IMG/VR virus record: IMGVR_UViG_3300045988_074841
DNA from: a virus
Length of the DNA: 64,000 nt
Reading direction: 5' to 3' (one strand)
Shown: piece by piece, positions 1-64,000 of the stretch
Position numbering within the stretch: the stretch's first letter is position 1
Layout: the number at the start of each line of letters is the position of its first letter
Notes under the pieces: generated by a model
Seen by the model: only the letters and a program-made list of their open reading frames with translations
Database searches by the model: none
Told to the model about the DNA's origin: nothing
Translations under genes and position numbers: made by a program

Positions 1-2
1 AT

Positions 3-301
3 ATTACTGCTGCTGTAGCTCCAACACTTGATGCAGCTTATGTAAAGAACCTTGCTTCTTTCTGTTCTCAGAACCGTGGCTTCTCTAATGTATATCGTGA
101 TGGTGCTTCTATTTATCCAGGTTATCCTATGGAAGTAGAAGATAAGAACTACAAGATGTACTCAATCCAATTCAAGTATCCAAGAAAGTATGGTCGTACT
201 CGTGACGAAGCTCCTATTCAAGAGTTAGCTATTGTTGTTCCTACAGACAATGCTACACTTACTTATCTGCTTGATACTATTCTTGCGTTTAATAGGTATT
301 A
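3..301 (+). CDS. 3' end of an upstream virion-block gene (C-terminal 99 aa, ...NATLTYLLDTILAFNRY*); function unknown
   Basis: Open frame 3 runs from the window edge to TAG at 299-301; codon usage matches neighbours; followed immediately by a hairpin terminator. Confidence 0.5.
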
Positions 302-310
302 GTTGTTCAA

Positions 311-355
311 GGAGAACCTATCCATCTTCTACGGGGAGGTTCTCCTTTTTATTTT
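311..355 (+). terminator. Hairpin terminator (stem GGAGAACC/GGTTCTCC, T-run); loop carries a variant copy of the GC-rich element
   Basis: 8-bp stem 311-318/338-345 followed by TTTTTATTTT. Confidence 0.6.
326..339 (-). repeat. GC-rich element, variant copy (CTTCTACGGGGAGG) in terminator loop
   Basis: seen in sequence. Confidence 0.7.
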
Positions 356-359
356 CGTT

Positions 360-983
360 ATGGAAGAATTTAATCAAATCAATGATATAATAGCTGAATC
401 TATAAAAGATACTTCTTATATTACAGTGCTTATTAGTAGTGGAGTTTATCTTGCTTATACTCTTATTATTAAGCTTGTTGATTTGTTTAAAGCTAAAGAC
501 CGGAATAGACCTATCGTTGAAATGGCTGCTGCTGTAAAGCAAGTAAGCGAAAACGTAGTTAAACTTAATGGTGTCCTAGACAAAGCTTTTCAAGATGCTG
601 AGACTAAAGAACGAAATAAAGTAAAGAATGCTATTTGTACTTCTTTTGATAGTTTTAAATGGGCTGTTGCTAATACTTGTCACGAAATTATTATTCATAA
701 CAATATTGAACAGAATAAGGTATTGATAAAACAAAACTTATTCAAAGTGATTAGTACAGAGTATTATAAACTTTATAATGTTTTCTCTGCTTATGAATTG
801 GATGGAATTTGTGTAGCTACTAAACTAAAAGAAGAGTGGATTGATGCTGTAACTAATGAATGTCTTGCTATCATTTATGATGGTCAAGATTCTATAAATA
901 GAATTGGTCAAATAAGTAATAAACTACTTATTCTTACTAATGAATATTCTATATATATAAATAACAAAGTGTTTAATTATTAA
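360..983 (+). CDS. Hypothetical protein with N-terminal TM helix
   Basis: ORF track 303..983 starts at TTG inside the upstream terminator; first ATG at 360 (MEEFNQ...) is more plausible; hydrophobic segment ITVLISSGVYLAYTLIIKLV. Confidence 0.5.
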   Translation: MEEFNQINDIIAESIKDTSYITVLISSGVYLAYTLIIKLVDLFKAKDRNRPIVEMAAAVKQVSENVVKLNGVLDKAFQDAETKERNKVKNAICTSFDSFKWAVANTCHEIIIHNNIEQNKVLIKQNLFKVISTEYYKLYNVFSAYELDGICVATKLKEEWIDAVTNECLAIIYDGQDSINRIGQISNKLLILTNEYSIYINNKVFNY

Positions 984-995
984 TAAGATGTTCTT

Positions 996-1211
996 ATGAT
1001 AGATAAAAATGACACTATAAATAACCTTGAGAAGTTAGAGGAAGGAGTTGTTAAAACTCTTGAGTATCTAGCTGCTCAAGGTTTTATAGTTAATAGAGAT
1101 AAAGTACTTAAACTTACTACTATTAGTATGTACAAAGCAGTACTTAATAACTCTGATAAAATTAAAGGTTTTGATATTGCTAAGTTTAATAATAAAGTTA
1201 GATTGTTATGA
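996..1211 (+). CDS. Small hypothetical protein (71 aa)
   Basis: ATG ORF; stop/start overlap ATGA with next gene (translational coupling). Confidence 0.45.
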   Translation: MIDKNDTINNLEKLEEGVVKTLEYLAAQGFIVNRDKVLKLTTISMYKAVLNNSDKIKGFDIAKFNNKVRLL

Positions 1212-1501
1212 ACGATGAAGAAATTATTGTTCTTTCTATTCCTAAAGAATGGGAAGATACATATATAAAACTACTTACTGTCATTAGTCAATCTGGTGAA
1301 GCAATTCTTAATGATTGTTCTTATGGTTGTAAAGGTGATGGTAGTATAATGTTTAACTGTTGGAATATATTCCAAGCTGCTTGTGCTGCTCATGCTTTAG
1401 GTAATACTAAACGAGCTAATCTTTATATTGACTATGTAAACAAACAAATAGCTAATAAATTTGGAGAAGTAACTATTAAAACTAAAGAAGATGGAGAATA
1501 A
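1208..1501 (+). CDS. Small hypothetical protein (97 aa)
   Basis: ATG ORF, coupled to flanking genes. Confidence 0.45.
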   Translation: MNDEEIIVLSIPKEWEDTYIKLLTVISQSGEAILNDCSYGCKGDGSIMFNCWNIFQAACAAHALGNTKRANLYIDYVNKQIANKFGEVTIKTKEDGE

Positions 1502-1865
1502 GCAGTTAGATAATAAAGATTTGCTTATGAACAAGAAAGAAGAATTAATTTGGAAAGTAATAGACAATGTTATCAGTTGTTGTGCTGTTACTAGAATTGA
1601 TGGAACAAAGTCTATTACAAGAGAAGATGTAGTAGGAAAATCCAGAGAAGAAAATGTTGTATTAACTAGATGTCTTGTTGTTGAACAAATGGTTCATGCT
1701 GGATTTACAATTAGTACTATAGCTTTTATTCTAAATAGAATTGTTCAAGCTACTAGACATTTGCTTAAAATGAGTAATGACTATTATGAAAGTTCTAGAG
1801 CTTTTAGACTTGCTACTTCTGAAGCTACTCTCCTTAATAAGGATGTTGAGCCTATTTTCGTTTAA
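1491..1865 (+). CDS. Hypothetical protein (124 aa)
   Basis: ATG ORF overlapping previous stop; followed by terminator. Confidence 0.45.
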   Translation: MENKQLDNKDLLMNKKEELIWKVIDNVISCCAVTRIDGTKSITREDVVGKSREENVVLTRCLVVEQMVHAGFTISTIAFILNRIVQATRHLLKMSNDYYESSRAFRLATSEATLLNKDVEPIFV

Positions 1866-1913
1866 ATAGAAAATAAAAAGAAAATAAGTATCATAGTAGT
1901 GATGCAATTAATA

Positions 1914-1953
1914 AAGATGATAATTGGAGCAAAATCCGATTATCATCTTTTTG
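1914..1953 (+). terminator. Rho-independent terminator (11-bp stem AAGATGATAAT/ATTATCATCTT + T-run)
   Basis: Perfect inverted repeat 1914-1924/1939-1949 followed by TTTTTG. Confidence 0.65.
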
Positions 1954-1973
1954 CGTATAATGAAGTTTATGCT

Positions 1974-1981
1974 TATCTTTG
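1974..1981 (+). promoter_or_regulatory. Candidate Bacteroidetes-type -7 box TATCTTTG (TAnnTTTG) upstream of 2049 gene
   Basis: Exact match to TAnnTTTG consensus between terminator and next start; no expression data. Confidence 0.3.
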
Positions 1982-2048
1982 CAACGTACAAAATACTAGT
2001 TAATGTACTATTCGTTATTTTATTAATCTTAATAATCATTGTAAAGTT

Positions 2049-2978
2049 ATGGATGATTCTAAAATTTTTATGTTCCCTGATGGTGGAACTCGTCAGACTT
2101 CTAGTGATGTTAATAGTTTGCTTCCTTTACTTATGTGTAATGGAGGTCTTAACGGTGGCGGTAATTGGGTATGGATAATCTTCCTGTTCTTCCTCTATCC
2201 TCTTATGCGTAATGGTGGATTGTTTGGTAATATGGGTCAGAATGGTGGTGGTTGTCTTGGTCCTCTTGCTAATATGGTAAATAATAATGATGGTAGAGAC
2301 CTTATCATGCAAGCTATTAATGGTAACGGTGCTGCTGTTCAGAGATTAGCTACTATGTTTGGTACTAAAGTTGACATGATTCAATCAGCTATTTGCCAGA
2401 TTAATAATAGTGTTGCTCAAGTTGGTTGTAAGATTGATTCTTCTACTGGTGCTCTTCTTAATGCTGGTACTCAGAATACTATGACTCTTGCTAATCAGTT
2501 GGCTACTTGCTGCTGCAACTTGAAGAATGCTATTACTGAAGGTAATTATCAGAATCAGATTGCTACTATTCAGCAGACTGATACTATTAAGCAAAGTGTT
2601 GGTGATGTAGGTAGTGCTGTAAGCCGTGGATTCTCTGATGTAGGTTATGCTCTTCGTGACCAGACTTGCAACTTAGATAAATCTATTGATGGTGTTGGTG
2701 ATAGAATTATCGCTAGACTTGATGCTTCTGAAAAGTCTGCAATGCAGGATAAGATTAATGCTCTGCAAACTCAGTTAACTACTGAACATCAAAGTGGAGT
2801 AATTGCTCAGCAAATTGCTGCTGCTGTAAATCCTATTGCTCAGGCTGTAAATGAGATTAAGTGTGCTCAGCCTCAGACTGTAACAGTTCCTTATCAGCCA
2901 TTCCAAGCAATACCAAATTGTGTTGCTTATCAGTATGGTATGTATAACAATGGTAATCTTAATGGTTTTTGGCTTTAA
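2049..2978 (+). CDS. Gly/Asn-rich hypothetical virion protein with one TM-like segment (309 aa)
   Basis: ATG ORF; N-terminal GG repeats and hydrophobic WVWIIFLFFLYPLM; Gln/Ala-rich C-terminal half. Confidence 0.5.
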   Translation: MDDSKIFMFPDGGTRQTSSDVNSLLPLLMCNGGLNGGGNWVWIIFLFFLYPLMRNGGLFGNMGQNGGGCLGPLANMVNNNDGRDLIMQAINGNGAAVQRLATMFGTKVDMIQSAICQINNSVAQVGCKIDSSTGALLNAGTQNTMTLANQLATCCCNLKNAITEGNYQNQIATIQQTDTIKQSVGDVGSAVSRGFSDVGYALRDQTCNLDKSIDGVGDRIIARLDASEKSAMQDKINALQTQLTTEHQSGVIAQQIAAAVNPIAQAVNEIKCAQPQTVTVPYQPFQAIPNCVAYQYGMYNNGNLNGFWL

Positions 2979-2996
2979 ATTATAGGAGGTAATATT

Positions 2997-3314
2997 ATGG
3001 CTTCAAATAATGAATTCATTGGTAATCGTGGTGGTATACCTTTAGTAGCTGCTACTCAAACGACTGCTGGCAGTACTACTGCTAATGCTGTTTTTAGTAT
3101 GCCTAATCATACTTTCAGAGCTATGGGAGTTGCTGGTATAATGGTAATTAATTTTAATGCAGCTACAACTACTGCAACTGGTTTTGAAATTATGATTAAT
3201 AATATCACTCTTCCTCTCTTGGCAAGTAATGGAGAAGCTCTTACTGCTCTTACAGAAGGTCTTCACATTATAGTATTTGATAAACAAAATAATAAACTTC
3301 AACTCATAGTATAA
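2997..3314 (+). CDS. Hypothetical protein (105 aa)
   Basis: ATG preceded by strong SD-like AGGAGG (2985-2990). Confidence 0.55.
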   Translation: MASNNEFIGNRGGIPLVAATQTTAGSTTANAVFSMPNHTFRAMGVAGIMVINFNAATTTATGFEIMINNITLPLLASNGEALTALTEGLHIIVFDKQNNKLQLIV

Positions 3315-3787
3315 TGTTTTCAGGTCTTAATCAAGGTAGTCGAGTTTATATTCTAAACAAGACTAATGGTATAGAATTTAAGATTGGAGAAATTGTTGGA
3401 ACTACTACACCTGTATTTGCTACTGATGGTACTAACATGATGGTTGTAAATTTAAAGGTTAAAGTAGATGGTAGTAACGTTGATTACAATAATATTCCAG
3501 CTAATAACACTTCTGTTAGTTATAACAATGGTAATCTTATTATTGCTGAAAGTAAACAAACTATCCAATCTGAAGTAGAAGCTACTCTGCAACATGCTAA
3601 TTATGTCGTAGAACATATTGAAGATTATAAAAATCAAATAACTAAATGTGAAGAAGTTCTTAAAGAACTTAATCCTCAATTTGCTAAAGATAAAGCACGT
3701 GACGAAAGAATAGCAGGTATCGAAACTGAAGTTGCTGGAATAAAAGGCGATATAGCTAAAATTCTAGCTGCTGTAACTAAAAATTAA
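3314..3787 (+). CDS. Hypothetical protein (157 aa), C-terminal coiled-coil-like
   Basis: TAATG stop/start overlap with previous gene. Confidence 0.5.
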   Translation: MFSGLNQGSRVYILNKTNGIEFKIGEIVGTTTPVFATDGTNMMVVNLKVKVDGSNVDYNNIPANNTSVSYNNGNLIIAESKQTIQSEVEATLQHANYVVEHIEDYKNQITKCEEVLKELNPQFAKDKARDERIAGIETEVAGIKGDIAKILAAVTKN

Positions 3788-3791
3788 AATT

Positions 3792-4025
3792 ATGATAATC
3801 ATGGTACAACGTAATATGAATAAGTCTGAACTTAAAGAAAAGATTAGACGTATGAAGATGGAAATTCAAGAACTCGAAGAGTGTCTTGATAAGTATGAAG
3901 AAAGGGATAATCGTTATGACGATGACCCTCAGTATAGAAGTCGTAATCCTTATGACGATGAAGAACGTTATCACGAAAGAGAAGAATATGGGCATCGTGA
4001 GCGTGGTCGTTATGGACGTTATTAA
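3792..4025 (+). CDS. Small highly charged protein (77 aa; C-terminal R/E/Y-rich RNPYDDEERYHEREEYGHRERGRYGRY)
   Basis: ATG ORF immediately followed by composite hairpin element. Confidence 0.4.
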   Translation: MIIMVQRNMNKSELKEKIRRMKMEIQELEECLDKYEERDNRYDDDPQYRSRNPYDDEERYHEREEYGHRERGRYGRY

Positions 4026-4033
4026 TATGAAAT

Positions 4034-4095
4034 CCGCCCCGTAGAAGAGTGTAGTGGTAAGTCTTCTCTAACCATGCCTTCTACGGGGCGTTTAT
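4034..4095 (+). terminator. Composite hairpin: inverted pair of the GC-rich element (CCGCCCCGTAGAAG ... CTTCTACGGGGCG) with ~30-nt loop, then TTTAT
   Basis: Element copies at 4034-4047 and 4078-4090; loop similar to that of the 15866 element. Confidence 0.6.
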
Positions 4096-4108
4096 AATAA
4101 CTAAGCTT

Positions 4109-4531
4109 ATGTATAAAGAAGGTTTTGATGTTTATGATGAACTTCCTGAAGATATGGTTGTTTATCTTCGTTATAATGGTAGACATTTTAATCGTAAACT
4201 AGTTGAGTTTGCAACTAGTAAAATGACTACTAGAGATAGTAACGGAACAGAAATAGCTCTTGAACCTATAACAAGAGAACAGTTAGATAACATGATGAAA
4301 CAATCGAATGTTCATTTAACTAATAATGATAATCCTTATGATGCAGTATTTGTAGCTAATATGTGTAAAGCTGATTACTTAGGTAGTAGTGTTCCTGATG
4401 GATTGCATTTGTGTCTATATGTAAAAGATGTAATAGATGATGTTGATGGTTATGATGGAATAGCTTTTAATCGTTGGTATGCAGACATGTGTCGTAAAGG
4501 TATTCAAATTGATTGGTATAATTGTCGATAA
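4109..4531 (+). CDS. Hypothetical protein (140 aa) in a single-gene, terminator-flanked unit (moron-like)
   Basis: ATG ORF with terminators on both sides (4034-4095 and 4544-4585). Confidence 0.5.
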   Translation: MYKEGFDVYDELPEDMVVYLRYNGRHFNRKLVEFATSKMTTRDSNGTEIALEPITREQLDNMMKQSNVHLTNNDNPYDAVFVANMCKADYLGSSVPDGLHLCLYVKDVIDDVDGYDGIAFNRWYADMCRKGIQIDWYNCR

Positions 4532-4543
4532 CATTAATAATTT

Positions 4544-4585
4544 GAAGCAGCTAGTATTAATATAAATATTGGCTGCTTTAATTGT
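4544..4585 (+). terminator. Hairpin terminator (GAAGCAGC/GCTGCTT)
   Basis: 7-8-bp stem with AT-rich loop, T-rich tail. Confidence 0.45.
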
Positions 4586-4651
4586 GTTAATTAATATATA
4601 GTTACTGCTGATATTGCTAATAAAAAACTATATTTGCAGCAATTAAAGATA

Positions 4652-4978
4652 ATGATAATGGAAATGATAAATCAAATAATACAACAAGTAATAAATAGTT
4701 TTGATTTTACTTATTGTATAGTAGTTAATGTTTTAACTTATTTGCTAGTTACTGTACTTATTTATCTTTGTCGTGGTAATGTAACTAGAACAATTAAGAA
4801 ACTTACATTGCTTTTTAGTATAGTAATTGTTAGTGTTATATATTATGCTATCGGTATTGATGTAAAACTTATTGTAAATAGTTCTATACTTGCTCCTGTA
4901 AGTTGGACTTGGATTATTAAACCAATCTTATCTAAGTTTGGTTATGATTATAAGAATATTGATAATAAAATAAATTGA
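4652..4978 (+). CDS. Small membrane protein (2-3 predicted TM helices)
   Basis: ORF track 4634 start is TTG; first ATG at 4652; candidate -7 box TATATTTG at 4629-4636; strongly hydrophobic sequence. Confidence 0.45.
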   Translation: MIMEMINQIIQQVINSFDFTYCIVVNVLTYLLVTVLIYLCRGNVTRTIKKLTLLFSIVIVSVIYYAIGIDVKLIVNSSILAPVSWTWIIKPILSKFGYDYKNIDNKIN

Positions 4979-4979
4979 T

Positions 4980-5594
4980 ATGGATAAGGTAAAAATAAAT
5001 AAAGTTATTGACGCTTTAGGTCTTTCTCTTGATAATAAGAATATTCTTAAAGCAGCTCTTAATCAAAAAAGTGAAGCTGATATAACTGAAATAGAAACTA
5101 AAGTTGATACTATTGATAAAGAGCTTAATACTGCAAAAGCTGATATTAGTAATTTAGGAGTTAAAGTTAATGACTTCATTAATGCTAATGAAATTATCGA
5201 ACTTGGTGTAGGTATCGACGAAGAAACTAAAGCTAATAATATTGCTAAACTTGGTGACACTCAACATACATTTATTACCAGTATTAATCATGCTTATGGC
5301 ACAGCAAGTTGGATTCCTACTGATGGAGGTAATGCTTTTATTATAACAGATGAAGGTCACGCTGTAACATACAAAATTAGTACTGATGGTGGTGTTACTA
5401 AAGTTAGCGAGTTTACATTAGCTAAACCTAAAGAGTATACTTTACCTGCTGCTACTAAGACAACTCTTGGTGGAGTTAAAGCTATTACAAACATAGTAAA
5501 TGTTGATACTGAAACTGCAACTGTTGCAAGTCTTGCTGGCGTTGTCAACACTCTACTTAATCAACTTAGAGCTGCTGGTATTATTAAATTATAA
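4980..5594 (+). CDS. Putative tail fibre/head fibre-like protein (204 aa)
   Basis: C-terminal PAATKTTLGGVKA...VASLAGVVNTLLNQL resembles phage tail-fibre repeat motifs (ATTT..G.VK); N-terminal coiled coil. Confidence 0.45.
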   Translation: MDKVKINKVIDALGLSLDNKNILKAALNQKSEADITEIETKVDTIDKELNTAKADISNLGVKVNDFINANEIIELGVGIDEETKANNIAKLGDTQHTFITSINHAYGTASWIPTDGGNAFIITDEGHAVTYKISTDGGVTKVSEFTLAKPKEYTLPAATKTTLGGVKAITNIVNVDTETATVASLAGVVNTLLNQLRAAGIIKL

Positions 5595-5633
5595 AATACC
5601 CTTGCTTCTTGCGATGCTAGATGTGTGTCCGTG

Positions 5634-5667
5634 ACCCTCAAGGCTAGAGATTAGTCTTGGGGGTTTT
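5634..5667 (+). terminator. Hairpin terminator candidate (ACCCTCAAG/CTTGGGGGT + TTT)
   Basis: 9-bp stem with one G-U pair, 13-nt loop, short T-run. Confidence 0.4.
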
Positions 5668-5850
5668 ACGTATAATGCAGACGTTAAAATTTTATTTAAG
5701 ATTTTTATTTCTTTGAAATTTACGTTCTAAGCGACTTTTGGTCAATTTATGATTAACTAATAACGGACGTATATCAAGCATACTCAGAAGCTAAATAAAG
5801 TGGGTATATGGCAATGTTTATATCAAAGTTTGATAAGCTAAAATATAAAT

Positions 5851-5935
5851 AAAGGAGGAGGCATATATAACTAAATTATTAACCTGATTGAGGTTTAAGT
5901 TACTAAGTATTTTGACATGAAAGTCCTCCTCCTTT
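5851..5935 (+). promoter_or_regulatory. Long-range inverted repeat AAAGGAGGAGG ... CCTCCTCCTTT (11 bp, 63-nt loop) in the 363-bp leader of the tail-fibre gene
   Basis: Perfect 11-bp arms 5851-5861/5925-5935; loop contains TTGACA-like hexamer and a mini-ORF MKVLLLLLI. Confidence 0.4.
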
Positions 5936-5957
5936 TACTAATATAATTAATAATAAT

Positions 5958-8900
5958 ATGAGTAAAATTCCTGCTATTAATGAGATAGACGCAAATAGTC
6001 CTTCTCAAGAGTCTACAGAAGTTGTAGTTAAAGCTACTACAGTAACTCCTGATATTAATGAAATCCAGGAAACTATTAGTGGTTCTGCAACTATTCAAGA
6101 GATTGATGGTACTCGTAAACCTACAATTAGTGAGATTTATAAGATTGTTAACGATGGACTATTTGAATCTACAACTAATTGGTGGGATTACGCATATAAA
6201 CTTTCTCAAGCTCAACTTAATCAAGATATTATTTCTCGTCTTGATAATGGTGTTATTGGTGGTGGTTATAGTAAAGGTGTTGATATTATAACTACTACTA
6301 GTAATAAACTTCCTAGTAACACTAATGTTTATTCTGCATTAAAGAGCGATTCTCTTTATCCTAAGAAATTAAATGATGAAGTTATTAATGGAATATATGA
6401 TTTTCTTAATGGAATAACTATTGGTAAACCTACTTCTTATACAGGAGGTACTTGGTCTGTAGACCAAATAGGTAAGACACATCTTACTACAGATTATCTT
6501 TATGTTCGTCTTAAAGCTATATTTGAAACTCTTCAAATACTTAATGTTGATACTATTGGTGGTAAGTTAGTTATTTCTCCTGCCGGTAGTATTAGAGTTG
6601 CTTATGTAGATAGAATTAAAATTGATGCTCCAGTATTTACTCATAATGAAGAAACTGATGTTTGGAGTATTTCTCAAGTAGAAGATGAAGAAGGTAATCT
6701 TGTAAATGAAACTCTTAATCAAGAAATTTATCGTTGTTATTTTCTTGGTGAACAAGATGGTGAAGAAATAGATAATAAATGGAAAGTTGGTGATCAAGCT
6801 CAAGCTAAAACTTTCAATGTTAAGAAAGGTACTTATCATAAAGTAGAAAATAGTTATCTTTGGAGACTTGTAGTTAATGTTAGTTCTAATACTGTAGATA
6901 TTGATGGTAAGAAATATCATTATGTTGATTTAAGTCAAATTGATTTTGACTCTGGTTCTGATGCTCCTGCTCCAGGAGATATTCTTAATCAATTAGGACA
7001 TAGATTAAATGATGCTCAACGTCAAACAGCTTTAGTTCTTAATGCTGTTGATAATTATGCTCCTAGTATTACTCTTTATGCTGGAGTAAATTATTATACT
7101 TTACTCAATAAAGAGTATGTAGAATTTGGTGTTTATAATGGTAAAGCTTTCTTCAATGTATATGGCGATATGTATATTGGAGATAAAGGTGAGAATCCTA
7201 AAACTTATATTAAATATAAGAACGGTAAGATTAATATTAAAGCTAATCTTGAAATAGGTTCTAGTATTGGAGATAAAAATCTTGACCAATATATTAAAGA
7301 AAATGGCGGAGTTGATGAAGAAACTGTAAAGAATCTTATTAATAATGCTCAAGTAATTATAGACCTTCAAAATCAAGCTGATGGTGCTATTGAAACTTGG
7401 TTTTATGAAGGTGTACCTACTCTTGATAATCTTCCTGCTGTAGATTGGAATACTAACAAATTAAAGAAGATACATATAGGTGATTTGTATTATGACCAAA
7501 CTACTGGTTATGCTTATCGTTTTACTAAATATAATGATGATGTTAATTCTTATCGTTGGAATCGTATTAAGGATAACGATATTGTTACTGCACTTGAAGC
7601 TGCCAATCATGCTCAAGCTACAGCTGATGGTAAAATGAAAGTATTCTATGGTGAGACTAAACCTACTAATTATAAAGTTGGTGATATGTGGGTTAATGCT
7701 ACTCTTGAAGGAAAGTTTAATAATGATATAGCTAGAGCTGTTGCAGATAATGAAACTTTCAATGCTAATGATTGGGTTTTAGCTTCTCGTTATTCTGAAG
7801 CTATCGCTACTATTCAAAAGTGGACTAATGAATATGAAACTAAGTTTGGTGATCTTGCTAAGGAAGTTAAAAATCAAAAAGACCAAAGTATTATTGTTTG
7901 GTATCTAGAATATGAACCTACTGTAGATAATGCTCCTGCTAATACTTGGAATACTGAAACTCTTCGTTCAGAACATATTGGTGATATAGTTTATGATATT
8001 AAAAATAATCATTCTTATCGTTGGACTGGTACTGTTTGGATACAAATAAAAGATGCTGACTTTAATGAAGCTATGAAAGCTGCTAAAGCTGCTGACGATA
8101 AAGCTGGAGCTGCTGGAGATTTAGCTGATAGTAAGCGTCGTATATTCTATTCTGATACTACTCCTACTAAACCTTTTGATAAAGGCGATTTATGGATTAA
8201 ACAAGTTAAGGATAAAACTGAAACTTGGGTTTATAATGGAACTGATTGGGTTAAATCTGAAGATAAAGATTTAGCTGATTTTAGTGAAGCTATAAATGAA
8301 GAACTTGGTGGTATTAAAGATCAGCTTGATGGTAAAGCTGAAATTTGGTATCAAGTAGATGACCCTAGTAAATCATGGACTGATAAATCTGTTCATGAAG
8401 GCGACATTTGGTATAATACTACTTATGGTACTACTAATTATTGGAATGGTAGTGCTTGGGAACAAATGGATATTCCTAAAGATGTATTTGATACTATAGA
8501 TGGTAAGTCTTCTATATTTGTAGATTCTTATGATGATGCTAAAGCTGGAACTGGTGTTATATGTAAAGGTTATAAAGAACGTGACCTTTGGATTCTTCCT
8601 GAAGATGCTACTGTTAATGGTGTTAAGTATTATAAAGGAGATATGCTTACTGCTGTTTCTAATAATACAAACTTTGACGAAACTAATTGGAAAAAGAAAG
8701 TTCGTTATGTTGGGCAAGCTGAATTAACTAGTGCTATTGATATAGTAAACGATAAGATTAATACTATCAATAATACAACAATTCCTGGTATTAATAATAA
8801 GTTTAATGAGTTTGTTAAAGATGGAGTACTTGATTCTTCTGAGAAAGCTAGACTTACTGACTTATTAAATCAAGCTAATAATGAAGTTGCTGCTGTTGTA

Positions 8901-11900
8901 GACCAAGTTAATAATATTATTACATCTAAATATCTTACTAATGATAATGCTAATAAAGGTAAGTTGGAAGAAGCCAATACTGTTATGAATACAGCTTGGA
9001 CTGAATATAAGAACCTTATTAATACGCTTATAGATGCTAATACTGAAATAACTAAAATTAATATAGGAGAAGCTAATACTAAATATAAGAACCTTCAAGA
9101 GAAGATTAAAGCAGTTAAACAATATCTTGCTATTTGTCAAGCTGATGTACTTAGTGGTATGGGTACTGATATTACTTCATACAAATATCTTAAAGAAGCA
9201 TTTAAAGGTAAAACTGAAATAAATGGTGGTCTTGTAGTTACTAACGTACTTCAACTTCGTCAAACTTCTGATGCTTCTTCTCCTGTTACTGCTGGTATTA
9301 GTGGACTTCAAGGAAAAGCTAATGCTGATGGTATTGTAGATAAAAATACTTATGATATAACATCTATTGCTGCTTGGTTTGGCGGTCCAATGGTAGATAA
9401 AGATATATTTACAGATGAACAACTTAACAATAAAGTAGCTGGTACAGATTATGCTAGAAGTTTGTTTAGACATGATGGTAGTGGTTATTTAGCTAGTGGA
9501 GCTATTTATTGGGGAACTGATGGTGTATTACATGGCGACCCAAATAGTTTCATTCTTCAAGGTACTAGTATTGCAACAATATTTTATTATACTAGATTAT
9601 TCTATTTACATTATGCTAATCAAGATAGTACAGATTTTAATGATATAGATTATATTACTCCTAAGAAAACTTTTAGTAGACTTAATATTTTACCTTTAGG
9701 TGGTATTGAAGATAGTCATAATCTTCCTACTGGTTTATTTATTGGAGATAGTAATACTGGTGGTTCTTTTCAAATTGGTAATGTAATTCTTAGAACAAAG
9801 AGTGGAGATCCTAATATACTTGAAATAGTTAGTGCTAGTAGTAATAAAACAGCTCATCTTGGAGTACAAGGTGGAGTTAGTGCTTATGGAACATACACAC
9901 CTTCTACGGGGGGTGAAGGTGGACTAAATGGAACTATAATTCCTTATAGTACTGCTATTGCTTTTGACCCTCAAAATGAAGGAAGTAAAATAGCTAGTGC
10001 TAGTTCTATTTATAAGCTTCATAGTAGAATATCTAGTATTGAAAATAATGGTGCTACTAGTATAACTGTAACTGGAACAGGTAATGCTATTACTAGTGTT
10101 AGTAAAAATGGAACTAGCATTACTTTTACTAAAGATGCTACTTTCTTGACTAGTCATCAAAGTTTAGCAAATTATGTTACTATTAATGATAGTAGACTTA
10201 GTGATAGTCGTTATCCTAAATTTGCTAATAATACTTGGTATTTAGTAGGAGACGATGCTTATATTGGCGACCATAATAGAAATGGTATGTTTTGTATTAA
10301 ATCTGCCAATTCTGATAATGTAAGTGGTATAGCAATCTATAATAAAGCTGAAAGTGGTGTTGCTAATATTTGGTTTGATAATACAAATATAAACCTTGAT
10401 AAACAACTTGTTATGAAAAACAAGCGTATTTGGATTCAAGGTAACGGTACTGCTGGAGGTAATAATAATAGACTTACTATTGCGGCAGGTATGCCTGGTG
10501 GATTAGCATATAATACTTCATGTCGTGGAACTATTCTTTATTCTAATGGAATTGCATTCGCTGACCCATATAATGGTAATTCAAATAATGATAGTGGATG
10601 GATTAGACATTTAGAAACTTCTCCTAATAGTGGAACTTTAGAAATAGCAGTAGGTGATGATGCTTCAAATGAAGAAATTCATTTCAGATGGTATAATACA
10701 AATACTAGTGCAGAAACTATAGTACACGATATAACTGTTCCTAGATCTACAGGTACTTTAGTTTTAACTAGTCAAATACCTACAAGTCTTCCTGCAAATG
10801 GAGGTAATGCAGATACAGTTGATGGAATTCATGCAAATGGACTTCTTACTGCTCTATCTAATTCTGATAATGGAATTAGTATAACAGTTGGTGGAACTAC
10901 TAAAAGTGTTAGTAATATAAATGTAAATGGCGCTAATACAATTTTAGGAATTTCTCCTCAAATAGCTGCGGCTACAGAACATAATAGTATATATGTATCA
11001 AGTCCTGGTTATTCTACTAACAAACCAGTTAAAATGTTATGTTTTGATTGGTATGGTAATTATTGGGCACTTAGCAATATAAGAAGTGGAGATGAACATA
11101 GTAATGGATTTGGTGTATTTTTTAAAAATACAGAAATAGCTAGATTTACTTCTGATGGAAATCTTAGTTGTAATGCAGCTTCTGCAACTAAGCTGACTTC
11201 TTCAGCTGGCAGTGATACATTGCCAATTTATTTCTCAGATGGAAAACCTGTCGCTTGTACTATGAGTACTGGACGAAGTTATGGAATAGTACGATCTTTC
11301 GATCGTAGAACATATACATCTGCTAATCAATATTTCGGAAATGGTACTATTGTAGCAATAGATCCAAAAGGAGAGGGATGTATTTCGACAAATGATACTA
11401 TACTTTCATTGGGTGATTTGTCAATAAGAAATACTCAACTTTTAGTAGCATACGACAGAGATGGTGTTTATTATAGAAGAATAACAGATAATCTAAACTA
11501 TGGGAACTGGAAAAGATTAGCATTTACATCTGACAATGTAGCTTCTGCAACTAAACTTCAAACTCCTAGAACTATTTGGGGACAATCTTTTAATGGCACT
11601 GCTAATGTTAGTGGGTCTTTATCTGGAGTTGGTCATATACAATTTAGTGCAGATAATTCTTATAGTATTGGAACAAATACTTCAGAAGCGGCTCACACTT
11701 ATACAAGACAAGTATGGGCTAGACATTTAAATGCTAGTCGAGTTTATACTCGTGATACTAATTTATATATCGGTTATAGTAATACTGCGCAAGTAAAGTT
11801 ATATTCAGGTACTAAACAATCAGGAGACGGCTCTAATGAACGAATGACCATATCAACTAATGGTAATGTAGGTATTGGAACTGCTTCTCCTTCTTACAAA

Positions 11901-13571
11901 CTCCATGTTGAAGGTAATATTTATTCATCTGCTATTATTAGAACTGCTGCTAAAAATCAAGCTATTGTATTAAGTAACAATTCCCGTCCTGCTTGGATTA
12001 GTGCTCTAGAAGGTCAGATAATATTCAATACTGGTAATGCTATTCGTTTTGGTGAAACTGCTTGGGATTGGAATCAATGGGCTGGACTTAAATATACTCA
12101 CTCTAATAAAACTATTTATCTTGGTATAGCTGATAATTCTGCATTTAATGCTAATCCTGCACAAAGTGATGGTACGCTTAGACTTGCAGGTATTAAAACT
12201 GTAACTCCTGATAGTGGAGCTAGAATTGGAAATAGTGGTGGTGATTTATATTTAGGTAATGCTAGTAATAGTGCTTGTGTGAAAGTTCAAGATATGTGTA
12301 GTCAAACTACTAGTGATAATTGGATTATATATCAAGGTGGTAGTGCTAAGTTTAAAAATCTCACTATTAATGGTAATACTAGTATTAGTGGAACAACTAT
12401 TATAAATAGTAATTTAACAGTTAATGGTTTAATATATAATAAAGGTATACTACCTGCAAATTATGAAGTTAATAATAAAGGAACTAGTTGTTATGTTTCA
12501 GCTGATGCTTTATGTTCTGGAATTACTGCTATTACTGATAGTATACCTATTAGTAATGTAACTGTACAATATTCTAACGATAGCGGTAATAGTTGGACTA
12601 ATTATTCTATGGATAATAATAATAAATTTAATCTATATGCTAATAATGCAGGTTTAAATAACGTTTACTTAGGTTATAATGTTATTCCTCCTGATATTGA
12701 CCCTGATGTATTAAATCAAATAAAGGATGAAGCTGAGAAATTAGCACTAATAAAAAAGAATGAAGCTGAGAAACTAGCTCAAATAAAAAAGAACGAATTA
12801 ATGGTTACATTTAATGTTCCTAATAATTGTTATTCTCAAGTTTATTTTGCTAGTGTTGATATGACAAATGGTATTAATACTATTTGTACTGTAGAAATAA
12901 TAAACAATAGTGGTGCTGTAGTTGAAACTTTTACTAAACATATGGCTGGATGGAATCAAATTAATTATATAAGTCTATTACATGATAGTAATGTTGGTTA
13001 TGGTGTAGGAAATGATAGTAGAAGATATATTAGATTTAGGTTTAAACATGACCAAAAGACTACTGCTTTACGTAATGCTGTAATATATAAAATACGAATA
13101 TTTTCTTTTACTAAGTATTCATTTCCTACTGATAGATTTATGGGTCATACAGGTCATATATATAATTTCGATTATAATATGAATACTTACTTCCCTAATA
13201 GTATTCTTGCTAAAGGTGGAGTTACAGCTTATCAATCTTCTGATGTTCGTCTTAAAACTAACATTACTAAACTTAATTGTTTAAATGTTATTAAAAGCAT
13301 TGGAGGTACTTATGAATTTGATTATATTCGTGACCATAAACATAGTATTGGTTTTATTGCTCAAAATGTAAATAATCCATTACTTAATGATATAGTTGCT
13401 AAAGATGATAATGGTTATCTAAAGATTAACTATTGGAGTCCTAAACTTATTAGTCTTGCTTTTGGTGCTTTAACTGAAATAGATGATGAAGTTGATAAAC
13501 TTAAAGCTAGAGTTAGAGAATTAGAAAGTGAAGTTGAATATTTAAAGAACAAAGATTATGTCTTACAATAG
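5958..13571 (+). CDS. Tail fibre/tail spike protein (2537 aa) with C-terminal intramolecular chaperone auto-processing (peptidase S74-like) domain
   Basis: C-terminal SSDVRLKTNITKLN...SIGFIAQNV...INYWSPKLISLAFGAL + terminal coiled coil match the endosialidase/tail-spike ICA signature (SDxRxKxNI ... GFIAQEV); multiple Trp/Tyr-rich beta-repeat modules (GD.WY.....YRW); long Gly/Asn/Ser/Thr-rich beta-helix-like middle. Confidence 0.8.
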   Translation: MSKIPAINEIDANSPSQESTEVVVKATTVTPDINEIQETISGSATIQEIDGTRKPTISEIYKIVNDGLFESTTNWWDYAYKLSQAQLNQDIISRLDNGVIGGGYSKGVDIITTTSNKLPSNTNVYSALKSDSLYPKKLNDEVINGIYDFLNGITIGKPTSYTGGTWSVDQIGKTHLTTDYLYVRLKAIFETLQILNVDTIGGKLVISPAGSIRVAYVDRIKIDAPVFTHNEETDVWSISQVEDEEGNLVNETLNQEIYRCYFLGEQDGEEIDNKWKVGDQAQAKTFNVKKGTYHKVENSYLWRLVVNVSSNTVDIDGKKYHYVDLSQIDFDSGSDAPAPGDILNQLGHRLNDAQRQTALVLNAVDNYAPSITLYAGVNYYTLLNKEYVEFGVYNGKAFFNVYGDMYIGDKGENPKTYIKYKNGKINIKANLEIGSSIGDKNLDQYIKENGGVDEETVKNLINNAQVIIDLQNQADGAIETWFYEGVPTLDNLPAVDWNTNKLKKIHIGDLYYDQTTGYAYRFTKYNDDVNSYRWNRIKDNDIVTALEAANHAQATADGKMKVFYGETKPTNYKVGDMWVNATLEGKFNNDIARAVADNETFNANDWVLASRYSEAIATIQKWTNEYETKFGDLAKEVKNQKDQSIIVWYLEYEPTVDNAPANTWNTETLRSEHIGDIVYDIKNNHSYRWTGTVWIQIKDADFNEAMKAAKAADDKAGAAGDLADSKRRIFYSDTTPTKPFDKGDLWIKQVKDKTETWVYNGTDWVKSEDKDLADFSEAINEELGGIKDQLDGKAEIWYQVDDPSKSWTDKSVHEGDIWYNTTYGTTNYWNGSAWEQMDIPKDVFDTIDGKSSIFVDSYDDAKAGTGVICKGYKERDLWILPEDATVNGVKYYKGDMLTAVSNNTNFDETNWKKKVRYVGQAELTSAIDIVNDKINTINNTTIPGINNKFNEFVKDGVLDSSEKARLTDLLNQANNEVAAVVDQVNNIITSKYLTNDNANKGKLEEANTVMNTAWTEYKNLINTLIDANTEITKINIGEANTKYKNLQEKIKAVKQYLAICQADVLSGMGTDITSYKYLKEAFKGKTEINGGLVVTNVLQLRQTSDASSPVTAGISGLQGKANADGIVDKNTYDITSIAAWFGGPMVDKDIFTDEQLNNKVAGTDYARSLFRHDGSGYLASGAIYWGTDGVLHGDPNSFILQGTSIATIFYYTRLFYLHYANQDSTDFNDIDYITPKKTFSRLNILPLGGIEDSHNLPTGLFIGDSNTGGSFQIGNVILRTKSGDPNILEIVSASSNKTAHLGVQGGVSAYGTYTPSTGGEGGLNGTIIPYSTAIAFDPQNEGSKIASASSIYKLHSRISSIENNGATSITVTGTGNAITSVSKNGTSITFTKDATFLTSHQSLANYVTINDSRLSDSRYPKFANNTWYLVGDDAYIGDHNRNGMFCIKSANSDNVSGIAIYNKAESGVANIWFDNTNINLDKQLVMKNKRIWIQGNGTAGGNNNRLTIAAGMPGGLAYNTSCRGTILYSNGIAFADPYNGNSNNDSGWIRHLETSPNSGTLEIAVGDDASNEEIHFRWYNTNTSAETIVHDITVPRSTGTLVLTSQIPTSLPANGGNADTVDGIHANGLLTALSNSDNGISITVGGTTKSVSNINVNGANTILGISPQIAAATEHNSIYVSSPGYSTNKPVKMLCFDWYGNYWALSNIRSGDEHSNGFGVFFKNTEIARFTSDGNLSCNAASATKLTSSAGSDTLPIYFSDGKPVACTMSTGRSYGIVRSFDRRTYTSANQYFGNGTIVAIDPKGEGCISTNDTILSLGDLSIRNTQLLVAYDRDGVYYRRITDNLNYGNWKRLAFTSDNVASATKLQTPRTIWGQSFNGTANVSGSLSGVGHIQFSADNSYSIGTNTSEAAHTYTRQVWARHLNASRVYTRDTNLYIGYSNTAQVKLYSGTKQSGDGSNERMTISTNGNVGIGTASPSYKLHVEGNIYSSAIIRTAAKNQAIVLSNNSRPAWISALEGQIIFNTGNAIRFGETAWDWNQWAGLKYTHSNKTIYLGIADNSAFNANPAQSDGTLRLAGIKTVTPDSGARIGNSGGDLYLGNASNSACVKVQDMCSQTTSDNWIIYQGGSAKFKNLTINGNTSISGTTIINSNLTVNGLIYNKGILPANYEVNNKGTSCYVSADALCSGITAITDSIPISNVTVQYSNDSGNSWTNYSMDNNNKFNLYANNAGLNNVYLGYNVIPPDIDPDVLNQIKDEAEKLALIKKNEAEKLAQIKKNELMVTFNVPNNCYSQVYFASVDMTNGINTICTVEIINNSGAVVETFTKHMAGWNQINYISLLHDSNVGYGVGNDSRRYIRFRFKHDQKTTALRNAVIYKIRIFSFTKYSFPTDRFMGHTGHIYNFDYNMNTYFPNSILAKGGVTAYQSSDVRLKTNITKLNCLNVIKSIGGTYEFDYIRDHKHSIGFIAQNVNNPLLNDIVAKDDNGYLKINYWSPKLISLAFGALTEIDDEVDKLKARVRELESEVEYLKNKDYVLQ
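9901..9914 (-). repeat. GC-rich element copy (CTTCTACGGGGGGT), in-frame in tail fibre (PSTGGEG)
   Basis: seen in sequence. Confidence 0.7.
12729..12794 (+). repeat. 33-nt tandem duplication inside tail-fibre gene (EAEKLALIKKNE / EAEKLAQIKKNE)
   Basis: gaagctgagaaattagcactaataaaaaagaat / gaagctgagaaactagctcaaataaaaaagaac. Confidence 0.8.
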
Positions 13572-14841
13572 TAATAGTGGAATTATTAGTGCTCCTGTTA
13601 GTATTGATGATGTTAAACAAGCTCTTGGAGAGAGTAGCAATGACCTTGCTACTCTTTGTAAGAGTGAAAATATAAATATATGGAGTAAGTATAAACCTAT
13701 TAGTTGTAAAGGTGACTTTAAAGAATATCCTATTAGAGAAGACTATGAGGAAACTGTAACATCTTCATATAATAATTATACTTGTGCTGTTCGTTGTGGT
13801 ATGAATATACCTATGGATACTTATAGAAACTTATATAATAATTATGGTGGAGAAGGTTTTGCTATTAACGCATGTGAAAATCTTCATAGAGATAATGTAT
13901 ATGGAAGAAATGGAGGTATTAACGATAATAAAAGTGCAAATGTATCAGGAAAACATTTTCCAAAAGGTGGTGCTAATTCTCCTTATAGATTAAGTGATTT
14001 TAGAAACTATAATGCTAAAGCAAAGTATAATGGTTTTCGAACTTCTCTTCCTCAATTTAATAATGTTGAAATTTATCATTCTTCAACTCCTAAATTTAAT
14101 TGTGTTCTATATATGGATACAAGTGTTGATAATAATACAAATCTTACTATGGATGATATAATAACTGATTTATCTTTAGCTTGGTCTTTTTGGGTTCAAA
14201 TTCGTTATGATTCACCATATAACACTGTTGATAAGATTTATAAAAATTATTATGTTGGTAATTGTCAAAAACCAACAGATTATATATACGCAAGCAAAGA
14301 AATAACTTTTGATATAGGTAACGATAAAGAAATTACTATTGTACCTTTTTTAGCATGTACTCGTAGTGCAACTTTATATGATAATACAAAAATAATTTTT
14401 ATATCTCTTCCGGGTGATATTACTTTTAAGTATTATCCTAGACAAATTTATATGGAAAATATTAAAAGTGGTTCTAGTGGTTTTGTTGATTTCTCATCAT
14501 TAAGAGAATTAGTTGGTGGTAGTTGTATTTGTAAAGCAAAAATATATAAACTTCCTGATGCTGAAATTACAATTAATGATGGTATGTTTAGAAGTATTGC
14601 TGCTTATGGTATTAATAAGATAACATATGGAAGAGGTTATGTATCTAATAGTTCTGGTCAAGGTATAGGTTCTGTAACTATTCCTAAAGGTGATAGAACA
14701 GATTATGTTGAAGTATATATAAGATTTGATAATGTTTACGAAGGAGGTTATTATGGAGAAAAATGTCAATTATCTTTTGAAATTAATATAGATGGTGGAT
14801 GGAAACAAGTTCCTTCAGGAGGTAGTTATATTATGCGTTAA
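13558..14841 (+). CDS. Hypothetical tail-associated protein (427 aa)
   Basis: ATG overlapping tail-fibre stop by 14 nt (coupled); Cys-containing, Asn/Tyr-rich. Confidence 0.5.
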   Translation: MSYNSNSGIISAPVSIDDVKQALGESSNDLATLCKSENINIWSKYKPISCKGDFKEYPIREDYEETVTSSYNNYTCAVRCGMNIPMDTYRNLYNNYGGEGFAINACENLHRDNVYGRNGGINDNKSANVSGKHFPKGGANSPYRLSDFRNYNAKAKYNGFRTSLPQFNNVEIYHSSTPKFNCVLYMDTSVDNNTNLTMDDIITDLSLAWSFWVQIRYDSPYNTVDKIYKNYYVGNCQKPTDYIYASKEITFDIGNDKEITIVPFLACTRSATLYDNTKIIFISLPGDITFKYYPRQIYMENIKSGSSGFVDFSSLRELVGGSCICKAKIYKLPDAEITINDGMFRSIAAYGINKITYGRGYVSNSSGQGIGSVTIPKGDRTDYVEVYIRFDNVYEGGYYGEKCQLSFEINIDGGWKQVPSGGSYIMR

Positions 14842-14927
14842 AACGTAGATGTTATTAATATAATAAATGTGCTAGAAACAATATTAATTTACTTATCAAA
14901 TAAGTATAACTATTTAATAATACAATT

Positions 14928-15242
14928 ATGGAAATTAAAGTAACTAAAATTGTAAGTATGACTTCTAATGTAGAAGCTACTGTAAATGAACTTAGTATAA
15001 ATGCTAATGTTCGAGTTCGTAACAATGACACTATCGAAGGTATAGATAGCGGTAATGTAAAAGATAGTAATAGTAATCAACTAGCTAGCTTTAGTTATTA
15101 TGGAAGTAATAATCTTAATATTAATTATAATAGTATTGAGAATGGTAATATTGCTTCTGTTAGTACTGCTGTTAATGATTTCATTAAAGAACTAGAGAAA
15201 AATCCTTCTCTTGTAAGTACTGCAAATACTAGTGAAAACTAA
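14928..15242 (+). CDS. Hypothetical protein (104 aa)
   Basis: ATG ORF; Asn/Ser-rich. Confidence 0.4.
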   Translation: MEIKVTKIVSMTSNVEATVNELSINANVRVRNNDTIEGIDSGNVKDSNSNQLASFSYYGSNNLNINYNSIENGNIASVSTAVNDFIKELEKNPSLVSTANTSEN

Positions 15243-15250
15243 GTGATTAC

Positions 15251-15324
15251 TTTGCAAATATATTAAAATATATTATTATATATATAACGTAGTTATATAA
15301 TAATATATTATTAATATATTTGCA
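15251..15324. promoter_or_regulatory. Large AT-rich imperfect palindrome centred on ACGTAG; each arm carries TATATTTG (TAnnTTTG -7 box)
   Basis: Arms TTTGCAAATATATTAAAATATATTATTATATATATAAC / GTTATATAATAATATATTATTAATATATTTGCA; -7 box at 15315-15322 lies ~36 nt upstream of ATG 15358. Confidence 0.4.
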
Positions 15325-15357
15325 TTACAAATTAAACATCAAAATAATAGAGTTATT

Positions 15358-15855
15358 ATGATTAAAGTAAAACAAAGTAATGCTGTTAGTGCATACAATG
15401 TACTCAAGCAAATTAAGACTAAAGAACTTCCTGCTGAAGTAGCTATTGCTATTTGGAAGAACGTAAAAGTATTAAAGCCTATTGCAACTTCTTATGAAGA
15501 AGCTATTAAAGATTCTAAAGAATCTCTTAAAGGTGATAATGATGAAGAGATGTCTAAGCTTCTTGCTGAACTTCAAAAGAAAGAAACTGATGAAGCTGCT
15601 GGTAAATATACTTTTACTCGTACTGATAATGAAAATCGTGCTAAAGTAACTGAGTATTATTCTAATGCTCAAAATAAACTTAATACTTTTATTAAAGACC
15701 TTGATAATAAAGAAGTAGAAGTAGAACATACTACTATTAAAGAGGATGATTTAATTAAAGCTCTTATTGGTACTGATTTTAATATTGGTGTTATTGAACT
15801 TATTGATTTCTTATTTGAAGATGCTCCTAAAGCAGATGATAAAGAAGATAAGTAA
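15358..15855 (+). CDS. Acidic hypothetical protein (165 aa)
   Basis: ATG ORF, followed by composite hairpin element. Confidence 0.5.
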   Translation: MIKVKQSNAVSAYNVLKQIKTKELPAEVAIAIWKNVKVLKPIATSYEEAIKDSKESLKGDNDEEMSKLLAELQKKETDEAAGKYTFTRTDNENRAKVTEYYSNAQNKLNTFIKDLDNKEVEVEHTTIKEDDLIKALIGTDFNIGVIELIDFLFEDAPKADDKEDK

Positions 15856-15865
15856 AACATTAAAC

Positions 15866-15930
15866 CCGCCCCGTAGAAGATGTAATTGGTAGAACTTCTA
15901 CTAATCATACCTTTTACGGGGCGGCTTTCA
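15866..15930 (+). terminator. Composite hairpin: inverted pair of GC-rich element (CCGCCCCGTAGAAG ... CTTTTACGGGGCGG) with conserved ~31-nt loop containing mini-palindrome GTAGAAcTTCTAC
   Basis: Copies at 15866-15879 and 15911-15924; sits between stop 15855 and start 15956. Confidence 0.6.
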
Positions 15931-15955
15931 TATTAATAATTTAACTAATACTGAT

Positions 15956-16645
15956 ATGAGTAGTTTATCTCAACTTACTAGTGAAATTTTACATGGTGTA
16001 GGTCAGCCTAATAATCATACTCTACGTGAAAGAGTTCGTAATGCTATAATTCATACTCGTAATGAACTTATACGTAGAAGTTATGAAAACCATGCTTATG
16101 TTGATAAAATTCATACTCAACGTTTTAAAGTTTCACTTATTACAGTTAATGATGGTGATGTAGAACTACCTGAAGATTATGAAGGAGTTCCACTTGATAA
16201 AATTAAAAGAACTCTAGATAAAGTTCCAAGACCTATTAGACTTACTAATAATCTTCCTTTTGATAGAGTTAGTTCTGTAGGATATAAAACTAATAGAGAG
16301 TTTCCTTATATTAAAGAAACTACTGCTAGATTTAAAGGAAGTGTTCCTGGACTTTGTGGTGCTATTAGTTATGATTATATTAATGAATATCTTTATTTAT
16401 TTCCAGCTAGTAAAGATAGAATTGTTCCAGTAGATACTATTGTTATTGAATCTGCTTTTGAACATCCTAATCAAATTCTAGATATTAATGGAGACCTTAC
16501 TGTTGAGAATCATCTTTATGATGACAACGAGTGGTTACTTAGTGAAGATATGATTGGTCAAATAAAAGAAATAATATATAAAAGGGAACTATTAAATCAA
16601 CATCAAGAAACAGATGAAGTTCCTAATACTATAAAATATAATTAG
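15956..16645 (+). CDS. Hypothetical virion protein (229 aa)
   Basis: ATG ORF, first gene of operon ending at terminator 25442. Confidence 0.5.
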   Translation: MSSLSQLTSEILHGVGQPNNHTLRERVRNAIIHTRNELIRRSYENHAYVDKIHTQRFKVSLITVNDGDVELPEDYEGVPLDKIKRTLDKVPRPIRLTNNLPFDRVSSVGYKTNREFPYIKETTARFKGSVPGLCGAISYDYINEYLYLFPASKDRIVPVDTIVIESAFEHPNQILDINGDLTVENHLYDDNEWLLSEDMIGQIKEIIYKRELLNQHQETDEVPNTIKYN

Positions 16646-16648
16646 TGT

Positions 16649-17581
16649 ATGACTGCTGTAAGACTTAATCCAATAAATATGAGTAAGTATCATCAAGATA
16701 TGAAAGATGCTTTTACTCTAGAACTTGAAAGAGCTAGACTTTCTTATGATGAACTAGCTGGTAACATAGTTGAAAAACGTTCTAAGATTGTTCCTTATGT
16801 TGATAGTTTTGCTCTTCCTGTAATTGATTATCCAGAGTTTCAACAGAACAAGTATATAAATGGTCGTCTTGAAAATGCTGCAAAAGGTATGTATGAAGAT
16901 AAACGTAATGACCTTGAACATAAACATCTATGTTTTAGACTTGTTGCTTATGCTGTTGATTTACGAAAGATGAGTGAGTTAGAACAAAAGATTAAACTTT
17001 ATGAGAAATGTATTGCTCTAAATTATGCTGAATATAGAAATATAATTGGTATATTTTATAACAAAGTACATGATGTTCTTATTCTTAAAGCTCATGGTTA
17101 TCGTCTTGAAGGTAAACTAGGTTATGTTTGCATTAATAGAGTTCTTAATACTGGTTGTAAGATTTGTGACTTTGTTGCAACTAATAAATACAAGAAAGAA
17201 CTTGAAGCTAAAGGCATTAGAATTTGGAATAGAGAAGAAGCTGAATTTGCTAAAGCTAATGGCTTAGAATATGATGCAGTTGACCCTAGGATTTATAAAG
17301 CTGATGAAAGTTGGTATGAACTTGCTCTTTGTAATTGTACTCTTCATAGAGCTTATGGTTATAAACTAAGCATGATTGATTATCGTTCTGTAAAAGTCAG
17401 ACAATATACTAATGAAGGTTTAATTAAACTTACTGGTGGCGACAAAGAAAAGATATGTCATTTACCTGTATCTCTAAAGATTAAACTAACTCTGTGTTTA
17501 CAAGTAGATAAATTAATGTATACTAAATTTGTTAGAAATGAAAATCAAACAAAATGTGGATATGAAGCGCATCATTGGTAA
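16649..17581 (+). CDS. Hypothetical virion protein (310 aa)
   Basis: ATG ORF 3 nt after previous stop. Confidence 0.5.
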   Translation: MTAVRLNPINMSKYHQDMKDAFTLELERARLSYDELAGNIVEKRSKIVPYVDSFALPVIDYPEFQQNKYINGRLENAAKGMYEDKRNDLEHKHLCFRLVAYAVDLRKMSELEQKIKLYEKCIALNYAEYRNIIGIFYNKVHDVLILKAHGYRLEGKLGYVCINRVLNTGCKICDFVATNKYKKELEAKGIRIWNREEAEFAKANGLEYDAVDPRIYKADESWYELALCNCTLHRAYGYKLSMIDYRSVKVRQYTNEGLIKLTGGDKEKICHLPVSLKIKLTLCLQVDKLMYTKFVRNENQTKCGYEAHHW

Positions 17582-18296
17582 AGTTGATAATGACTTTAAT
17601 CTTAGTGAAAGTGATTGGATTCCTCGTGCTGCTGCTTGGATAATTGATGCACTTAGTCAAATGAAATGTCTTCCTATGGCTAAGAAAACTAGAAGACTTC
17701 AAATAGTTAATCGTATAGGTATATTTCCTTGTCAGTTAAATGCTACTGATATTAAAGTATTTGATGATTATGGTTGTGAAATAAAACAACTTGAAGCTAA
17801 TAATAGTTGTTGTAATTCAGGATTTGGTTCTAAAACTAATGTAGAACCTAGTCCTGAAATTGCTGTTATAGATGATACCAATAAAACTGGTCGTAATTTT
17901 ATGATGGTTGCAACTATTAGAAGAGCTGATGATAGTCGTAACTTTGTAATAACTAATAATGGTCATATTGAACTTAACTTTGATACTGATTGGATAAATG
18001 TTCAAAGTTTTGAACCTATGACTTATCACGATGATTATTATGATTGTGAAGTTCCAATGGTTTACGATAATGGTATTCTATTAGAAGCTATAAGTTTTTA
18101 TATTCTATATAAATATCTTAGTCGTGGTAGTCATCATCCAGTTTATGATTTAAAGAGTAGTAGTCCTGTTACTAATCCTTATATTCAATGGAAAGAATTA
18201 AAAAGTAAAGCTATTGCTTCTGTTCGTAATGATTTATATAATGCTGATGGTTGGAGAAACTTCTTCTACAACTCAACATTTGACCCAAGAAGATAA
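17538..18296 (+). CDS. Hypothetical virion protein (~252 aa)
   Basis: ORF track start 17529 is TTG; in-frame ATGs at 17538 and 17562; overlaps previous gene. Confidence 0.45.
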   Translation: MKIKQNVDMKRIIGKVDNDFNLSESDWIPRAAAWIIDALSQMKCLPMAKKTRRLQIVNRIGIFPCQLNATDIKVFDDYGCEIKQLEANNSCCNSGFGSKTNVEPSPEIAVIDDTNKTGRNFMMVATIRRADDSRNFVITNNGHIELNFDTDWINVQSFEPMTYHDDYYDCEVPMVYDNGILLEAISFYILYKYLSRGSHHPVYDLKSSSPVTNPYIQWKELKSKAIASVRNDLYNADGWRNFFYNSTFDPRR

Positions 18297-18301
18297 TAAT
18301 T

Positions 18302-21300
18302 ATGAATATAGTAAAAGAACTCAATTTAAATAAAACTCCAAACGTTGTTCCTAATGGAAGTTTGGTGTTTGCTAAGAACATTAAAGTTAGTCCTGATAAT
18401 TCGTATATTACGAATGAAGAAGGATTAACTTATGCTTTTAGTACTCCAGTTGAAGGTAAAATAGTAGGTATAATTCCTTGTATGAAAGAGATTGTAATAC
18501 TTAGTTACCTTGAAGCTGATACCGGTGAACATAGTTCTCATATTTATCGTTGTGTAGAAAATGAAGTTACTGGTCTTTTAGATTTAACAGAAATATATAG
18601 TGCTTGGAATTATAGTGGTGGAAAGATTGTAGGTACATATACTTATAATGTAAATAATGAACTTATTGTTGCTATTGGAGAATATGATGCTACTAAAATT
18701 GTTACTCACAATAGTAAAGACGATGATGGTGTTTATGAAGAAGTTGTAAAAAATAATATTCCTCTTAAAACTATTAATCTTTCTCGTTGTACAAAAGAAG
18801 ATAATCCTGAACTATATTCTATTTGTGCTAATATTCCAGTAGCTAATCTTAGTCTTAAAGATAAAGTTCCTGGAATTAATATGCCAAATGGTATTTATCA
18901 ATTCTTCATTCGTTATGAGATAGATAGTAATTATTATACTAATTGGTTTCCTATTGGTAGTAGTTATCATGCTATAAATCTAGAAGATAAAGTAATTATA
19001 AATCATGTTTATGATATAAAGAGTGATACTAATCTTGCTACAACTCGTTGTGTAGGTTCATACAATAATGATAAGAAAGATTGTAATTATAATCTAAAGT
19101 TTAATATTAACTTTGATGATAATTATAATTATAAAGCTTATCAAATAGGATATATACTTAAACATGAAAATACTGCTTTACCTCGTATTTGGAGAAAGTT
19201 TAGTTTTGATGTTCGTGAATTTATATTTGATGCTAGTAACTTTGAAGAAACTTCAATAGATGAATTGACTAGTAATAGTTTTAATTTATTTAATGTTGCT
19301 TCTCTTTGTAACTATGAGAATCGTCTTTATATTGCAAACTATGATGAAAGTGATTATAATGTAAACCTTAAAAATTATGCTACAAATATTAGAGCAAAGA
19401 TGATTTATGAACCTTGTTCTAAATCAAATACAACTAATACTACAACTAAAGAATATGAAATATATACTTTTAGTTGGTCAACTAATGCTATATTTGCTGC
19501 TATTGTAGAAGTATTAAAACCTTCTACTAATACTATTGTAAATGTAGATGGAAATAAGATTACATATCATGTTGTTTTAAATGCTAGAGATTACAATGAG
19601 CTTAAACGTTATCTTTGTTTTGTAGCTAATGATAATGAAAATGTTAGTGATTTTGATAATCTTGCTCTTGGTGGTTATGAAGGTAAGCATTTATATCCTT
19701 GTTCTAATATAGCTTTTGGTATTAACAATGATGGTACTTTTGATATTATAAGTATTCCTGTAAATGGTAAATCTAGTAGGTTATATGGTGGTCTTGGAAA
19801 AGGTAGTGGTACAGACCATAAACATGTAGGTTTAAAAATTAATACTGCTACTAGTGGATTAGCAGGTATGATAGGTAAATGGAGACCTGCTGCTAATTAT
19901 AGACCAAATAGATTTAGAATGAGTAAAGCTAGTAATACTAGAGTATATACTACTACTGTATTAGTAGATGATGCTGTTAGAACTTTAATGCCTAATAGTG
20001 TATATAATTTCTTTATTCATTATGTTCGTAAAGATGGTACTTATACTAATGGTTATCAACTTAGTAATGATATTCTTCCAACTACAATTTTAAATACTGT
20101 TACTATGACTGGAAGTTCTACAATAGATGTTCAACTTAGTAAGTTAACATCGTTGAAAGAACGAACTAGTAGTAGTACTTCTGGTAACGATAGAGATTTT
20201 ACTAATTTACTTAGTATTGAAGCTCTTAAAGATAAATATGCTTATGAAGTTGTAAGTACTGCGCCTTCTCCTTCTAATGCAACTATTCGTAAAACTGCTA
20301 GTTTTGGATATTATAAAAACTATAATAATGACCTTTTATTTAAAACTGGTTCAAGTCATAGTTTTGATAGTGCTAACGATAATACTTTATATAGAATTAA
20401 AGTAGGTTTTACTAATATTGAAATACCTGATGATTATATTGGTTTCTTCTTTAGTTATGAAAAACCAGAAGTAACTAATAATTATCAAGCTTATTGTGCT
20501 AAGAATGGAGTAAATGCAAGTCTTTTTAAAGCTAGCGAAGTAGAAACTGGTAAAGTTAATTATAATGGTTCTATATATGTACCTGAATATAAAATAACAA
20601 GTAATGGTTATATACTTCCTAGTACTAATCCAGCTTATATTAATAATTCTAGTATAGTAGCTAGTAATGCTGTAGATAGTGATAGTCTTAGTAACACTAT
20701 GAATACTGCTGGAATGGATGGAGGTATAGTTCTTAATTTAAAAGATAGTAAAGGTAAAATAACTCCTGATATTGGTGAAGTTGGAAATGTTATAATATTT
20801 AATCGTAATATATATTGTAAGAAAGATAAAGAACTTATTAGTTTTGGTCCTGTATGTTATAAACATGCTGATGTCAAAACTTATAGTTATGCTGATAGTA
20901 ACGATGCTGATAATTTTCCTAACAATTATGTTCACGGTTATGATTTTAATTATCCTGCATTCTATGTAAATGATAAGAGTTTAATTTATCAACGTAGAGT
21001 ATATATATCAGATACTGGTAAAGTATATGATGTGCAAGATAATAATTCTATAAATAAAGATTGGACAAGTTCTACTACAGAATATGCTAAGATTGTAAAT
21101 TATAGTAAGTTTAGTAGAGTTAATACTAATGCTATTTCTATAAAGAAAGAACCTAGTTATTTGGTTGGTGTTTTAGGTGATGATGAAAGTGGTTCTGGTA
21201 GTCATCAACGTAGTGTTAACTTTATAGTTCAGCCATTAAATGCTACAGACCTTATAGAATTAAAAGATACGTATATAGAAAGTAATTATAAACTTTATAC

Positions 21301-22705
21301 TAATTATAAAGATAATCTTAATTATGATTCTTATAAACGTGCTACTATTCGTCGTAGTGATGTAATTGGCGATGAAAGTCTTGCTAACTCATGGAGACAC
21401 TTTAGAGCAAACAACTATAAAGTGCTTTCCAAGAACAAAGGCAACATTACAAATATCATTGGCGTAGGCACTGCATTTTTCGTCCACACGGAGCATTCTT
21501 TGTTTTACCTTAATAGAGATAACCTCCTCAAGACATCGGGCGACACAGCGCAATTAAAAATGCCAGATTTGTTTGAAGTAGAACCTATTGAACTTTTTAC
21601 TAGTAATCATGGTTATGGTGGACTTCAACATCCTCAAGCTTGGACTGTTAATAGTAATGGTTATTGGTTTGTAGATGCAGACAATAAAAGAATATATAAC
21701 TTTGATAATAATCATCTTACTGATTTAACTAGTGATATTCTTAATTGGATGAATAATGTTCAAATAGCCGATGCTCACATGGTTACAGATTTTGCTAATG
21801 CTCGTGTAATTATGTGTCTTGCTTATTATAGTGAAGATGTTGGAGATAGAGAGCATAATCAACCTGGTTATATTACTTTATCTTTTAATATAATTAGTAA
21901 GAAGTTTGTTAGTATTCACGATTATAAATTTAACATAGGTGTAAATACTAAAAATCATTGTTATTTTTATTATGCTGTAACAACTAGTTCTTTTCTTTAT
22001 TGTTTCCATAAAAATACTCCTTTAGGATTCTATGGTAAAACTGGAGATTATGCTGGACTTGATGATCATGCTTATGGTTTCCCAGCTATGAGTACAAATC
22101 TTACTATACAAAAGGAAGATGGTACTGAAGAAACTAGAACTGTTCATCCTGCTATATTTGATGTTATCGTAAATGAGAATTACAATATTCCTAAATGTAT
22201 TAATTCTATTAGTTATATACTTAATAAAGAGTATGCTTACTTTAGTAATCAAGTTACTAGAATGGCTGAACCGCTTATGGGCAATGGAACTTATGGAGAT
22301 ATAGAACATTATAGTGGTGATAAACTTCGTATTTATACTGATAGTAATGATACAGGTGACTTAGATATTTCAGGACATAAAATGATTAATGATGATACTG
22401 TAACTAGAGATAGAACTCCAGATTACAAAGTTCCTTATTATGATAAAGGTATTTGGAACTTTAATTATATAAGGAATTATATTAGTAGTAAACTTACTAA
22501 AGAAGAGATATGTAAACGTTATAACTTGGATATTAATAAACTTACTCCTGCACAAGAAACTAAGATTCAAACTATGCTTAATAATCCAAGTGATGAACGC
22601 AATCTAGTTTATGGTCGTTATTTCGTTGTTAGATTTATCTTTAGAAATATAGATAATGTTCCTTTTAGATTTGAGGATTTAAATATTAATTATTCAAAGT
22701 ATTAA
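18302..22705 (+). CDS. Large virion structural protein (1467 aa), putative tail/ejection component
   Basis: Long intact ORF, Asn/Tyr-rich beta-type composition; contains a GC3-rich patch at ~21436-21567. Confidence 0.6.
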   Translation: MNIVKELNLNKTPNVVPNGSLVFAKNIKVSPDNSYITNEEGLTYAFSTPVEGKIVGIIPCMKEIVILSYLEADTGEHSSHIYRCVENEVTGLLDLTEIYSAWNYSGGKIVGTYTYNVNNELIVAIGEYDATKIVTHNSKDDDGVYEEVVKNNIPLKTINLSRCTKEDNPELYSICANIPVANLSLKDKVPGINMPNGIYQFFIRYEIDSNYYTNWFPIGSSYHAINLEDKVIINHVYDIKSDTNLATTRCVGSYNNDKKDCNYNLKFNINFDDNYNYKAYQIGYILKHENTALPRIWRKFSFDVREFIFDASNFEETSIDELTSNSFNLFNVASLCNYENRLYIANYDESDYNVNLKNYATNIRAKMIYEPCSKSNTTNTTTKEYEIYTFSWSTNAIFAAIVEVLKPSTNTIVNVDGNKITYHVVLNARDYNELKRYLCFVANDNENVSDFDNLALGGYEGKHLYPCSNIAFGINNDGTFDIISIPVNGKSSRLYGGLGKGSGTDHKHVGLKINTATSGLAGMIGKWRPAANYRPNRFRMSKASNTRVYTTTVLVDDAVRTLMPNSVYNFFIHYVRKDGTYTNGYQLSNDILPTTILNTVTMTGSSTIDVQLSKLTSLKERTSSSTSGNDRDFTNLLSIEALKDKYAYEVVSTAPSPSNATIRKTASFGYYKNYNNDLLFKTGSSHSFDSANDNTLYRIKVGFTNIEIPDDYIGFFFSYEKPEVTNNYQAYCAKNGVNASLFKASEVETGKVNYNGSIYVPEYKITSNGYILPSTNPAYINNSSIVASNAVDSDSLSNTMNTAGMDGGIVLNLKDSKGKITPDIGEVGNVIIFNRNIYCKKDKELISFGPVCYKHADVKTYSYADSNDADNFPNNYVHGYDFNYPAFYVNDKSLIYQRRVYISDTGKVYDVQDNNSINKDWTSSTTEYAKIVNYSKFSRVNTNAISIKKEPSYLVGVLGDDESGSGSHQRSVNFIVQPLNATDLIELKDTYIESNYKLYTNYKDNLNYDSYKRATIRRSDVIGDESLANSWRHFRANNYKVLSKNKGNITNIIGVGTAFFVHTEHSLFYLNRDNLLKTSGDTAQLKMPDLFEVEPIELFTSNHGYGGLQHPQAWTVNSNGYWFVDADNKRIYNFDNNHLTDLTSDILNWMNNVQIADAHMVTDFANARVIMCLAYYSEDVGDREHNQPGYITLSFNIISKKFVSIHDYKFNIGVNTKNHCYFYYAVTTSSFLYCFHKNTPLGFYGKTGDYAGLDDHAYGFPAMSTNLTIQKEDGTEETRTVHPAIFDVIVNENYNIPKCINSISYILNKEYAYFSNQVTRMAEPLMGNGTYGDIEHYSGDKLRIYTDSNDTGDLDISGHKMINDDTVTRDRTPDYKVPYYDKGIWNFNYIRNYISSKLTKEEICKRYNLDINKLTPAQETKIQTMLNNPSDERNLVYGRYFVVRFIFRNIDNVPFRFEDLNINYSKY

Positions 22706-22708
22706 ATT

Positions 22709-25429
22709 ATGACTGTAAAAATTAAAAGAAGAAGTCTTCGTTGTGGTGGTAGACCTAAAGCTGACTTCGGTAGTATTTTTACTACATTTATTGCTCCTGC
22801 TTTAGGTGTTGCAGGTTCTGTAGCGGATTCTGCTATAAGTAAAACCCAAGTTTCAAAGAGCAATACTAAACAGGTTGTTAAAGATACTAACACAGAAGTT
22901 ACTAATAATAATACTTCTGTTGAGAATCTTCCTACTATTCAAGTTCCTACTAAAGATCCAATTAGTGGACTTGTTACTAGTAATACTGTTATTCCTCCTG
23001 ACCCAACTAAAACTCCTACTATGAGACTAGGTGGTAGAAAGAAATGTTGGATTGGTGCAGCCATTGGTGCTGCTACTAGTATAGCAGGTTCTTTATTTGG
23101 TGCTGCTGCTCAAAAAAGAGAAATGCGTCGGCAAAAGAGTATTCAAGATTGGCAGAATACAACTCAAGAAGCTGCTAATATGACTACTGCTCTTAATAAT
23201 AGTCAAGATTATCAAGAAGATTATCTTAGACAATTTAGAACTGCTGCTAGACTTGGTAAAACTCTTGGAGCTAAAGGTATTTATATTACTGATGGTGGAG
23301 ATGCTACTAAGATAGGAAACAACACATATCTTCTACGGGGCGGTTCTCACGAAGATGTGAATGAGACTGGTCAAACAGGTATTGGTATCAATGTTGGTGG
23401 TAATGAAGTTGAAGCTGAAGGTGGTGAAGTTGCTCAGAAGAAGAATGGTGCTCTAAGAATTTTTAGTGCTCAACCTATTCTTGGTGGTATAAGTCCTGCT
23501 CAAGCTGTAATTAATGGAGCTAACAAAGATAAAGTATTTAGTACTCAACAAACTTTTAAGAAAAGAAATGGTCTTGAAGATGATGGTAGTAAAGCTCAGG
23601 TTGGTGGTTATTATGGAGCTAACTATCCTTCTCCTTTGTCTTTATTATCTGTTATTTACGATAAAACTTTAGGAAGATTTGATAATAAAAATCCTTTCCT
23701 TCAAACAGGTACTGCACCAACTCCTAGTAGAGGTTTAAATCTTAAGCAAGTTCGTGGTGGACTTGTTAATAGAAATATGCTTCGTACTAATAGAGTTTAT
23801 CGTATATCAAATATGAGAGAAGTAAAAGATGCTAAATCTGTAGGACAATATAGAAAATTACCTGAAGGCGTTAGACTTCCTAAAAAAACTGTAGTAAGTA
23901 AAAATGGAAGAACTTTCTCGATTGGAAAAGTTGGTGGTAATAGTCATGGAGGAAAAGCTGCTGCTATGGGTGAACCTTGGACTGGAACAACTAGCGGAGG
24001 ATACAATGAAAGTAAATATGTTATAAGTACTCCTTCTAGACATACAGTTTGGCAAGTAGGTCATCATGGAAGTTATTCTAAACCTCTTCCTGCTGATGCA
24101 ATAAAAAAAGGTAGTGGTCTTTGGAAAAAATTCGATGCTGAAGGTAATACTGGAATTAGTACTAAACGCATGGTTGTGTATAAAGATTTAGGTAATGGTA
24201 GATATTTAAGATTAGCTAAAAGTAAATATAGACTTGGTGGCGGTTTAACTTCTAAAGATAGAGGTTCTTCTAAACATCCATATCCTTCTGTATCATCTAA
24301 AGATTTTGCAGGTGGTAGTAGAAGTTATCCTATTCCAACTAAAGATGATGCTGTTGATGCTTTAAGACTTGCTGGTCTTCATGGAAGAAGTGATGTTAGA
24401 AGTAAAGTATATAGTAAATATCCTAGTCTTAGAAAGAAGAGTTTATTAGGTGGTTGTAGCCGCCCCGTAAAAGGTATGAGACCTAAAGCTGATACTGGTA
24501 TCTTTGTTCCTTTCAATAAACGTTATACTTCTATTTATGATGCTCCAGATTATAATTCTGATTATAATGGTGGTAATGTTTTAGGTAACGGTGAAGTAAC
24601 AGTTACAGCTAAGAGAATTAAGCCTACTTTTATGAAACCAAATAATGATGCAATGAATATCATTAATCATCCTGCTAATGAAACTCCTTATATTCCACAA
24701 AGACATAATCGTAGTCGTACTATATTTAGTGGTGGAGATTATTTAGGATTAGGTATTGATACTCTTGCTGCATTAAGTACAGGTCTTGTAAATTATAATA
24801 CTGCTGGTAAATATGTTCTTCCTGATAGAGCACCTATTATTCAGGCTAGTAAATTACCTACAACTTATAATGTTAATCCTGAAATAGAAGAGGTTAAACG
24901 TTATAGAGATAGACTTACTGGGCAAACATTCAATAATACTTCAAGTTCTGTAGCTGCTCTTAATAGAAGTGGTGCTATTAATCTTGATGCTCTTTCTAAT
25001 CTTAGTAAACTTTGGGCTACTAAAGAGAATGAAGAGAACAAGATGCTTACAGAAGATGCTAAGAATCAACAAACTGTTGCAGCACAGAATGTACAGAATG
25101 AACTTGCTCGTCAAAGTGAAATTGCTAGAATTAAGAATGAAGCTAATCAAGCTAAGGGTGATGCTCTTAATGTTGGTCTTAGTGGATTGTCTCAAGCTTG
25201 GACTAATTTCTGGACTGCTGGTAGAACTGCTTATGAAGATGACCAAGCTAGACGTGCAATGATTGCTTCTAGTAAAGATGCTACTCCTACTAGACTTATG
25301 GAAATGGATTTTGATTTATCTCCTGATGTTATAGCTGCTCTTTATAGAACTTCTAACGAAGATAGAACTAAACGATTCTATTTGTCTAGATTGTCTCCTA
25401 AACAAAGACAAAAATATGGTATAAATTAA
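22709..25429 (+). CDS. Gly-rich virion cargo/ejection protein (906 aa) with glycine-zipper TM-like segments and C-terminal coiled coil
   Basis: FTTFIAPALGVAGSVADSAIS and WIGAAIGAATSIAGSLFGAAA segments; internal duplicated CGGRPKAD(F/T)G(S)IF module; two in-frame GC-rich element copies. Confidence 0.6.
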   Translation: MTVKIKRRSLRCGGRPKADFGSIFTTFIAPALGVAGSVADSAISKTQVSKSNTKQVVKDTNTEVTNNNTSVENLPTIQVPTKDPISGLVTSNTVIPPDPTKTPTMRLGGRKKCWIGAAIGAATSIAGSLFGAAAQKREMRRQKSIQDWQNTTQEAANMTTALNNSQDYQEDYLRQFRTAARLGKTLGAKGIYITDGGDATKIGNNTYLLRGGSHEDVNETGQTGIGINVGGNEVEAEGGEVAQKKNGALRIFSAQPILGGISPAQAVINGANKDKVFSTQQTFKKRNGLEDDGSKAQVGGYYGANYPSPLSLLSVIYDKTLGRFDNKNPFLQTGTAPTPSRGLNLKQVRGGLVNRNMLRTNRVYRISNMREVKDAKSVGQYRKLPEGVRLPKKTVVSKNGRTFSIGKVGGNSHGGKAAAMGEPWTGTTSGGYNESKYVISTPSRHTVWQVGHHGSYSKPLPADAIKKGSGLWKKFDAEGNTGISTKRMVVYKDLGNGRYLRLAKSKYRLGGGLTSKDRGSSKHPYPSVSSKDFAGGSRSYPIPTKDDAVDALRLAGLHGRSDVRSKVYSKYPSLRKKSLLGGCSRPVKGMRPKADTGIFVPFNKRYTSIYDAPDYNSDYNGGNVLGNGEVTVTAKRIKPTFMKPNNDAMNIINHPANETPYIPQRHNRSRTIFSGGDYLGLGIDTLAALSTGLVNYNTAGKYVLPDRAPIIQASKLPTTYNVNPEIEEVKRYRDRLTGQTFNNTSSSVAALNRSGAINLDALSNLSKLWATKENEENKMLTEDAKNQQTVAAQNVQNELARQSEIARIKNEANQAKGDALNVGLSGLSQAWTNFWTAGRTAYEDDQARRAMIASSKDATPTRLMEMDFDLSPDVIAALYRTSNEDRTKRFYLSRLSPKQRQKYGIN
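23330..23343 (-). repeat. GC-rich element copy (CACATATCTTCTACGGGGCGG) in 906-aa gene (LLRGGS)
   Basis: seen in sequence. Confidence 0.8.
24460..24480 (+). repeat. GC-rich element copy, 21 nt (CCGCCCCGTAAAAGGTATGAG) inserted in second copy of an internal duplication of the 906-aa gene (SRPVKGM)
   Basis: seen in sequence; absent from paralogous segment at 22741-22779. Confidence 0.85.
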
Positions 25430-25441
25430 TATTATATAAAT

Positions 25442-25485
25442 ACTTCTGATAGTACTATTACTATCAGAAGTTTTACTATTTTTGT
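25442..25485 (+). terminator. Rho-independent terminator (13-bp stem ACTTCTGATAGTA/TACTATCAGAAGT, 4-nt loop, T-run)
   Basis: Perfect inverted repeat 25442-25454/25459-25471 followed by TTTTACTATTTTTG. Confidence 0.7.
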
Positions 25486-25509
25486 AATCAGTAATTAAAT
25501 AATAATATT

Positions 25510-26727
25510 ATGGCTTATAAAAACAATCAAAATGGTATTACTATTGGAGGTTATGTTCCTCAACGTGTACCAGTTCGTTCAAATATTGAAGCTCTTAGTC
25601 AAGCATTAAATAAAATTGATGAGCGTTCTGATAAAGCAATTCAACAAAAGTCTGCTATTACAAATGCTATTGGTCAATTAAAACTTAATGCCGCTGAGGA
25701 TAAATGGAAATACGATTATGCTAAACGTATTGAACAAAAGATTAATGATGCTGCTCAATATGGTGATTATAGTAGAGCATTAGATGTTGCTACTGAACTT
25801 GCAGGAAGTGCTACTTCTTCTCCTGAAGTTATGGGTCGTATTCGAGCTAATGAAGCTTATGAAAAGAAGAAAGGTGAAGTTGAATCTCTTGCTAATAGTG
25901 GAGTTATTAGTGGTCTTACTAAAGAACGTTGGCTTGCTCAAAATAAATATACTTATGAAGATATTCGTGATGAGAATGGTAATATAGTTGGAGGTACAGA
26001 TTGGAAAGCTGGATGGGACCCAGTTAAGAAAGTTGATATGGCTAGACTTGTTACACTTGCTGGTCAACTTGCTGCTCCTGTAAAACGCGCTACTAGTAGT
26101 AGTTCTCAACATAGTGTCTCTGATGAACAAGGTGTAGGTAATGGTGGTACTAGCACTCCTGCAGATCTTCGTTCTGTAAAAACTGGTTATAGTACTTCTA
26201 GTGGTTCTAGTTATCAAAGAGAAACTTTAACTAAACAAAAGATTGATGAAGTTTATAATAAACTTTTTGCTCTTGATGGAGATAATATGAATGCTCTTAT
26301 TCAGCAATATGATGATATTAAGTGGAAAGTCAATCAACTTAAAGATGAACTTAATACTACTACTGACCCTGAAAAACGTAAAACTATTCAAGATAGTATC
26401 AATGCATTTAGTAACGATATTTATGATTCTAATGGTCAACCTCTTAAAGTTAAAGAATATATGCTTAGTAAGATAGGTATTATTACTAAAGATATGGCTT
26501 ATGATAATATTACTGTTAGTCATACTTCAGGTAGTTCTGAAACTAGAGGTTTAACTTATGGTACTAAATATGCTCTTAGTTCTGGTACAAATACTAGTAA
26601 AATTACTGCTCCAGTTCCTAAATTAGGTGGAACATATTATAGTAATCCTGGTGAAGTAACAAGTAGTATTGAAAATGGTAGTTCTTGGTTTCAAGACCAA
26701 CTTTCTCAAGGTGGTGTATTAAATTAA
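25510..26727 (+). CDS. Hypothetical virion protein (405 aa)
   Basis: ATG ORF; Ser/Thr/Gly-rich middle. Confidence 0.5.
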   Translation: MAYKNNQNGITIGGYVPQRVPVRSNIEALSQALNKIDERSDKAIQQKSAITNAIGQLKLNAAEDKWKYDYAKRIEQKINDAAQYGDYSRALDVATELAGSATSSPEVMGRIRANEAYEKKKGEVESLANSGVISGLTKERWLAQNKYTYEDIRDENGNIVGGTDWKAGWDPVKKVDMARLVTLAGQLAAPVKRATSSSSQHSVSDEQGVGNGGTSTPADLRSVKTGYSTSSGSSYQRETLTKQKIDEVYNKLFALDGDNMNALIQQYDDIKWKVNQLKDELNTTTDPEKRKTIQDSINAFSNDIYDSNGQPLKVKEYMLSKIGIITKDMAYDNITVSHTSGSSETRGLTYGTKYALSSGTNTSKITAPVPKLGGTYYSNPGEVTSSIENGSSWFQDQLSQGGVLN

Positions 26728-26739
26728 AATAATAAAATT

Positions 26740-28632
26740 ATGCTTAGTAAAAAAATATATAATCAATTTATAAGTGATGGAGATTATATTGGTGCTGCTA
26801 ATTATTTATCTCGTGCTCACTTTAGTGACCCAGTTAAACAGTCTCTTGTAAATCAAGCTATAAAGAAACTTAGAACTGATGGTCGTAGAATACAAGGTAT
26901 GATGAGTAGAGCTGATGAAAATCAACGTAAAGCTTTTAGTTTTCTCAATGCAGTAAATAGTAATAGTATTCTTCCTGGTCTTAATAATGGTACAGATGCT
27001 GATGGTAATAGACGTGCTCCAGATAATATTTTTAGTAAAGATTATTCTGAAGCTAAACGTAGATTAGGTAGCCAAGGTTCTAAAGAAGCAGAAAGTTTAT
27101 CTATTAAGTTTGGTGGACAAACTGAGAAAAGAAGACTATTAGGTTTAGATTGGCTTGCTAAAGACTACGAATATAAAACTGATGCTTTTGAAGATATGCT
27201 TAGAAGAAGCAGACTTAGTAAAGATGCATTAATTAAATCAGGAGCTAAAGTTAAAATAAAAGATGGTCAATATATTCTTGATATTAGTAAACGTAATCCT
27301 TTATTTAATAAAGTATATAATGCTTTACTTAGCACTAAAGGATATGATAATAATTATAGATTTCAAGTAGCTGGTATAGATGCTAAAGGTAAGCTTATAG
27401 GCATAGGTGATGCAGATAAAAATTGGATTAATAGAAGAAGTAGAACAGATATAACTAATACTGATGGTTATTATATTAATCCTACAGGTAATAATAATTT
27501 TGAAATGCCTAATAATATTATAGCTGCTGCAAATCAAACTATCCGCCCCGTAAAAGATATGAGTGGTGATGGAAGTGGGTTATCTACTGTTAGTTCTATG
27601 ATTCTTCCTTTTAATAGTGCTCGTAGAAAACAAATTAGTGATGCTCTTAATACTGGTGGACTTAATACCGAATTAGCTAATGCTCTTGTAAAAGAAAATA
27701 ATGAAGCTATTCTTAATGGTCTTATGAATGCTGATTTTACTCAGTATGAAATGTATGTTACTGATGAAGAAAATACTGATGACCATACTACAGTTCGTCA
27801 TACAGTAGATAGTAGTAATGAAAAAGCTAATATTCAAGATTTAGTACGTGCAGCTATTGCTAGCGGAAAGTTTGACCCAGAAACCCAAGTTTCTCTTGGT
27901 ATGCAAGGTAATCAAACTGGTTATGTTATAACTATTCCAACTAAGATGGATAATGATACAGAAACAGGTAATAGAATTGAAGATATTAAACAAAATAGTC
28001 GTCAAATATTTATTCCTGATTTTATGAATGGTGAAGCTGAGAAAGTATTCTCTCAAAATTCTCAGACTAGAGCTATGAAAGAACTTGCTAGTATGGAAAT
28101 GTATAATTATTCTGTTGATATTCCTCAAGATGGTAGACTTAATGTTTATAATGACCCTTCTACTGGAAAGGCAATTTATCAAATGGAATATGATAGTGGT
28201 AGAGTACAACCTTTAACTAAAGAAGATGCACTTCGTAAAGTTAACAAAATGCTCATAGTTGAGGATGGTATTGATTTAGCTAATAAACAATTTTACGATG
28301 AAGATGGTAATCTTCGTAAAGGTCTTAGAAATAAAGATGGTTCTTTAAATGCTCAATTTCAACAAGATTTAAGTAGACAAATAGACACTTATGTTACTAG
28401 TGCTATGAGTGAACTTTATCCACAAGCTTGGCAAAGTTTTGCTCCTATTGCTAATAATGTTATAAATGGAGATTTTTCATCTGAAGATTATAAGACTAAA
28501 TTAGCTAAAGCTATGGATAGTTTTGTAGATACAGATAATATTAATCTTATTAATAATCAAAGAGCTATTTATTCTAATTATATTCTTAGTAATATAGGAA
28601 TGTATGATAATGATGCTTATAATATTGATTAA
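26740..28632 (+). CDS. Hypothetical virion protein (630 aa)
   Basis: ATG ORF; contains one in-frame GC-rich element copy (IRPVKDM). Confidence 0.5.
   Translation: MLSKKIYNQFISDGDYIGAANYLSRAHFSDPVKQSLVNQAIKKLRTDGRRIQGMMSRADENQRKAFSFLNAVNSNSILPGLNNGTDADGNRRAPDNIFSKDYSEAKRRLGSQGSKEAESLSIKFGGQTEKRRLLGLDWLAKDYEYKTDAFEDMLRRSRLSKDALIKSGAKVKIKDGQYILDISKRNPLFNKVYNALLSTKGYDNNYRFQVAGIDAKGKLIGIGDADKNWINRRSRTDITNTDGYYINPTGNNNFEMPNNIIAAANQTIRPVKDMSGDGSGLSTVSSMILPFNSARRKQISDALNTGGLNTELANALVKENNEAILNGLMNADFTQYEMYVTDEENTDDHTTVRHTVDSSNEKANIQDLVRAAIASGKFDPETQVSLGMQGNQTGYVITIPTKMDNDTETGNRIEDIKQNSRQIFIPDFMNGEAEKVFSQNSQTRAMKELASMEMYNYSVDIPQDGRLNVYNDPSTGKAIYQMEYDSGRVQPLTKEDALRKVNKMLIVEDGIDLANKQFYDEDGNLRKGLRNKDGSLNAQFQQDLSRQIDTYVTSAMSELYPQAWQSFAPIANNVINGDFSSEDYKTKLAKAMDSFVDTDNINLINNQRAIYSNYILSNIGMYDNDAYNID
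27543..27563 (+). repeat. GC-rich element copy (CCGCCCCGTAAAAGATATGAG) in 630-aa gene (IRPVKDM)
   Basis: seen in sequence. Confidence 0.8.
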
Positions 28633-28634
28633 TT

Positions 28635-31600
28635 ATGAATACAGAAAATGTTTTTAATAACAGTGGAGTTATAGTTAGTAATCCTAATTATAATCCTAAA
28701 ACAAAGAAGGGTCGTGCTCAACAACCCTTCTTTCATACTTTAGATGTAAGCCAAGATATTACATCTGGTGCAGCTAATGAATTTGCAAAGAACGCAAACA
28801 ATGCTTGGGTAATGGGTGATACTCATAGTTATCAACGTTATGGTGTTACTCCTAATATTATTACTAATCTTGATAAAGAGCGTGCTGAAAATCAGTCTAA
28901 TTGGACTAAAGCTGGTAATGCTTTAGGTCAAACTCTTGTTAGTCAAGCTATTCTTGGTACAATCAAAGCTGTGCCTGATTTGTTTGATGCTATTGCAAAT
29001 GGTTTCTTTACTAGTGATGGTGATTATCAAAATCCTATTAGTAACAAAATTAAAGAATGGCAAGATTATTTTGACCAAGAAGTTGCTCCAATATATAGTG
29101 ACCCTGAACATAATGATATTTATAGTGGTGGTCTTACAAATTTTGGTTGGTGGGCTAGTAATGTTCCTAGTGTAATGTCTAGTTTAACTTTGCTTCTTCC
29201 TGCTACTGGTATTATGAAAGGTGCTGGTGCTATAGGTAAAGCTCTTAAACTTGGTGCACGTAGTCGTAGTGGTCTTAAAAGTTTATTTGGTATTAACAAA
29301 ACTCTTGATAATATTGAACGTGGAGTAGAAGGTGCTCAACTTAGTGGTTTTCAATCTGCTGCTGCTAAAATTATAAATAGTACTAGAGAAGGTGGAAAAC
29401 TTAATACTTTTGCTAATGTTGGAGGTAACGCTGTACTTCAACGTATGATGGAAAATTATCAAGAAGCACAAGGAGTTTATCAAGATGTTTATAAAGATGC
29501 TACTGATAAACTTAATCATATGAATAATCAAGATTATCAAGCTTTTGTAAATAAGAATCAAGAACTTCTTCAAGACGTTGATACTTCTGATAGAAATGCT
29601 GTTGCTAGAAAGATTTCTAAAGCTTCTGCTGATGAAGACTTTAAATATAACTTTGGAAATCTTACTTTTGATATTATTCAAATGTATGGACTTAGAGGTT
29701 TTTGGAAAGGTCTTAAAGATAGAGGTGGAGCTTATAGTCTTAATCAAACTCTTCGTAATAATAAACTTGCTATAGGTAAAACTGAAGAAGAAATTAAAGC
29801 TGCTGCTGATAAAGTTTCTGCTTGGACTAAAGCTCGTAATAAAGTTTGGGATAGAATTAAAAACGAAAAACTTATTGTAGCTGGAGAACTTAGTGAAGGT
29901 CTTGAAGAAGGTGTAAACTATATTGCTCAAATGGAAGGTACTAATCTTGGTAAAGTACTTCTCGATGAAGCTGATGCTGACAAATCTCCTTGGGATGATA
30001 GAATGAAAAAGTATCTTCGTAGTGGAGGTCTTGCTGATTCTGCTTTTTGGGGAGTAATGGGAGGTGTTGTATTTCATCATTTAGGTTCTACTTTTGGTAA
30101 AATTCAAGCTACTATAGATGAAAAGAATAAGACTAAAAAAGATGATAAAACTGGTGAAAGTACTCCTAGTTCTTTTGGTCTTAGCGAAACTGGAGAAATT
30201 AAAGCTCGTAGAGATAATATGCAATCTTGGTTGAATACCTTTAATACATTCTTTGATAGAGCTGCTAAGATTAAAGAAGGTGTTAATCCTTTTGCTGGTC
30301 TTAATGAGAATTCTGATATTAAAGGTAATACTACTGCTCAAGAGATTGCTAAGTCTAGAGCACAAGATGAACTTATTACTGATTTGACTTTGAATGCAGC
30401 TCATCATGGTAACGCTGGTTATCTTCGTGAGTTTATTAAATCTAATGAAGTACGTGATGCTTTAGTAAATAAAGGTATTACTACTAAAGAAGATGCTACT
30501 CAAACTCAGCAAGAGATACTTAATAAAATGGATGAAGTTACTCAACAATATAATAATGAACTTACTAGAGTTATAAATATTGCTGACAACTATGCTGCTC
30601 ATCGTAAAGATGACCAAGTTATTCCTATTGAATATCTTCAAATGATTGCTACAAACAATGTTAAGTATGGTCAAGATATTGCTCGTCAAGAAGATAAACT
30701 TAATTTAACTCAATCTAATATTAATGCTGCTCTTCAAGTTAAAGAAATAGCTGATAAACTTGATGATACTTCTATTGATGATTTACAAAGAGTTGCAGCT
30801 CAAACTATTCTTGCTAACAATCTTGCTGAACTTTATGCTCAACGTAGAGAAATTGAAGAATCTGCTAAGACTGATATTAGTCAAGCTGTTGCTCTTGATA
30901 ATATTAATAAAAATATAGCTGCTGTTCAAGCACAACTTACTCCTGATTATCTTCGTGAAGCTATTCGTACTGGAATTACAGCTTTTCATGACGAAAATGG
31001 TGTTCTTAAATTTAAGCCTAATGAAGGTGCTAGTAAAGAACTTAAAGATATTATGTCTTTAGACCTTACTGATGCTGAAGGTAATGAAGATGCTACTAAA
31101 CGTGATGATTACTTTAAAAGACTTGATGAGTATGCTATTAAGCATAACATTATTGGTGAACTTAGTAAATATTCTGATGAGCTAAGTATTGCTGAGCAAA
31201 ATAAAGCTTTTGAAGATAATCGTAGAAAAGCTAATGAAGTTCTTACTGCTGTTGATGAATTTGGTATTCCTGGCGTTGTTGGTAAAAACTTTACTGATTT
31301 ACTTGTCGATAAAGCTATTGCTGAAGTTAATAGAGATTATCTTAGAAGTAAGCAAGTTAAAAATAGAGAAGATATTGCTAGTGAACTTAGTTTCTTAAAT
31401 CAAACTCTTGATGATGCTAGAGTTAAAGTTGTAAATAAAAGTTTCGATACTGTTAAGGATATAGCTAAACGTAATAAAGATAACCGTGATGTTATCATTA
31501 ATGCAATCGGTGCTTATTACAATCAAGACTTTGAGAATTACGATAATTTTGTATCTATTCTTAATGATAAAGATAAAGCAAATTTAAAAGAATCTTTAGA

Positions 31601-34600
31601 TGCTCTTCATCTTAGTGGTAATCTTAATTATCGTTTTGGTGAGCAAATACAAGAAATGCTTGCTAAAGATGATTTGTTTGAAGATACTAAACCTGCTGCT
31701 ACTCAAGCTCAAGAAGAAGAAGCTGAACAACTTAATTCTACAACTCCTGCTCCTACTGAAGCACCACCGACAGTGGAACCCCTAAATCCTTCGCTCTCAG
31801 CCCCTCAAATTAAGCAGACGGATAATTCATCAGGTTCACCACTTGAAAGCGTCACAGCGCAAGGAAATACGCAATTATCGAATGTTGGTACACAACAGCC
31901 TGCTGCGAAACCGAGTAAAATCGGAAAATTAAACTTTACAAATAATAAATTTGTAGCTAGTACTGGTAATGAGACTGCTTCTGATGATTATCAACTTGTT
32001 CCAACTCAGAATAACGATGAGTATGAAGTTCATCCTACAAGTAATGATAGCATTGCAAATCTTACAACTAATGAAGATTTGTTTGCTAATTCTAATATTG
32101 CTACTCAAGATAACGTAGGTATAACTTCTTATCCTATTGTTAGACTTACTGGTAATAATTTTGAAGTTGTTAGTCAAGGTAAACTAGGAATTGAAGATGT
32201 AAAAGAAGAAGAAACTTCACAGCAAACATCTTCTACGGGGGGTCTAGAACAAACTGAACCAGTAGAATCTCAAGCAGCAACTGAACCTATTCCTGAAGTA
32301 GAAGAGACTACTCCTGAAGTTGAAGAACCTAAAGTTCCTGATTTTATGGGTAATGCTTCTGACACTAAAGTCATTAGAGATGTTATTACTGAATTAAAAA
32401 CTACTCCTGATTTAGATTTAGATGCTAAAGCCAAGAGTATTCTTGATGATTATGTAGCTAAAGGATATAGTGAAACTGAAACTAAAAAACAAATAGATAG
32501 TGCTTTTAGACGTATTCGTAAGAGACAAGAAAAACTTATGAATAAAGAAAGTACTGTTGCTTCTGTTTATTTTAGTAGTTTTGACCAAGAAGAACGTAAT
32601 GCCAAATCTAAAAATGGTAAAGCTGTAGTATTTGATGATTCTTATAAAAAAGCTGTTAGTGACCTTCTTGATGTATACGCTAAAGATGCTGAACTTCCAC
32701 AAATTAATGGTAAGTATTATGGTAATCTTATGAACCTTATGGATTATATTAAGTCTGCTTATGATGATTATTCTATGGCTGACTTTATGTTTAATAGTTT
32801 GTCTGCTTATCTTAATACTCCTGAAGGTCAAGCTAAATTTAATATTACTGATGCCAATGATGTTAGTAATCCTGTTGCTTTCTTAAATAACTTCCATAAA
32901 TCTCAAGCTGAAAGAGATGCTGCTCTTTCTAATGGAACTGTTCATCAAGTTAATATGAATCTTTCAGATTTTGGAACTGATGAATATATGAAAGAAAGTT
33001 ATGCTGAACAAGTTAAACTTAAAAATGGCGATAAACTTACTATAGAAAGAGTTACTACAAGTAAAGGTACTAGTCGTTTAGGTATCAAATCTAACGGTAA
33101 ACTTGTTGGTAGTATATCAATTCCTTCTACAGGAGAAAGAGGAGAATATGTTCAAAAGAATGATGGACTTATTTATCATATAGATAAAGCTGATGGTTCT
33201 AAAGATGGAGCACTTAAACAAGTTCTTAAAGATATAGCTAGAAGTAAAACTCCTGAGCATGAAAAACTTAATGAAATTATTCATAAAGCTGCTTTTGATA
33301 AGTTTAACGCTGAACAGCTAGTTAATGAATTTAAGAGTAATCCTATTGTTCAAGATATGGTTAAGAATCATATGATTAATTTTGATGGAACTGGTCCTGA
33401 ATATGAAGTTGCTCTTAATGGTCTTGCTAAACTTTGGAGATATAACTATAAAGTTCTTACCGAAGGAAGGGTTAATAAGTTTACTGGTGCAGTAGTTGCT
33501 AATTCTATTGATAAATGGTTTGATACTCTCCGTGAAAGTTATAATGAAACTAGTAAATTAGATAACAATCCAAACATTGATATTGTAGCTAGTGATGTAT
33601 TTGAAGGTGAGCTTATTCGTAGTAATGATGGTACTTTTAAAAGTGATGCTGAAACTTCTCTACCTATTCAATTAGCTATCGCTAAAGATACTAAGTTTGA
33701 AATTGCTGCCAAATCTACTACTGGTGAATTTATTAATGGTATTGGAAGTAATAAGTTTCTTGTTAGTGTTGGTCGAACTTATGTTACTGTTCCTCGTAGT
33801 AACGGTACTGTAGATATTGTAAATGCTTATCCAGTGAGTTGGACAGGTGCTACATATTATACAAAAGATGACAAACAACAACAAGTTGAGACAGGTAAAG
33901 ACTTTAAGCAGCTTCAAAATGCTATAATTACTCAAATTAAAGATAGACTTGCTTCTATTAATGATGGTGATTTTGCTGAAAATAGAAATAACTTTATTGA
34001 TTTTATTGATAATCTTCTTAATATCAATAAAAATCCTATTTTCCTTAGTAAAGAACTATCTGTATTTAGAACTGCAAATATTCTTGGAATTAACTTTGGT
34101 AATAAGAATAATCAACTTCTTTTCTATAGAGATAAGAATGGTGATGGTGTAGGTCAAATAATTAATAAAGTTGATGGTAAACCTAATTATATTTCTTACA
34201 ATAGTGATTTATCTGCTGTAAGCGATAGACTTATTGAAGGAATAAAAAGTCTCAATTTCAATATTAACTTTGCTGTTTTAAAGTCTGATAATAATCATAA
34301 TATTCCTCTTCAAGGTATTACTAGTAGAACTACTGACGGTAAGTTTAAAATTACTATTCCTGAATATAAAGGGAAAAATGGTGTAAATCTTACTTATGAT
34401 AGTTTTAAAGATTTTATTCAACAAAACAATCTTCTTAGAGTTAATATGGCTCAAGAAAACGGTAGTAATATTAGAAGAACTGCTATTAATAAACAAGGAG
34501 CTAATGCTAGATTTAGTTTTCAAGTAACAAATAAACAAGAAAGCCGCCCCGTAGAAGATGTTAGTGATAGTTATATTTCTAAAGCTGATGAAATTAAATC

Positions 34601-35708
34601 CATTGTAACATCTGATTCTACAGATAAAGGTTTTGAAGTTGCTAGTGCTCTTTTATTAGATGATACATCTAAAGAGAAACTAAATAGTATTAAAAGTGAT
34701 AGTTCTTTACGTAAACTTTTAGCTAAAGATATTATCTTTGACGAAGAATTTATGAGTAAAGAACATGCACAAGCTAATGCTGTTTGGAGCAAAACTAAAG
34801 GTGGTAAAGTTGTTATTGGTCAGAAATTCTTAGATATGATTAATAGTAAGAAACCTGGTGAAAAAGGTAGAGCTATTAGAACTTTGATGCACGAAAATCT
34901 TCATGGTTATATTGAAGATATGGCTAATAATAAACGTCATCCTAATGCGGTTGCTAATCTTAGAAATAGAATGCAAGATATTTATGATGATTTTGCTACT
35001 GCTATTAATCAAGATATTAATGATTTAAAAGCAGGAAATATTGATGAGATTAAACAACGTAGACATATTCAAGATAAAGCTACTCTTGAAAAGATTAGTG
35101 AGTGGCTTAATAATGTTAATACTTTTACTGCTGAAAGTTATGCTACTCGTGAGAATCCTCAAGATGCTCTAGAAGAATTTATTGTTGAATCTCTTACCAA
35201 TGTTGATTTAATGAATTATCTTAATCAAGTTGACGCTGATGGTGGAGTAGTTAAAGGCAATACTATTTGGCAGAAAATACTCAAGTTTATTGGTGACTTG
35301 TTTGGTATTAATATTCGTCCTAATAGTCTTCGTGCTAAACAAATGGAAGCTCTTGGTGAAATATTTAAGAATAATCAAGAAGCTGAAGTTAAAGCTGAAG
35401 AAAAAGAAGAAGAAGTTACTCAACCAACAACATCTTCTACGGGGCGTATAGAAGAAGTTGAAACAGAAACAGTTGCTGATAATACTAATAGTGTTATAGA
35501 TAATGATGATGTTGGAAATGCTAATGAGGTGTTTGATATTAAGGATGAAGATGTTGATGCTGATGATGAATATGATGCTGATGAAAGTACTAGTGAAGAA
35601 GTAGCTTTCAATTCATTCAACTCAGCAATCGAATCTCTTCCGATGTCGGAACGTGCCAAATTTGCCTCTCTCGTTAGCTCTGCTGCGATTTCGATGTCTT
35701 GCAAATAG
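28635..35708 (+). CDS. Giant virion cargo protein (2357 aa) with HExxH zincin-like motif near C-terminus
   Basis: HENLH at 34890-34904 (LMHENLHGYIEDM); multi-domain with acidic low-complexity linkers; three in-frame GC-rich element copies; GC3-rich patches at 31760-31925 and 35600-35708. Confidence 0.6.
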   Translation: MNTENVFNNSGVIVSNPNYNPKTKKGRAQQPFFHTLDVSQDITSGAANEFAKNANNAWVMGDTHSYQRYGVTPNIITNLDKERAENQSNWTKAGNALGQTLVSQAILGTIKAVPDLFDAIANGFFTSDGDYQNPISNKIKEWQDYFDQEVAPIYSDPEHNDIYSGGLTNFGWWASNVPSVMSSLTLLLPATGIMKGAGAIGKALKLGARSRSGLKSLFGINKTLDNIERGVEGAQLSGFQSAAAKIINSTREGGKLNTFANVGGNAVLQRMMENYQEAQGVYQDVYKDATDKLNHMNNQDYQAFVNKNQELLQDVDTSDRNAVARKISKASADEDFKYNFGNLTFDIIQMYGLRGFWKGLKDRGGAYSLNQTLRNNKLAIGKTEEEIKAAADKVSAWTKARNKVWDRIKNEKLIVAGELSEGLEEGVNYIAQMEGTNLGKVLLDEADADKSPWDDRMKKYLRSGGLADSAFWGVMGGVVFHHLGSTFGKIQATIDEKNKTKKDDKTGESTPSSFGLSETGEIKARRDNMQSWLNTFNTFFDRAAKIKEGVNPFAGLNENSDIKGNTTAQEIAKSRAQDELITDLTLNAAHHGNAGYLREFIKSNEVRDALVNKGITTKEDATQTQQEILNKMDEVTQQYNNELTRVINIADNYAAHRKDDQVIPIEYLQMIATNNVKYGQDIARQEDKLNLTQSNINAALQVKEIADKLDDTSIDDLQRVAAQTILANNLAELYAQRREIEESAKTDISQAVALDNINKNIAAVQAQLTPDYLREAIRTGITAFHDENGVLKFKPNEGASKELKDIMSLDLTDAEGNEDATKRDDYFKRLDEYAIKHNIIGELSKYSDELSIAEQNKAFEDNRRKANEVLTAVDEFGIPGVVGKNFTDLLVDKAIAEVNRDYLRSKQVKNREDIASELSFLNQTLDDARVKVVNKSFDTVKDIAKRNKDNRDVIINAIGAYYNQDFENYDNFVSILNDKDKANLKESLDALHLSGNLNYRFGEQIQEMLAKDDLFEDTKPAATQAQEEEAEQLNSTTPAPTEAPPTVEPLNPSLSAPQIKQTDNSSGSPLESVTAQGNTQLSNVGTQQPAAKPSKIGKLNFTNNKFVASTGNETASDDYQLVPTQNNDEYEVHPTSNDSIANLTTNEDLFANSNIATQDNVGITSYPIVRLTGNNFEVVSQGKLGIEDVKEEETSQQTSSTGGLEQTEPVESQAATEPIPEVEETTPEVEEPKVPDFMGNASDTKVIRDVITELKTTPDLDLDAKAKSILDDYVAKGYSETETKKQIDSAFRRIRKRQEKLMNKESTVASVYFSSFDQEERNAKSKNGKAVVFDDSYKKAVSDLLDVYAKDAELPQINGKYYGNLMNLMDYIKSAYDDYSMADFMFNSLSAYLNTPEGQAKFNITDANDVSNPVAFLNNFHKSQAERDAALSNGTVHQVNMNLSDFGTDEYMKESYAEQVKLKNGDKLTIERVTTSKGTSRLGIKSNGKLVGSISIPSTGERGEYVQKNDGLIYHIDKADGSKDGALKQVLKDIARSKTPEHEKLNEIIHKAAFDKFNAEQLVNEFKSNPIVQDMVKNHMINFDGTGPEYEVALNGLAKLWRYNYKVLTEGRVNKFTGAVVANSIDKWFDTLRESYNETSKLDNNPNIDIVASDVFEGELIRSNDGTFKSDAETSLPIQLAIAKDTKFEIAAKSTTGEFINGIGSNKFLVSVGRTYVTVPRSNGTVDIVNAYPVSWTGATYYTKDDKQQQVETGKDFKQLQNAIITQIKDRLASINDGDFAENRNNFIDFIDNLLNINKNPIFLSKELSVFRTANILGINFGNKNNQLLFYRDKNGDGVGQIINKVDGKPNYISYNSDLSAVSDRLIEGIKSLNFNINFAVLKSDNNHNIPLQGITSRTTDGKFKITIPEYKGKNGVNLTYDSFKDFIQQNNLLRVNMAQENGSNIRRTAINKQGANARFSFQVTNKQESRPVEDVSDSYISKADEIKSIVTSDSTDKGFEVASALLLDDTSKEKLNSIKSDSSLRKLLAKDIIFDEEFMSKEHAQANAVWSKTKGGKVVIGQKFLDMINSKKPGEKGRAIRTLMHENLHGYIEDMANNKRHPNAVANLRNRMQDIYDDFATAINQDINDLKAGNIDEIKQRRHIQDKATLEKISEWLNNVNTFTAESYATRENPQDALEEFIVESLTNVDLMNYLNQVDADGGVVKGNTIWQKILKFIGDLFGINIRPNSLRAKQMEALGEIFKNNQEAEVKAEEKEEEVTQPTTSSTGRIEEVETETVADNTNSVIDNDDVGNANEVFDIKDEDVDADDEYDADESTSEEVAFNSFNSAIESLPMSERAKFASLVSSAAISMSCK
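32230..32243 (-). repeat. GC-rich element copy (CTTCTACGGGGGGT) in acidic linker of 2357-aa gene (SSTGGLE)
   Basis: seen in sequence. Confidence 0.7.
34544..34564 (+). repeat. GC-rich element copy (CCGCCCCGTAGAAGATGTTAG) in 2357-aa gene (SRPVEDV)
   Basis: seen in sequence. Confidence 0.8.
35434..35446 (-). repeat. GC-rich element copy (CTTCTACGGGGCG) in acidic linker of 2357-aa gene (SSTGRIE)
   Basis: seen in sequence. Confidence 0.75.
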
Positions 35709-35734
35709 ATTATTCATAGAATATATTTCAGGGT

Positions 35735-35777
35735 TCTAGAGGAGAATTTAAAATCCTCTAGAACTTTAATTTTTAAA
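35735..35777 (+). terminator. Terminator hairpin TTCTAGAGGA-gaatttaaaa-TCCTCTAGAA + T-run
   Basis: 10-bp perfect stem; core GAGGAGAATTTAAAATCCTC recurs at 49959-49978. Confidence 0.65.
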
Positions 35778-35800
35778 TAACTAATTTAATTAATAAAGTT

Positions 35801-38800
35801 ATGGCTTGTAATTTTAAAACAACAAGTGCTGGCACAAGCATTAAACGTAAGGTTGGAGCAAATAATGCTCGTTTTGTAGCGTTAATTAGTCTTATTAGTA
35901 ATCCTGAAACTGGAGGTTTTACTGATGAGTTTGTTAAGTATTATCAGAAAGTAAATCATACTGATAATATTCCTAGTGTTGATAATTCCGAAAGAGGAGT
36001 TATCGCTAAAACTGCTATCCGTTATTATAATAGTATTCACTTTGATGTTAATGCTCAAAGTACAGGTACTTATTATGATAAGGATGTAGATGCTTTCGGT
36101 TATAGTGATAGTCATGCAAAGGTATATGCTATTACTAGAGCAATTCCTAATATTATGCGTAGTATGTATGTTAGTGATATTAGAAGTGGAGAAATTGTTG
36201 ACAAGGATTCAATTCTTGGCGATTTAATTAAACGTACAAAAGTTAGGATAACTAAGGATGTTGCTGCTAATTATCTTAAAGCTATTGGTAAACCTGCAAC
36301 TAATGTTGAAGTTAATAAGATAGCTGATGCTCTTCTTAATAATAATGAAACTTATTATAAGAAAGATGAACTTATACTTGCTATAACTAAAGCTTTTGAC
36401 AAGAATGGTGATGTTCAAGTTCAAAATACTTTTGCTATTTATAAAGATATATTTAAAGATACTACTGGTAAAGATTTCTTTAATAGAGTTATTATTGCTG
36501 ACCCTATTATTGGTAATCTAAAATATAGCGATGAAACTGAATCTAGTCTTGCTGAAGCTTATGCTGAAGATTTTGATTCAGTAGATGATTCTTCTTATAA
36601 TAATAACGAAGATGAAGATGTACTTACTGTAGGTGATAGACAAGATAATACTTGGAATGATCATAGTGGTCTTGGTTCTAGTTATATGAAAGGTTTTGAC
36701 CTTGATATTCGTCTTAGTCTTTCTATGATACCTAAACTTACTAGTAATACTGTTGATACTAAGACTTTAAAGTCTGGTAAAGTAAAGGATGTTTACGATT
36801 ATGATAAAAACAATCCTACTGGTAATGTAGATTATATTGACGTAAAAGATATTATTAGTACTCTTAGTGCTAAGAAAGATGTTTCTAATCTTAATACTTT
36901 TATTGATAGTGTAAAAGAAGCTAGTAATATTCCTGGTATGGAAGGTCTTATTAAACTTTATAAAGACCTTACTTCTGATTTAGATTATGCTGCTCGTCTT
37001 TATACTCAATTCAAAACTGTAATTAACAAATATGAAACTCGTATTGCTGATGAGAATACAGCTATGAATAAGAGTAATAAGAATAGTAATGCTCAGCAAG
37101 TTCATGCTCTTAGTTTCCTTAATGATGCTAAGTTTACTCATATAAATACTGATTCTGATATTACCAATAAACTTGCTAATGAAGTAGATGAAACTATTGT
37201 AGAATATACTCAAGCTCTTGCTGCTGGCGATGAGTTTGCTTTAGACCAAGCTAAACTTTATAATACTATTGTTGATAGAATTGCTTCTCGCATTAAAGAT
37301 TATTATCCTAGTGCAGATAAAGCTTCTATTGATAATTATGTTCGTCTTGCTAATAATGGTGAAGTTGCTACCAATATGCGTTATCTTACTGATAGTCTCA
37401 GAAAGATAGCTAAAGCTTCTGATGCTACTACTTCTCAGTATACTGAAAATCGTGATGCTATTAGCGGTATTAACAAAGAAATTAGGAAACTTCAAACTAA
37501 AATTGACGCTCTCAACGAAGCTGGGGAACATAAAGGTATAGATAAAATCAATGAAGAAATAGATAAACTTGTTAGTCAAAGAGATAATATTCGATTTAGT
37601 GATTATCGTTCTCAAGATAGTATTACTCAGAGTATTGCTTTATCTGATAAACTTTATCCTTATTCTTCTGTTAAAGTTGAACTTAATTCTCGTAATGGTT
37701 TGGGTAATCTTCAATCTGATATTATCAATAGTTCCATGATTACTTATCTTCTTAAAGTACTCAATAGTCCTAAGACTACTACTGATGAATTAGGTAATAC
37801 CGCTCCTGAGTCTCTTGTTAACTTTGCTAAGTTTAAGTTTAAGAACAATCAATATAATCTTAGTAATATTCTTATTGAGACTAGAGAAAATGGTAAGATT
37901 GTAAATTATGGTCTCTTTTATTATGATGCTGACAAACAGAAATATGGTGTTACTAATTATGCTTCTGGTTTACTTAACGTTGCATTATTTAATGGAGCTG
38001 TAAAAACTGATGAAGGTACAGGTATTACTTATGCTCAAATGAGTAAAGGCGATTATGTTTATACTGCTTTTGCTAATTATTTTAATAGCGATAAAAATAT
38101 TGATGCTGATAGAGTAACTAATAGCATTCCTCTTGCTAATTACTTTATGAGAACTCCTTCTGATGCTCCTAAAACATTTGTAGTTCGTGCTCCACGTTAT
38201 CATATAACTAAGAGTAATCCAATTAGAACTGTAACAAATGCTGCTGATGTAGATAATTATATTAAGAATTATGTTGCAGAGCATATTGCTAGTATGTCTG
38301 AAGCTGCATTTAATCAAGCTAATCCTAGAGCTAAATTTATTCAACTTGAAGATAATCGTAGTGATCGTGCTCAAATTACTAGAGATTTAACTGATAATAA
38401 TATTACTCGTTCTGTATATGAGAATGAGATTATTCGTAATGATGGTAAAACTGCAACTATTGGTTATCAATTTACTGATGAAGAAGGTAATGTAAATAAA
38501 TATATTATTACCGGTTCTATTCGCCACGTAAAAGGTATGAATAAATTTGTTATTGAGAATGGTAAAGCTACTATTCTTGATAATAATGAAATGAGAGATA
38601 ATCTTCGTCCTATGATATATGATAAGTATCGTAAACAAGCTTATCGTAACGGTAGAATTGGTGATGTTCAAGTTGATTATAAAGTTAATAGAGAACATCC
38701 TATTTATAAACAATTTAGAAAGATATTTAATCAAGAGTTGACTAATATGGCTGAGGCTATTAATATGATATTCTTGACTGGCGATGATGGTGTTATTCAG

Positions 38801-41800
38801 CGTGAAGCTGATGGTAAACCTAAGTTTAATCCTAATAATGCTTTTGGATTAGATAAAGAATCTGCTCGTAGACTTTATGCTAATTATCAAACTAAAAAAG
38901 ATAAATATCTTGATTCTAATTATGGTTTAGTTGGAAATATGTTCCATAGTGATAAGTTCACTATTACTGATTATAAGACTGGTAAAATTCGTAATTATGG
39001 TCAAGAACTTCTTGATGATTATTTTGATAGTCTGTATAATGGTAGTAAAGGTGGCTTTATTCATTTTGGTTATGAGAATGGTAAGATTAAACTTAATCAT
39101 ACTAAAGACCAAGCTAAAGCTATTGATAACAAAATAGCAGAATTTATTAGTGATTATATTTATAGTTCTGCTATACGTATGGATGAATTTAAAAATCTTG
39201 ATGTAGCTGGACTTATTAATGATGATAATGTTGCTGACTTTGCTCTTAATTATCGTCTTGCTTATAATTATTTTGATGATTTATTTGAAGGTGATGATAA
39301 GTTTTATAAGTCTTCTCAAGACTTCTTGAAACGTGCTAAGGAAGGTCAAGCTAGTGGTACTCCTTATAGTACTTTCAATATTTATCAAGATGAGAATATG
39401 ATGTTGACAGACTTAAAGAAGATGAGTTATCTTAATAGTCAAGCTATTCAAGATAAACTTAATAGTCTTGGTCTTCATGTTACTCAACGTCCTGGTTTTG
39501 TTGGTATTACTATTAAGAATACTGTAAGAACTTCTCATGAAGCTTCTCAAAATGGTCCTGTTGTTCATGAACTTGCTCGTGTTTATATGAAACATGACCC
39601 TGAACTTACAGAAGATGAAGCTATTGCTAAAGCAAATAAGCATATGGAAGGTTATCAAAATACTACTGTAAACGATGCTCAATCTTATATTACTTTTGAA
39701 GAATGGATTCGTCGTGTTGCAGGTAGAGGTCAACTTAATAAATATATGCCTCTTATTGAGCGTATTATGGATAGAAGTAAACCTCTTAGAGTAGATGATA
39801 TTAAAACTTTTGTTCAAGTACAAAAGAACTTCTATTATGATATGACTTATAATGATAAGATTAATACTTATGCTCCTCGTCAAATTAAAAATGCTGAACT
39901 TGTTCTTGTACCTAGATTTATTGAAGGTACTGACCTTGAGAAAGTATACAATCTTATGAAAGACCATGGTATTGACCAACTTAATACAGAAGAGACTTCT
40001 AAAGCTGGTAAAGCTGGAGTTCTTACTTTATTTGATGAAGAAACTGGTGAAGTTACTGATACTCATATTCAAGATTTTAATAACCATGTAGAAGATTATA
40101 AAGAGACTTATTCTTATAATTTCCTTTATACTCAGCAAGAAACTCCTCAACACATGAATGCAGAAAATAAAGCTGCTATTCAAATTATGAAGAAGATTGT
40201 TGATAATATTCCTGATACTGGAACTATTGGAGAAGTTAAGAAAGAGTTTTTTAAACTTTATGTTGCTAATATTAAAGATAGTTTCAATAGTCTTGTTAAG
40301 GAACTTAATATTCCTACAAATGAAGATGGTTCTATTAAACTCGATGCTAATGGAAATATTGAAGGACTTGATATGAAACTGTTCTTCAATAAGCTTCGTA
40401 AAGAATGTCTTCGTCAAGGTCTTGATAGTAATATTCTAGAGTTCTTTACTCTTAATGAAGATAGTCCTTATACTGAACTTGGAAGAGCTAATACTGTTAT
40501 GCCTACATATATGACTAATATGATGAGTAAAGCTCAGAATGTTTGTCAGTCTATGTTTAATAATGCTATTACTCGTCAAAAGTTGCCTGGTTTTCATGCT
40601 GCTCAGGTAACTAATGTAGGTTATTCAAAGCATCTTCGTTATCATCCTGATGGTGGACGTTACATTGAAGTTCTTCTTCCTAAGAGCAACTTTGGTTTTG
40701 CTAAAAATGAAGATGGTACTTATAAAGAACCTGATGAAATTAGAGACAAAGATGGAAATCTTGTAGGTGGACTTCTTTATCAACTTCAAAGAGCTAAACT
40801 TGATACAATTATTGGTTATCGTATTCCTACTGAAGGTAAGCAATCTATATGTGCTATGAAAGTAGTTGGATTTACAGATGATGCTCAAGGTTCAACTATA
40901 GTTGTTCCTGATGATTGGGTTGCTCAAACTGGTTCTGACTTTGATATTGATTCTGTATATGGTATTCAACATAATACATATATAGATAAAGATGGAGATA
41001 TTCAAAAAGTTGCTTATAAAGAATCATTTGGTAAATTATATGACGATTATGTAAAAGAACAACTTAATGATGAAGCTAAAGATAAACTAGAAGAAGCTGT
41101 TAAAAATGGAGTTAACGAATCTACTGCTTTAGCTAATGCTGCACAAGAGGGTGGACTTCTTAGTCGTGAAGAATTTAGTAAAGCTAATAGTATTGAAGAA
41201 AAGAATAGTCGTCAAGCTCGTAACAATCGTATACTTGATGATATGCTTCGTATTCTTCAATCTGATGAAGCTTTTGAAGAGAATACTGGTCAATCTCAAT
41301 TTGAAGATATTATCAATGCACGTGATAATATTATGAATGATGTAGTTAAGAGTGTTCGTAATGGTCGTAGTTGTTATGATTTTATTGACCAAGCTGAATA
41401 TCAAGAAGATGTTATGAGTGGTGCTAAACTTAAAGCATTTAGTGTTACTCGTGATACCTTTGTTTCTATTTGCAACAAAGTTCAACCAACTATTGATAAA
41501 AATTATGCTATTAGTGCTAGATATAAAGCTACTCCAAAACAAGCTGAGGTTTTAGCTAAACGTTTTGGAGAAGATAATGTTATTTACAAAGATGGTTATG
41601 TTACAATTAGTCATACTATGATTGGTTGGTCACACGATAATCATAATGTAGATGATGCTATTCTTACTGCTTATAGTTCTGAGACTACAGCTCATATTCT
41701 TGATGCTGTAAAAAAAGGTGCTGTACCTAATGTAAATGAGTTTACTTTTGCAGTATATAAAACTTTCCCTGATGTAGGTAGTAATTATAAGACTGGTGTT

Positions 41801-44800
41801 GCATTTATGATGCACCCTGCTGTAACTCGTATAGTTAATGCTTATAATAAAGGTAAATCTGTTTATAGTGAAGATTCTGCTCAACCTATAGTTGATGCTC
41901 TTAAAGAAGTAGCTGAAGAACTCGATGTTGATAGTAGTTCTTTATATTCAGGTAAAATGGTAGTTGAAGCTATTAATGATAAACTTGGTACAAATTATAG
42001 TTTTATTAAAAACAACAATATTGTTCTTGATGAAGAGCAATTAGCTAGTGATGTAAAGAATGCAAACAATGTTTCTCTTGCTCGTGAAGTAGAGATTCTT
42101 ATGGCTTACAATGATATTAATCGTTTAGCTGATGTAATTCAGAAAACTGTAAGAGTTTGTAATCCTGATAAGTTTGGAGCTAAACAAACTATATTTGCTA
42201 CTAATGAAGTATTTGAAACTATTAAAGATATAATTAATAGTAAACAAGCTAAAGTACTTAGTAAGAATGATATTCCTTTCCTTGAAAGTATTTATCCTGG
42301 ACTTATTAAAGATGGTGTTGTAGATAAAGATAATTATGTAAAAGATACTCATGAATCTGCTTATCCTTCTCTTAATGCTTTCTTAAAGTATGCTTCAGTT
42401 ACTAGTACTGTAGTTAATAGCATGCTTTTTGAAACTCAAAATTCTGCTTTTGTAACTACTATTAAAGCTCTTAGTAAAATGCTTCCTACTCCTCGTAAAC
42501 TTACTGAGAAAGAATATAATGATTATGAGAAGTATGTTATTGGTGCTGCTTATAATAATGCTGACGGAATTAGATTAGGTTATACTATCAACTCTTCTAC
42601 GGGGCGTCTTGAATCAACTAAAACAAGTGATTTACAAGAGCGTCTTCGTATTTATGGATTTAGTGGTAGTCCAGTATTTCATTTTGATGTTGAAGATATT
42701 ACTGAACCAACTCAAGATGAAATTGATGCTTGGTCTAAACTTACTCCTGCTCAAAAAGTTGCTTGGTTACAAAGTAAAGCAGAAGATGGTGGTATATTTA
42801 GTAAACTTAAAGTTGACCTTCAAGATAATTATCGTGTTGGTAATAAAGAATGTGCTGCTCAATCTATTCGTTTTAATGATGATAATGTAGATACTGAAAC
42901 TGCTTACAATCTTTTTGAAACTGCTACTAAGAGTCAGAATCCTCTTGTTAAACTTGCAGCTATAGACCTTATTAAATATGCGTTTGTAGTTGAAGGTTTC
43001 AAGATGCGTCGTAATGGTATTAATAAGATTATTAAGAATAGTACTCTTCGTGATGATACTTTGTTTGCTAATCAAGATGGAGAACCTACTAGTCTTCTTA
43101 GTCAAATTGATGCTAATTTTAAGCATATTACTTATGATGATTATCGTGATGATTATTTAAGAAGTCATTCTGATAATGGTATGGTTCCAAAAAGAACTGT
43201 AAAGAAGAAAAGAGTAGGTAAAATTTGGGTTAATGAACTTAGTGCTCCTGATGGAGTTATAACTCTTAATGTTCCTTCTCGTAGAAATGATATTACAGAA
43301 GCAGATATTAATGATGAATTTGCTGCTACTAAAACTATTGCAGAAGAGACGGAAATCCGCCCCGTAGAAGATGTAGTAGATAATAAACTTCAAGTTGTTC
43401 AAGATAATACTACTGCTCCAGATGATACTAAACTTGCTGTTAAGTATGGTATTTATAATGCTTGGACTGATAGAGTTAATCCTTATGTAAAACTTACTTT
43501 TAAGAATCGTGGTGTTAATACTACGAATCTTTATAAGACTGTTCGTCATGGTGATATAATATTTGCTTATCCTGTTAGTATGCTTGAGGAAAACGAACAT
43601 GGTATTGTTTCTGTTAATCAAGCTAATAATACTCTTTATAGTGAGATGTATTATAGAACTATTATTGATAATAAACTTCAAGGTAATCAACTTACTAAAG
43701 AAGAAGCAGATAAACTTCGTAAAGAATACGCCAATGAACGAGCTATTTCTTCTAAAAGTAGAGTTAATACTGGTTTTGATATTAATAAAGATAGAACTAC
43801 TGGCGATATAGGTGGTGCTCGTGATGCTTATAGTAAAATTATTAATCTTATTAAGAATGATGCTAAAGGTATTCAAATTATAAACAATAGGTATCTTTAT
43901 AATCGTGTTAGTGAAGGATTTGGTAATTTCCAAATTATTCATGATGTAATTGATGGTAATGAAGTTACTAAGAAAATTGCTTTTGCTAAAGAAACAAAAG
44001 TAATATTTGATTCTGAAGGTAAAGTAATTCCTTATCCTGTTAAAGTTATTCAGATTATTCCTTCTACTAATGATAAAGAAAGTACATCTGTTGAATATAA
44101 TTTTGACATGTTTACTGATATTAATCGTAGAGCACATGAAGGTGATGTCAATGCTTATCGTGAAGTTCAGTTTATGAATAATAATGGTTTTGAGAATGTT
44201 AGTACTGATTATACAAATATGTCTCCTAAACTTTATGAAGCTATTGATAGATTCACTAGTGCTACAGCTAAGAAACTTATCAGTGATGCTGACCAATTCT
44301 ATAAAAAAGAAGATGGAACTTATGCTTCTATATTTGCTCCTGAAACTATAGAAATGATTCGTAATAATCCTAGTGAGCAAAGACGTTTTCAAAAGTTACT
44401 TCTTGATACAGATAGTATTATTAATAAATATGGTACTATATTTGATGTTGTAGTTGACGAAAATGAGAATCCTGAAGTAATTGATTTTATTAATCATATT
44501 AAGAAAACTATTGGAGATTTACGTAACAAACTTAATCTTAGTACTCTTAATGAAAGATTTGCTAGAGAAGTTGTTGCTAAATGGTCTAATGACCCTAATA
44601 TTCAAAATGGTTTAGTTGATATTTGTAATGGTTATCATGCTGTTACTTGGTGTGATGCTTGGATTGGAGATTTACAAGATACTGGTAATAGTCTTATTCA
44701 AAATATTAGCAAACATATAGTTGATGATATTAGTGCTAAAGATATGCAAGCTGCTAAAGATGCTCGTGAATTTGAAAAAGCTATTAAAGCTCTAGGTCAC

Positions 44801-47800
44801 ATAGATTGGGATAAACTTGTTGATAAGAACGGTAAACTTATTAGAGATTATACTGACAAATTTGTTGAAGATTTAGATACTCTTAGAAATAAAGTAGATG
44901 AAGCTCGTAAAGATGTCATTAATAATCCTATGGCTTATCTTAAAGCTAAGCATGAATATGATGCTTTCAAGCTTGCTCATCTTAATCAACAATTTAAGGA
45001 TGAGTATTATAAAGCTATGTATGATAATGATGATTACATGCTTAATACTGCTCCTACTATTTTTGCTGAATATACAAAACTTAGAGAGCAAATTAGAAAT
45101 ATTAATCGTCTTCGTATTAGTGGTGTTCTTAGTCCTGAAAATGAAGAAGAATATCGTAAACTTAGAAGAAGTATTAATCAACTTGAGTCTACAATAAATT
45201 TTGATGATGGTACTGAGAAACCTATTTATGATGAAACTAATCCTATTCCAGGTACTAAAGGTTTCGATGAAGAAGGTAAACCTATAATTGTAGATAAGGC
45301 TAAATATGATGAAGCTGTATTAAACTCTCAAGGAGCTGCTATGAAACTTAATCAATATCTCAAACGCAAACGTGATATTAATGAAGAATATAATGATACT
45401 CAAGTTAAGGATAGTTTTGAAGAAGAACTTGATAAGAGACTTGATATTATTAAGCGAGCTGAGAAACGTGATGCTTTTGGTAATAAACAAGTTTCTGATG
45501 AAGTTCTTGCTAATGACGAAAAGTATCAAAGAGCTAAAGAATGGCTTGAGCAAAATGCTACTTGGCATGTAGACCCTAAAGTTAGTGATGAAATTGCTGT
45601 AGCTTATGGTGTTCTTTCTAAAGGTAGAGTACAAAAGAATAATCAAATAACTTATAAGGCTAAACTTATCAAAATTAAACTTGCTAATGGTGAGAAAGTT
45701 TATGATAGTAAAGGTCGTATTCGTGGCGATATATTTACTGAAGAAGAACAAGAAGCTATAAGAAAAGATGAAGCTGGTCGTTATAATAATACTATTTATT
45801 CTGCTGGTAATGAACAAATATTAATTAATAATGCTCCTGAACAAAAGCAAGCTCTTCCTGCTGTAGTACAAAGAATGCTCACTTCTAATAGCAAAGAAGG
45901 TAAAGCTAACGTTGAATATCTTAAATTAGTTAATGAAATTAATGAAATTCTTCGTCCTTATTATGATACTACTAAGAAAGAAGTTAATACTATAACTGAT
46001 AGACATCAAATTAGTATTGAAGAACTTCATAAACTTGCTGATTTGTATGAGAAACTTCGTAATACAAAAAAGACTATAGTTAATGAAGATATACCTGGTA
46101 ATGGTTCTGCTGTTGGTAGTTTTATTCGTAAGTTTATGCATACTGAATATAGTTCTAAGTTTGATATTGAATACAGTAAAGCTAAAACTATTGGTGGTGA
46201 ATATCTTAAAGCTTGGGAAGATGCTAATATGGAATATGATTTTGAATATGATGAAAAAGGTCATATTGTTAAAGACTCAGATGGTAATTATGTATATGAT
46301 AAATCAGTTCGTCTTCCTAATCGTTTTCTTTATGGTACTCTTACTCTTAAAGATGAGTTCTATACTGGTATGAAGAATCAGAAAGTAGCTAAAGACTTGC
46401 GTAAAGAAGCAGAGATTAAAACTAAAGCTCTTGCTACTATTAACGAATATCTTGAAACTACTACAACTCCTTATTATAGTGATGCTATGGCTGAGGCTAG
46501 AGCTAAAGGTAAAGAAGAGTTTGATAAGTGGTTTACTCGTAATCATGTATGGAATGTTTATACTCATAAGTTTGACCCAATAGGTATTTGGCAAAAGACT
46601 AGTATTAAACCTAATTACGCTAATGGTACTTGGGCTGCTAATTATAATCAGTTAGATATTGTTCCTAAAGAAGAATATCGTAATCCTGATTATAAAGAGA
46701 ATACTACTCAAGCTGAGAATTTTAAACGTGGTATAAACGATGAAAAATATGTTAACAATGTAACTCTTAGTGACAATGAAAAACAAGCTAAGAAACTTAT
46801 TGAAACAACATTAGATAAGATTGTTAGAGATAAAACTAGTCGTCGTATTATTAGTCAAGGTTTTATTCCTATTACTGCAAAAGAAGCTGACCATGACTTT
46901 AAATGGTTTGGTAAACAAATAGCTGAATTTGCTGGTTGGAATGCTAATATTAGCTCTGTTGGTAAGAATAGTCTTCATGCTAATATGAATTATTCTACTG
47001 ATAAAACTCCAGTGCTTCCTATGATTGGTAGAGAATTTACTAATAAAAATAGTGAAGACATTAATAAAATTAAAGCTGCTGAGCCAAAGAGAGATCAATA
47101 TACTACTGATGAAGAGTATAATAAAGCTATGACTGAACATAAAGCTAGACTTGATGCTGCTGAAAAGAATAATAAAGCAATACATCAATCTCTTGTTAAT
47201 AGAGATTTTGTTTCTAGTATTAGTCAGTTTATTAGACTTGCTGGTCATCAAAATGCTGTTCAAGATAATAAGTATCTCTTCTATTATGGTCAAAATATGA
47301 TTAAAGCTACTCCTGTACTTGATGATAATATAGGTTTTAGTAATCTCAGAAAAGATATTAATAGAAGTACTACTGATGTTACTCGTTATGCTGAAAAGAC
47401 TTATGATGAAAGACTTTATGGTCAGTTTACTAATTGGGGTAATAGACTTATCTACGATAGATATAAACTTCCTAATAATAAACTTACCAAAGCTGCTAAT
47501 ATTGCACAAAGTCTTACTAGTGCTAAATTTATGATGTTAAATATTACTGGTGCTATTGGTAACGTTACTGTTGGTCGTAGTGGTATTTTTGCTGAACATA
47601 TAGCTAAAGCTTATTTTAGTACTTCTGCTTGGAATAAAGCTAAAACTATGTGGTATGGTGCTTCTTTATCTTTCCTAAGAGGAATGACTAGAGAAGATAG
47701 TACTAGTCTTGCTGATGCTATTGTTAAATTTATGAATGTTGTAGATTTCGATGAAGTACTTGGTAGACCTAGTGGTAGTTTTAAAGCTAGTGATGCCATT

Positions 47801-49174
47801 AATCGTCTTAGAAACCTTATGTATTCTCCTAATGCTATGGGTGAACATCACATGCAGAATAGTGCTATGTTTGCTATGATGTTTGAGAATAGAATTGTTC
47901 CTGTAGATGATTATCGAAATAAAGGTAGACTTCCTTATCAAGCTATGACTTGGTCTCAATATAAAGTTGCTTCTCACGAAGAAGCTATGAGACAACTTAT
48001 TGCTGGTACTCCTCTTGCTGCTCAATTTGAGAAATTTGTAAATGATATAAAGTCTGACCCAAATCAACTTAAAGAATATGCTAGAGGAAGAAGAGATTTA
48101 GCTAATGAATTTAAGAACATTTTCCTTAACAATAAACAAAGTAAAGATTTTGTTGCTAAACGTAAGGAACTTGAAGCTAAAGCTAAGAAACAATTTGAAG
48201 CTAATCCTACTCTTATGGAACAGCTTGATTTGGTTGATGGTAGACTAGGTTTTAAAGATGGTTCTCTTATGGAACAACTTTCTAAACAAAGTACTAATGG
48301 AGAAATAAATGATGCTTATGCTCTTCTTGGAGAGTTCAAAGGTAAAGTTATTGCTGTTAATAAAGAAATACATGGTGTATATGATAGACTTGGTGCTGCT
48401 CAACTTGAAAAATATTGGTGGGGTAGTCTTGTTATGCAATATCATAAACATATATATCCAGGTATTCTTAAACATTGGAGAAGAAAAGGTTATTTTAATG
48501 AACAAACAGGCGATAGTCGTGTAGGTTGTGGTCCTGCTCTTATGGATTTCCTTACAATGCCTATTCGTCAATATAATGAAAGACATAAACTTTTAGATAA
48601 TAAACAGCTTGAAGCACTTGAAGGTACTCAAAATCTTTTTGCTGCTTATGTAAACTTTGCTGAGAATATTCGAGTTAATTGGGAAGCATTACCTGAATAT
48701 CAGAAAGCTGCTATTCGTAGAACAGCTGGTGATGTATTTGGTGCTTTATCTTCTATTATGGTTGCTATCGGTACTAATATAGCTTGGGATGATAAGGATA
48801 AAGATAAAATGCTTCTTCCTAATCTTATGCTTTATAGTGCAGACAAACTTGCAACTGAAAGTATGATGTATAATCCAATATTCCTTCCAAACAATGCTAA
48901 AGATCTTTGGAGTTCTCCTATTGCAATGATGAATATGCCTAATGATATTATCAATAGTCTTAATCTTGTAGCAAATGCTATGTTTGATGATGAATTTGAT
49001 TATAATTATACTACTGGTCGTTACAAAGGTGAGAATAAATTTAAAGTTAAACTTATGAGACAAGTTCCTATTTATAGAGCTTATAATAATCTTGCTACTA
49101 TTGATAAGAGTAATAGTTATTATCATTATGGTAAAAATATACTTGGATTTGTTCCTACATCATTTGATAAATAA
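35801..49174 (+). CDS. Giant single-polypeptide virion RNA polymerase-like protein (4457 aa)
   Basis: In-frame DFDID aspartate triad at 40937-40951 (VVPDDWVAQTGSDFDIDSVYG), consistent with the D-x-D-x-D catalytic signature of crAss-like virion RNAPs; position at distal end of virion block; own terminators up- and downstream. Confidence 0.7.
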   Translation: MACNFKTTSAGTSIKRKVGANNARFVALISLISNPETGGFTDEFVKYYQKVNHTDNIPSVDNSERGVIAKTAIRYYNSIHFDVNAQSTGTYYDKDVDAFGYSDSHAKVYAITRAIPNIMRSMYVSDIRSGEIVDKDSILGDLIKRTKVRITKDVAANYLKAIGKPATNVEVNKIADALLNNNETYYKKDELILAITKAFDKNGDVQVQNTFAIYKDIFKDTTGKDFFNRVIIADPIIGNLKYSDETESSLAEAYAEDFDSVDDSSYNNNEDEDVLTVGDRQDNTWNDHSGLGSSYMKGFDLDIRLSLSMIPKLTSNTVDTKTLKSGKVKDVYDYDKNNPTGNVDYIDVKDIISTLSAKKDVSNLNTFIDSVKEASNIPGMEGLIKLYKDLTSDLDYAARLYTQFKTVINKYETRIADENTAMNKSNKNSNAQQVHALSFLNDAKFTHINTDSDITNKLANEVDETIVEYTQALAAGDEFALDQAKLYNTIVDRIASRIKDYYPSADKASIDNYVRLANNGEVATNMRYLTDSLRKIAKASDATTSQYTENRDAISGINKEIRKLQTKIDALNEAGEHKGIDKINEEIDKLVSQRDNIRFSDYRSQDSITQSIALSDKLYPYSSVKVELNSRNGLGNLQSDIINSSMITYLLKVLNSPKTTTDELGNTAPESLVNFAKFKFKNNQYNLSNILIETRENGKIVNYGLFYYDADKQKYGVTNYASGLLNVALFNGAVKTDEGTGITYAQMSKGDYVYTAFANYFNSDKNIDADRVTNSIPLANYFMRTPSDAPKTFVVRAPRYHITKSNPIRTVTNAADVDNYIKNYVAEHIASMSEAAFNQANPRAKFIQLEDNRSDRAQITRDLTDNNITRSVYENEIIRNDGKTATIGYQFTDEEGNVNKYIITGSIRHVKGMNKFVIENGKATILDNNEMRDNLRPMIYDKYRKQAYRNGRIGDVQVDYKVNREHPIYKQFRKIFNQELTNMAEAINMIFLTGDDGVIQREADGKPKFNPNNAFGLDKESARRLYANYQTKKDKYLDSNYGLVGNMFHSDKFTITDYKTGKIRNYGQELLDDYFDSLYNGSKGGFIHFGYENGKIKLNHTKDQAKAIDNKIAEFISDYIYSSAIRMDEFKNLDVAGLINDDNVADFALNYRLAYNYFDDLFEGDDKFYKSSQDFLKRAKEGQASGTPYSTFNIYQDENMMLTDLKKMSYLNSQAIQDKLNSLGLHVTQRPGFVGITIKNTVRTSHEASQNGPVVHELARVYMKHDPELTEDEAIAKANKHMEGYQNTTVNDAQSYITFEEWIRRVAGRGQLNKYMPLIERIMDRSKPLRVDDIKTFVQVQKNFYYDMTYNDKINTYAPRQIKNAELVLVPRFIEGTDLEKVYNLMKDHGIDQLNTEETSKAGKAGVLTLFDEETGEVTDTHIQDFNNHVEDYKETYSYNFLYTQQETPQHMNAENKAAIQIMKKIVDNIPDTGTIGEVKKEFFKLYVANIKDSFNSLVKELNIPTNEDGSIKLDANGNIEGLDMKLFFNKLRKECLRQGLDSNILEFFTLNEDSPYTELGRANTVMPTYMTNMMSKAQNVCQSMFNNAITRQKLPGFHAAQVTNVGYSKHLRYHPDGGRYIEVLLPKSNFGFAKNEDGTYKEPDEIRDKDGNLVGGLLYQLQRAKLDTIIGYRIPTEGKQSICAMKVVGFTDDAQGSTIVVPDDWVAQTGSDFDIDSVYGIQHNTYIDKDGDIQKVAYKESFGKLYDDYVKEQLNDEAKDKLEEAVKNGVNESTALANAAQEGGLLSREEFSKANSIEEKNSRQARNNRILDDMLRILQSDEAFEENTGQSQFEDIINARDNIMNDVVKSVRNGRSCYDFIDQAEYQEDVMSGAKLKAFSVTRDTFVSICNKVQPTIDKNYAISARYKATPKQAEVLAKRFGEDNVIYKDGYVTISHTMIGWSHDNHNVDDAILTAYSSETTAHILDAVKKGAVPNVNEFTFAVYKTFPDVGSNYKTGVAFMMHPAVTRIVNAYNKGKSVYSEDSAQPIVDALKEVAEELDVDSSSLYSGKMVVEAINDKLGTNYSFIKNNNIVLDEEQLASDVKNANNVSLAREVEILMAYNDINRLADVIQKTVRVCNPDKFGAKQTIFATNEVFETIKDIINSKQAKVLSKNDIPFLESIYPGLIKDGVVDKDNYVKDTHESAYPSLNAFLKYASVTSTVVNSMLFETQNSAFVTTIKALSKMLPTPRKLTEKEYNDYEKYVIGAAYNNADGIRLGYTINSSTGRLESTKTSDLQERLRIYGFSGSPVFHFDVEDITEPTQDEIDAWSKLTPAQKVAWLQSKAEDGGIFSKLKVDLQDNYRVGNKECAAQSIRFNDDNVDTETAYNLFETATKSQNPLVKLAAIDLIKYAFVVEGFKMRRNGINKIIKNSTLRDDTLFANQDGEPTSLLSQIDANFKHITYDDYRDDYLRSHSDNGMVPKRTVKKKRVGKIWVNELSAPDGVITLNVPSRRNDITEADINDEFAATKTIAEETEIRPVEDVVDNKLQVVQDNTTAPDDTKLAVKYGIYNAWTDRVNPYVKLTFKNRGVNTTNLYKTVRHGDIIFAYPVSMLEENEHGIVSVNQANNTLYSEMYYRTIIDNKLQGNQLTKEEADKLRKEYANERAISSKSRVNTGFDINKDRTTGDIGGARDAYSKIINLIKNDAKGIQIINNRYLYNRVSEGFGNFQIIHDVIDGNEVTKKIAFAKETKVIFDSEGKVIPYPVKVIQIIPSTNDKESTSVEYNFDMFTDINRRAHEGDVNAYREVQFMNNNGFENVSTDYTNMSPKLYEAIDRFTSATAKKLISDADQFYKKEDGTYASIFAPETIEMIRNNPSEQRRFQKLLLDTDSIINKYGTIFDVVVDENENPEVIDFINHIKKTIGDLRNKLNLSTLNERFAREVVAKWSNDPNIQNGLVDICNGYHAVTWCDAWIGDLQDTGNSLIQNISKHIVDDISAKDMQAAKDAREFEKAIKALGHIDWDKLVDKNGKLIRDYTDKFVEDLDTLRNKVDEARKDVINNPMAYLKAKHEYDAFKLAHLNQQFKDEYYKAMYDNDDYMLNTAPTIFAEYTKLREQIRNINRLRISGVLSPENEEEYRKLRRSINQLESTINFDDGTEKPIYDETNPIPGTKGFDEEGKPIIVDKAKYDEAVLNSQGAAMKLNQYLKRKRDINEEYNDTQVKDSFEEELDKRLDIIKRAEKRDAFGNKQVSDEVLANDEKYQRAKEWLEQNATWHVDPKVSDEIAVAYGVLSKGRVQKNNQITYKAKLIKIKLANGEKVYDSKGRIRGDIFTEEEQEAIRKDEAGRYNNTIYSAGNEQILINNAPEQKQALPAVVQRMLTSNSKEGKANVEYLKLVNEINEILRPYYDTTKKEVNTITDRHQISIEELHKLADLYEKLRNTKKTIVNEDIPGNGSAVGSFIRKFMHTEYSSKFDIEYSKAKTIGGEYLKAWEDANMEYDFEYDEKGHIVKDSDGNYVYDKSVRLPNRFLYGTLTLKDEFYTGMKNQKVAKDLRKEAEIKTKALATINEYLETTTTPYYSDAMAEARAKGKEEFDKWFTRNHVWNVYTHKFDPIGIWQKTSIKPNYANGTWAANYNQLDIVPKEEYRNPDYKENTTQAENFKRGINDEKYVNNVTLSDNEKQAKKLIETTLDKIVRDKTSRRIISQGFIPITAKEADHDFKWFGKQIAEFAGWNANISSVGKNSLHANMNYSTDKTPVLPMIGREFTNKNSEDINKIKAAEPKRDQYTTDEEYNKAMTEHKARLDAAEKNNKAIHQSLVNRDFVSSISQFIRLAGHQNAVQDNKYLFYYGQNMIKATPVLDDNIGFSNLRKDINRSTTDVTRYAEKTYDERLYGQFTNWGNRLIYDRYKLPNNKLTKAANIAQSLTSAKFMMLNITGAIGNVTVGRSGIFAEHIAKAYFSTSAWNKAKTMWYGASLSFLRGMTREDSTSLADAIVKFMNVVDFDEVLGRPSGSFKASDAINRLRNLMYSPNAMGEHHMQNSAMFAMMFENRIVPVDDYRNKGRLPYQAMTWSQYKVASHEEAMRQLIAGTPLAAQFEKFVNDIKSDPNQLKEYARGRRDLANEFKNIFLNNKQSKDFVAKRKELEAKAKKQFEANPTLMEQLDLVDGRLGFKDGSLMEQLSKQSTNGEINDAYALLGEFKGKVIAVNKEIHGVYDRLGAAQLEKYWWGSLVMQYHKHIYPGILKHWRRKGYFNEQTGDSRVGCGPALMDFLTMPIRQYNERHKLLDNKQLEALEGTQNLFAAYVNFAENIRVNWEALPEYQKAAIRRTAGDVFGALSSIMVAIGTNIAWDDKDKDKMLLPNLMLYSADKLATESMMYNPIFLPNNAKDLWSSPIAMMNMPNDIINSLNLVANAMFDDEFDYNYTTGRYKGENKFKVKLMRQVPIYRAYNNLATIDKSNSYYHYGKNILGFVPTSFDK
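38521..38541 (+). repeat. Degenerate GC-rich element copy (TCGCCACGTAAAAGGTATGAA) in vRNAP gene (IRHVKGM)
   Basis: matches the 24460 copy at 18/21 nt including the GGTATGA tail. Confidence 0.55.
42594..42606 (-). repeat. GC-rich element copy (CTTCTACGGGGCG) in vRNAP gene (SSTGRLE)
   Basis: seen in sequence. Confidence 0.75.
43357..43377 (+). repeat. GC-rich element copy (CCGCCCCGTAGAAGATGTAGT) in vRNAP gene (IRPVEDV)
   Basis: seen in sequence. Confidence 0.8.
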
Positions 49175-49175
49175 A

Positions 49176-49196
49176 CCGCCCCGTAAAAGAGTTGAT
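49176..49196 (+). repeat. Solitary GC-rich element copy (CCGCCCCGTAAAAGAGTTGAT) 2 nt after vRNAP stop codon
   Basis: seen in sequence; no inverted partner nearby. Confidence 0.8.
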
Positions 49197-49228
49197 AATG
49201 TGAATTCTACTAATAAGAATTAAATAAG

Positions 49229-49296
49229 ACCTTTATCTGTTGGAGATATTAATATTAATAGTATCTTTGCAACAGATAAAGGTTTTCCTGTTTTTG
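49229..49296 (+). terminator. Strong terminator: 14-bp stem ACCTTTATCTGTTG/CAACAGATAAAGGT with palindromic loop, then TTTCCTGTTTTTG
   Basis: Perfect inverted repeat 49229-49242/49270-49283. Confidence 0.7.
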
Positions 49297-49331
49297 CCAT
49301 GAAATTACTACAGATATATGCGAAACTTTAT

Positions 49332-49402
49332 TGCTCTATGGTGTAATGGTAGCACTACAGATTTTGGTTCTGTCAGAGCAGGTTCGAATCCTGCTAGAGT
49401 AA
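49332..49402 (+). tRNA. tRNA-Gln (anticodon UUG)
   Basis: Hand-folded cloverleaf: acceptor TGCTCTA/TAGAGTA (one G-U), D-arm GTGT-AATGGTA-GCAC, anticodon arm ACAGA-TTTTGGT-TCTGT (anticodon TTG at 49364-49366), T-arm GCAGG-TTCGAAT-CCTGC; 71 nt, no encoded CCA. Confidence 0.8.
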
Positions 49403-49487
49403 CAAATGCTATAAGTTCTAAACTACTTGCTAAATTAATTGTTTATAGGGTTTAAATGTGGTTTAAGGTGATATTTATAAAGTTCTT

Positions 49488-49523
49488 GAGCTAGATAGTC
49501 GTGATGACTGTCTAGCTCTTTTT
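49488..49523 (+). terminator. Hairpin terminator downstream of tRNA (GAGCTAGA/TCTAGCTC + TTTTT)
   Basis: 8-bp stem with inner GTC/GAC pairing, followed by TTTTTCG. Confidence 0.55.
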
Positions 49524-49958
49524 CGTTTAATGTGTTATAATGTGTCGCTACTAATAAATAAAAAAAAGAGTAACTCATCCTCACGGACAAGCTACTCATA
49601 ATATAAAACAATGATTAAAATGATGCAGCCGCTGCTGCTAATGTTGAATTATGAATTCTTATAACATGGAATGCAAATATCAAAAACATAAGTAATATTT
49701 CAATTTCTTTCGTAAGCGGTCAAATAATTAAAGTAGTATGATTAATCGGCATTAATATATAAGTTGCTTAGAAATCATTTATTATGTAATTGTGGGAGTT
49801 TCCCACTAAGGTTGGCACAGATTAAACTCGTATGCCTGGAGCTGAAATAAGACTTACAAGTAAGAATGGTTATTAAATAAATTACACTTTAAATGACTTC
49901 TAAGCTACTTTAAGATTGCGACTGAATAACTATTCAGAAGAAGAGAATTAATGCGACA

Positions 49959-49978
49959 GAGGAGAATTTAAATTCCTC
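49959..49978. terminator. Palindromic hairpin GAGGAGAATTTAAATTCCTC (paralogue of the 35735 terminator), likely terminator for (-)-strand lipoprotein gene
   Basis: Lies 40 nt downstream of the (-)-strand stop at 50020; symmetric so usable on either strand. Confidence 0.45.
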
Positions 49979-50019
49979 AAGAACGCAGCATCATTTTGAA
50001 ACAATCTACTGCCATATAA

Positions 50020-50277
50020 TTAATTAGCTTCTTGTTTAAAAGGAGCTTTAATTATATTACCATTACCATCAAGATAAATAACACTATCTGTGTCATATCC
50101 ATCATTTGTAGAATCAACATCATTTATTTCATAGAAATCATCATTAATTCCACAACTATCTATACTTACAGGTTTGTTATTAGAAACTTTATTATAACTA
50201 CAAGCACCAAGTCCGGCAGTTACAATAGCAAGTATAAATATGGCTATATTCTTATGTTTATTATAATTTGGATTCAT
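50020..50277 (-). CDS. Small secreted lipoprotein (85 aa)
   Basis: N-terminal signal peptide with lipobox ...VTAGLGAC-SYNK; last gene of (-)-strand block. Confidence 0.6.
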   Translation of the reverse strand: MNPNYNKHKNIAIFILAIVTAGLGACSYNKVSNNKPVSIDSCGINDDFYEINDVDSTNDGYDTDSVIYLDGNGNIIKAPFKQEAN

Positions 50278-50294
50278 AATAGTTTTAAATTAAA

Positions 50295-50325
50295 AACTGC
50301 TAGTACTTTCACAAGCACTAGCAGA
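50295..50325 (-). terminator. (-)-strand hairpin terminator (CTGCTAGT/ACTAGCAG + TTTTT)
   Basis: Read on minus strand: ctgctagtgcttgtgaaagtactagcag ttttt. Confidence 0.5.
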
Positions 50326-50350
50326 AACATCAGAAGAAAAATTTCAGTAT

Positions 50351-50623
50351 TTATTTCAAATACAAATCTATATACCTCTGTATACAGTTCACATGAGTAC
50401 TTCCAACAAATTTAAATGTTACTTCATCATCTTTAAGAAATATTGTAGTAGGATAATCATAAGCTTTATACTTATGAATAAGTCTTTTAGGAAGCTCTGT
50501 AAAATCTTTAATTTCAAGAGCTATTTCTTTAGATGATTTAGCAATAACTGTTTGAATGTTATTTATCACTATAGAACAACCAAGACAATTCTTAGTCGTT
50601 ATTATCAGGATTTTTCTTTTCAT
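50351..50623 (-). CDS. Thioredoxin-fold protein (glutaredoxin/NrdH-like, 90 aa)
   Basis: CxxC active site KNCLGCS near N-terminus and downstream DYPTTIF (cis-Pro region) typical of thioredoxin fold. Confidence 0.55.
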   Translation of the reverse strand: MKRKILIITTKNCLGCSIVINNIQTVIAKSSKEIALEIKDFTELPKRLIHKYKAYDYPTTIFLKDDEVTFKFVGSTHVNCIQRYIDLYLK

Positions 50624-50867
50624 TTATCTCAGCTACTTTTTCATAATAAGAACCATCAGGAGTGAAATGAACTCCTTCATTGTTAAGAATAGTCGCATAA
50701 GTCTTTGCAGTATTCTTCAAATCTCTAAGAAGCAAAGCAAGATTAGCAAAAGTTACTTTATTAACTTTATCGCTATTCTTAGCATTTTCAATAAACTTAG
50801 ATACATTGTTAACTTCAATAGCAGTATGTGCGTGCTGCTTAATCATTTCTGATACCCACTTTTTCAT
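50592..50867 (-). CDS. Hypothetical protein (91 aa)
   Basis: ATG ORF, 32-nt overlap with downstream gene. Confidence 0.4.
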   Translation of the reverse strand: MKKWVSEMIKQHAHTAIEVNNVSKFIENAKNSDKVNKVTFANLALLLRDLKNTAKTYATILNNEGVHFTPDGSYYEKVAEINEKKNPDNND

Positions 50868-50891
50868 ATTGTTTACTATTTAAATTATTAA

Positions 50892-51500
50892 TTATTTCTT
50901 TGCTGTAGAACCAAATGCACCATCACCTCTATCAGTTATGCCAAGGTCTTCAAGATTCTCGACTGGTTCAAAACAAATTTGTCTATGATGAGGAATTTCA
51001 AATTGCCCAATAACATCACCAACATTAATTGGTGTAGGATTATCTACAATAGCTCTAAAAACAATGAAAAATTCACCTCTATAACTTTCATCCAGAGTCA
51101 TTGGAGCATTAGCTACAACATAACCCATTTTAGTAATTCTACTATTAGGACGACAAGTCAGCGAATCTCTATATTCAAGAGCTACATGAATACCAGTTCC
51201 GCATTTAATGCGTCCATCATCTGTCTTTTCAATAGAAGTACAGACTACATCACAACAAGCATCTGTAGCGTGTCCATAAGCGTGACCATCTTTATCACCT
51301 TCACTCATATAATGAGCATACTCTGGAATTTGTGCTTTAACTTTAGGGTCAAGCCAAATCTTAACTGGAACAAAATCAATAGCTGTACGAAGAGCTTCTT
51401 TAAGTTCTTTTTCAGCTAACACTCTGTTGTCAGGAGTGTCTTTAAAAGCATTTGCATAATTAATAAATGCATCTGCAATACGATTACTTAATTGACTCAT
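50892..51500 (-). CDS. dut: dUTP pyrophosphatase (dUTPase) with N-terminal extension
   Basis: Motif III-like LDESYRGEF, motif IV-like VIGQFEI, motif V RGDGAFGSTA (RGxxGFGS[ST]); ~70-aa extra N-terminal region. Confidence 0.7.
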   Translation of the reverse strand: MSQLSNRIADAFINYANAFKDTPDNRVLAEKELKEALRTAIDFVPVKIWLDPKVKAQIPEYAHYMSEGDKDGHAYGHATDACCDVVCTSIEKTDDGRIKCGTGIHVALEYRDSLTCRPNSRITKMGYVVANAPMTLDESYRGEFFIVFRAIVDNPTPINVGDVIGQFEIPHHRQICFEPVENLEDLGITDRGDGAFGSTAKK

Positions 51501-51503
51501 AAT

Positions 51504-52019
51504 TTATTTATTGAAATTATATACTATAGCAGAATATTCATTAATCTGATAATTCTTACTATTTCTTATACACTTTAGAGTAGTATTAACTTGTTCTTTA
51601 AATCCTTCACAACCAATACATTTAATCATTTGAGGATTTAACAGATACCAATTATTACCAACTTCTACATTACTAGGAAGACCTTCAATGTCTTTCCATT
51701 TAATAATAGCTCCTACATCAATAAGTTCTTTAATAGCTTTTCTTATTGTGTCAGGAGTTTTAGCATTACACTGAGAAGATTCAATTAAAGTTCGAGAATT
51801 AAATTCAATACTAGTTTGTGAAGGTTTCATTGTATCACTAATCCAACAAGCAATATCACAAGCAGTTTTACTACAAGTTTTATGTATCATAGTAGACACA
51901 AATTTACCAGTACCTTTAAACACTTCATAAACAGTAGTTACTTTAGCATCTTTACCTTTAATTTTATTTCTAGCTTCATGTTCTTCCATAATAGTTGTAA
52001 AATTAAGTACTTCAATCAT
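51504..52019 (-). CDS. Cys-rich hypothetical protein (171 aa)
   Basis: ATG ORF; CxxxC / CIGCEG patterns suggest metal binding. Confidence 0.45.
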   Translation of the reverse strand: MIEVLNFTTIMEEHEARNKIKGKDAKVTTVYEVFKGTGKFVSTMIHKTCSKTACDIACWISDTMKPSQTSIEFNSRTLIESSQCNAKTPDTIRKAIKELIDVGAIIKWKDIEGLPSNVEVGNNWYLLNPQMIKCIGCEGFKEQVNTTLKCIRNSKNYQINEYSAIVYNFNK

Positions 52020-52045
52020 AACTTCACTACCTTAACTAATAACGA

Positions 52046-52077
52046 CACTACAAAGATAGAAAAATTCCTCGTTTCTA
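52046..52077. terminator. Bidirectional hairpin (12-bp stem TTCCTCGTTTCT/AGAAACGAGGAA, 5-nt loop) flanked by A/T runs on both sides
   Basis: Perfect 12-bp inverted repeat; lies only ~25 nt upstream of (-)-strand start at 52019. Confidence 0.5.
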
Positions 52078-52310
52078 TCACAGAAACGAGGAAAAAATGT
52101 CGTTAATTTGTGTTAAGGCTAACTATAACTATCTGATAATCAATTAGTTACAGCGTCAAAAATTGGCTCTATATATATAATATATTAGTCCTATGATATT
52201 TGACACGGCAAAGATAACTAAAAAGTAGTATACTGGTACAACTTTTAAGCTAAATGTTGTATATATCTACAATATTTTCTATAGTAGCATTAACATCACC
52301 TACTTCACAT

Positions 52311-52380
52311 CTTCTACGGGGCGGCTTTAGCTGCTTCTAGTATTCTAGCACTAGTAGTTGCTCTATCCTCCCCGTAAAGG
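52311..52380. repeat. Composite element: inverted pair of GC-rich element (CTTCTACGGGGCGG ... CCTCCCCGTAAAGG) immediately downstream of (-)-strand stop 52387
   Basis: Copies at 52311-52324 and 52367-52380 (second degenerate), ~42-nt loop. Confidence 0.6.
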
Positions 52381-52386
52381 ACATCC

Positions 52387-52671
52387 TTAGTAACAAGCAT
52401 TTAATTCATTTTGTAATTTTATAGTCCATTCTCTAGCATCTTCTTTATTATCAAATACTAAAGCTTCTGGAACATTAGGAACACCTTTATTTTCATCAAT
52501 CATAATAGTGTAATTTACAACACTTTGGTTAGTATCAGCATAACTATTTACAGCACTAACTGTACCAACAAAGAATTTACCACTAATATGACTAAAAGCT
52601 AGTACCTCATCACCAACTTTGTAATGAGGTACTTTAAATTGATTTTCTTTTCCATTAAAATTAACTAGCAT
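52387..52671 (-). CDS. Hypothetical protein (94 aa)
   Basis: ATG ORF overlapping upstream gene by 11 nt. Confidence 0.45.
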   Translation of the reverse strand: MLVNFNGKENQFKVPHYKVGDEVLAFSHISGKFFVGTVSAVNSYADTNQSVVNYTIMIDENKGVPNVPEALVFDNKEDAREWTIKLQNELNACY

Positions 52672-53713
52672 AAGCTACAACAGAATTAAGTGCTTTATTC
52701 ATATTATTATTAGCACTACCCCAAACAAGACTATTCATACGTTTCTCACCTTCAAGATTAGCAACGTTACAATAGAAACCAGTTACAGCATTATATGCAC
52801 CCCAAGCAGTACCACAAATATCTTTCTGACCAATACCATCATTATAGTAATCCATCATATTATAAAGTTGATTAGCTTTACGAGAAGATATTTCAACTGC
52901 TTCAAGAAGTCTATAATCACGAGCAACAAGTCTAGCGTAACCTTTATTAGGGTCGTACTGATTAATTCGTTCAATCTCAGCAGGAGTAAGTTGCAATTCA
53001 CAAAGATACTTATAAACTTGTTCATCATTCATCTTAATAGTAGTAAGATGACGATAAAGTTCTTGAGCATCTAAAGCATGAGAACAAGCAACTTTAAGTA
53101 CTTGAGCACCAAATTCAAGTTTCTCTTTTATAGACTTAGTATGTCTAAGTCTGATATGACAAGAAGCTTTATCTAATGCTCCATTAAGCATATTAGTACA
53201 AATAACACGAACAGGAGTAATCATAATATCTACAGATGAACCACCATCATGTCCATTACTAAACACAAGATAGTTATCTATAACATCGTCTTTACTTACA
53301 GAAGTTTGTATTGGAAGTTTAGCACTAACATATACTTTCTCTCCCATATTAAGACAAGCAGCTTTATCCCAAATTGCTTTACCTTCACCAATAGCGTTAT
53401 TAAAGAAGTTGAAAGCATCCATATTTTGAACAACTTCATACTTATCTTTAACTATACCTAAAGGATAGTTACAATCTGTACGATAGGTAGCATAAGCGTT
53501 AGCACACTCACGATAAATATTACCATCATGTACAAAAGCATCTTCACCTAAATCGTTATTACTACCTATTCTAAAAGGCATTTTACCTACAAGTTCACAC
53601 TTTTGCACAGACCAATCAAGACCTGCTTCTTTCATTACTTCTTGTGCAGTTGCACAACCTGAAACGTCTTTACCCATAGCCCAAGGAAGACCACCACGAT
53701 TAAATTTACTCAT
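52661..53713 (-). CDS. DUF932-like phage/plasmid replication-recombination associated protein (350 aa)
   Basis: Recalled family signatures GLPWAMG (PWHxLG-like), SNGHDGGSS...TPVRVICTNML, GTAWGAYNAVTGFYCNV. Confidence 0.55.
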   Translation of the reverse strand: MSKFNRGGLPWAMGKDVSGCATAQEVMKEAGLDWSVQKCELVGKMPFRIGSNNDLGEDAFVHDGNIYRECANAYATYRTDCNYPLGIVKDKYEVVQNMDAFNFFNNAIGEGKAIWDKAACLNMGEKVYVSAKLPIQTSVSKDDVIDNYLVFSNGHDGGSSVDIMITPVRVICTNMLNGALDKASCHIRLRHTKSIKEKLEFGAQVLKVACSHALDAQELYRHLTTIKMNDEQVYKYLCELQLTPAEIERINQYDPNKGYARLVARDYRLLEAVEISSRKANQLYNMMDYYNDGIGQKDICGTAWGAYNAVTGFYCNVANLEGEKRMNSLVWGSANNNMNKALNSVVAYAS

Positions 53714-53745
53714 AACTCAGCGTTATTAAATTGTTAAACATTAAA

Positions 53746-54018
53746 TTAAATATTATCAGTAGGAGGAAGAGCTTCTTGATTATCTTTACTTTCTCCTGTA
53801 TAGTCAGGATTTAAATCTTTAACGCTCCGTGAATCACGTATTACATTTGAAACAATAAGTTCTACACTAACTATATGTCTCTTTAGTTCTTCACCATTAT
53901 ATTTAAGATATGAAGCACTACTTGTAGCATCAGATAAATCTTCTGCTAGAATATTAACATTAAGAAAAGTATTAGCTTTTACTTTAATATTTGTTTTAAC
54001 GAAATATACATTATACAT
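53746..54018 (-). CDS. Hypothetical protein (90 aa)
   Basis: ATG ORF. Confidence 0.4.
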   Translation of the reverse strand: MYNVYFVKTNIKVKANTFLNVNILAEDLSDATSSASYLKYNGEELKRHIVSVELIVSNVIRDSRSVKDLNPDYTGESKDNQEALPPTDNI

Positions 54019-54034
54019 AATATTATTATTTATA

Positions 54035-54175
54035 TTAATAAGACTTTATATTTATACAACCTAAAGCAGAATCATAATTCACACTATTAGCATATAAATC
54101 ATCAACCATAACTTGACAGTCTCCATTATTTTCTTGGAGACTGTTAAGTTTTTGTATTAATTCTGAAACTCTCAT
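54035..54175 (-). CDS. Unlisted small ORF (46 aa, MRVSELIQKLNSLQENNGDCQVMVDDLYANSVNYDSALGCINIKSY)
   Basis: ATG 1 nt after upstream stop; fills otherwise empty 158-bp gap; below ORF-track size cutoff. Confidence 0.3.
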   Translation of the reverse strand: MRVSELIQKLNSLQENNGDCQVMVDDLYANSVNYDSALGCINIKSY

Positions 54176-54176
54176 A

Positions 54177-54941
54177 TTATTTGATAGTTAAATTATCATT
54201 TTCAACAAGTTTAGCAATATTGGAAACACAACCATCATCTTTGATTTTAACTTTCATAAGTTTCTTATCAATACTAGGTTTAAATTTCCAACCATAACGA
54301 TTAACAGCTCCGATATTAGTCATAAGCTGATAACCATCACCCTTGAGAAGGTCTGTAAGTTTAACTGGAACAGTAACCTCAATATTAACATCATCAAGGT
54401 CTTCTATTTCAATTTCACTACATTCGTAATTACCAGAATCTTTAGCAGTATTAACAATAGCATCAAGTAATGCTTGTTCGTCTACAGAAGAATTTTGATT
54501 AAGAGTACCGGTATATATACCATTAGCAAAAGTTACTTTAAGCATATCATTAATAGCTTCGAGTTTCTTACTATTAACTTCAATAGTTTCGCTTTTACGA
54601 ATAGTTACTTTACCAGTACCCCAATCAATCCACTTCTTACCTCTCTTATCTTCTGTACCATAATTTTTAATAGCAAAGAGAACAAGATTAGTAAGACCTT
54701 TAATTGTATTCTCTTTAGACTTCTTGAGTCTAGAAAGTCTATCAGTTTCAGACTTAATAGCAAGAATATCAGCATTCAAATTATTAATAAAGTTAGTTAT
54801 ATTCCTAACTTTATTAGTCATTTCTTGACCATTAATTTCAAGCTTTTCTTCTATTTCTGGAGTTATTTCTCCACCTGCTTCTTCAATCTCATCATAAAGA
54901 GAATATAATTCTCTATCAATATCAAAAATACTTTTTCCCAT
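54177..54941 (-). CDS. Siphovirus Gp157-like protein (254 aa)
   Basis: N-terminal L.EL..E.GGEITPEIEEKLE...I..L.A.I.AIK.E.DRL..R.K ... FAIKNYG...KKW pattern resembles Gp157 family; adjacent to DUF932 gene as commonly seen. Confidence 0.45.
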   Translation of the reverse strand: MGKSIFDIDRELYSLYDEIEEAGGEITPEIEEKLEINGQEMTNKVRNITNFINNLNADILAIKSETDRLSRLKKSKENTIKGLTNLVLFAIKNYGTEDKRGKKWIDWGTGKVTIRKSETIEVNSKKLEAINDMLKVTFANGIYTGTLNQNSSVDEQALLDAIVNTAKDSGNYECSEIEIEDLDDVNIEVTVPVKLTDLLKGDGYQLMTNIGAVNRYGWKFKPSIDKKLMKVKIKDDGCVSNIAKLVENDNLTIK

Positions 54942-54950
54942 ATTACTTAA

Positions 54951-55139
54951 TTATTTAATAGTTAAAGCTATATCTGCTTTATGAGTAATTTTACAATCTT
55001 CAACAGCAGAATAATTACGACCTACAGTAACACGAATTTCAACTTCAGGATTAGCTATTTCAAAATCACTAATTAACTTGAGAATAGCATTCTCTAAAGT
55101 CTTTGCATTCTTCTTAACTTCATTAATTGTCTTTTCCAT
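54951..55139 (-). CDS. Small hypothetical protein (62 aa)
   Basis: ATG ORF in tight operon. Confidence 0.35.
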   Translation of the reverse strand: MEKTINEVKKNAKTLENAILKLISDFEIANPEVEIRVTVGRNYSAVEDCKITHKADIALTIK

Positions 55140-55143
55140 AATT

Positions 55144-55359
55144 TTATAAGTTTAAATGAGTTTCTACATTATTTACTACACACAAAGGACATTCGTCAGT
55201 TAGCATGAATACAGTTTCAGCAGAACAATAACCGTTTGATTCAAGCCAATCTACAGCTCTTTCATTATCATCAGCAGCAGTTTTGTTTTCTGCGAAATCT
55301 TCAGTTACATCAACAACTTCAATTTGTCCAGCATTATAATTTAAAATACTTATCCACAT
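55144..55359 (-). CDS. Small hypothetical protein (71 aa)
   Basis: ATG ORF overlapping thyX stop. Confidence 0.4.
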   Translation of the reverse strand: MWISILNYNAGQIEVVDVTEDFAENKTAADDNERAVDWLESNGYCSAETVFMLTDECPLCVVNNVETHLNL

Positions 55360-56378
55360 GTTGTATAATTAATTAAATTTTTAACTTTATCAGCAAGTTC
55401 TTTAGCCATAGGATGAGGAGCTCCACTAACACCATTAGAACGTAAATCAATATAATGCTCCCAATCATCAACAAAAGCAGTATGAACTACTTGAGTTTTA
55501 GTATTAAGAGGAAGAATTTCTCTAGCTTGTTGTGCAGTCCAACCAAGTTCACGAGTTTTACGATAAACTAAATCACAAATTTGAAGACCATATAAAAACC
55601 AATCTACAGCAACCCAATTATAAGTATTCTTAGCTTCAATAAGATGAGTAGATTTATCATAAATTTCTTCATCACTATAAAAACCATTATTATACGTAGT
55701 TACATTAAATTCGTCATTAGTATCTATAGTTTTAATCCAAGGAAGTTTAGCAACAGTTATTCCATTACCAAATTTACCTTTATCATAAGCACAATATCTA
55801 GTACTTTCTTCACTAATACTATTAACTCTATGACGATTAAGTTCACGACTAGCACCAATATCTGTTATAAAACAAACAGTAGGTCTTGGAATATAGTAAG
55901 GACAATTAGGAGTTTCATCTATGAAATCAAGAGTATCAACAGCATAATTTTCTATTATTACTCTAAGATTTGTAGTAACATAATTATAACCATTATGATT
56001 ATTAATTCTACTATATTTATTATGTGAATATGTATTTACACACATATCAACAGCACTAGGAATAAAAGTAGGAAATTTAAGATGAACTGTTGCATGTTCA
56101 CAACAACTTAAATGAAGACTTGTTAAATCTACATCACCATAAGAATTTTGAGCAAGTATTCGTTCAAATCTGTTATTAACATTTATCTTACTATAACCAA
56201 GGAAATCATGTCCTTTAAAAATAGTTCTAACAAGAAAATCATAGGCATTTTCATCTTTATTTTTAGGAGTACTTTGATAGCAAACACGAGCACATCTAGC
56301 TACATGTTTAAAAATACTCTCTAAATCATAACCATCTTGTTTCCAAAGTTCAACACTAGGATTTACAACTTTAATCAT
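55350..56378 (-). CDS. thyX: Flavin-dependent thymidylate synthase ThyX
   Basis: ThyX signature ELNRHRVNSISEESTRYC (RHRxxSxxxxSxRY). Confidence 0.8.
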   Translation of the reverse strand: MIKVVNPSVELWKQDGYDLESIFKHVARCARVCYQSTPKNKDENAYDFLVRTIFKGHDFLGYSKINVNNRFERILAQNSYGDVDLTSLHLSCCEHATVHLKFPTFIPSAVDMCVNTYSHNKYSRINNHNGYNYVTTNLRVIIENYAVDTLDFIDETPNCPYYIPRPTVCFITDIGASRELNRHRVNSISEESTRYCAYDKGKFGNGITVAKLPWIKTIDTNDEFNVTTYNNGFYSDEEIYDKSTHLIEAKNTYNWVAVDWFLYGLQICDLVYRKTRELGWTAQQAREILPLNTKTQVVHTAFVDDWEHYIDLRSNGVSGAPHPMAKELADKVKNLINYTTCG

Positions 56379-56383
56379 ATTAT

Positions 56384-57034
56384 TTACTTTTTATGTTTAA
56401 CAAAATCTTTTCCAGCAGCATATTCTTCAGGAGAAATAGCTACTACATTTTCTTTATTTTCACTAGTAACAGGAATTTCTTTATTGTCAGCAGATAAATT
56501 ATACACATATCCATCTTCGTCTTTACAAAGATGGTCAAAACCATAGGTAGCTATAATTTCATTAGTTACATCTTGTCTACTAGTTACTTCAATAAGAACA
56601 AGTTTATCTGTTTTAACAAGAGTAGAAATATCAATGAAAGTTGACTCTACCCGCCCCGTAGAAGGTATGGTAGGTTCATGCCCATCATTACTAGCTTGCC
56701 AAGCTAATAACATATTACAATAATTACCTAAATCTTGAATAGTATCAAACATACTTTCATCTTCAACATTAGGATTATTATAACCATTAAAATCATCTTC
56801 AATAAGATGAACTAAACGATTAGCTTTATCATACATTCTAGCTAGACCATATCTATAGCCTAGTTTATCACAACCTTTATTGAAAGCATTACCATAATCA
56901 GCATTTTTCTTAGCCATAAGATTAAGCATTTTATTTTGCTGGTCACGTAATGCAACAACTTCAGGAGTTACAAGATGTTTTGGAACTACTCCATTAAGAG
57001 CAGCTTTCCAATAATTTAAATCACTTTCTGTCAT
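56384..57034 (-). CDS. DUF1599-like (nucleotide-modification-associated) protein (216 aa)
   Basis: N-terminal KNADYGNAF...LARMYDKANRL resembles DUF1599 DYG / DKxxR pattern (from memory); contains in-frame GC-rich element (PSTGRVE). Confidence 0.4.
   Translation of the reverse strand: MTESDLNYWKAALNGVVPKHLVTPEVVALRDQQNKMLNLMAKKNADYGNAFNKGCDKLGYRYGLARMYDKANRLVHLIEDDFNGYNNPNVEDESMFDTIQDLGNYCNMLLAWQASNDGHEPTIPSTGRVESTFIDISTLVKTDKLVLIEVTSRQDVTNEIIATYGFDHLCKDEDGYVYNLSADNKEIPVTSENKENVVAISPEEYAAGKDFVKHKK
56651..56664 (+). repeat. GC-rich element copy (CCGCCCCGTAGAAGGTATGG) inside (-)-strand DUF1599-like gene
   Basis: seen in sequence. Confidence 0.8.
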
Positions 57035-57040
57035 AACTAA

Positions 57041-57307
57041 TTAATTAATACTTATAAGTTTATTTTCTACACACCAATTAAAAGCTAATGAAATAACTCT
57101 TTCAGGAGTATTAGCTTCAAAATCTTTAATAGTACAAAAATCTTCATCAACCCACATGATAATATAGTCATCATTTTCATGAATTAATGCAGGTTTTGCA
57201 CCATCTTTATTAACAACATAAATGTCTGTATCATCCGTTTTACTAATAGAAGGAAGAGAAGTAAACATTTTCATTGCTAATGCTAATAAACTATCATTAG
57301 TTAACAT
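57041..57307 (-). CDS. Small hypothetical protein (88 aa)
   Basis: ATG ORF; has a frameshifted paralogue immediately upstream. Confidence 0.45.
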   Translation of the reverse strand: MLTNDSLLALAMKMFTSLPSISKTDDTDIYVVNKDGAKPALIHENDDYIIMWVDEDFCTIKDFEANTPERVISLAFNWCVENKLISIN

Positions 57308-57312
57308 AATTC

Positions 57313-57791
57313 TTATTTTATATAAGTAGGATTTATTATAAGACCTTTATCTAAACACCATTTAAAAGCATTTCTAATAGCTTGTTCTGGAGTAATACCA
57401 CTAATATAATGAAGTGAATCTCCTTCATCACCTATCCAATCAATAGCATATTTATCTTCAAAACAATAAAGCTGAGGAATGTAACCACGGTCTTTTTCAC
57501 ATGTTACAAAATTATCAGCTTTTTCTTCTATTGTAATACATGGAAGTTGAATAAATAATAGAAATTCATCAGCAGCTTCAAAATCAGTTTTTAACTGTAT
57601 ATGAAGTCTTCCTGTAGTATCTAAACATCTGTTATTGGAAACATTTCTCTTTCTAGTAATTCGTTAGGAATTTCATGAGCCATTCCTTCATAAATACTAA
57701 CTGAATAATGAGAATCTTTTGGGTCTGTTTCTTCAAATACAACTAGAGCATTATGAGAAACAGTTACATCAATAGCATTTTTTAATTTCAT
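57313..57791 (-). pseudogene. Frameshifted paralogue of the 57041..57307 gene (needs -1 shift between ~57680 and 57621)
   Basis: Frame A ATG 57791 gives 56 aa then TAG at 57621-57623; frame B (no ATG) continues to TAA 57313-57315 and is homologous to the C-terminal half of the neighbour (…DWIGDEGDSLHYISGITPEQAIRNAFKWCLDKGLI vs …MWVDEDFCTIKDFEANTPERVISLAFNWCVENKLI). Confidence 0.5.
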
Positions 57792-57802
57792 AATTTTACT
57801 TT

Positions 57803-58060
57803 TTAAATTTCACTAATTTGTTTCTTAATATTCTCTATTTCTCCTTTAACTTCAATACGTATGATATTTTCATACTTTGCCAAGATGTCTTTTATAGGAG
57901 ACAAATCTTCAAGGTTACAAAGACTATCTCTATTACCTAAGTAACCTTTCTTATAATAAGAAAGATGAGTGTCATTGTTATCTAACATATGATACACTCC
58001 TTTCAACTCATTTAATCTCTTATCAAGAGAAATAACTTCATTGTACTGTTCTTCTGTCAT
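57803..58060 (-). CDS. Hypothetical protein (85 aa)
   Basis: ATG ORF. Confidence 0.4.
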   Translation of the reverse strand: MTEEQYNEVISLDKRLNELKGVYHMLDNNDTHLSYYKKGYLGNRDSLCNLEDLSPIKDILAKYENIIRIEVKGEIENIKKQISEI

Positions 58061-58078
58061 AATTGTTATTTTATTAAG

Positions 58079-59551
58079 TTAAATATCCATTGTTCCTACA
58101 GCTTCAATAGTTCTTCCACTAGGTAAATGAATCAAATGATTCTCCATACATTCAGCAGTAGTTTTATCTAGAGGAAAACTAAGTCTATCTTGCAGATTAT
58201 AATATCTAGCAAAATCTTTAATATCATCAAACCAAAGAGTATGACAACCTATTCTAAATCTCCATTCTTTATATCCTAGAAAATCAGATTTATCTTTATA
58301 ATGAGTAATATCGACATATTTATCTGAATAGTCAATTCTTGAAACACAGAAAGAACCAATTCTAAACTTATCATATTTAAAGACAAATTCAGTTTTACCG
58401 CTAAGAATATAATTAGTATAAAGCTGATTAAATATATTAATAGCAGTTTCTAAAGGAACTAAAGCACCTCTACTAGTTTCAACCCAATTAGGTTTATTAG
58501 GTTTAAGTCTAAGTTGAGTATTAGGAAACATAGTATGATACAATACACTATCCATAGCTTTAATTTCTCTAGTATCAGGATTTGAATAATACATAGTATA
58601 ATGGATTTCTTGTTTTGTACCTCCTTTTCTCCATTCATCAATAGTTTGATTAGCTTTAGCTAAAGCTGCTTTATAATTATTTTCAGTTTTAATATTATAT
58701 TCAGCTTCTCTTTTACGAAAAGCTTCTTCTTCAGCTTTATCTTTAGCTTCTACTTCTGCAACATATTCATTAGACCATTTCTTGTTAAGCTCTGCCCAAC
58801 TAATTCCTTTATGAAGACAAAACTTAGTATAGAACTTACATTTCTTAATATACTCTTTTTGCTCATCAGTAAATAGAGCATCATTAAGAATAGCATTAAT
58901 TGAAGGAAAATCAACTTTATAGCTATTAATCCAAAATCCTTTATCAGATAAAGGCTTACATTTAGGAATAAACTTATATTTATCTACAAGAGTTTTAATA
59001 GCTATAAAATATTCATTTCTTTTATTTGCTATAAAACTATGGTCAGGAATTTGTTTACTTATAGAACTAAGTACTTTATATTCATGTCCAAAAGTCTCAA
59101 GATACTTCTTAATAAGATACTTTGCATACATTTTAATAAGTATCTTTTTGTTCTTTGGTTCAGTTATATCATAAATAGGAATATCTTCTTCTGTTTTATA
59201 AATAGCATAACCTGCTGGAAGACCACGTTCAATATCCCAATCATATTCAGTTCCTTCTTTAATTACAGCTATTTTACGTTTACGGTCAATACGAGCCATA
59301 CAAGAACCTTTAAGACCTCCACACCAGCCTTCTTTATCCCAATTATTTTTAATATAATCAGGAGTAAGTTTTTCAGCTAGACCTTTTCCTCTATGAAAGA
59401 AATAACCATAAGCAAAACAATAGCAGTGATAACTACTATCATAATATCCATACTCATCACGATGAATACCTTCATGGATACCTTCACTTTTAGTAATAGC
59501 ATGTCTAACTCTTTGTTTCTTAGGTTCAGCACCTACTTTACTTTTAGTCAT
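58079..59551 (-). CDS. Hypothetical protein (490 aa), central coiled-coil
   Basis: Long intact ORF; Cys/His/Tyr-rich N-terminus; no motif recognised. Confidence 0.5.
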   Translation of the reverse strand: MTKSKVGAEPKKQRVRHAITKSEGIHEGIHRDEYGYYDSSYHCYCFAYGYFFHRGKGLAEKLTPDYIKNNWDKEGWCGGLKGSCMARIDRKRKIAVIKEGTEYDWDIERGLPAGYAIYKTEEDIPIYDITEPKNKKILIKMYAKYLIKKYLETFGHEYKVLSSISKQIPDHSFIANKRNEYFIAIKTLVDKYKFIPKCKPLSDKGFWINSYKVDFPSINAILNDALFTDEQKEYIKKCKFYTKFCLHKGISWAELNKKWSNEYVAEVEAKDKAEEEAFRKREAEYNIKTENNYKAALAKANQTIDEWRKGGTKQEIHYTMYYSNPDTREIKAMDSVLYHTMFPNTQLRLKPNKPNWVETSRGALVPLETAINIFNQLYTNYILSGKTEFVFKYDKFRIGSFCVSRIDYSDKYVDITHYKDKSDFLGYKEWRFRIGCHTLWFDDIKDFARYYNLQDRLSFPLDKTTAECMENHLIHLPSGRTIEAVGTMDI

Positions 59552-59591
59552 AATTTTATTTTTTTAAATGTTCTACAATAAGTACATTATT

Positions 59592-59708
59592 TTAAATTGC
59601 ATGATTGCGAATAGCATAATAAATAAGCATTAAAATTCCTATTATTACATAAGGTATAATAATAACGAAACAACCAAAGCAACCACTATTGTAATCTTCA
59701 TTAGTCAT
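59592..59708 (-). CDS. Unlisted small hydrophobic peptide (38 aa, MTNEDYNSGCFGCFVIIIPYVIIGILMLIYYAIRNHAI)
   Basis: ATG ORF in 310-bp intergenic region; single TM helix; below ORF-track cutoff. Confidence 0.25.
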   Translation of the reverse strand: MTNEDYNSGCFGCFVIIIPYVIIGILMLIYYAIRNHAI

Positions 59709-59831
59709 ATTATTAAGTTATTTAATATTTTAATTTTGTTTCTAACGAATTGAATTTAGTTATATGAATAACTAATAAGCGAGCATAATAAAGCCGCTCA
59801 CACATGAAGTAAAGTGGAAATCTGCCACATT

Positions 59832-59845
59832 CTTCTACGGGGCGG
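59832..59845 (-). repeat. Solitary intergenic GC-rich element copy (CACATTCTTCTACGGGGCGG)
   Basis: seen in sequence. Confidence 0.8.
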
Positions 59846-59861
59846 CTCTAGCAATTTGATG

Positions 59862-60218
59862 TTATATGTTCAACTGATACACTTCACCATCAGGTTGAGC
59901 ATCAACAAGTTTAACTTCAACATTAGTATCTACAGTCATAGTATTAAGAATAGAATCTTCAATAACTTCTTTAGGAATAGAAAACTTTAATCTACTATAA
60001 TTATCTTTATTAGTTATACTAAATCTACCATCAACATTATTCATGCTAACAGCTAGAAAATAATCATCTCGTTTAATAGTTTCATTCCATCGTTTCATAA
60101 ACTTATAGAACATTCTAAACTTTATTTCTCGACTATATAATCTTTTAAACTTTGGAGAATACCAAGTTTTATGTTTATCTAATTCTTCTTTTACATTATC
60201 ATAAGCATTTAAATTCAT
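59862..60218 (-). CDS. Hypothetical protein (118 aa)
   Basis: ATG ORF 8 nt after ligase stop. Confidence 0.45.
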   Translation of the reverse strand: MNLNAYDNVKEELDKHKTWYSPKFKRLYSREIKFRMFYKFMKRWNETIKRDDYFLAVSMNNVDGRFSITNKDNYSRLKFSIPKEVIEDSILNTMTVDTNVEVKLVDAQPDGEVYQLNI

Positions 60219-60226
60219 TGTTATAT

Positions 60227-61426
60227 TTACTTTTGAATGTCCACTAATTTACAATGAAAAGGCACGTTCTTTACACCCGACCTTTCACGAAACTCACAAG
60301 TTGCAAGTTTACCAATAAAATCTTCTTTATGTTTAAGAATATATTCTTGTCTTGAATGGTCAAAATTACCAGTAGCTTCAAATAGTTCATCATTGATGTC
60401 ATTTTTAAGAACAAACTTACAAAGTGTAGTTCTAACTCCTTCAGGAACAACATCAATAATTTTAAACTTAGCATCATCAACTCGTTTATATTTAAGCATA
60501 GCTAAATTACGAGCACCAAATTGATAAGCAGAATCAACATCACGAATAATAAGACCTTCAAAACCAAGACTTATAAATTTATCTCTAAATCTTGTAGCAT
60601 CATCAATATTACTAATAACTACATCTGGTAATAATACAAGTTTACTCTTGTTATTAAGATGCTGTTCATAAGTATCAAAAGTATAACATAGTCTACTTAT
60701 GTTATCATTCTTAAACTTACGTCTAGCTTCATAACTCATATTATCAATAGCAATATCATAACACCAATACTGAAGAAGTAGATGTTGAGGAAGTTTTTCA
60801 TTCTTAACAAAACTATTAATATCATTTACTTTATAACCAGGAATATAAAGTTCACCATCAAGGCAAGCTCCTTCTTCAATCATAGCATCAAGTAAATCAT
60901 CTTTAATAGCTGGAAGAATTACTTCATCCATCCAAGTAAGTTTAGGAGTCCAATCAGTACCTTCTCTAGAACGATAAGTAAGTCTAACAGGATTAAACAT
61001 ATCATTAGTTTGTTCAGCACCAACAATACATCTAACTCCATTAATTTTATATTGACCTAAGTAACTACGTTTATCAAAAGGTTTATTATCTTTAAGTACT
61101 TTTGCAAGCATTGGAAGAACAAAACCTTCATCAGTAGTATTATTCTTTGGAAGATAAGTATTAAGATAATTAATTAAACTAACATAATCAGGAAAACTTT
61201 CAGGAGCATTATCTTTAAGCTCAGAAACTTCTTTATATCCTTCTTTACGTTTAGCTTTAATACGAGACTCAATCTCATTACCTTTAACTAACTTTCTAGC
61301 AACTTCTTCATCGTGAACAGTAGCTCCAGCTACTAAACCATATTTCAAAGATATGTTACCATTAGGAAGTTCAGATATATCCCAAAATTGAGGTTCGCCT
61401 TTAGCGTTTCTTTTATATAGTCTCAT
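60227..61426 (-). CDS. ATP-dependent DNA ligase
   Basis: Motif I QYKINGVR (KxDGxR-like), motif III LDGELY, motif IV EGLIIRD, motif V LKYKRV. Confidence 0.75.
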   Translation of the reverse strand: MRLYKRNAKGEPQFWDISELPNGNISLKYGLVAGATVHDEEVARKLVKGNEIESRIKAKRKEGYKEVSELKDNAPESFPDYVSLINYLNTYLPKNNTTDEGFVLPMLAKVLKDNKPFDKRSYLGQYKINGVRCIVGAEQTNDMFNPVRLTYRSREGTDWTPKLTWMDEVILPAIKDDLLDAMIEEGACLDGELYIPGYKVNDINSFVKNEKLPQHLLLQYWCYDIAIDNMSYEARRKFKNDNISRLCYTFDTYEQHLNNKSKLVLLPDVVISNIDDATRFRDKFISLGFEGLIIRDVDSAYQFGARNLAMLKYKRVDDAKFKIIDVVPEGVRTTLCKFVLKNDINDELFEATGNFDHSRQEYILKHKEDFIGKLATCEFRERSGVKNVPFHCKLVDIQK

Positions 61427-61920
61427 ATATTAATTTTAAGTTTACTAATAAGTTTAGCTCTAGCTTGAGCATTTAACTGAGCAGCACTTTGAGTTTTCTC
61501 TTTCTTAGGTTTTTCAAAACCATCAAGAGTTCCTTCTTTAGCTTTCTTTTTAGTAGTACGAGTAGTCTTCTTTAAACCTTTCTTCTTGTCATATATGATA
61601 GGAGGATTATCTTCTTCATATTTAAGATTACGTTTATGTAAAGCTACAAGTTTAGAAACATATTCGTCTCTTTTATTTTCATCAATCCACCCTTGTTCAA
61701 GAGCATAATTAATTCCATACAGAGTACGACTAACTTCATATTGATAAGGAGTACCAATAGTTTGCATCATTCTCATATCATCTTTAATACGAGAACAATC
61801 AAGACGAACACAAGCTTTAGCAACAAATTCATCAGCACCACAAGTACTAATATCTTTGATAGCCATAACTTTAACTTGTTCATCTATTACCATAGTATAA
61901 GCTTTTGGAAATCTTACCAT
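61423..61920 (-). CDS. Hypothetical protein (165 aa) with basic C-terminal tail
   Basis: ATGA overlap with ligase gene; K/T-rich C-terminus. Confidence 0.45.
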   Translation of the reverse strand: MVRFPKAYTMVIDEQVKVMAIKDISTCGADEFVAKACVRLDCSRIKDDMRMMQTIGTPYQYEVSRTLYGINYALEQGWIDENKRDEYVSKLVALHKRNLKYEEDNPPIIYDKKKGLKKTTRTTKKKAKEGTLDGFEKPKKEKTQSAAQLNAQARAKLISKLKINI

Positions 61921-62390
61921 TGTTTAGCTATTAATCTGAATATTACAACTTTATCTGGTTTACCTAGACGACCATGAGCATATTGAGCCATAGCACCAAT
62001 ATCATCAGTTTCTCTAGTTTGATACATTTTTGTAGGAGTTTTACAAGTATGAGTATCATAATCGTAATTAAGAGGAATATGAACAACATCTTTAAAAGGA
62101 ATTAATTCGTTTAAAGCATCATAATCTTCAGTACCATCATGAAAATCTACTTCTCCATACGAAAATATATTGTCTTTATCAAGATCAAAAGTAATACCAC
62201 CTCTAGTTATAGAAATAGCTCTACCTTTATCAAGTAGAGCTTCTTCTTTGTCACTTATCCAAGTCATAAGAATACGAGTTTGTGATTTTATTTTATTACC
62301 AGCTTTCTCAGTATGGCAAATCACAGTCTGATAATCTTTTGAAATAGGCATCGGTATTACTCTTATCTTTTCTGTATCGGATTTCGACAT
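61914..62390 (-). CDS. Hypothetical protein (158 aa)
   Basis: ATG ORF; 83-nt overlap with primase 3' end. Confidence 0.45.
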   Translation of the reverse strand: MSKSDTEKIRVIPMPISKDYQTVICHTEKAGNKIKSQTRILMTWISDKEEALLDKGRAISITRGGITFDLDKDNIFSYGEVDFHDGTEDYDALNELIPFKDVVHIPLNYDYDTHTCKTPTKMYQTRETDDIGAMAQYAHGRLGKPDKVVIFRLIAKQW

Positions 62391-63534
62391 ATCTAATAGT
62401 TTCTTTAATAAAAGTATCTATTTCATCATTATTGAATTTATCATGTAAATCAGCAAAATCTTTACACTCATAATTCTCAAGTCCAAATTCTCCACGAGTA
62501 ATAAAAAGATAAGGAATGCCATAAGTTTCCAAAAGATAATCAGCACCATCACGTCCAGTCCTATCAAAATCTAGAAGACTAACAATCATACCTTCATTAT
62601 TAAGTCTTTTTCTAAGCCAAGTATATTCATTAGCTTTAAGTCTATAATTTTCACTAGGAAGATTAACAACTCCAATATTAAGAGTTTTTCCATCCGCCCC
62701 GTAGAAGATATGTTTGCTTAGATGACTACCTAAACTTAATCTATCTTTACTAGACTTAGTTATAATAATATAATCATAATCTTCTCTTTCTAGATTAGGA
62801 AGACCTTCAAGTACATTACAATTAGTTACAAACTTTAATTCCTTAGTTCTATCACGTAATGGAAAATATAGTTTAATAAGATATACTCCAGATTTATTAC
62901 GACCAAGCATATAAGCATAACAAGGGTCATTTTTAGCATCTTTATATTTAGGAGTAGGATTAGTTACTCTATCAATATAATATTGTTCAACTGGAATAAC
63001 AAAATGAGTATTAAGATAATTCAAATCTACATTTAATTTAGCCCATATAGCTTTATCTTGACGATTCCAACTACGAGGAACAATTTCAATAATAGCTTTT
63101 TTCTTACGAGCTTTAACGAGAGCATTCTTTATAGATTCGTCTACATCATAATCATTAATACGATTATCTATTTGATATGAAAACGTTCTATAAATATGAC
63201 TTAGTACAAAATAAAAATCTTGTTTATTATTTGTACTAATCGGTCTTTCATATACAATACTTAGTACGTAAGCTACTACACCATACACATCATTAAAAAA
63301 ACCAGCACCGCCAAAATCACGAACTTTAAGTCTACCCTTGGCATTGTATGCAATACCCATACTACCATCAGTATCATCATCACGAAATACAGAAGTAATA
63401 AGATGATTATGTTCAACACAATCTCTAACTACTTCTAATGGTATATCTAAGTATTTACTTACAATTTCTTCTTGACTTACTCTAGATTCTATAAAAGCTT
63501 TTGTAAGTTTACTTGTGTTAGCATTACGTTTCAT
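62308..63534 (-). CDS. DNA primase, toprim-domain (DnaG-like)
   Basis: Toprim signatures: acidic NVLEG ... IIITKSSKD ... SLLDFDRTGRDGADYL (DxD + GRD); one GC-rich element copy in-frame (IFYGADG). Confidence 0.6.
   Translation of the reverse strand: MKRNANTSKLTKAFIESRVSQEEIVSKYLDIPLEVVRDCVEHNHLITSVFRDDDTDGSMGIAYNAKGRLKVRDFGGAGFFNDVYGVVAYVLSIVYERPISTNNKQDFYFVLSHIYRTFSYQIDNRINDYDVDESIKNALVKARKKKAIIEIVPRSWNRQDKAIWAKLNVDLNYLNTHFVIPVEQYYIDRVTNPTPKYKDAKNDPCYAYMLGRNKSGVYLIKLYFPLRDRTKELKFVTNCNVLEGLPNLEREDYDYIIITKSSKDRLSLGSHLSKHIFYGADGKTLNIGVVNLPSENYRLKANEYTWLRKRLNNEGMIVSLLDFDRTGRDGADYLLETYGIPYLFITRGEFGLENYECKDFADLHDKFNNDEIDTFIKETIRYVEIRYRKDKSNTDAYFKRLSDCDLPY
62694..62707 (+). repeat. GC-rich element copy (CCGCCCCGTAGAAGATATG) inside (-)-strand primase gene
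   Basis: seen in sequence. Confidence 0.8.
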
Positions 63535-63544
63535 ATTGATAAAA

Positions 63545-63590
63545 AATTAGGGGCAACAACAGTATTACTACCATCGTTACCCCTTAGAAC
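63545..63590 (-). terminator. (-)-strand terminator between ssb and primase (CTAAGGGGTAAC/GTTGCCCCTAA + TTTTTT)
   Basis: Minus-strand read: ctaaggggtaacgatggtagtaatactgttgttgcccctaatttttt. Confidence 0.6.
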
Positions 63591-63644
63591 ATTAAACTTT
63601 AGTTGAGAATAAGTAGGCAAAGAGATAACTCTTCACTTGTCTAC

Positions 63645-64000
63645 TTAGAATGGAAGGTCATCTGTAGCAGTTGGATCAAATCCGGCACCAGTAGGAGCAC
63701 CACCAGCAAACTCACCACCAACAGGAGGAACTACAGCACCACTAGTCATACCAGGCATACCAGGAATACCAGGAACACCAACAGTAGGAGTCTTATTAGT
63801 CTGCTTAGGAGTAATACTTTCCTTAACCTTATCGATAGCAAGAATAACAGGAGGAAGAATCTTTCCTTCCTTCATCTTAACTAGCTCAATAGCACCAGAA
63901 CCAACAAATGAAGTAAACTGCAAATCTTTGCTCTTATCAACATCTACCCAATCACCTTTACGATTACGAGTAGCACGAAGCAACTTAATCCAACAAGAAA
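63645..64000 (-). CDS. ssb: Single-stranded DNA-binding protein, 3' part (gene continues beyond window end)
   Basis: C-terminal Gly/Pro-rich tail ending in acidic tip ...TATDDLPF (cf. SSB DDDIPF); frame stays open upstream of the TTG at 63983 to the window edge. Confidence 0.6.
   Translation of the reverse strand, partial: SCWIKLLRATRNRKGDWVDVDKSKDLQFTSFVGSGAIELVKMKEGKILPPVILAIDKVKESITPKQTNKTPTVGVPGIPGMPGMTSGAVVPPVGGEFAGGAPTGAGFDPTATDDLPF

What the first reader, a model, noticed from the sequence alone, without database searches (positions are those of the whole stretch)
326..62707. Dispersed GC-rich ~19-21-nt element family (core CCGCCCCGTAGAAG) with at least 21 copies in an AT-rich phage genome
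A 14-nt GC-rich core (extended consensus CCGCCCCGTARAAGRTRTG, reverse CAYAYCTTYTACGGGGCGG) recurs at 326, 4034, 4078, 9901, 15866, 15911, 23330, 24460, 27543, 32230, 34544, 35434, 38521 (degenerate), 42594, 43357, 49176, 52311, 52367, 56651, 59832 and 62694. In a ~30% GC 64-kb sequence a specific GC-rich 12-14-mer is expected about zero times. Copies occur in both orientations, on both gene blocks, in intergenic DNA and inside coding sequence (tail fibre, all three largest cargo proteins, vRNAP, primase, DUF1599-like). The pattern resembles mobile GC clusters of yeast mitochondrial DNA or Rickettsia palindromic elements, which also colonise AT-rich genomes and insert in-frame into genes. It could alternatively be a protein-binding site (packaging, nucleoid organisation, vRNAP or host RNAP signal) or an RNA-level signal.
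Basis: seen in the sequence. Interest (0 to 1): 0.9.

Follow-up and report, generated by a model that had tools for sequence, protein, structure and literature searches.

The report
Evenly spaced strand-specific phage DNA signal
A GC-rich word of about 20 bases occurs 21 times in this crAss-like gut phage, is kept at the same places in related phages, and sits at regular intervals on each DNA strand, so it looks like a selected signal (perhaps for starting DNA copying), not a jumping element.

Summary
All 21 listed copies exist, against about 0.03 expected by chance. A position-weight scan finds exactly these 21 and no decayed relics.

The mobile GC-cluster interpretation is not supported.
- 14 of the 21 copies (11 of 18 loci) sit at orthologous positions in the different-genus phage cr8_1. 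The core CCCCGTA is 100% conserved there, while the flanks have diverged.
- The primase copy is kept as far as crAss002, in a different reading frame. The constraint is therefore on DNA, not on the peptide.
- Lineage-specific copies align to motif-less residues without a clean insertion gap.

Every Intestiviridae genome I examined carries its own version ("dialect") of the motif around CCCCGTA. crAss001 has an analogous word, CTCCAGAAG, 27 times.

The new finding is the spacing. Same-strand copies are never closer than about 2–3.5 kb and have a median spacing of 5–8 kb (CV 0.26–0.52 against about 0.9 for random placement; pooled z = −6.8). The two strands are independent in phase, so orientations alternate.

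My best reading is a strand-specific cis-signal read by a phage-lineage-specific DNA-tracking machine. The most likely candidate is a set of sequence-programmed priming or initiation sites. This is inferred, not shown. Chi-like, uptake-sequence-like and nick-site readings remain open. I found no description of the motif in the literature.

The parts
326..339 (-). Motif copy CCTCCCCGTAGAAG. Intergenic, between the ORF 129-302 and the ATG at 360. Flanking bases form a short hairpin.
   Evidence: orthologous to cr8_1 47674
4034..4047 (+). Motif copy, left arm of an intergenic inverted pair.
   Evidence: the pair 4034-4091 folds at -34.5 kcal/mol, z = -7.0; orthologous to cr8_1 41926
4078..4091 (-). 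Motif copy ACGCCCCGTAGAAG, right arm of the same inverted pair.
9901..9914 (-). Motif copy ACCCCCCGTAGAAG inside the 2537-aa fibre-like gene, antisense to it. The gene reads PSTGGE here.
15866..15879 (+). Motif copy, left arm of an intergenic inverted pair upstream of the tail ring protein 2 gene.
   Evidence: the pair folds at -37.0 kcal/mol, z = -8.5; PF25702
15911..15924 (-). Motif copy CCGCCCCGTAAAAG, right arm of that pair.
   Evidence: orthologous to cr8_1 37722, core 14/14 identical
23330..23343 (-). Motif copy inside the 906-aa gene, antisense. The gene reads LLRGG here.
   Evidence: orthologous to cr8_1 29623
24460..24473 (+). Motif copy inside the 906-aa gene, sense (SRPVKGM). Relatives carry variable in-frame domains immediately upstream of it.
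   Evidence: orthologous to cr8_1 27563
27543..27556 (+). Motif copy inside the 630-aa gene, sense (IRPVKDM). Lineage-specific, and mutated in some close relatives.
32230..32243 (-). Motif copy inside the 2357-aa gene, antisense (SSTGG).
   Evidence: orthologous to cr8_1 20142
34544..34557 (+). Motif copy inside the 2357-aa gene, sense (SRPVED). It aligns to EKPLEP in cr8_1 with no gap.
35434..35447 (-). Motif copy inside the 2357-aa gene, antisense (SSTGR). The same site is present in cr271_1 (47771).
38521..38534 (+). Weakest copy, TCGCCACGTAAAAG, inside the 4457-aa gene, sense. It is canonical in one relative and carries different mutations in others.
   Evidence: (24.4 bits)
42594..42607 (-). 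Motif copy inside the 4457-aa gene, antisense (SSTGR). cr8_1 has NNYTYD at the same aligned positions.
43357..43370 (+). Motif copy inside the 4457-aa gene, sense (IRPVED).
49176..49189 (+). Motif copy 2 nt after the stop codon of the 4457-aa gene. It is unstructured, and an ordinary terminator hairpin follows at about 49228-49290.
   Evidence: (z = 0.3); the same position is occupied in cr8_1 3395, cr271_1 66210 and ctcc615 12770
52311..52324 (-). Motif copy, arm of an intergenic inverted pair between minus-strand genes. Bacteroides-type promoters (TAnnTTTG) lie downstream.
   Evidence: (-32.8 kcal/mol, z = -5.1)
52367..52380 (+). Motif copy CCTCCCCGTAAAGG, the other arm of that pair.
   Evidence: 23.6 bits
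56651..56664 (+). Motif copy inside the DUF1599 gene (minus strand), antisense (PSTGR).
   Evidence: orthologous to cr8_1 88033, core 14/14 identical
59832..59845 (-). Motif copy, intergenic, just downstream of the stop codon of gene 59862-60218.
   Evidence: orthologous to cr8_1 86686, with diverged and gapped flanks
62694..62707 (+). Motif copy inside the primase gene (minus strand), antisense (FYGA), in a variable loop.
   Evidence: the same site is present in cr8_1 83135, cr271_1 78006 and crAss002 74263, the last in another reading frame (PLRG)

Best explanation
The copies are a selected, strand-specific cis-acting DNA signal. They are not insertions.

Shown:
- Each copy arises and is kept in place.
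- Each phage lineage has its own version of the motif around an invariant CCCCGTA.
- Each strand independently carries one copy about every 5-8 kb and never two close together.

Inferred: the signal is read on one strand, or in one direction, by a phage-encoded machine that travels along DNA and needs to meet a site within a few kilobases.

Most likely mechanism (inferred, not shown): the copies are programmed initiation or priming sites on single-stranded template. RNA primer synthesis, by the T7/T4/DnaG-type primase or by the crAss virion RNA polymerase, would start at the junction between the pyrimidine-rich half (reverse complement CTTCTA) and the G run. This would give a purine-started, GC-rich primer that stays annealed in a 30%-GC genome. 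Forks created by recombination-dependent replication can run either way, so both strands need coverage. Inverted pairs in intergenic DNA would double as hairpin terminators.
For: 1. The motif is real and shows no decay: 21 sites at 23.6-41.8 bits and nothing else above 8 bits.
2. It is conserved in place. 14 of the 21 copies (11 of 18 loci) have orthologues in cr8_1. In the 14 orthologous pairs the core is 89% identical and CCCCGTA is 100% identical, against 72% in the flanks. Intergenic flanks carry indels.
3. The constraint is on DNA. The primase site is retained in the window, cr8_1, cr271_1 and crAss002, but is read as FYGA/YGG in three of them and as PLRG in crAss002.
4. Copies arise in place. 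Lineage-specific copies align to motif-less residues without a clean gap.
5. The motif is family-wide, with lineage versions: cr8_1 27-28 sites, cr271_1 19, ctcc615 21, crAss002 30, p-crAssphage 32. crAss001 has CTCCAGAAG 27 times against 0.36 expected.
6. Same-strand spacing is regular. The minimum is about 1.5-3.6 kb and the median 5-8 kb. CV is 0.26-0.58 against a null of about 0.9; 10 of 14 strand sets have P < 0.01, and Stouffer z = -6.8.
7. crAss002 became regular only after a PWM scan added 15 variant-core sites: CV fell from 0.65/0.90 to 0.48/0.42.
8. The orientation of single sites alternates in 81 of 114 steps, against 56.7 expected.
9. The phase between the two strands is uniform, so they are two independent series.
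10. The two window sites that decay in close relatives, 27543 and 38521, have near same-strand neighbours 3.1 and 4.0 kb away.
11. The phage primase has a T7 gp4 / T4 gp61 / DnaG fold: pLDDT 87, Foldseek E = 5e-6 to 1e-5.
12. From general knowledge: T7 and T4 primases start pppAC at 5'-GTC/GTT-3'. DnaG starts pppAG at 5'-CTG-3', or at CTA/TTA in other species.
Against: - No experiment or RNA/DNA end-mapping data bear on the motif. The trans-acting factor is not identified.
- Known DnaG/T7-type primases read only 3 bases, not 14-24.
- In crAss002 half of the sites have CCCCATA, so the G of 'GT' is not invariant.
- Okazaki fragments of 5-8 kb would be long.
- Inverted pairs occur in both relative arrangements, so they give no consistent origin geometry.
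- A simple exclusion of close direct repeats would by itself lower the CV to about 0.5, so part of the regularity could have another cause.
- The genomes compared are related, and the window and cr8_1 share sites, so the statistics are not fully independent. p-crAssphage and crAss001 are independent of the window.
Confidence: 0.4

Rival explanations
1. Chi-like sites. The motif would be recognised directionally by a phage-encoded (or host) helicase-nuclease. The enzyme degrades DNA from ends until it meets a correctly oriented site. This would spare phage DNA, start RecT-type recombination, and leave motif-less host DNA to be destroyed.
For: - The motif is strand- or direction-specific, and each strand has even coverage.
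- Its density, about one site per 3.3 kb, resembles the density of Chi in E. coli (general knowledge).
- The G-rich strand resembles the composition of known Chi sequences.
- These phages encode a Gam-like end-binding protein, a RecT recombinase, a PD-(D/E)XK exonuclease and a RecD/Dda-like helicase.
- Lineage-specific versions of the motif fit a phage-encoded reader.
Against: - Known Chi sites are 5-8 nt and are set by the host enzyme. Here, phages of the same host genus have different motifs, and crAss001 has no CCCCGTA at all.
- No RecBCD/AddAB-like complex was identified in the window.
- A Gam-like protein already protects DNA ends.
Confidence: 0.15
2. An orientation-independent double-stranded DNA recognition word, like bacterial DNA uptake sequences. 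A phage protein involved in packaging choice, nucleoid organisation or self/non-self marking would bind it. It would accumulate by weak selection or molecular drive wherever coding constraints allow.
For: The distribution matches USS/DUS point by point.
- It is over-represented, occurs in both orientations and is enriched in non-coding DNA.
- Many copies lie in ORFs, in tolerant segments.
- Some copies form inverted pairs that act as terminators.
- It has lineage-specific versions.
- Spacing is even.
The USS/DUS properties are taken from PMC1939737.
Against: - Orientation should then be random. Instead, single sites alternate far more often than chance.
- Regularity holds for each strand separately, with a uniform phase between the strands.
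- No DNA-binding candidate was found. The so-called 'IHF-like' gene is tail ring protein 2.
Confidence: 0.15
3. Recognition sites of a phage nickase that introduces localized single-strand interruptions into virion DNA, as in T5, phiKMV-like phages and phage tf.
For: - The word is asymmetric, about 10-20 nt long, and repeated 15-30 times per genome.
- There is precedent for conserved nick consensus sequences in several phage groups (PMC3517423).
- HNH endonucleases occur in many of these genomes.
Against: - In tf, T5 and phiKMV-like phages all nick sites lie on one strand and are unevenly distributed. Here both strands carry evenly spaced sites.
- The HNH gene next to the ligase in cr8_1 is absent from the window.
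- Nicks are dispensable in T5, whereas these sites are conserved across subfamilies.
Confidence: 0.08
4. A mobile GC-rich mini-element (a yeast-mitochondrial GC cluster, an RPE or a MITE-like element) that spreads by insertion, including in-frame insertion into genes.
For: - It is a GC-rich repeat in an AT-rich genome, found in both orientations and also inside ORFs.
- Two copies are flanked by a direct TTGAT(AA) repeat.
- Some non-orthologous copies share 3' flanks (AGTTGATA).
Against: - Copies are orthologous and conserved across genera and subfamilies.
- There is no clean insertion gap at lineage-specific copies.
- There are no decayed copies.
- There is no general target-site duplication.
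- No transposase was found in the window.
- About 20 nt is shorter than any known autonomous or non-autonomous element.
- Same-strand spacing is even.
Confidence: 0.03
5. An RNA-level signal: a terminator, a processing site or a regulatory hairpin.
For: Three inverted pairs lie just after stop codons and fold into very stable hairpins (z = -5 to -8.5).
Against: - 15 of the 21 copies are single.
- The one single copy folded in its own window (49176) has no structure (z = 0.3).
- About half of the copies are antisense to the only coding strand.
- crAss002 has almost no pairs.
- Ordinary terminators and Bacteroides promoters sit next to the motif.
- No Rfam family matches.
Confidence: 0.04

Closest known systems
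DNA uptake sequences (USS of Pasteurellaceae, DUS of Neisseriaceae)
   Same: - A short asymmetric word, hugely over-represented and present in both orientations.
- Enriched in non-coding DNA but often found inside ORFs, in tolerant segments.
- About 10% occur as inverted pairs that act as terminators.
- Lineage-specific versions exist.
- Spacing is more even than random.
- Copies arise in place by substitution.
(USS/DUS properties from PMC1939737; for this motif.)
   Different: - The host here is a lytic phage, which has no DNA uptake step.
- USS orientation is irrelevant and random. Here orientation alternates, and regularity holds per strand.
- The motif is longer, with about 24 informative positions.
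Primase recognition sites (T7 5'-GGGTC/TGGTC, T4 5'-GTT/GCT, DnaG 5'-CTG/CTA) and single-strand initiation (ssi) signals of plasmids such as RSF1010 ssiA/ssiB
   Same: - Strand-specific signals read on single-stranded template.
- A G/C-rich templated primer with a purine start.
- The phage encodes a primase of the T7/T4/DnaG fold.
- ssiA and ssiB lie on opposite strands next to each other, like the inverted pairs here.
   Different: - Known primase sites are 3-5 nt, are not conserved in position, and are not known to be evenly spaced.
- ssi signals are hairpins, with one or two per replicon.
- Priming at this motif has not been shown.
Chi sites (crossover hotspot instigator)
   Same: An over-represented, orientation-dependent word read by a translocating enzyme. 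Its density is about one per few kb, and one strand is G-rich.
   Different: - Chi is 5-8 nt and is determined by the host RecBCD/AddAB.
- Its orientation is skewed with the replichore rather than alternating.
- Here the word differs between phages of one host genus.
Localized nick consensus sites of phages T5, phiKMV-like phages and tf
   Same: An asymmetric conserved word of 9-19 nt, repeated in a phage genome, with enigmatic function.
   Different: Those sites lie on one strand only and are unevenly distributed. Here both strands carry evenly spaced sites. Nicks have not been tested here.
Mobile GC clusters of yeast mitochondrial DNA / Rickettsia palindromic elements
   Same: GC-rich repeats in an AT-rich genome, some of them inside coding sequence.
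   Different: Those elements are insertions of 30-150 bp, with presence/absence polymorphism and decayed copies. Here copies are about 20 nt, formed in place, positionally conserved, without relics, and evenly spaced.

Membership tests
Mobile GC cluster / RPE / MITE-like insertion element | Copies are insertions: orthologous genes that lack the copy show a gap of the element's length. | tested here: not met
   Protein alignments of the window against cr8_1: 34544 SRPVED vs EKPLEP (no gap), 42594 SSTGRLES vs NNYTYDVE (no gap), 35434 with a 1-aa gap, 27543 with no gap.
Mobile GC cluster / RPE / MITE-like insertion element | A population of copies at different stages of decay, and presence/absence polymorphism. 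| tested here: not met
   PWM scores are bimodal: 21 sites at 23.6 bits or more, and nothing else above 8 bits. Close relatives differ by point substitutions, not by precise indels.
Mobile GC cluster / RPE / MITE-like insertion element | Target-site duplication or terminal inverted repeats, and a cognate transposase. | tested here: not met
   Only 2 of 21 copies have a flanking direct repeat. Nothing is conserved beyond -5..+18. No transposase appears among the window proteins scanned.
DNA uptake sequence-like over-represented word | Strong over-representation, both orientations, non-coding enrichment, and origin in place. | tested here: met
DNA uptake sequence-like over-represented word | Orientation is irrelevant, so the order of orientations is random. 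| tested here: not met
   81 alternations in 114 steps against 56.7 expected; none of 20000 permutations per genome, summed over genomes, reached the observed total.
DNA uptake sequence-like over-represented word | A receptor that binds the word during DNA uptake. | not testable with these tools
   There is no uptake step in a lytic phage, and no binding data exist.
Chi sites | A short word (5-8 nt) defined by the host RecBCD/AddAB and therefore shared by genomes of one host group. | tested here: not met
   The informative length is about 24 nt. crAss002 (host B. xylanisolvens) has TTCCCCC[G/A]TAAAGGAG, while crAss001 (host B. intestinalis) has CTCCAGAAG and no CCCCGTA.
Chi sites | Orientation-dependent attenuation of a helicase-nuclease. 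| not testable with these tools
   Needs biochemistry.
Phage localized nick sites (T5, phiKMV-like, tf) | All sites lie on one strand. | tested here: not met
   The window has 11 sites on + and 10 on -, and the other genomes have similar splits.
Phage localized nick sites (T5, phiKMV-like, tf) | A physical nick at the consensus in virion DNA. | not testable with these tools
   Sequence data only.
Intrinsic transcription terminators | A GC-rich hairpin after a gene end. | tested here: inconclusive
   Met by the three inverted pairs. Not met by the 15 single copies: the one folded has no hairpin (z = 0.3 for 49176), and 12 lie inside ORFs.
Primase / single-strand initiation signals | Strand-specific signal with coverage of the template strand. 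| tested here: met
   Per-strand regular spacing, with independent phase between the strands.
Primase / single-strand initiation signals | A cognate primase encoded by the replicon. | tested here: met
   The gene at 62308-63534 matches PHROG 12622, DNA primase. Its predicted fold matches T7 gp4, T4 gp61 and Mtb DnaG.
Primase / single-strand initiation signals | RNA primers start at the site. | not testable with these tools
   Needs 5'-end mapping or an in-vitro priming assay.
REP/BIME (GTAG-tagged palindromes with a RAYT transposase) | A palindromic unit with GTAG at its outer end, extragenic location, and an associated RAYT transposase. | tested here: not met
   The unit is not palindromic. 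GTAG lies inside the hairpin in the pairs. 12 of the 21 copies are genic. No HUH transposase was found.

The most novel reading that the evidence does not exclude
Crassvirales genomes carry, on each strand independently, an evenly spaced series of lineage-specific initiation sites. At these sites the phage's own primase (or the injected virion RNA polymerase acting on single-stranded DNA) would lay down GC-rich primers. Lagging-strand or strand-displacement synthesis would then be sequence-programmed rather than stochastic, and the motif would co-evolve with the enzyme that reads it.
Probability: 0.25. Interest if true: 0.85.

Novelty: new variant of a known kind. Interest (0 to 1): 0.75.

Why it matters
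crAss-like phages are the most abundant viruses of the human gut, and almost nothing is known about how their DNA is replicated, recombined or recognised.

This work points to a conserved, lineage-specific DNA word placed at regular intervals on each strand. It is present in p-crAssphage and in the cultured phages crAss002 and crAss001. That gives a concrete and cheap experimental handle: oligonucleotide binding and priming assays, 5'-end mapping and nick mapping.

It could also serve as a sequence marker for classifying crAss lineages. It is an unusual example of coding sequences, including essential enzymes, being bent to carry a DNA-level signal. If the priming reading is right, it would be an unusual case of sequence-programmed fragment initiation in a double-stranded DNA phage.

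Tried and rejected
- **Rfam and tRNA scans.** The only hit is tRNA-Gln at 49332-49403. No RNA family matches the motif.
- **Hairpin enclosing single copies.** Short flank complementarity appears in some copies and some lineages, for example ACCT...AGGT in ctcc615. It is not consistent, and 49176 has no structure. I did not pursue a formal covariation test.
- **Target-site duplication.** TTGAT(AA) flanks only 2 copies.
- **Motif as a recombination or module boundary.** Homology breakpoints against relatives lie mostly at gene borders. By my rough hand count, they are only about 3-fold enriched within 50 nt of a motif, which the intergenic location explains.
- **Insertions next to 9901 and 24460 in relatives.** These are in-frame protein domains, not elements.
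- **'IHF-like' virion protein as the binding factor.** The gene is PF25702, tail ring protein 2.
- **HNH endonuclease as the factor.** It is absent from the window.
- **PHROG and Pfam scans of 40 window proteins.** No sequence-specific DNA-binding protein was found.
- **The search for homologous proteins on the DUF1599 protein.** The 120 proteins listed were all 85-100% identical, so this was useless for the insertion test.
- **tblastn with the ligase.** Uninformative.
- **Nine literature searches, including literal motif strings of several lineage versions.** Nothing was found on this motif.
- **Midpoint test.** I asked whether opposite-strand sites sit midway between same-strand sites. They do not; the phase is uniform.

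Full report

Yes. CCGCCCCGTAGAAG with up to 2 mismatches occurs 19 times on both strands of the 64-kb window. Dinucleotide-preserving shuffles give 0.03 on average and never more than 1. The window is 27-35% GC.

I built a 26-position weight matrix from the window and cr8_1 copies. It scores the 21 sites at 23.6-41.8 bits. Nothing else in the window exceeds 8 bits, and the best score in shuffled sequence is 10. The family is therefore sharply bounded, with 21 good copies and no decayed ones.

A logo over 66 non-redundant sites from related contigs shows information from about -5 to +18: T[A/C]nA[G]-CC[G/C]CCCCGTA[R]AAG-[R]T[A]T[G]. Nothing is conserved beyond that.

**2. Anatomy in the window**

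Genes run on the + strand up to 49.2 kb and on the - strand from 50 kb. Eleven copies are on + and ten on -.

Nine copies, at six loci, are intergenic although only 6.6% of the window is non-coding (P = 3.5e-6). Three of these loci are inverted pairs: 4034/4078, 15866/15911 and 52311/52367. They lie just after stop codons and fold into very stable hairpins (-33 to -37 kcal/mol; z = -5 to -8.5).

The single intergenic copy at 49176 has no structure (z = 0.3). It is followed by an ordinary AT-stem/T-run terminator. Bacteroides-type TAnnTTTG promoters sit downstream of the 52.3-kb pair. So the phage has normal promoters and terminators, and the motif is something else.

Twelve copies lie inside ORFs. 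Five are sense; four of them read RPV(E/K) and the degenerate 38521 copy reads RHVK. Seven are antisense, reading STG(G/R), LLRGG or FYGA.

**3. Relatives**

The nearest GenBank phage is cr8_1 (Intestiviridae, Obtuvirinae, Fohxhuevirus). At the nucleotide level only 6% of a 14-kb probe aligns, although the primase is 79% identical in amino acids.

The exact 14-mer occurs in many roughly 30%-GC crAss-like IMG/VR contigs, at the same positions as in the window. High-GC contigs hold single chance hits. Those loci were selected because they contain the motif, so I used cr8_1 as an unbiased comparison, because it was found by general similarity.

cr8_1 carries 27-28 copies of its own version of the motif, ctctAG-CC[G/C]CCCCGTAAAAG-GTATGTA. 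Fourteen of the 21 window copies, at 11 of 18 loci, have a cr8_1 copy at the orthologous position. In those pairs the 14-nt core is 89% identical and CCCCGTA is 100% identical. The differences concentrate at two positions that vary by lineage. The 60-nt flanks are 72% identical, and the intergenic flanks carry indels.

**4. Insertion or origin in place?**

For copies present in only one lineage, I aligned the giant proteins (38-47% identity). The motif-encoded residues align opposite ordinary residues with no gap of the right size:
- SRPVED vs EKPLEP
- SSTGRLES vs NNYTYDVE
- TSSTGRIEE vs TEET-QDEQ
- IRPVKD vs LNPASN

Close relatives differ at the sites by point substitutions, never by precise loss of a block. 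The primase copy lies in a length-variable loop between conserved motifs. Only two copies have a flanking direct repeat. Together with the absence of relics, this argues against a mobile insertion element.

**5. The motif is family-wide and has lineage-specific versions**

De novo k-mer enrichment finds related words in every Intestiviridae genome I fetched:

| Genome | Motif version | Sites |
|---|---|---|
| cr271_1 | tAGCTCCCCCGTAGAAGARATG | 19 |
| ctcc615 | AGCT/GACCT-CCCCCGTAGAAGG | 21 |
| crAss002 (cultured) | TTCCCCC[G/A]TA[A/G]AGGAG | 30 |
| p-crAssphage (Carjivirus communis) | [A/T]AC[C/T]CCCCGT[A/G]GAGGATGGA | 32 |

crAss001 (Steigviridae) has no CCCCGTA. It has CTCCAGAAG 27 times against 0.36 expected, at the same density. 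On the reverse complement the two families share CTTCT followed by a G-rich start.

Several sites are orthologous across genera and subfamilies:
- the primase loop
- the SNF2 helicase
- UDG
- an LYGG site in the giant RNAP protein
- the position just after that gene's stop codon

The primase site is read as FYGA or YGG in the window, cr8_1 and cr271_1, but as PLRG in crAss002. That is a one-base frame shift around the same TACGGGG at the same codon number. The constraint is therefore on the nucleotides, not on the peptide.

**6. New observation: regular spacing on each strand**

Treating each strand separately, neighbouring copies are never closer than about 1.5-3.6 kb and have a median spacing of 5-8 kb. 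The coefficient of variation is 0.31-0.58, against 0.8-0.9 for random placement. Ten of 14 strand sets have P < 0.01, and Stouffer z = -6.8.

In crAss002 the exact-core sites looked irregular (CV 0.65 and 0.90). A weight matrix trained on those sites then found 15 more with a CCCC[A/T]TA core. With these included, the CV fell to 0.48 and 0.42, which is an out-of-sample confirmation.

After removing the close inverted pairs, the orientation of single sites alternates:
- cr8_1: 18 of 20 steps (P = 7e-4)
- p-crAssphage: 18 of 24 steps (P = 0.009)
- crAss001: 19 of 26 steps (P = 0.004)
- pooled: 81 of 114 steps against 56.7 expected

The position of a site relative to its opposite-strand neighbours is uniformly distributed. 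The alternation is therefore a by-product of two independent, regular, per-strand series, not of pairing between neighbours.

The two window sites that are decaying in close relatives, 27543 and 38521, have near same-strand neighbours 3.1 and 4.0 kb away. This suggests redundancy, but it is anecdotal.

Caveats:
- The genomes are related, and the window and cr8_1 share sites. p-crAssphage and crAss001 are independent of the window.
- A pure exclusion of close direct repeats would give a CV near 0.5, so it could account for part of the effect. However, deletion between 14-20-bp repeats several kb apart should be too rare to drive this.

**7. What it most likely is**

Shown:
- The word is under purifying selection at the DNA level.
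- It is created in place and is tolerated only in permissive protein segments and in intergenic DNA.
- It differs by lineage around an invariant core.
- It is distributed so that each strand is covered at regular intervals.

Inferred: it is read in a strand- or direction-specific way by a phage-encoded machine that tracks along DNA.

My preferred mechanism is programmed initiation or priming on single-stranded template. The points in its favour are inferences:
- The motif has a pyrimidine-rich half and a G-run half (reverse complement CTTCTA|CGGGG). This is the layout of an initiation site, with a recognition region followed by purine starts.
- A GC-rich primer is what a 30%-GC genome would need for a stable short RNA-DNA hybrid.
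- The phage primase has the T7 gp4 / T4 gp61 / DnaG fold (pLDDT 87; Foldseek E about 1e-5). In alignment A1, its N-terminal region, where relatives carry the template-reading zinc ribbon, has no invariant cysteine.
- crAss virion RNA polymerase is reported to transcribe denatured DNA (bioRxiv 10.1101/2020.03.07.982082).
- Recombination functions are present: a Gam-like protein and a ligase in the window, and RecT and an exonuclease in relatives. These fit forks that run in either direction, which would explain why both strands need coverage.

Against it:
- Known primases of this fold read 3 bases, not 14-24.
- G is not invariant in 'GT' in crAss002.
- Fragments of 5-8 kb would be long.
- There are no experimental data.

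**8. Rivals**

A Chi-like signal for a helicase-nuclease also explains directionality and coverage. It is weakened by the motif's length and by the fact that phages of one host genus use different words.

An uptake-sequence-like duplex word matches almost every distributional feature described for USS/DUS (PMC1939737). It does not predict alternating orientation.

Nick sites of the T5/tf/phiKMV type lie on one strand only and are unevenly spread (PMC3517423).

RNA-level and mobile-element readings fail several tests (sections 2 and 4).

**9. Novelty**

I found no description of this motif. The searches were literal string searches for several lineage versions of the motif, searches combining crAss with motif terms, and term searches within a Crassvirales review and the phi14:2 virion-RNAP preprint. 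The library is incomplete, so absence there is not proof.

The kind of object, an over-represented oriented genomic word, is known. Its occurrence in crAss-like phages, its version-by-lineage pattern, its conservation inside essential genes, and above all the per-strand regular spacing appear to be new.

Noticed in passing
L131+L132 (Bacteroides phage crAss001, MH675552): crAss001 lacks CCCCGTA entirely. It carries CTCCAGAAG 27 times (0.36 expected), on both strands, with alternating orientation and regular same-strand spacing. CTCCAG is also the reverse complement of the CTGGAG type IIS recognition sequence.
   Followed up: partly
window 24380-24460; L095 2177-3479; L062 1764-2159: Immediately upstream of the 24460 copy, relatives carry in-frame extra protein segments of about 1300 nt (L095) and about 395 nt (L062) in the 906-aa gene. 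The window has neither, so this is a hot spot of domain gain and loss.
   Followed up: partly
window 9901-9940; L067 2237-3289: A relative has about 1050 nt of extra coding sequence in the 2537-aa fibre-like gene. It is bounded by a repeated glycine-rich coding segment (…GGLN…), which suggests repeat-mediated module gain or loss in the fibre.
   Followed up: partly
window 49175-50019: An 845-nt non-coding region lies between the two convergent gene blocks. It holds tRNA-Gln(UUG) at 49332-49403, a strong terminator at about 49228-49290, and about 600 nt of unassigned sequence. GC skew changes sign here.
   Followed up: no
L127/L128 (crAss002) 4214, 47844, 86212; L129/L130 (p-crAssphage) 6026, 28078, 28177, 58728: In a subset of sites a second GC-rich word (…CGCTTCGCTCCG… and variants) lies directly 5' of the motif. 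It is absent from the window.
   Followed up: partly
window 62308-63534 (-): The primase has a confident T7 gp4 / T4 gp61 / DnaG-like fold. No Pfam family matches it. The N-terminal region, which corresponds to the zinc ribbon of relatives, has no conserved cysteines (SPLRxDxxPSxGF…RDFAGYFWGDCFD).
   Followed up: partly
window 52020-52386 (-): This intergenic region contains two Bacteroides-type -7 promoter boxes (TATCTTTG). One is preceded by a classical terminator hairpin (CCTCGTTTC…GAAACGAGG plus a T run), so a terminator and a promoter are stacked at an operon boundary.
   Followed up: no
window 15956-16645 (+): The gene annotated 'IHF-like' in several crAss genome records matches PF25702, CrAss_Ring_2 (tail ring protein 2), at E = 3e-49. 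The IHF label in older annotations is probably misleading.
   Followed up: yes

Follow-up and report, generated by a model that had tools for sequence, protein, structure and literature searches.

With a probability of about 60%, the composite hairpins described here are gene-end RNA hairpins formed from inverted pairs of a dispersed element that is under selection at the DNA level. The window, i.e. the whole 64,000 nt stretch of DNA analyzed, belongs to a crAss-like phage, a member of the Intestiviridae close to cr8_1 (subfamily Obtuvirinae). The element is the primary feature. It is approximately 24 nt in length and asymmetric, with the consensus TCTAGCC-GCCCCGTAGAAG-ATGTG in the window. Its motif strings matched no paper of the literature library searched, and this GC-rich element, found at intervals of roughly 3.6 kb in crAss-like gut phages, the prototype crAssphage among them, has apparently not been described previously.

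The composites at 4034–4090, 15866–15924 and 52311–52380 would end, attenuate or 3′-stabilize the upstream transcript, termination being suggested by position only. The GC-rich base of the stem consists of two inverted copies of the element. What the preliminary description called a conserved loop would be the weakly conserved 3′ flank of the element, present twice in inverted form so that the flanks pair.

Composite hairpins and their folds

The hairpins and intergenic copies in the window are as follows.

4034–4090, plus strand: composite hairpin 1; 5′ arm (4034–4047) a sense copy, 3′ arm (4078–4090) antisense
15866–15924, plus strand: composite hairpin 2; arms 15866–15879 and 15911–15924, upper stem between
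52311–52380, minus strand: composite hairpin 3; arms tail-to-tail, 52311–52324 and a degenerate copy at 52367–52380
59789–59850, minus strand: decayed composite; intact sense copy (59832–59843) and a degenerate partner, then UUUAUUAU
309–352, plus strand: ordinary hairpin and U5 terminator, with an antisense motif copy (326–337) in the loop
49178–49189, plus strand: solitary copy without a hairpin, 4 nt past the stop of a 4457 aa open reading frame

On the mRNA the composite hairpins are imperfect, 26–30 bp, and situated directly past a stop codon. Hairpins 1 and 2 are inverted pairs of the GC-rich core, as first described: CCGCCCCGTAGAAG (4034–4047) lies opposite CTTCTACGGGGCG (4078–4090), and CCGCCCCGTAGAAG (15866–15879) lies opposite CTTTTACGGGGCGG (15911–15924). 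Hairpin 1 starts 9 nt past the stop of the open reading frame 3792–4025 and ends 18 nt before the ATG at 4109. Hairpin 2 starts 10 nt past the stop at 15855, with 31 nt from its end to the ATG (15956) of the tail ring protein 2 gene. Structure prediction shows that both units of approximately 60 nt fold, hairpin 1 with −33.3 kcal/mol (z = −8.0) and hairpin 2 with −37.0 kcal/mol (z = −9.9), each value equalled by 0 of 200 shuffles.

The "30-nt loop" of these two hairpins is an imperfect upper stem (positions 4048–4077 in hairpin 1) and the real apical loop is 3–6 nt. The two interiors are alike, as had been claimed, with 23 of 31 positions identical and an alignment score reached by 0 of 5000 shuffles; the mini-palindrome GTAGAA-C-TTCTAC noted earlier is present at the apex of hairpin 2. 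The similarity is one of paralogy, i.e. common descent. The next genus retains the arms, with unrelated interiors; the clade with 83% identity and cr8_1 have interiors that bear no relation to those of the window and have other lengths. The preliminary description saw in the conserved loop a special structured RNA, a proposal it tied to conservation of the loop in relatives; since the loop is conserved within the genus only, this part of the proposal fails.

Hairpin 3 is found directly 3′ of the stop of the minus-strand open reading frame 52387–52671 and its minus-strand fold is −32.8 kcal/mol. Its interior is unlike those of hairpins 1 and 2, in agreement with the different loop first reported, and the order of the arms is also reversed, CTTCTACGGGGCGG ... 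CCTCCCCGTAAAGG. The strongest homology break relative to related phages is at position 52307, beside this hairpin. The decayed composite at 59789–59850, between the minus-strand open reading frames 59862–60218 and 58079–59551, has a fold of −24.1 kcal/mol and an ortholog in cr8_1 at 86688. The solitary copy at 49178–49189 (cr8_1 ortholog at 3395) has TTCTACTAAT in its 3′ flank in common with hairpin 2. A composite in p-crAssphage (22892–22950) is without a T-run. The transcribed strand folds better in 3 of 3 cases in the window, but over all genomes examined in only 5 of 7.

Terminator-like properties and homologous positions in relatives

Hairpins 1 and 2 resemble intrinsic terminators in having a GC-rich stem base, of 13–14 bp, that starts 9–10 nt after the stop codon, in the homology of their slots to those of terminators and in pairing maintained via G.U. 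They differ in their length of 26–30 bp with mismatches, in the three U's that follow, and in a stem that is a genome-wide repeat. The gene-end placement first reported is correct, but the "T-rich tracts" are not: 3′ of both hairpins there is TTT and then mixed A/T, short of the usual U-run of at least 5 in 8. A consensus terminator scan called neither hairpin. In Rfam only tRNA passed the gathering threshold; the hairpins were below it, and in E-value mode they yielded only generic miRNA-precursor hairpins with 24–27 bits against thresholds of 66–87.

The slot of hairpin 1 was compared in 66 distinct regions upstream of the DUF7841 gene. Hairpins with motif arms are present in the clade of the window and in three progressively diverged clades, and at least 17 relatives without the motif have an ordinary GC stem-loop and T-run in this slot. 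C to T changes erode the motif in the 5′ arm of the diverged relatives, with G.U pairing retained; the decayed form, CTGCTCTGTAGAAG, is still paired to an intact 3′ arm. In the arm alignment (A1), 94.5% of cells are paired, a level reached by 0 of 500 shuffles, and on the sense strand there are 15 G.U cells versus 4 A.C cells (p = 0.02, a count that ignores phylogeny). The hairpin 2 slot carries an ordinary hairpin and T-run in relatives L231 and L232, and an antisense copy alone in L229, L230, L235 and crAss002. Among close relatives, pairing in hairpin 2 survives 8 one-sided changes and is lost in 5 cells. Compensatory changes in the arms are ambiguous, as they cannot be told apart from the concerted evolution that the element undergoes anyway.

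A terminator-like function of hairpins 1 and 2 is supported by position: relatives hold terminators at the hairpin 1 slot, with pairing conserved, and L231 and L232 do likewise at the hairpin 2 slot. The terminator reading first offered stands as to slot homology and G.U pairing, and is weakened by the poor U-run and by the scan that missed both hairpins. With three U's only and no room for a promoter downstream, a role as attenuator or 3′-end stabilizer is equally possible. The 18 and 31 nt to the next ATG mean that a strong terminator would starve the downstream genes, so that partial termination or RNA stabilization is likelier than a full stop.

The same observations bear on two other explanations. 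The hairpins could be RNA processing or stability elements in polycistronic late transcripts, either an RNase III type substrate or a barrier to 3′ exonucleases, comparable to the R sites of T7 or to REP hairpins. The imperfect 26–30 bp stems with internal mismatches, the missing U-run and the lack of promoter room before the next gene are in keeping with this; however, the homologous slots of distant relatives hold a classical hairpin and T-run, also directly before the next ATG, and the explanation is doubtful on the whole. The other explanation is that the protein that reads the single element recognizes the composites as bivalent sites in double-stranded DNA, or as cruciforms, and that the RNA hairpin is incidental; the C1 operators dispersed along phage P1, some monovalent and some bivalent, would be comparable. 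The element is single at many sites without a hairpin, and pairs are found both head-to-head and tail-to-tail. In p-crAssphage, motif-based palindromes of 130–155 nt are situated in long intergenic regions beside its two RepL genes and look more like DNA-level architecture. But the 5′ arm in diverged relatives loses the DNA motif (CTGCTCTG...) while G.U pairing of the sense RNA stays, which is not expected of a DNA site. Ordinary terminators occupy both slots in relatives without the motif, and the few proteins scanned included none that was repressor-like. This explanation appears unlikely. For gene-end RNA hairpins, the preferred reading, the same role would be served in more distant crAss-like phages by ordinary GC hairpins with T-runs at both slots.

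Number, spacing and evolution of the dispersed element

The 12-mer GCCCCGTAGAAG is found 20 times in the window with 2 or fewer mismatches, versus 0.72 in shuffles (maximum 3). The window has 20–21 copies of the element, and five other Intestiviridae, including two cultured phages, have 24–31 per genome (24 in cr8_1, 27 in crAss002, 31 in p-crAssphage and 25 in Rudgehvirus). The mean gap between element loci is about 3.5–4.1 kb in all genomes examined, and spacing is even (CV 0.50–0.64 versus 0.92–0.95 when copies are placed at random, with P ≤ 0.018 for every genome). Orientation alternates between strands; this persists without the composite pairs (combined P about 1e-7) and one more genome shows it too (P = 0.0017). 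There are as many sense as antisense copies, within genes and between genes.

Open reading frames contain 12 of the 21 copies in the window.

9901–9912, minus strand: solitary, antisense, in open reading frame 5958–13571
23330–23341, minus strand: solitary, antisense, in 22709–25429; ortholog at cr8_1 29625
24462–24473, plus strand: solitary, sense, in 22709–25429; ortholog at cr8_1 27563
27545–27556, plus strand: solitary, sense, in 26740–28632; reads IRPVKDM
32230–32241, minus strand: solitary, antisense, in 28635–35708; ortholog at cr8_1 20144
34546–34557, plus strand: solitary, sense, in 28635–35708, within an acidic linker
35434–35445, minus strand: solitary, antisense, in 28635–35708; cr8_1 without a copy, length change of one codon
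38523–38534, plus strand: solitary, degenerate here (GCCACG), in 35801–49174; intact in most close relatives
42594–42605, minus strand: solitary, antisense, in 35801–49174; cr8_1 without a copy, no indel
43359–43370, plus strand: solitary, sense, in 35801–49174; reads IRPVEDV
56653–56664, plus strand: solitary, antisense, in minus-strand open reading frame 56384–57034; ortholog at cr8_1 88033
62696–62707, plus strand: solitary, antisense, in the primase gene (62308–63534, minus strand); encodes FYGADG

Copies within genes use the codons CCC, GGG, CGC and ACG, each of which makes up 1–2% of its codon family. Most element sites are orthologous between genera. Between subfamilies only 1 of 3–11 mappable sites is common, and the primase site at 62696–62707 is the sole one that the window phage shares with cr8_1, p-crAssphage and crAss002 (three subfamilies); the primase residues at the motif track the DNA variant of each lineage. 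Element variants are lineage-specific and change at all sites of a genome together. Core divergence is about 0.02 versus about 0.07 in the flanks, and in the copy at 24462–24473 the motif forms an island of identity with cr8_1 27563 between diverged flanks. Both of the alignable in-gene copies newly gained since the split from cr8_1 came with a length change of 0–1 codon. The rare codons, the primase residues, the low divergence of the core and the manner of gain speak for selection acting on the DNA.

The preliminary description took the solitary copies as half-sites or decayed remnants, a view that does not hold: they use rare codons, have orthologs across genera, are evenly spaced on alternating strands and are family-wide. 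A related view regards the units as mobile palindromes of miniature size, with solitary copies as decayed halves, in the manner of MITEs, Rickettsia palindromic elements or yeast mitochondrial GC clusters. These are indeed GC-rich palindromes in an AT-rich genome with copies in frame inside genes, and hairpins 1 and 2 are paralogous along their full length. Nevertheless, copies were gained without insertion and most sites are orthologous between genera, by which a MITE-type element is largely refuted; target-site duplications are absent, and insertions would not give even spacing and strand alternation. A mobile origin is most improbable.

Nearly as improbable is that hairpin transcripts are small-RNA precursors whose arms pair in trans with solitary copies in other mRNAs, the copies co-evolving because they must remain mutually complementary. 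Concerted evolution would then need no protein reader, alternating orientation would supply each copy with a complementary neighbor, and the weak Rfam matches are solely to miRNA-precursor hairpins. Those matches are far under gathering scores, however, and both arms are locked in a very stable stem. The A/G polymorphism also runs the opposite way: sense copies tend to have A opposite an antisense-RNA C, giving A.C and not G.U.

Known systems and the role of the element

In Neisseria, inverted DNA uptake sequences double as terminators. The Neisseria DUS and Haemophilus USS resemble the element in being short oriented motifs, hugely over-represented on both strands, found in genes in permissive frames, arising by substitution and turning over with density kept; their inverted pairs are frequent just after genes, where they form a terminator hairpin. 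They are 10–12 nt sequences of competent bacteria read by the uptake machinery (ComP), whereas the element is approximately 24 nt, belongs to a virulent phage and shows strand alternation and even spacing. Over-representation on both strands, gain in place and site turnover at a maintained density are properties that the element has in common with uptake sequences.

REP/BIME sequences are likewise dispersed GC-rich repeats of alternating orientation with hairpins that stabilize or terminate mRNA, and they are bound at the DNA level by proteins (gyrase, IHF), as is proposed for the element. But each REP unit is palindromic, strictly extragenic, clustered and dependent on RAYT transposases for its mobility. 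A single copy of the element is asymmetric; the element occurs inside genes, comes with no RAYT seen, and does not belong to this class.

Cluster A stoperators and P1 C1 operators are also tens of asymmetric sites across a phage genome; stoperator sequences differ between lineages and evolve together with the protein that reads them, and P1 operators have single and bivalent forms. These operators are, however, mostly intergenic, have a known repressor and belong to temperate phages, and stoperators follow transcription. With equal sense and antisense counts and the scan for repressor-like genes noted above, the element was not assigned to the dispersed operators. Promoters of the T7 group are asymmetric sequences of approximately 23 nt with high information, found every 2–3 kb and partly intragenic, and they change in concert per lineage with the polymerase, as the element variants do within theirs. 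T7 promoters point in one direction and precede genes, while the element alternates regardless of gene direction, with many copies after stops. The single candidate considered as reader of the element, an "IHF-like" protein, turned out to be a tail ring protein.

The Intestiviridae would keep one locus per about 3.5–4.1 kb, evenly spaced and on alternating strands, and in very long genes the element would be written into the coding sequence in rare codons. Its sequence would drift in concert within each lineage. The element may be a recognition site with a defined orientation, read by a factor that the phage encodes and that can approach along the DNA in one direction or the other. Where the space between genes is short, element pairs would serve doubly, as the only GC-rich material for stable hairpins that the phage has.

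Dispersed element in the window and its relatives

A family-wide, oriented element is found in Intestiviridae genomes at regular intervals and on alternating strands. It is a DNA-level element, and the stems of hairpins at gene ends are built from two copies of it. The window (GC ~30%) has the uncultured crAss-like phage cr8_1 (Intestiviridae, Obtuvirinae, Fohxhuevirus) as its nearest annotated relative, and about 30 IMG/VR contigs of 55–222 kb show 85–98% identity to the window. Plus-strand genes, giant open reading frames of 2537, 1467, 2357 and 4457 aa among them, extend to ~49.2 kb. A tRNA-Gln gene is situated at the junction of two gene modules, likewise in cr8_1, and 3′ of it the replication genes lie on the minus strand.

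Features of the window
4034–4090: hairpin 1, arms CCGCCCCGTAGAAG (4034–4047) opposite CTTCTACGGGGCG (4078–4090)
15866–15924: hairpin 2, arms CCGCCCCGTAGAAG (15866–15879) opposite CTTTTACGGGGCGG (15911–15924)
15956–16645: open reading frame, Pfam CrAss_Ring_2, tail ring protein 2 (E = 3e-49)
49332–49403: tRNA-Gln (anticodon TTG)
52311–52380, minus strand: hairpin 3
62308–63534, minus strand: DnaG-type primase, with an antisense element copy

The hairpin arms are inverted copies of the core, which is the central 12-mer of a GC-rich element of ~24 nt. The core has 20 matches in the window (≤2 mismatches) vs 0.72 expected, and when all copies are aligned conservation extends from about −7 to +17 around it, with the consensus TCTAGCC-GCCCCGTAGAAG-ATGTG. 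About half of the window sites are orthologous to sites in cr8_1, and at some orthologous sites within genes the motif has stayed identical while the sequence around it has diverged. A G/A difference, GTAGAAG vs GTAAAAG, is consistent across sites, thus the element evolves in concert. Other members of the family carry related motifs, as listed in the table, and more distant contigs of ~90 kb carry CTAGCTCCCCCGTAGAAGGAATGT.

Element copies, motif and strand switches in four genomes
cr8_1: 24 copies; TCTAGCC[G/C]CCCCGTAAAAGGTATG; 18/20 switches, P=0.0004 (composite pairs removed)
crAss002 (Churivirinae, cultured): 27 copies; TTCCCCC[G/A]TA[A/G]AGGAG; 20/24 switches, P=0.0009 (composite pairs removed)
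p-crAssphage (Crudevirinae): 31 copies; TAGACCCCCCGT[A/G]GAGGATGGA; 14/20 switches, P=0.04 (composite pairs removed)
Rudgehvirus jaberico (Crudevirinae, cultured): 25 copies; CCCC[T/C]GTA[A/G]AGGAG; 20/24 switches, P=0.0017 (pairs not removed)

The single CpG of the core decays lineage-wide. One lineage shows TpG in place of CpG at most copies; CCCTG is present in the lineage of the relatives L291 (Logan ERR2144985_253) and L227 and in Rudgehvirus, and half of the crAss002 copies display CCCCA. The relatives' sequences with this decay are L291, L227, L313–L320, L380+L381 and L292+L293. Such a pattern would be expected from cytosine methylation and deamination, or from a shifted specificity of the reader.

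The crAss001 genome (Steigviridae; L376+L377, MH675552, first 100 kb) shows no CCCCGT element. CTCCAGAAG(R)(R) is present there 27 times, with copies on both strands; an order-3 Markov model predicts ~1.7. Strand switches number 19/26 (P=0.003) and the mean gap is 3.75 kb. This 9-mer (CYCC..ARARG) may be a shorter homologue of the Intestiviridae element. Nothing comparable is present in phi14:2 (L378+L379), and the published phi14:2 study reports promoters and nothing resembling the element. Since the crAss001 analogue is weaker and phi14:2 has none, the phenomenon is established for the Intestiviridae only. In the library searched, no paper contained the motif strings or was otherwise relevant to repeats in crAss genomes. 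A scan of bacterial genomes, made to see whether the motif is a host-genome repeat, gave, among the matches listed, only single chance matches in high-GC genomes.

Spacing, strand alternation and selection

Spacing between copies has a coefficient of variation of 0.50–0.64 vs 0.92–0.95 for random placement (five genomes, each with P≤0.018). Strand alternation in the window itself is not significant (9/14 switches); the combined P is ~1e-7 for the five-genome set, which includes the window and the crAss001 9-mer. Rudgehvirus is a separate replication of the alternation, outside that set, and the spacing and alternation statistics together cover six genomes of three subfamilies. Orientation relative to transcription shows no bias, either in genes or between genes. 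Only the primase site is common between subfamilies, yet every genome displays one locus per 3.5–4.1 kb; sites turn over while density is maintained.

The element is selected at the DNA level. Copies within genes use CCC, GGG, CGC and ACG, each 1–2% of its codon family, and core divergence among close relatives is ~0.02 vs ~0.07 in the flanks. A repeat maintained at the protein level is rejected, because copies are found in both orientations, also between genes, and employ the rarest codons; that all sense copies share one frame is due to stop codons in the two alternatives. The primase copy is found at the same position in 4/4 genomes (the window's phage, cr8_1, p-crAssphage and crAss002, representing three subfamilies). 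It encodes [F/L]YG and then residues that track the DNA variant of the lineage: FYGADG, FYGGAG or FYRADR. In the primase, then, a DNA signal dictates the protein sequence.

Copies present in the window and missing from cr8_1 are situated in acidic linkers of giant proteins, where the sequence is replaced with a length change of 0–1 codon. Insertion as a mobile element is rejected, since copies gained after the cr8_1 split came without an indel. A recombination hotspot or module boundary is a weak candidate: 4 of 66 clusters of homology breaks against close relatives are ≤40 nt from a copy vs 1.6 expected (p=0.09), and the break at 52307 is the only striking one among the homology breaks near copies. 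Long-range RNA pairing between copies is also rejected, as the A/G polymorphism yields A.C and not G.U. Solitary copies were considered as hidden hairpins and this too is rejected; they exceed controls (the core in random context) in stability by only 2–3 kcal/mol, and some intergenic copies are entirely without a hairpin.

Composite hairpins at gene ends

The preliminary description placed two composite units of inverted cores at the ends of operons. Both units are present, and each hairpin lies 6–10 nt past a stop codon. RNA folding gives stable structures, −33.3 kcal/mol (z −8) for hairpin 1 and −37.0 kcal/mol (z −10) for hairpin 2. Each unit folds over its full length into an imperfect hairpin, 26–30 bp long and closed by an apical loop of 3–6 nt. 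The interiors of hairpins 1 and 2 are identical at 23/31 positions, a score reached by 0/5000 shuffles, thus the two hairpins are paralogous direct repeats. The conserved 30-nt loop described earlier stands as a similarity between these two, but it pairs with itself and is unconserved beyond the genus, where interiors are unrelated; it is therefore no sign of a special structured RNA, which had been suggested. A search of Rfam with the hairpins showed no known RNA family. The 52311–52380 pair does have a different interior, and its arms are also in reversed order.

The slot of hairpin 1 is the intergenic space before the DUF7841 gene. Eighty loci with DUF7841 relatives were fetched and yielded 66 distinct upstream regions. 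The window's clade keeps the hairpin with a variable interior. A clade at 83% protein identity shows CCGCCCTGTAAAAG ... CTTTTACGGGGCGG with short unrelated interiors; CTGCTCTGTAGAAG is the 5′ arm at 71% identity, and its three C→T changes all form G.U with the intact 3′ arm. CTCCTCTGTAGAAA and CTTCTACGGGGGAG form the arms at 61%. In at least 17 phages that are more distant still, the motif is missing and a T-run follows an ordinary GC stem-loop. When 13 distinct arm pairs are aligned, 94.5% of cells are paired (reached by 0/500 shuffles), and the sense strand displays 15 G.U vs 4 A.C cells (binomial p=0.02, kinship ignored). Given this pairing and the excess of G.U over A.C, mRNA-strand pairing persists even where the 5′ arm is no longer an element copy.

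The slot of hairpin 2, before the tail ring protein 2 gene, contains an ordinary hairpin and T-run in the relatives L231 and L232, two arms around an unrelated 16-nt interior in L227, an interior of 58 nt in cr8_1, and the antisense copy only in L229, L230, L235 and crAss002. Among close relatives, hairpin 2 shows no double-sided change; 8 one-sided changes preserve the pair and 5 cells break pairing.

An RNA-level 3′-end function is the reading favoured for the composite hairpins. Gene-end placement and the terminators found in relatives' slots argue for the termination proposed earlier, but the U-run is weak and the next ATG is only 18–31 nt away, so a partial terminator or stabiliser fits better than a full stop. 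The reported T-rich tracts consist of three T's only, and neither hairpin is called by a consensus terminator scan. The transcribed strand folds better in 5/7 cases, which is not significant. Since they lack the U-run that canonical intrinsic terminators have, they are classed as terminator-like gene-end hairpins of unusual build. They are likened to inverted uptake sequences of Neisseria, which serve as terminators. For annotation, GC-rich gene-end hairpins could be called as transcript 3′-end signals in Intestiviridae.

Several neighboring regions show features of their own. The 11.8 kb between hairpins 1 and 2 (4109–15855; only ~4 kb in cr8_1) contains DUF7841, a protein whose C-terminal region is head-fibre-like, the 2537-aa protein and others, and may be a host-range cassette bounded by ~60-nt direct repeats. 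Beside hairpin 3, a ~300-nt intergenic stretch (52004–52307) is unrelated in many close relatives, with homology breaks at 52004 in 8 loci and at 52307, exactly on the hairpin 3 arm, in 20 loci; the stretch corresponds to the point where the cr8_1 record begins and ends. A 193-nt segment (24238–24430) has 96% identity to cr8_1, surrounding genes only ~75–80%, and may be a recent exchange. It stops 38 nt short of the copy at 24462, where cr8_1 has ~700 additional bases. In p-crAssphage (BK010471; L294+L295) there are two palindromes of 130–155 nt, 28066–28196 and 95734–95888 (−68 and −63 kcal/mol), whose bases are inverted element copies. Both lie in long intergenic regions, and each precedes one of the two RepL-like genes by a few hundred bases; the palindromes may be origins or cruciforms, not terminators.

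Possible reader and significance

In behavior the element is closest to DUS/USS and REP/BIME, and in genome-wide distribution and co-evolution to cluster A mycobacteriophage stoperators, P1 C1 operators and T7-type promoters. However, REP sequences are defined as palindromic and extragenic, MITEs are defined by insertion polymorphism and stoperators are oriented with transcription; the element shows none of these features and is thus classed with the dispersed signals, as a variant.

Within one host genus the motif varies from phage to phage, and inside a lineage all copies change together; the reader would therefore be phage-encoded and co-evolve with its signal, and a host Chi site is unlikely. 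An "IHF-like" protein was rejected as reader, as open reading frame 15956–16645 is CrAss_Ring_2. Related records annotate its homologue as "integration host factor subunit", and this label in public crAss annotations is misleading.

Orientation would matter, and the signal would have to serve travel along the DNA in either direction. A bolder reading, to which we give roughly one chance in three, is that an oriented 20–30-nt signal punctuates Intestiviridae genomes, that of the prototype crAssphage among them, about every 3.6 kb, on alternating strands, for a DNA-travelling machine with a phage-encoded reader, the hairpins being a secondary use. With this arrangement about 7 kb would separate one correctly oriented copy from the next for a machine moving in either direction. 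The reader could be a replisome or priming factor, the giant virion RNA polymerase or a recombination helicase-nuclease; in the last case the element would amount to a phage-specific Chi. The composite hairpins would represent dual use of the sole GC-rich sequence that these AT-rich genomes keep.

In the human gut no viruses are more abundant than crAss-like phages and, to our knowledge, almost nothing is known of the transcription, replication and organization of their 90–100-kb genomes. The element must be read by something important, since it is present in p-crAssphage and two cultured phages, is kept against codon preference, and is evenly spaced and strand-alternating. A 24-nt oligonucleotide of the element is a concrete handle for fishing out the factor that reads it. 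Lineage-specific motif variants offer a simple lineage marker and possibly a marker of compatibility between co-infecting phages. If the bolder reading is true, phages would have in the element a genome-wide cis-signal of a new kind.

Follow-up and report, generated by a model that had tools for sequence, protein, structure and literature searches.

An extra in-frame 24-nt piece in a crAss-like phage gene is one copy of a conserved, oriented motif that recurs across the genome

Introduction

Does a short GC-rich run of extra codons within a phage gene mark a mobile insertion, or is it one instance of a sequence that the genome carries elsewhere for another reason? The question was raised by a 64,000-nt stretch of viral DNA (IMG/VR record IMGVR_UViG_3300045988_074841), referred to below as the window, in which a 906-aa ORF (22709-25429, + strand) contains two similar sites. 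A sequence-only reading had described these sites as paralogous segments of a duplicated module, the second carrying exactly 21 additional nucleotides (7 codons) that behaved as a discrete insertion or deletion unit. Homologues of the ORF were identified in the crAss-like phages p-crAssphage (KP06_gp47), crAss002 (gp30) and crAss001 (gp45; "putative transmembrane protein"). No viruses of the human gut outnumber the crAss-like phages, although little is known, to our knowledge, about their replication, packaging and DNA control.

Results

Both sites were in frame in the 906-aa ORF and their DNA read as originally quoted, with tgtggtggtag followed by acctaaagctgacttcggtagt at site 1 (22741-22779), and ggtggttgtag followed by CCGCCCCGTAAAAGGTATGAG and then acctaaagctgatactggtatc at site 2 (24451-24516). 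The net length difference, taken between the common "SL" and "RPKA", was indeed 21 nt, whereas the protein-anchored comparison (LGG ... RPKA) gave an extra piece of 24 nt, or 8 codons (TGT AGC CGC CCC GTA AAA GGT ATG), rather than 7. The boundaries of this piece were ambiguous because of an AG/AG direct repeat; the 24-nt version coincided with positions -5 to +18 of the motif described below, whose limits were set independently from all copies. A check for target-site duplication at site 2 revealed only a 2-nt AG repeat flanking the copy, which represents a single half-unit.

The duplicated module was not borne out. BLASTP produced no alignment between the site-1 and site-2 regions of the 906-aa protein, and the only DNA repeat between the two regions was 33 nt at 73% identity. 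The sites share instead a short linear motif, a real recurrent junction motif: the RPKA tetrapeptide occurs twice in the 16,500 codons of the window, both times in this gene, and also recurs at module junctions in relatives. Provided that RPKA is conserved at the protein level, codon bias by itself would yield the identical AGACCTAAAGCT at the two sites with a probability of 0.13. Homologues of the ORF were modular, ranging from 661 to 1269 aa among relatives; the ORF and its neighbours had no match in PHROGs and only one sub-threshold match (UBA) in Pfam.

Comparison with relatives dated the difference between the sites. Two relatives (L018 and L013) carried the junction without the piece, HRLGG/RPKA (slash, junction) versus LGG-YSRPVEGM-RPKA, and this exact 24-nt difference agreed with a discrete unit. 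Site 2 was filled in most relatives, the motif being absent only within larger module differences, and the site-2 insert was retained base for base in cr8_1 despite 43% protein identity. The extra codons were thus ancient and conserved in distant relatives, but so were their nucleotides. The refuting condition set with the original reading, which paired ancient codons with a lack of nucleotide conservation, thus had a mixed outcome. Site 1 was empty in 21 of the 21 relatives retaining the N-terminus, which, together with the age of the site-2 copy, spoke against current or recent mobility. The site-2 copy was located exactly at a mosaic junction, upstream of which the modules differed between relatives; junctions without the motif (LGG/RPKA and YPSL/RPKA) also existed in the same gene.

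The extra codons corresponded to a GC-rich motif, complete at this site and repeated elsewhere in this 30% GC genome. The motif is ~24 nt long, T[AC][TA]A-N-CC[G/C]CCCCGTA[G/A]AAG[A/G]T-N-TG, with an invariant A at -2, as defined by regular expressions picked after the data had been seen. The 21-mer matched the window six times at ≤3 mismatches versus 0.00 expected, and these matches recovered all of the near-identical 21-mers reported before at 38521, 27543 and 56651. The 9-mer core matched 13 times exactly and 18 times at ≤1 mismatch versus 0.23 expected. In total, 21 copies were located on both strands in genic and intergenic DNA, some as 60-nt hairpin pairs (Table 1). Eleven of the 20 motif-matching copies were inside ORFs, or 12 of 21 when the degenerate 38521 copy was counted. 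The 15861-15929 pair was placed between a stop codon and the gene for tail ring protein 2, and the 23325-23348 copy was the 19-nt inverted partner of the site-2 copy; no inverted repeat of the 906-aa gene was stronger than the one they form.

Table 1. Positions of the motif copies and of the motif-free site 1 junction in the window
Feature	Position	Strand	Remarks
Intergenic copy (CCTCCCCGT variant)	321-344	-	In terminator-like hairpin GGAGAACC...GGTTCTCC, then T-run
Tight inverted pair	4029-4052 (+), 4073-4096 (-)	both	~60-nt hairpin, -34.5 kcal/mol, z = -7.5
Antisense copy in 2537-aa ORF, ACCCCCCGTAGAAG, peptide YTPSTGGEG	9896-9919	-	
Tight inverted pair	15861-15884 (+), 15906-15929 (-)	both	Hairpin, -37 kcal/mol, z = -8.2
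Site 1 junction RCGG/RPKADFGSIF, without motif	22741-22779	+	Same in 21/21 relatives with the N-terminus
Antisense copy in 906-aa gene, peptide TYLLRGGSH	23325-23348	-	No indel relative to distant homologues
Site 2 motif copy TGTAGCCGCCCCGTAAAAGGTATG, sense, peptide CSRPVKGM	24455-24478	+	21-mer as first described, 24460-24480
Sense copy in 630-aa ORF, TIRPVKDM	27538-27561	+	L019: same-length AT-rich patch instead
Antisense copy in 2357-aa ORF, QTSSTGGLE	32225-32248	-	Orthologous to cr8_1 20142
Sense copy in 2357-aa ORF, ESRPVEDV	34539-34562	+	Orthologous in cr8_1, p-crAssphage
Antisense copy in 2357-aa ORF, TTSSTGRIE	35429-35452	-	
Degenerate sense copy in vRNAP ORF, TCGCCACGT	38516-38539	+	Intact CGCCCCGT in 9 relatives
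Antisense copy in vRNAP ORF, INSSTGRLE	42589-42612	-	
Sense copy in vRNAP ORF, EIRPVEDV	43352-43375	+	Within lineage-specific inserted stretch
Intergenic copy, starts in vRNAP stop codon	49171-49194	+	156 nt upstream of tRNA-Gln (49332-49403)
Tail-to-tail inverted pair	52306-52329 (-), 52362-52385 (+)	both	Hairpin, -33 kcal/mol, z = -5.2
Antisense copy in ORF 56384-57034(-), TIPSTGRVE	56646-56669	+	Orthologous to cr8_1 88046
Intergenic copy, degenerate second arm	59827-59850	-	Hairpin, -24 kcal/mol; orthologous to cr8_1 86686
Antisense copy in DnaG-type primase ORF 62308-63534(-), HIFYGADG	62689-62712	+	Orthologous in cr8_1

The copies were stable among relatives. All 13 window copies tested were kept at orthologous positions, each in 15-35 distinct relatives; the intergenic hairpins were kept too, and no clean presence/absence indel of any window copy was found among about 60 loci from relatives. 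Conversely, none of the 377 alignable motif instances in relatives was missing from the window save the point-mutated 38521 copy. Thirteen of the 17 cr8_1 copies in homologous regions had a window counterpart, and the 62689 copy was also orthologous in p-crAssphage, as judged by eye from the common flank "cttaatctatctt". Most copies were away from mosaic boundaries. In several cases the gain or loss of a copy left the length unchanged: the 23325-23348 copy overlies homologous codons of crAss002 and p-crAssphage without an indel, the window lacks, again without an indel, a vRNAP copy common to cr8_1 and p-crAssphage, and the 27543 core was lost in L019 through a same-length patch. Insertion as the general mode of gain was not supported by these cases. 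A p-crAssphage vRNAP copy (residue 3691) was accompanied by 5-6 extra codons. This stretch and the exact 24-nt junction indel are what an insertion mechanism would leave.

Codon usage identified the motif as a DNA-level entity. CGC (1.5% of Arg codons) and CCC (1.3% of Pro codons) are the rarest codons for their amino acids, and the sense copies contained 4 of the 10 CGC and 4 of the 6 CCC codons; because these rare codons are so concentrated, the motif clearly belongs to the DNA rather than to the protein. Each of the three antisense frames contained copies, as did intergenic DNA. In close relatives, substitutions in the core stood at 0.049 per site, compared to 0.12-0.13 in the adjacent 20-40 nt and about 0.065 gene-wide, so that conservation of the core exceeded the gene-wide level only slightly. 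In translation, the sense intragenic copies gave RPV(E/K) and the antisense copies mostly (S/P)STG(G/R), all polar linkers.

The arrangement of the copies was also far from random. Relative to a null of uniform placement, which gave a spacing CV of 0.93, the observed CV was 0.51-0.55, and on single strands it fell to 0.31-0.43 versus ~0.9 (P ≤ 0.008 in 6/6 strand sets). Neighbouring copies alternated in orientation in 56 of 75 steps versus 38.5 expected (P = 5e-5), remained significantly alternating without the tight pairs (P = 1.5e-4), and did so in 22 of 27 steps in crAss002 (P = 0.001). Even spacing and alternation were examined in five genomes, which are not fully independent because the window and cr8_1 share most sites. 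Control frequent 9-mers had a CV of about 0.95-1.0 and an orientation change fraction of 0.36. Relative to transcription, 49 copies were sense and 57 antisense, and copies in the non-transcribed orientation were equally frequent and evenly spaced in both gene blocks. The motif is strand-specific, over-represented and genome-wide, including within genes.

Related words numbered 27 in cr8_1, 31 in p-crAssphage and 28 in crAss002, a cultured phage. Their variants were concerted within each lineage, with CCCCCCCGT in cr8_1, CCCTGT in contig 3300013947_000034 and CCCCAT in crAss002. In the crAss001 genome the pattern recurred, but its word was CTCCAGAAG; that of crAss002 was TTCCCCCRTARAGG, and both of these phages infect Bacteroides. 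This difference in the word between two phages with a common host genus indicates a phage factor rather than a host enzyme. A search of 185,579 bacterial genomes with the 19-nt form common to the window and cr8_1 produced only 10 scattered single matches, and a host repeat or host Chi was rejected on these two grounds. In IMG/VR, the 14-mer returned mostly the same clade plus random single matches among the matches listed. Full-text literature searches on the motif strings and on crAss promoters, terminators and repeats retrieved no description of the motif.

Three other explanations of these observations were weighed. In the first, which takes up the original interpretation, the copies are a selfish mobile GC-rich mini-element of the kind of yeast mitochondrial GC clusters, Rickettsia palindromic elements or REP/REPIN, one that inserts in frame and is kept uniform by gene conversion; conversion from a master copy could have produced the lineage-wide concerted variants. 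The base composition of the unit relative to its 30% GC genome, the 60-nt palindromic hairpins that would be complete elements of two units, and the narrow zones rich in indels and substitutions in which copies are found are all compatible with this, as are the extra residues beside the p-crAssphage vRNAP copy and, above all, the LGG/RPKA versus LGG-xSRPVKGM-RPKA difference, whose exact 24 nt match the motif limits and are flanked by AG/AG. We nevertheless consider a mobile element improbable. No copy showed clean presence/absence in the roughly 60 loci from relatives, and selfish spread does not predict the even per-strand spacing and alternation in five genomes; several copies were gained or lost without length change, and orthologous copies persist across subfamilies amid flanks too diverged to be recognised and in a shifted reading frame. 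The annotations of cr8_1, p-crAssphage and crAss002 list no transposase save a 56-aa cr8_1 ORF labelled "transposase", and genomes of the alpha-gamma group are stated to be without MGE insertions (Yutin et al. 2021, PMC7886860). Conservation of the peptide RPVKGM/RPVED as a linker or protease-recognition motif, with nucleotide identity as a by-product, is far less credible still. All four sense intragenic copies do use one frame, RPV(E/K)(D/G)(M/V), in consecutive large virion/ejection proteins, and they adjoin LGG motifs resembling cysteine-protease sites in a group where cr8_1 has an annotated cysteine proteinase. However, the same 20+ nt recur between genes and, in antisense, in three frames, CGC and CCC are conserved although they are the rarest codons for their amino acids, and the orthologous 34539 copy is read in three frames in three lineages (ESRPVEDV in the window; PPRKEN and RPPVEDG in cr8_1 and p-crAssphage), which already contradicts a peptide reading.

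A role in RNA, with the tight pairs as terminators, 3′-stabilisers or RNase III-type processing hairpins and the solo copies pairing over long range, fits the tight pairs at least, because they form very stable hairpins (-33 to -37 kcal/mol, z = -5 to -8) directly after stop codons; the 321-344 copy likewise lies in a canonical stem followed by a T-run. For solo copies, opposite copies on one transcript would pair through the G-arm CUUCUACGGGGCGG and the C-arm CCGCCCCGUAGAAG, a model that predicts both the equal sense and antisense numbers and the alternation along the transcript, and that accommodates the antisense-then-sense pairs in large virion genes of the window, cr8_1 and p-crAssphage, including the 23325-23348/site-2 pair as the strongest inverted repeat of its gene. 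Against this, in four genomes neighbouring opposite copies were no more complementary than random opposite pairs, and hence the partners did not covary. In the distant relative L215, arms of both hairpins carried uncompensated changes, inner stems had mismatching variants, and no compensatory changes were found in hairpins among relatives. A regular-expression search of the loci for tight pairs was too strict and recovered only one element family. The solo 49171-49194 copy had no local structure (z = +0.25) and the site-2 copy no stem-loop; Rfam 15 at the gathering threshold matched only the tRNA-Gln in the whole window and not the motif. Cleavage or termination signals within essential long ORFs would be costly, and the equal frequency and even spacing of copies in the non-transcribed orientation in both gene blocks also speak against a role in RNA, which we regard as unlikely.

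Discussion

Our analysis argues strongly that the motif is a conserved cis signal acting at the nucleotide level, and we lean, with less assurance, towards its being a strand-specific signal for a phage-lineage-specific factor. Intestiviridae crAss-like phages would keep a ~24-nt cis-acting signal about every 3.5-4 kb, or about every 6-7 kb per strand, and its copies, genic and intergenic alike, would alternate in orientation. Selection would act on the nucleotides, and an intragenic signal would be tolerated only where its translation is harmless, as in polar linkers. At site 2 the signal appears to fill an 8-codon linker at the LGG/RPKA module junction of a modular virion/ejection protein, having been acquired, by insertion or by linker remodelling, before the cr8_1 lineage branched off, and retained thereafter. 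Because of this early acquisition and retention, the difference between the two sites is probably an old gain rather than active mobility, and gives no evidence that the unit is actively mobile.

The data show the definition of the motif, its set of copies and their conservation, frame independence, spacing, alternation and lineage-specific variants; we infer its action on DNA rather than RNA, as we do the identity of the factor and of the process. A phage-lineage-specific factor may read the motif in one orientation, on DNA accessible from either direction, with candidate roles for the motif as a loading, nicking, priming or recombination-control signal in phage DNA replication or recombination; a directional DNA transaction of this kind is a tentative proposal. 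Orientation and spacing statistics are what hint at a factor tracking along DNA, and we put that idea forward with equal reserve. The tight inverted pairs could represent two sites back to back, which also form stable hairpins at gene-block boundaries. Just as tentatively, Crassvirales may possess a previously undescribed genome-wide system of lineage-specific, oriented 9-24-nt words, ~6-7 kb apart per strand, together with a co-evolving phage factor. Such words would be written even into essential genes via tolerant linker codons, and the factor would control a directional DNA transaction, for instance nicking of one strand, the regulation of replication or recombination, or shielding against a DNA-tracking defence. 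The in-frame "insert" at site 2 would then be one visible footprint of that system.

The motif offers a concrete, testable handle on these phages, being present in p-crAssphage and the cultured crAss002 and having a counterpart word in crAss001. It names a cis site and predicts a co-evolving trans factor, and it accounts for odd GC-rich islands of rare codons and for short linker peptides in giant virion proteins. In annotation and engineering, these 24-mers should be neither recoded blindly nor read as mobile DNA insertions.

Several known systems resemble the motif in part. Yeast mitochondrial GC clusters and Rickettsia palindromic elements are selfish in-frame insertions, optional between strains and not known to be evenly spaced. 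The motif is similarly GC-rich in an AT-rich genome, with hairpin potential, AG/TAG borders and a short in-frame peptide, but its copies, fixed and deeply conserved, alternate at even spacing, several arose without insertion, and the intragenic unit is only 24 nt, half a palindrome. REP/REPIN sequences are extragenic and mobilised by a RAYT transposase, and architectural or RNA-stability roles have been given to REPs. They share with the motif the occurrence as singlets and as inverted doublets forming long hairpins, a conserved TAG/GTAG-like 5′ part, and copies largely fixed at orthologous positions; about half of the motif copies are inside ORFs, however, and the annotations of the complete relatives cr8_1, p-crAssphage and crAss002 include no RAYT-like gene. 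PeSL cassettes of T4-type phages are promoter-plus-stem-loop repeats that mediate module shuffling, intergenic and clustered in hyperplastic regions. Here too a stem-loop-forming sequence is repeated in a lytic phage genome and the site-2 copy falls precisely on a mosaic junction, but PeSLs are intergenic, most motif copies are off mosaic boundaries, and junctions in the same gene also occur without the motif.

The promoters of T7, T3 and SP6 are ~20-23-nt asymmetric words of single-subunit phage RNA polymerases. Like them, the motif is near-identical within a genome and has a conserved core and lineage-specific positions changing in concert; unlike them, it is as often antisense as sense and frequently deep in ORFs, and some of its tight pairs are head-on. 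The distance to the next start codon varied without pattern from 49 to about 300 nt, and a promoter was rejected on the orientation balance (49 sense, 57 antisense), these variable distances and the head-on pairs. In the crAss-like phage phi14:2, early vRNAP transcripts showed no shared motif upstream, and the host RNAP serves the middle and late genes (bioRxiv 10.1101/2020.03.07.982082). A scan of our sequence for sigma-70-type promoters gave no more matches than in shuffled sequence.

Chi (RecBCD/AddAB) and KOPS (FtsK) are oriented words of 5-8 nt, read by a machine travelling along DNA. The motif differs from both in its length of 20-24 nt and in an orientation that alternates instead of following the direction of replication, and from Chi in a word that changes between phages of one host genus; a further point of difference is that these phages carry Gam-like nuclease inhibitors. 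What it has in common with both is a short strand-specific word, hugely over-represented and dispersed genome-wide, including inside genes; with Chi it further shares one G-rich strand and a density, about 1 per 3.5-4 kb, similar to that of Chi in E. coli.

A recurrent motif at a module junction of the 906-aa gene

Both stretches of the 906-aa ORF compared in the sequence-only reading were present as quoted. In a window of ~30% GC, site 1 encodes RRSLRCGG·RPKADFGSIF (dot, junction) without the motif, and site 2 encodes KKSLLGGCS-RPVKGM-RPKADTGIF with CCGCCCCGTAAAAGGTATGAG at 24460-24480. Chance was excluded as the source of the element, because its 21-mer matched six times in the window at ≤3 mismatches (0.00 expected) and its 9-nt core 18 times at ≤1 mismatch (0.23 expected). 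The two sites had been described as paralogous segments of a duplicated module. BLASTP between the two segments of the protein gave zero alignments, the sole DNA repeat between them was 33 nt long at 73% identity, and under the codon bias of the window (AGA 53%, CCT 78%, AAA 76%, GCT 83%) identical codons for two independent RPKA peptides had a probability of 0.13. RPKA occurred only twice in 16,500 window codons, both times within this gene, and what the two sites have in common is therefore a genuine short motif at a junction rather than a duplicated module. The with/without comparison remains valid for this junction motif: the eight additional site-2 codons, TGT AGC CGC CCC GTA AAA GGT ATG, correspond to motif positions −5 to +18, so that the indel coincides with the motif limits. 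The element at site 2 is one copy of a signal, situated where modules join, in a linker of eight codons.

We compared the gene at 24 IMG/VR loci carrying it; the window belongs to a crAss-like phage (Intestiviridae) whose nearest annotated genome is cr8_1 (MT774384). With orthologues of 661-1269 aa, the gene is modular. Site 1 was empty and identical in 21/21 relatives holding the N-terminus. Three states were seen at internal junctions. The motif was lacking from LGG·RPKA, the state of L018 and of L013 at residue 423, and from YPSL·RPKA, the state of L009, L010, L022, L015, L019 and cr8_1; it was present in LGG-xS RPV(K/E)(G/S)(M/I)-RPKA, the state of most relatives. Exactly 24 nt separated L018 from L019 in this comparison. 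Although the cr8_1 protein is only 43% identical, gaaagCCGCCCCGTaaaaggtatgagacg stands at the matching junction in cr8_1, which makes the filled state an old one that is conserved as nucleotides. The site-2 event is older than the split from cr8_1, and the copy is kept by selection.

The gene family of the window and these loci (L001-L024) is a mosaic of modules joined at (K/R)xxLGG·RPKA junctions. Further internal LGG motifs lie at ~23020 (MRLGG·RKK) and ~24230 (YRLGG·GL), and LGG-type motifs occur at the C-termini of crAss002 gp30 (RCGGKKKIA) and p-crAssphage gp47 (KLGGKQSCR). LxGG is similar to the sites of adenain/Ulp-type cysteine proteases, and a cysteine proteinase is annotated in cr8_1. 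The LGG motifs could mark where an ejection protein resembling a polyprotein is processed.

Copies in the window

Alignment of all window copies defined a motif of ~24 nt, T[AC][TA]A-N-CC[G/C]CCCCGTA[G/A]AAG[A/G]T-N-TG, with an invariant A at position −2 and a nearly invariant core. Twenty copies fit this expression, in addition to a point-mutated copy at 38521. Nine of the 20 are intergenic; inverted copies form tight pairs whose hairpins have folding energies of −33 to −37 kcal/mol (z = −5 to −8). Eleven copies lie within ORFs, or 12 counting that at 38521. All four sense intragenic copies translate as RPV(E/K)(D/G)(M/V), and the seven antisense ones use three frames, five giving (S/P)STG(G/R). 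The sense copies hold 4/10 CGC and 4/6 CCC codons among 16,493 codons, these being the rarest Arg and Pro codons of the window (1.5% and 1.3%). A solo copy begins within the stop codon that closes the 4457-aa vRNAP ORF, with tRNA-Gln(UUG), the only tRNA in the window, 156 nt downstream; this arrangement is kept in cr8_1.

Coordinates of motif copies and associated features
Genome	Feature	Coordinates	Remark
Window	906-aa ORF	22709-25429 (+)	
Window	site 1	22741-22779	motif absent
Window	site 2	24451-24516	copy at 24455-24478
Window	head-to-head pair	4029-4096	intergenic
Window	head-to-head pair	15861-15929	intergenic
Window	tail-to-tail pair	52306-52385	intergenic
Window	antisense copy	23325-23348	YLLRGGSH
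Window	vRNAP copies	38516-38539, 42589-42612	
cr8_1	vRNAP copies	13907, 10521	homologous sequence
Window	solo copy	49171-49194	region with tRNA-Gln 49171-49403
cr8_1	motif, tRNA-Gln	3408, 3159-3230	arrangement as in window
cr8_1	cysteine proteinase	46167-46760	
Window	primase ORF	62308-63534	PHROG 'DNA primase'
p-crAssphage	copies with CGCTnCGCT stretch	6032-, 28077+, 28183-, 44953+, 58727+, 93667+, 95875-	sign, strand

Conservation in place

Relatives were added at the 2357-aa ORF (16 loci), ORF 56384-57034 (36 loci) and the 2537-aa ORF (26 loci). All 13 tested window copies (13/13) were kept, each in 15-35 distinct relatives and within variable flanks, and the intergenic hairpins were kept likewise. 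Conversely, 377 motif instances in relatives aligned across the motif to the window, which 'lacked' only the 38521 copy, owing to a single C-to-A change. The proposal of a discrete unit compatible with the reading frame thus holds in the limited sense that the site-2 indel follows the motif limits, but current mobility was not borne out: the family of copies shows patterned placement, not mobility. According to Yutin et al. 2021 (PMC7886860), alpha-gamma crAss genomes are free of mobile-element insertions.

With 15 copies pooled over ±40 nt, the core had 0.049 substitutions per site among close relatives vs 0.12-0.13 in the adjoining 20-40 nt on each side. Against a gene-wide background of ~0.065 the flanks were about twice as variable, and gaps were 5-8 times more frequent in them. 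The core is a conserved island within a fast-evolving linker; either the linkers that hold the copies are free of constraint, or mutation or recombination is raised locally at the site.

Several copies differed between genomes with no indel. The antisense copy of the 906-aa gene aligned with crAss002 FLLKGRKH and p-crAssphage FYMNGRKH codon for codon, and a vRNAP antisense copy common to cr8_1 (SLYGGARDG) and p-crAssphage (ILYGGSTRG) was missing, again with no indel, in the window (SLYNGSKGG). Other copies coincided with extra residues, at site 2 and at p-crAssphage vRNAP residue 3691; therefore both routes of origin occur, and the copies are not generally insertions. In L019 (IMGVR_UViG_3300045988_053636, ~8970-9000, the counterpart of window 27530-27560), an AT-rich patch of equal length stands in place of the core of copy 27543, and the flanks on either side are nearly identical (caaatagttcataatataaaagg vs caagctatccgccccgtaaaagg, ~11 changes in 15 nt). 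The pattern resembles replacement of a short patch more than gradual decay, and another small patch follows 25 nt further downstream. The orthologous copy at 34539-34562 is translated in different frames in three lineages (RPVEDV, PPRKEN, RPPVEDG), which a peptide-level explanation cannot account for; selection is on the nucleotides. In vRNAP, window and cr8_1 copies stand ~500 nt apart in opposite orientation, which suggests turnover, a lost site being replaced nearby with the alternating pattern kept overall.

Related words across Crassvirales

In homologous regions, 13/17 cr8_1 copies had a window counterpart. The whole genome of cr8_1 holds 27 copies (consensus tctagCC(G/C)CCCCGTAAAAGGTATGTA), p-crAssphage (BK010471) 31 copies of (G/T)(T/A)(A/G)AC(C/T)CCCCGT(A/G)GAGGATGGA, and cultured crAss002 28 copies of TTCCCCC(G/A)TA(A/G)AGGAG. 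Variants were concerted by lineage: CCCCCCCGT in cr8_1-like genomes, CCCCAT in crAss002, and CCCTGT instead of CCCCGT at five orthologous copies of a more distant relative, contig 3300013947_000034 (L023/L162/L215). The hairpin arms of this contig read CCCGAT/CCCGGT, with CCCCAT in single copies elsewhere. Many variants are transitions at the core CpG, which fits cytosine deamination or a shifted recognition sequence. The CCCCGT motif was absent from crAss001 (MH675552; Steigviridae, another Crassvirales family), which holds 27 copies of CTCCAGAAG, 75-fold enriched.

In p-crAssphage, ~25 nt rich in CGCTnCGCT directly precede 7/31 copies and by eye form a small GC hairpin (4-6-bp stem, 3-4-nt loop); this stretch was absent at the other p-crAssphage copies, and no counterpart was observed in the window. 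The linear record of cr8_1 stops precisely within a motif copy, in its C7/G7 run (92668), and carries it again at 55; the break and 55-nt terminal redundancy are probably a homopolymer coverage or assembly problem rather than a physical genome end.

Even spacing and alternating orientation

With motif expressions picked after the data were seen, uniform placement as the null model, and the window and cr8_1 not being independent genomes, the coefficient of variation (CV) of spacing was 0.51-0.55 vs 0.93 for random placement, and 0.31-0.43 vs ~0.9 per strand (P ≤ 0.008 in 6/6 strand sets). Orientation alternated between neighbours at 56/75 steps (38.5 expected, P = 5e-5), and at 43 with tight pairs excluded (29.5 expected, P = 1.5e-4). 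Alternation in crAss002 was 22/27 (P = 0.001), with a CV of 0.40 on the minus strand (P = 0.0002) and 0.65 on the plus strand (P = 0.10). The CTCCAGAAG word of crAss001, a different word from another family, showed this genome-wide behaviour too: it alternated at 19/26 steps (P = 0.004) with a plus-strand CV of 0.46 (P = 0.0006). Frequent 9-mers used as controls gave CVs of ~0.95-1.0 and an orientation change fraction of 0.36. Relative to transcription the copies were balanced (49 sense, 57 antisense).

Recognition as DNA or RNA

An RNA role, as terminator or processing site, is plausible for the tight pairs, excellent hairpins directly after stop codons, and for the copy at 321-344, which lies within a classic stem followed by a T-run. 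As a general constraint, however, RNA pairing disagrees with the solo copies, which have no local structure (49165-49260, z = +0.25), with opposite neighbours being no more complementary than random pairs, and with the uncompensated changes in the hairpin arms of the distant relative L215. Spacing is also even in both orientations whichever strand is transcribed, and the motif had no match in Rfam. These results therefore favour a signal recognised on DNA, in one orientation, by a factor approaching from either side.

The words differ between phages infecting one host genus (crAss001, crAss002), and the motif, whose 19-nt form gave only 10 scattered single hits in 185,579 bacterial genomes, is not a bacterial repeat; the signal is therefore probably read by a co-evolving factor that the phage encodes. 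Since the primase ORF of the window models as a DnaG/T7 gp4-type enzyme, a dedicated ssi-type primase is an unlikely candidate. Recognition on DNA might serve in strand-specific nicking, in loading or recombination control, in protecting against a DNA-tracking nuclease, or in binding of an architectural factor.

Comparison with known systems

Full-text literature searches found nothing for the motif strings, nor for such a repeat in papers on crAss phages. A common motif was not found for phi14:2 vRNAP transcripts (Drobysheva et al., bioRxiv 10.1101/2020.03.07.982082).

The nearest analogues are Chi and KOPS, which are oriented architecture words; others are REP/REPIN, T7-type promoters and PeSL cassettes, together with the yeast mitochondrial GC clusters and Rickettsia RPE, which are in-frame selfish elements. 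Each is partly alike, but each failed at least one tested defining feature. The motif set is best placed among dispersed oriented genome words, with a substantial chance of being a new kind of system.
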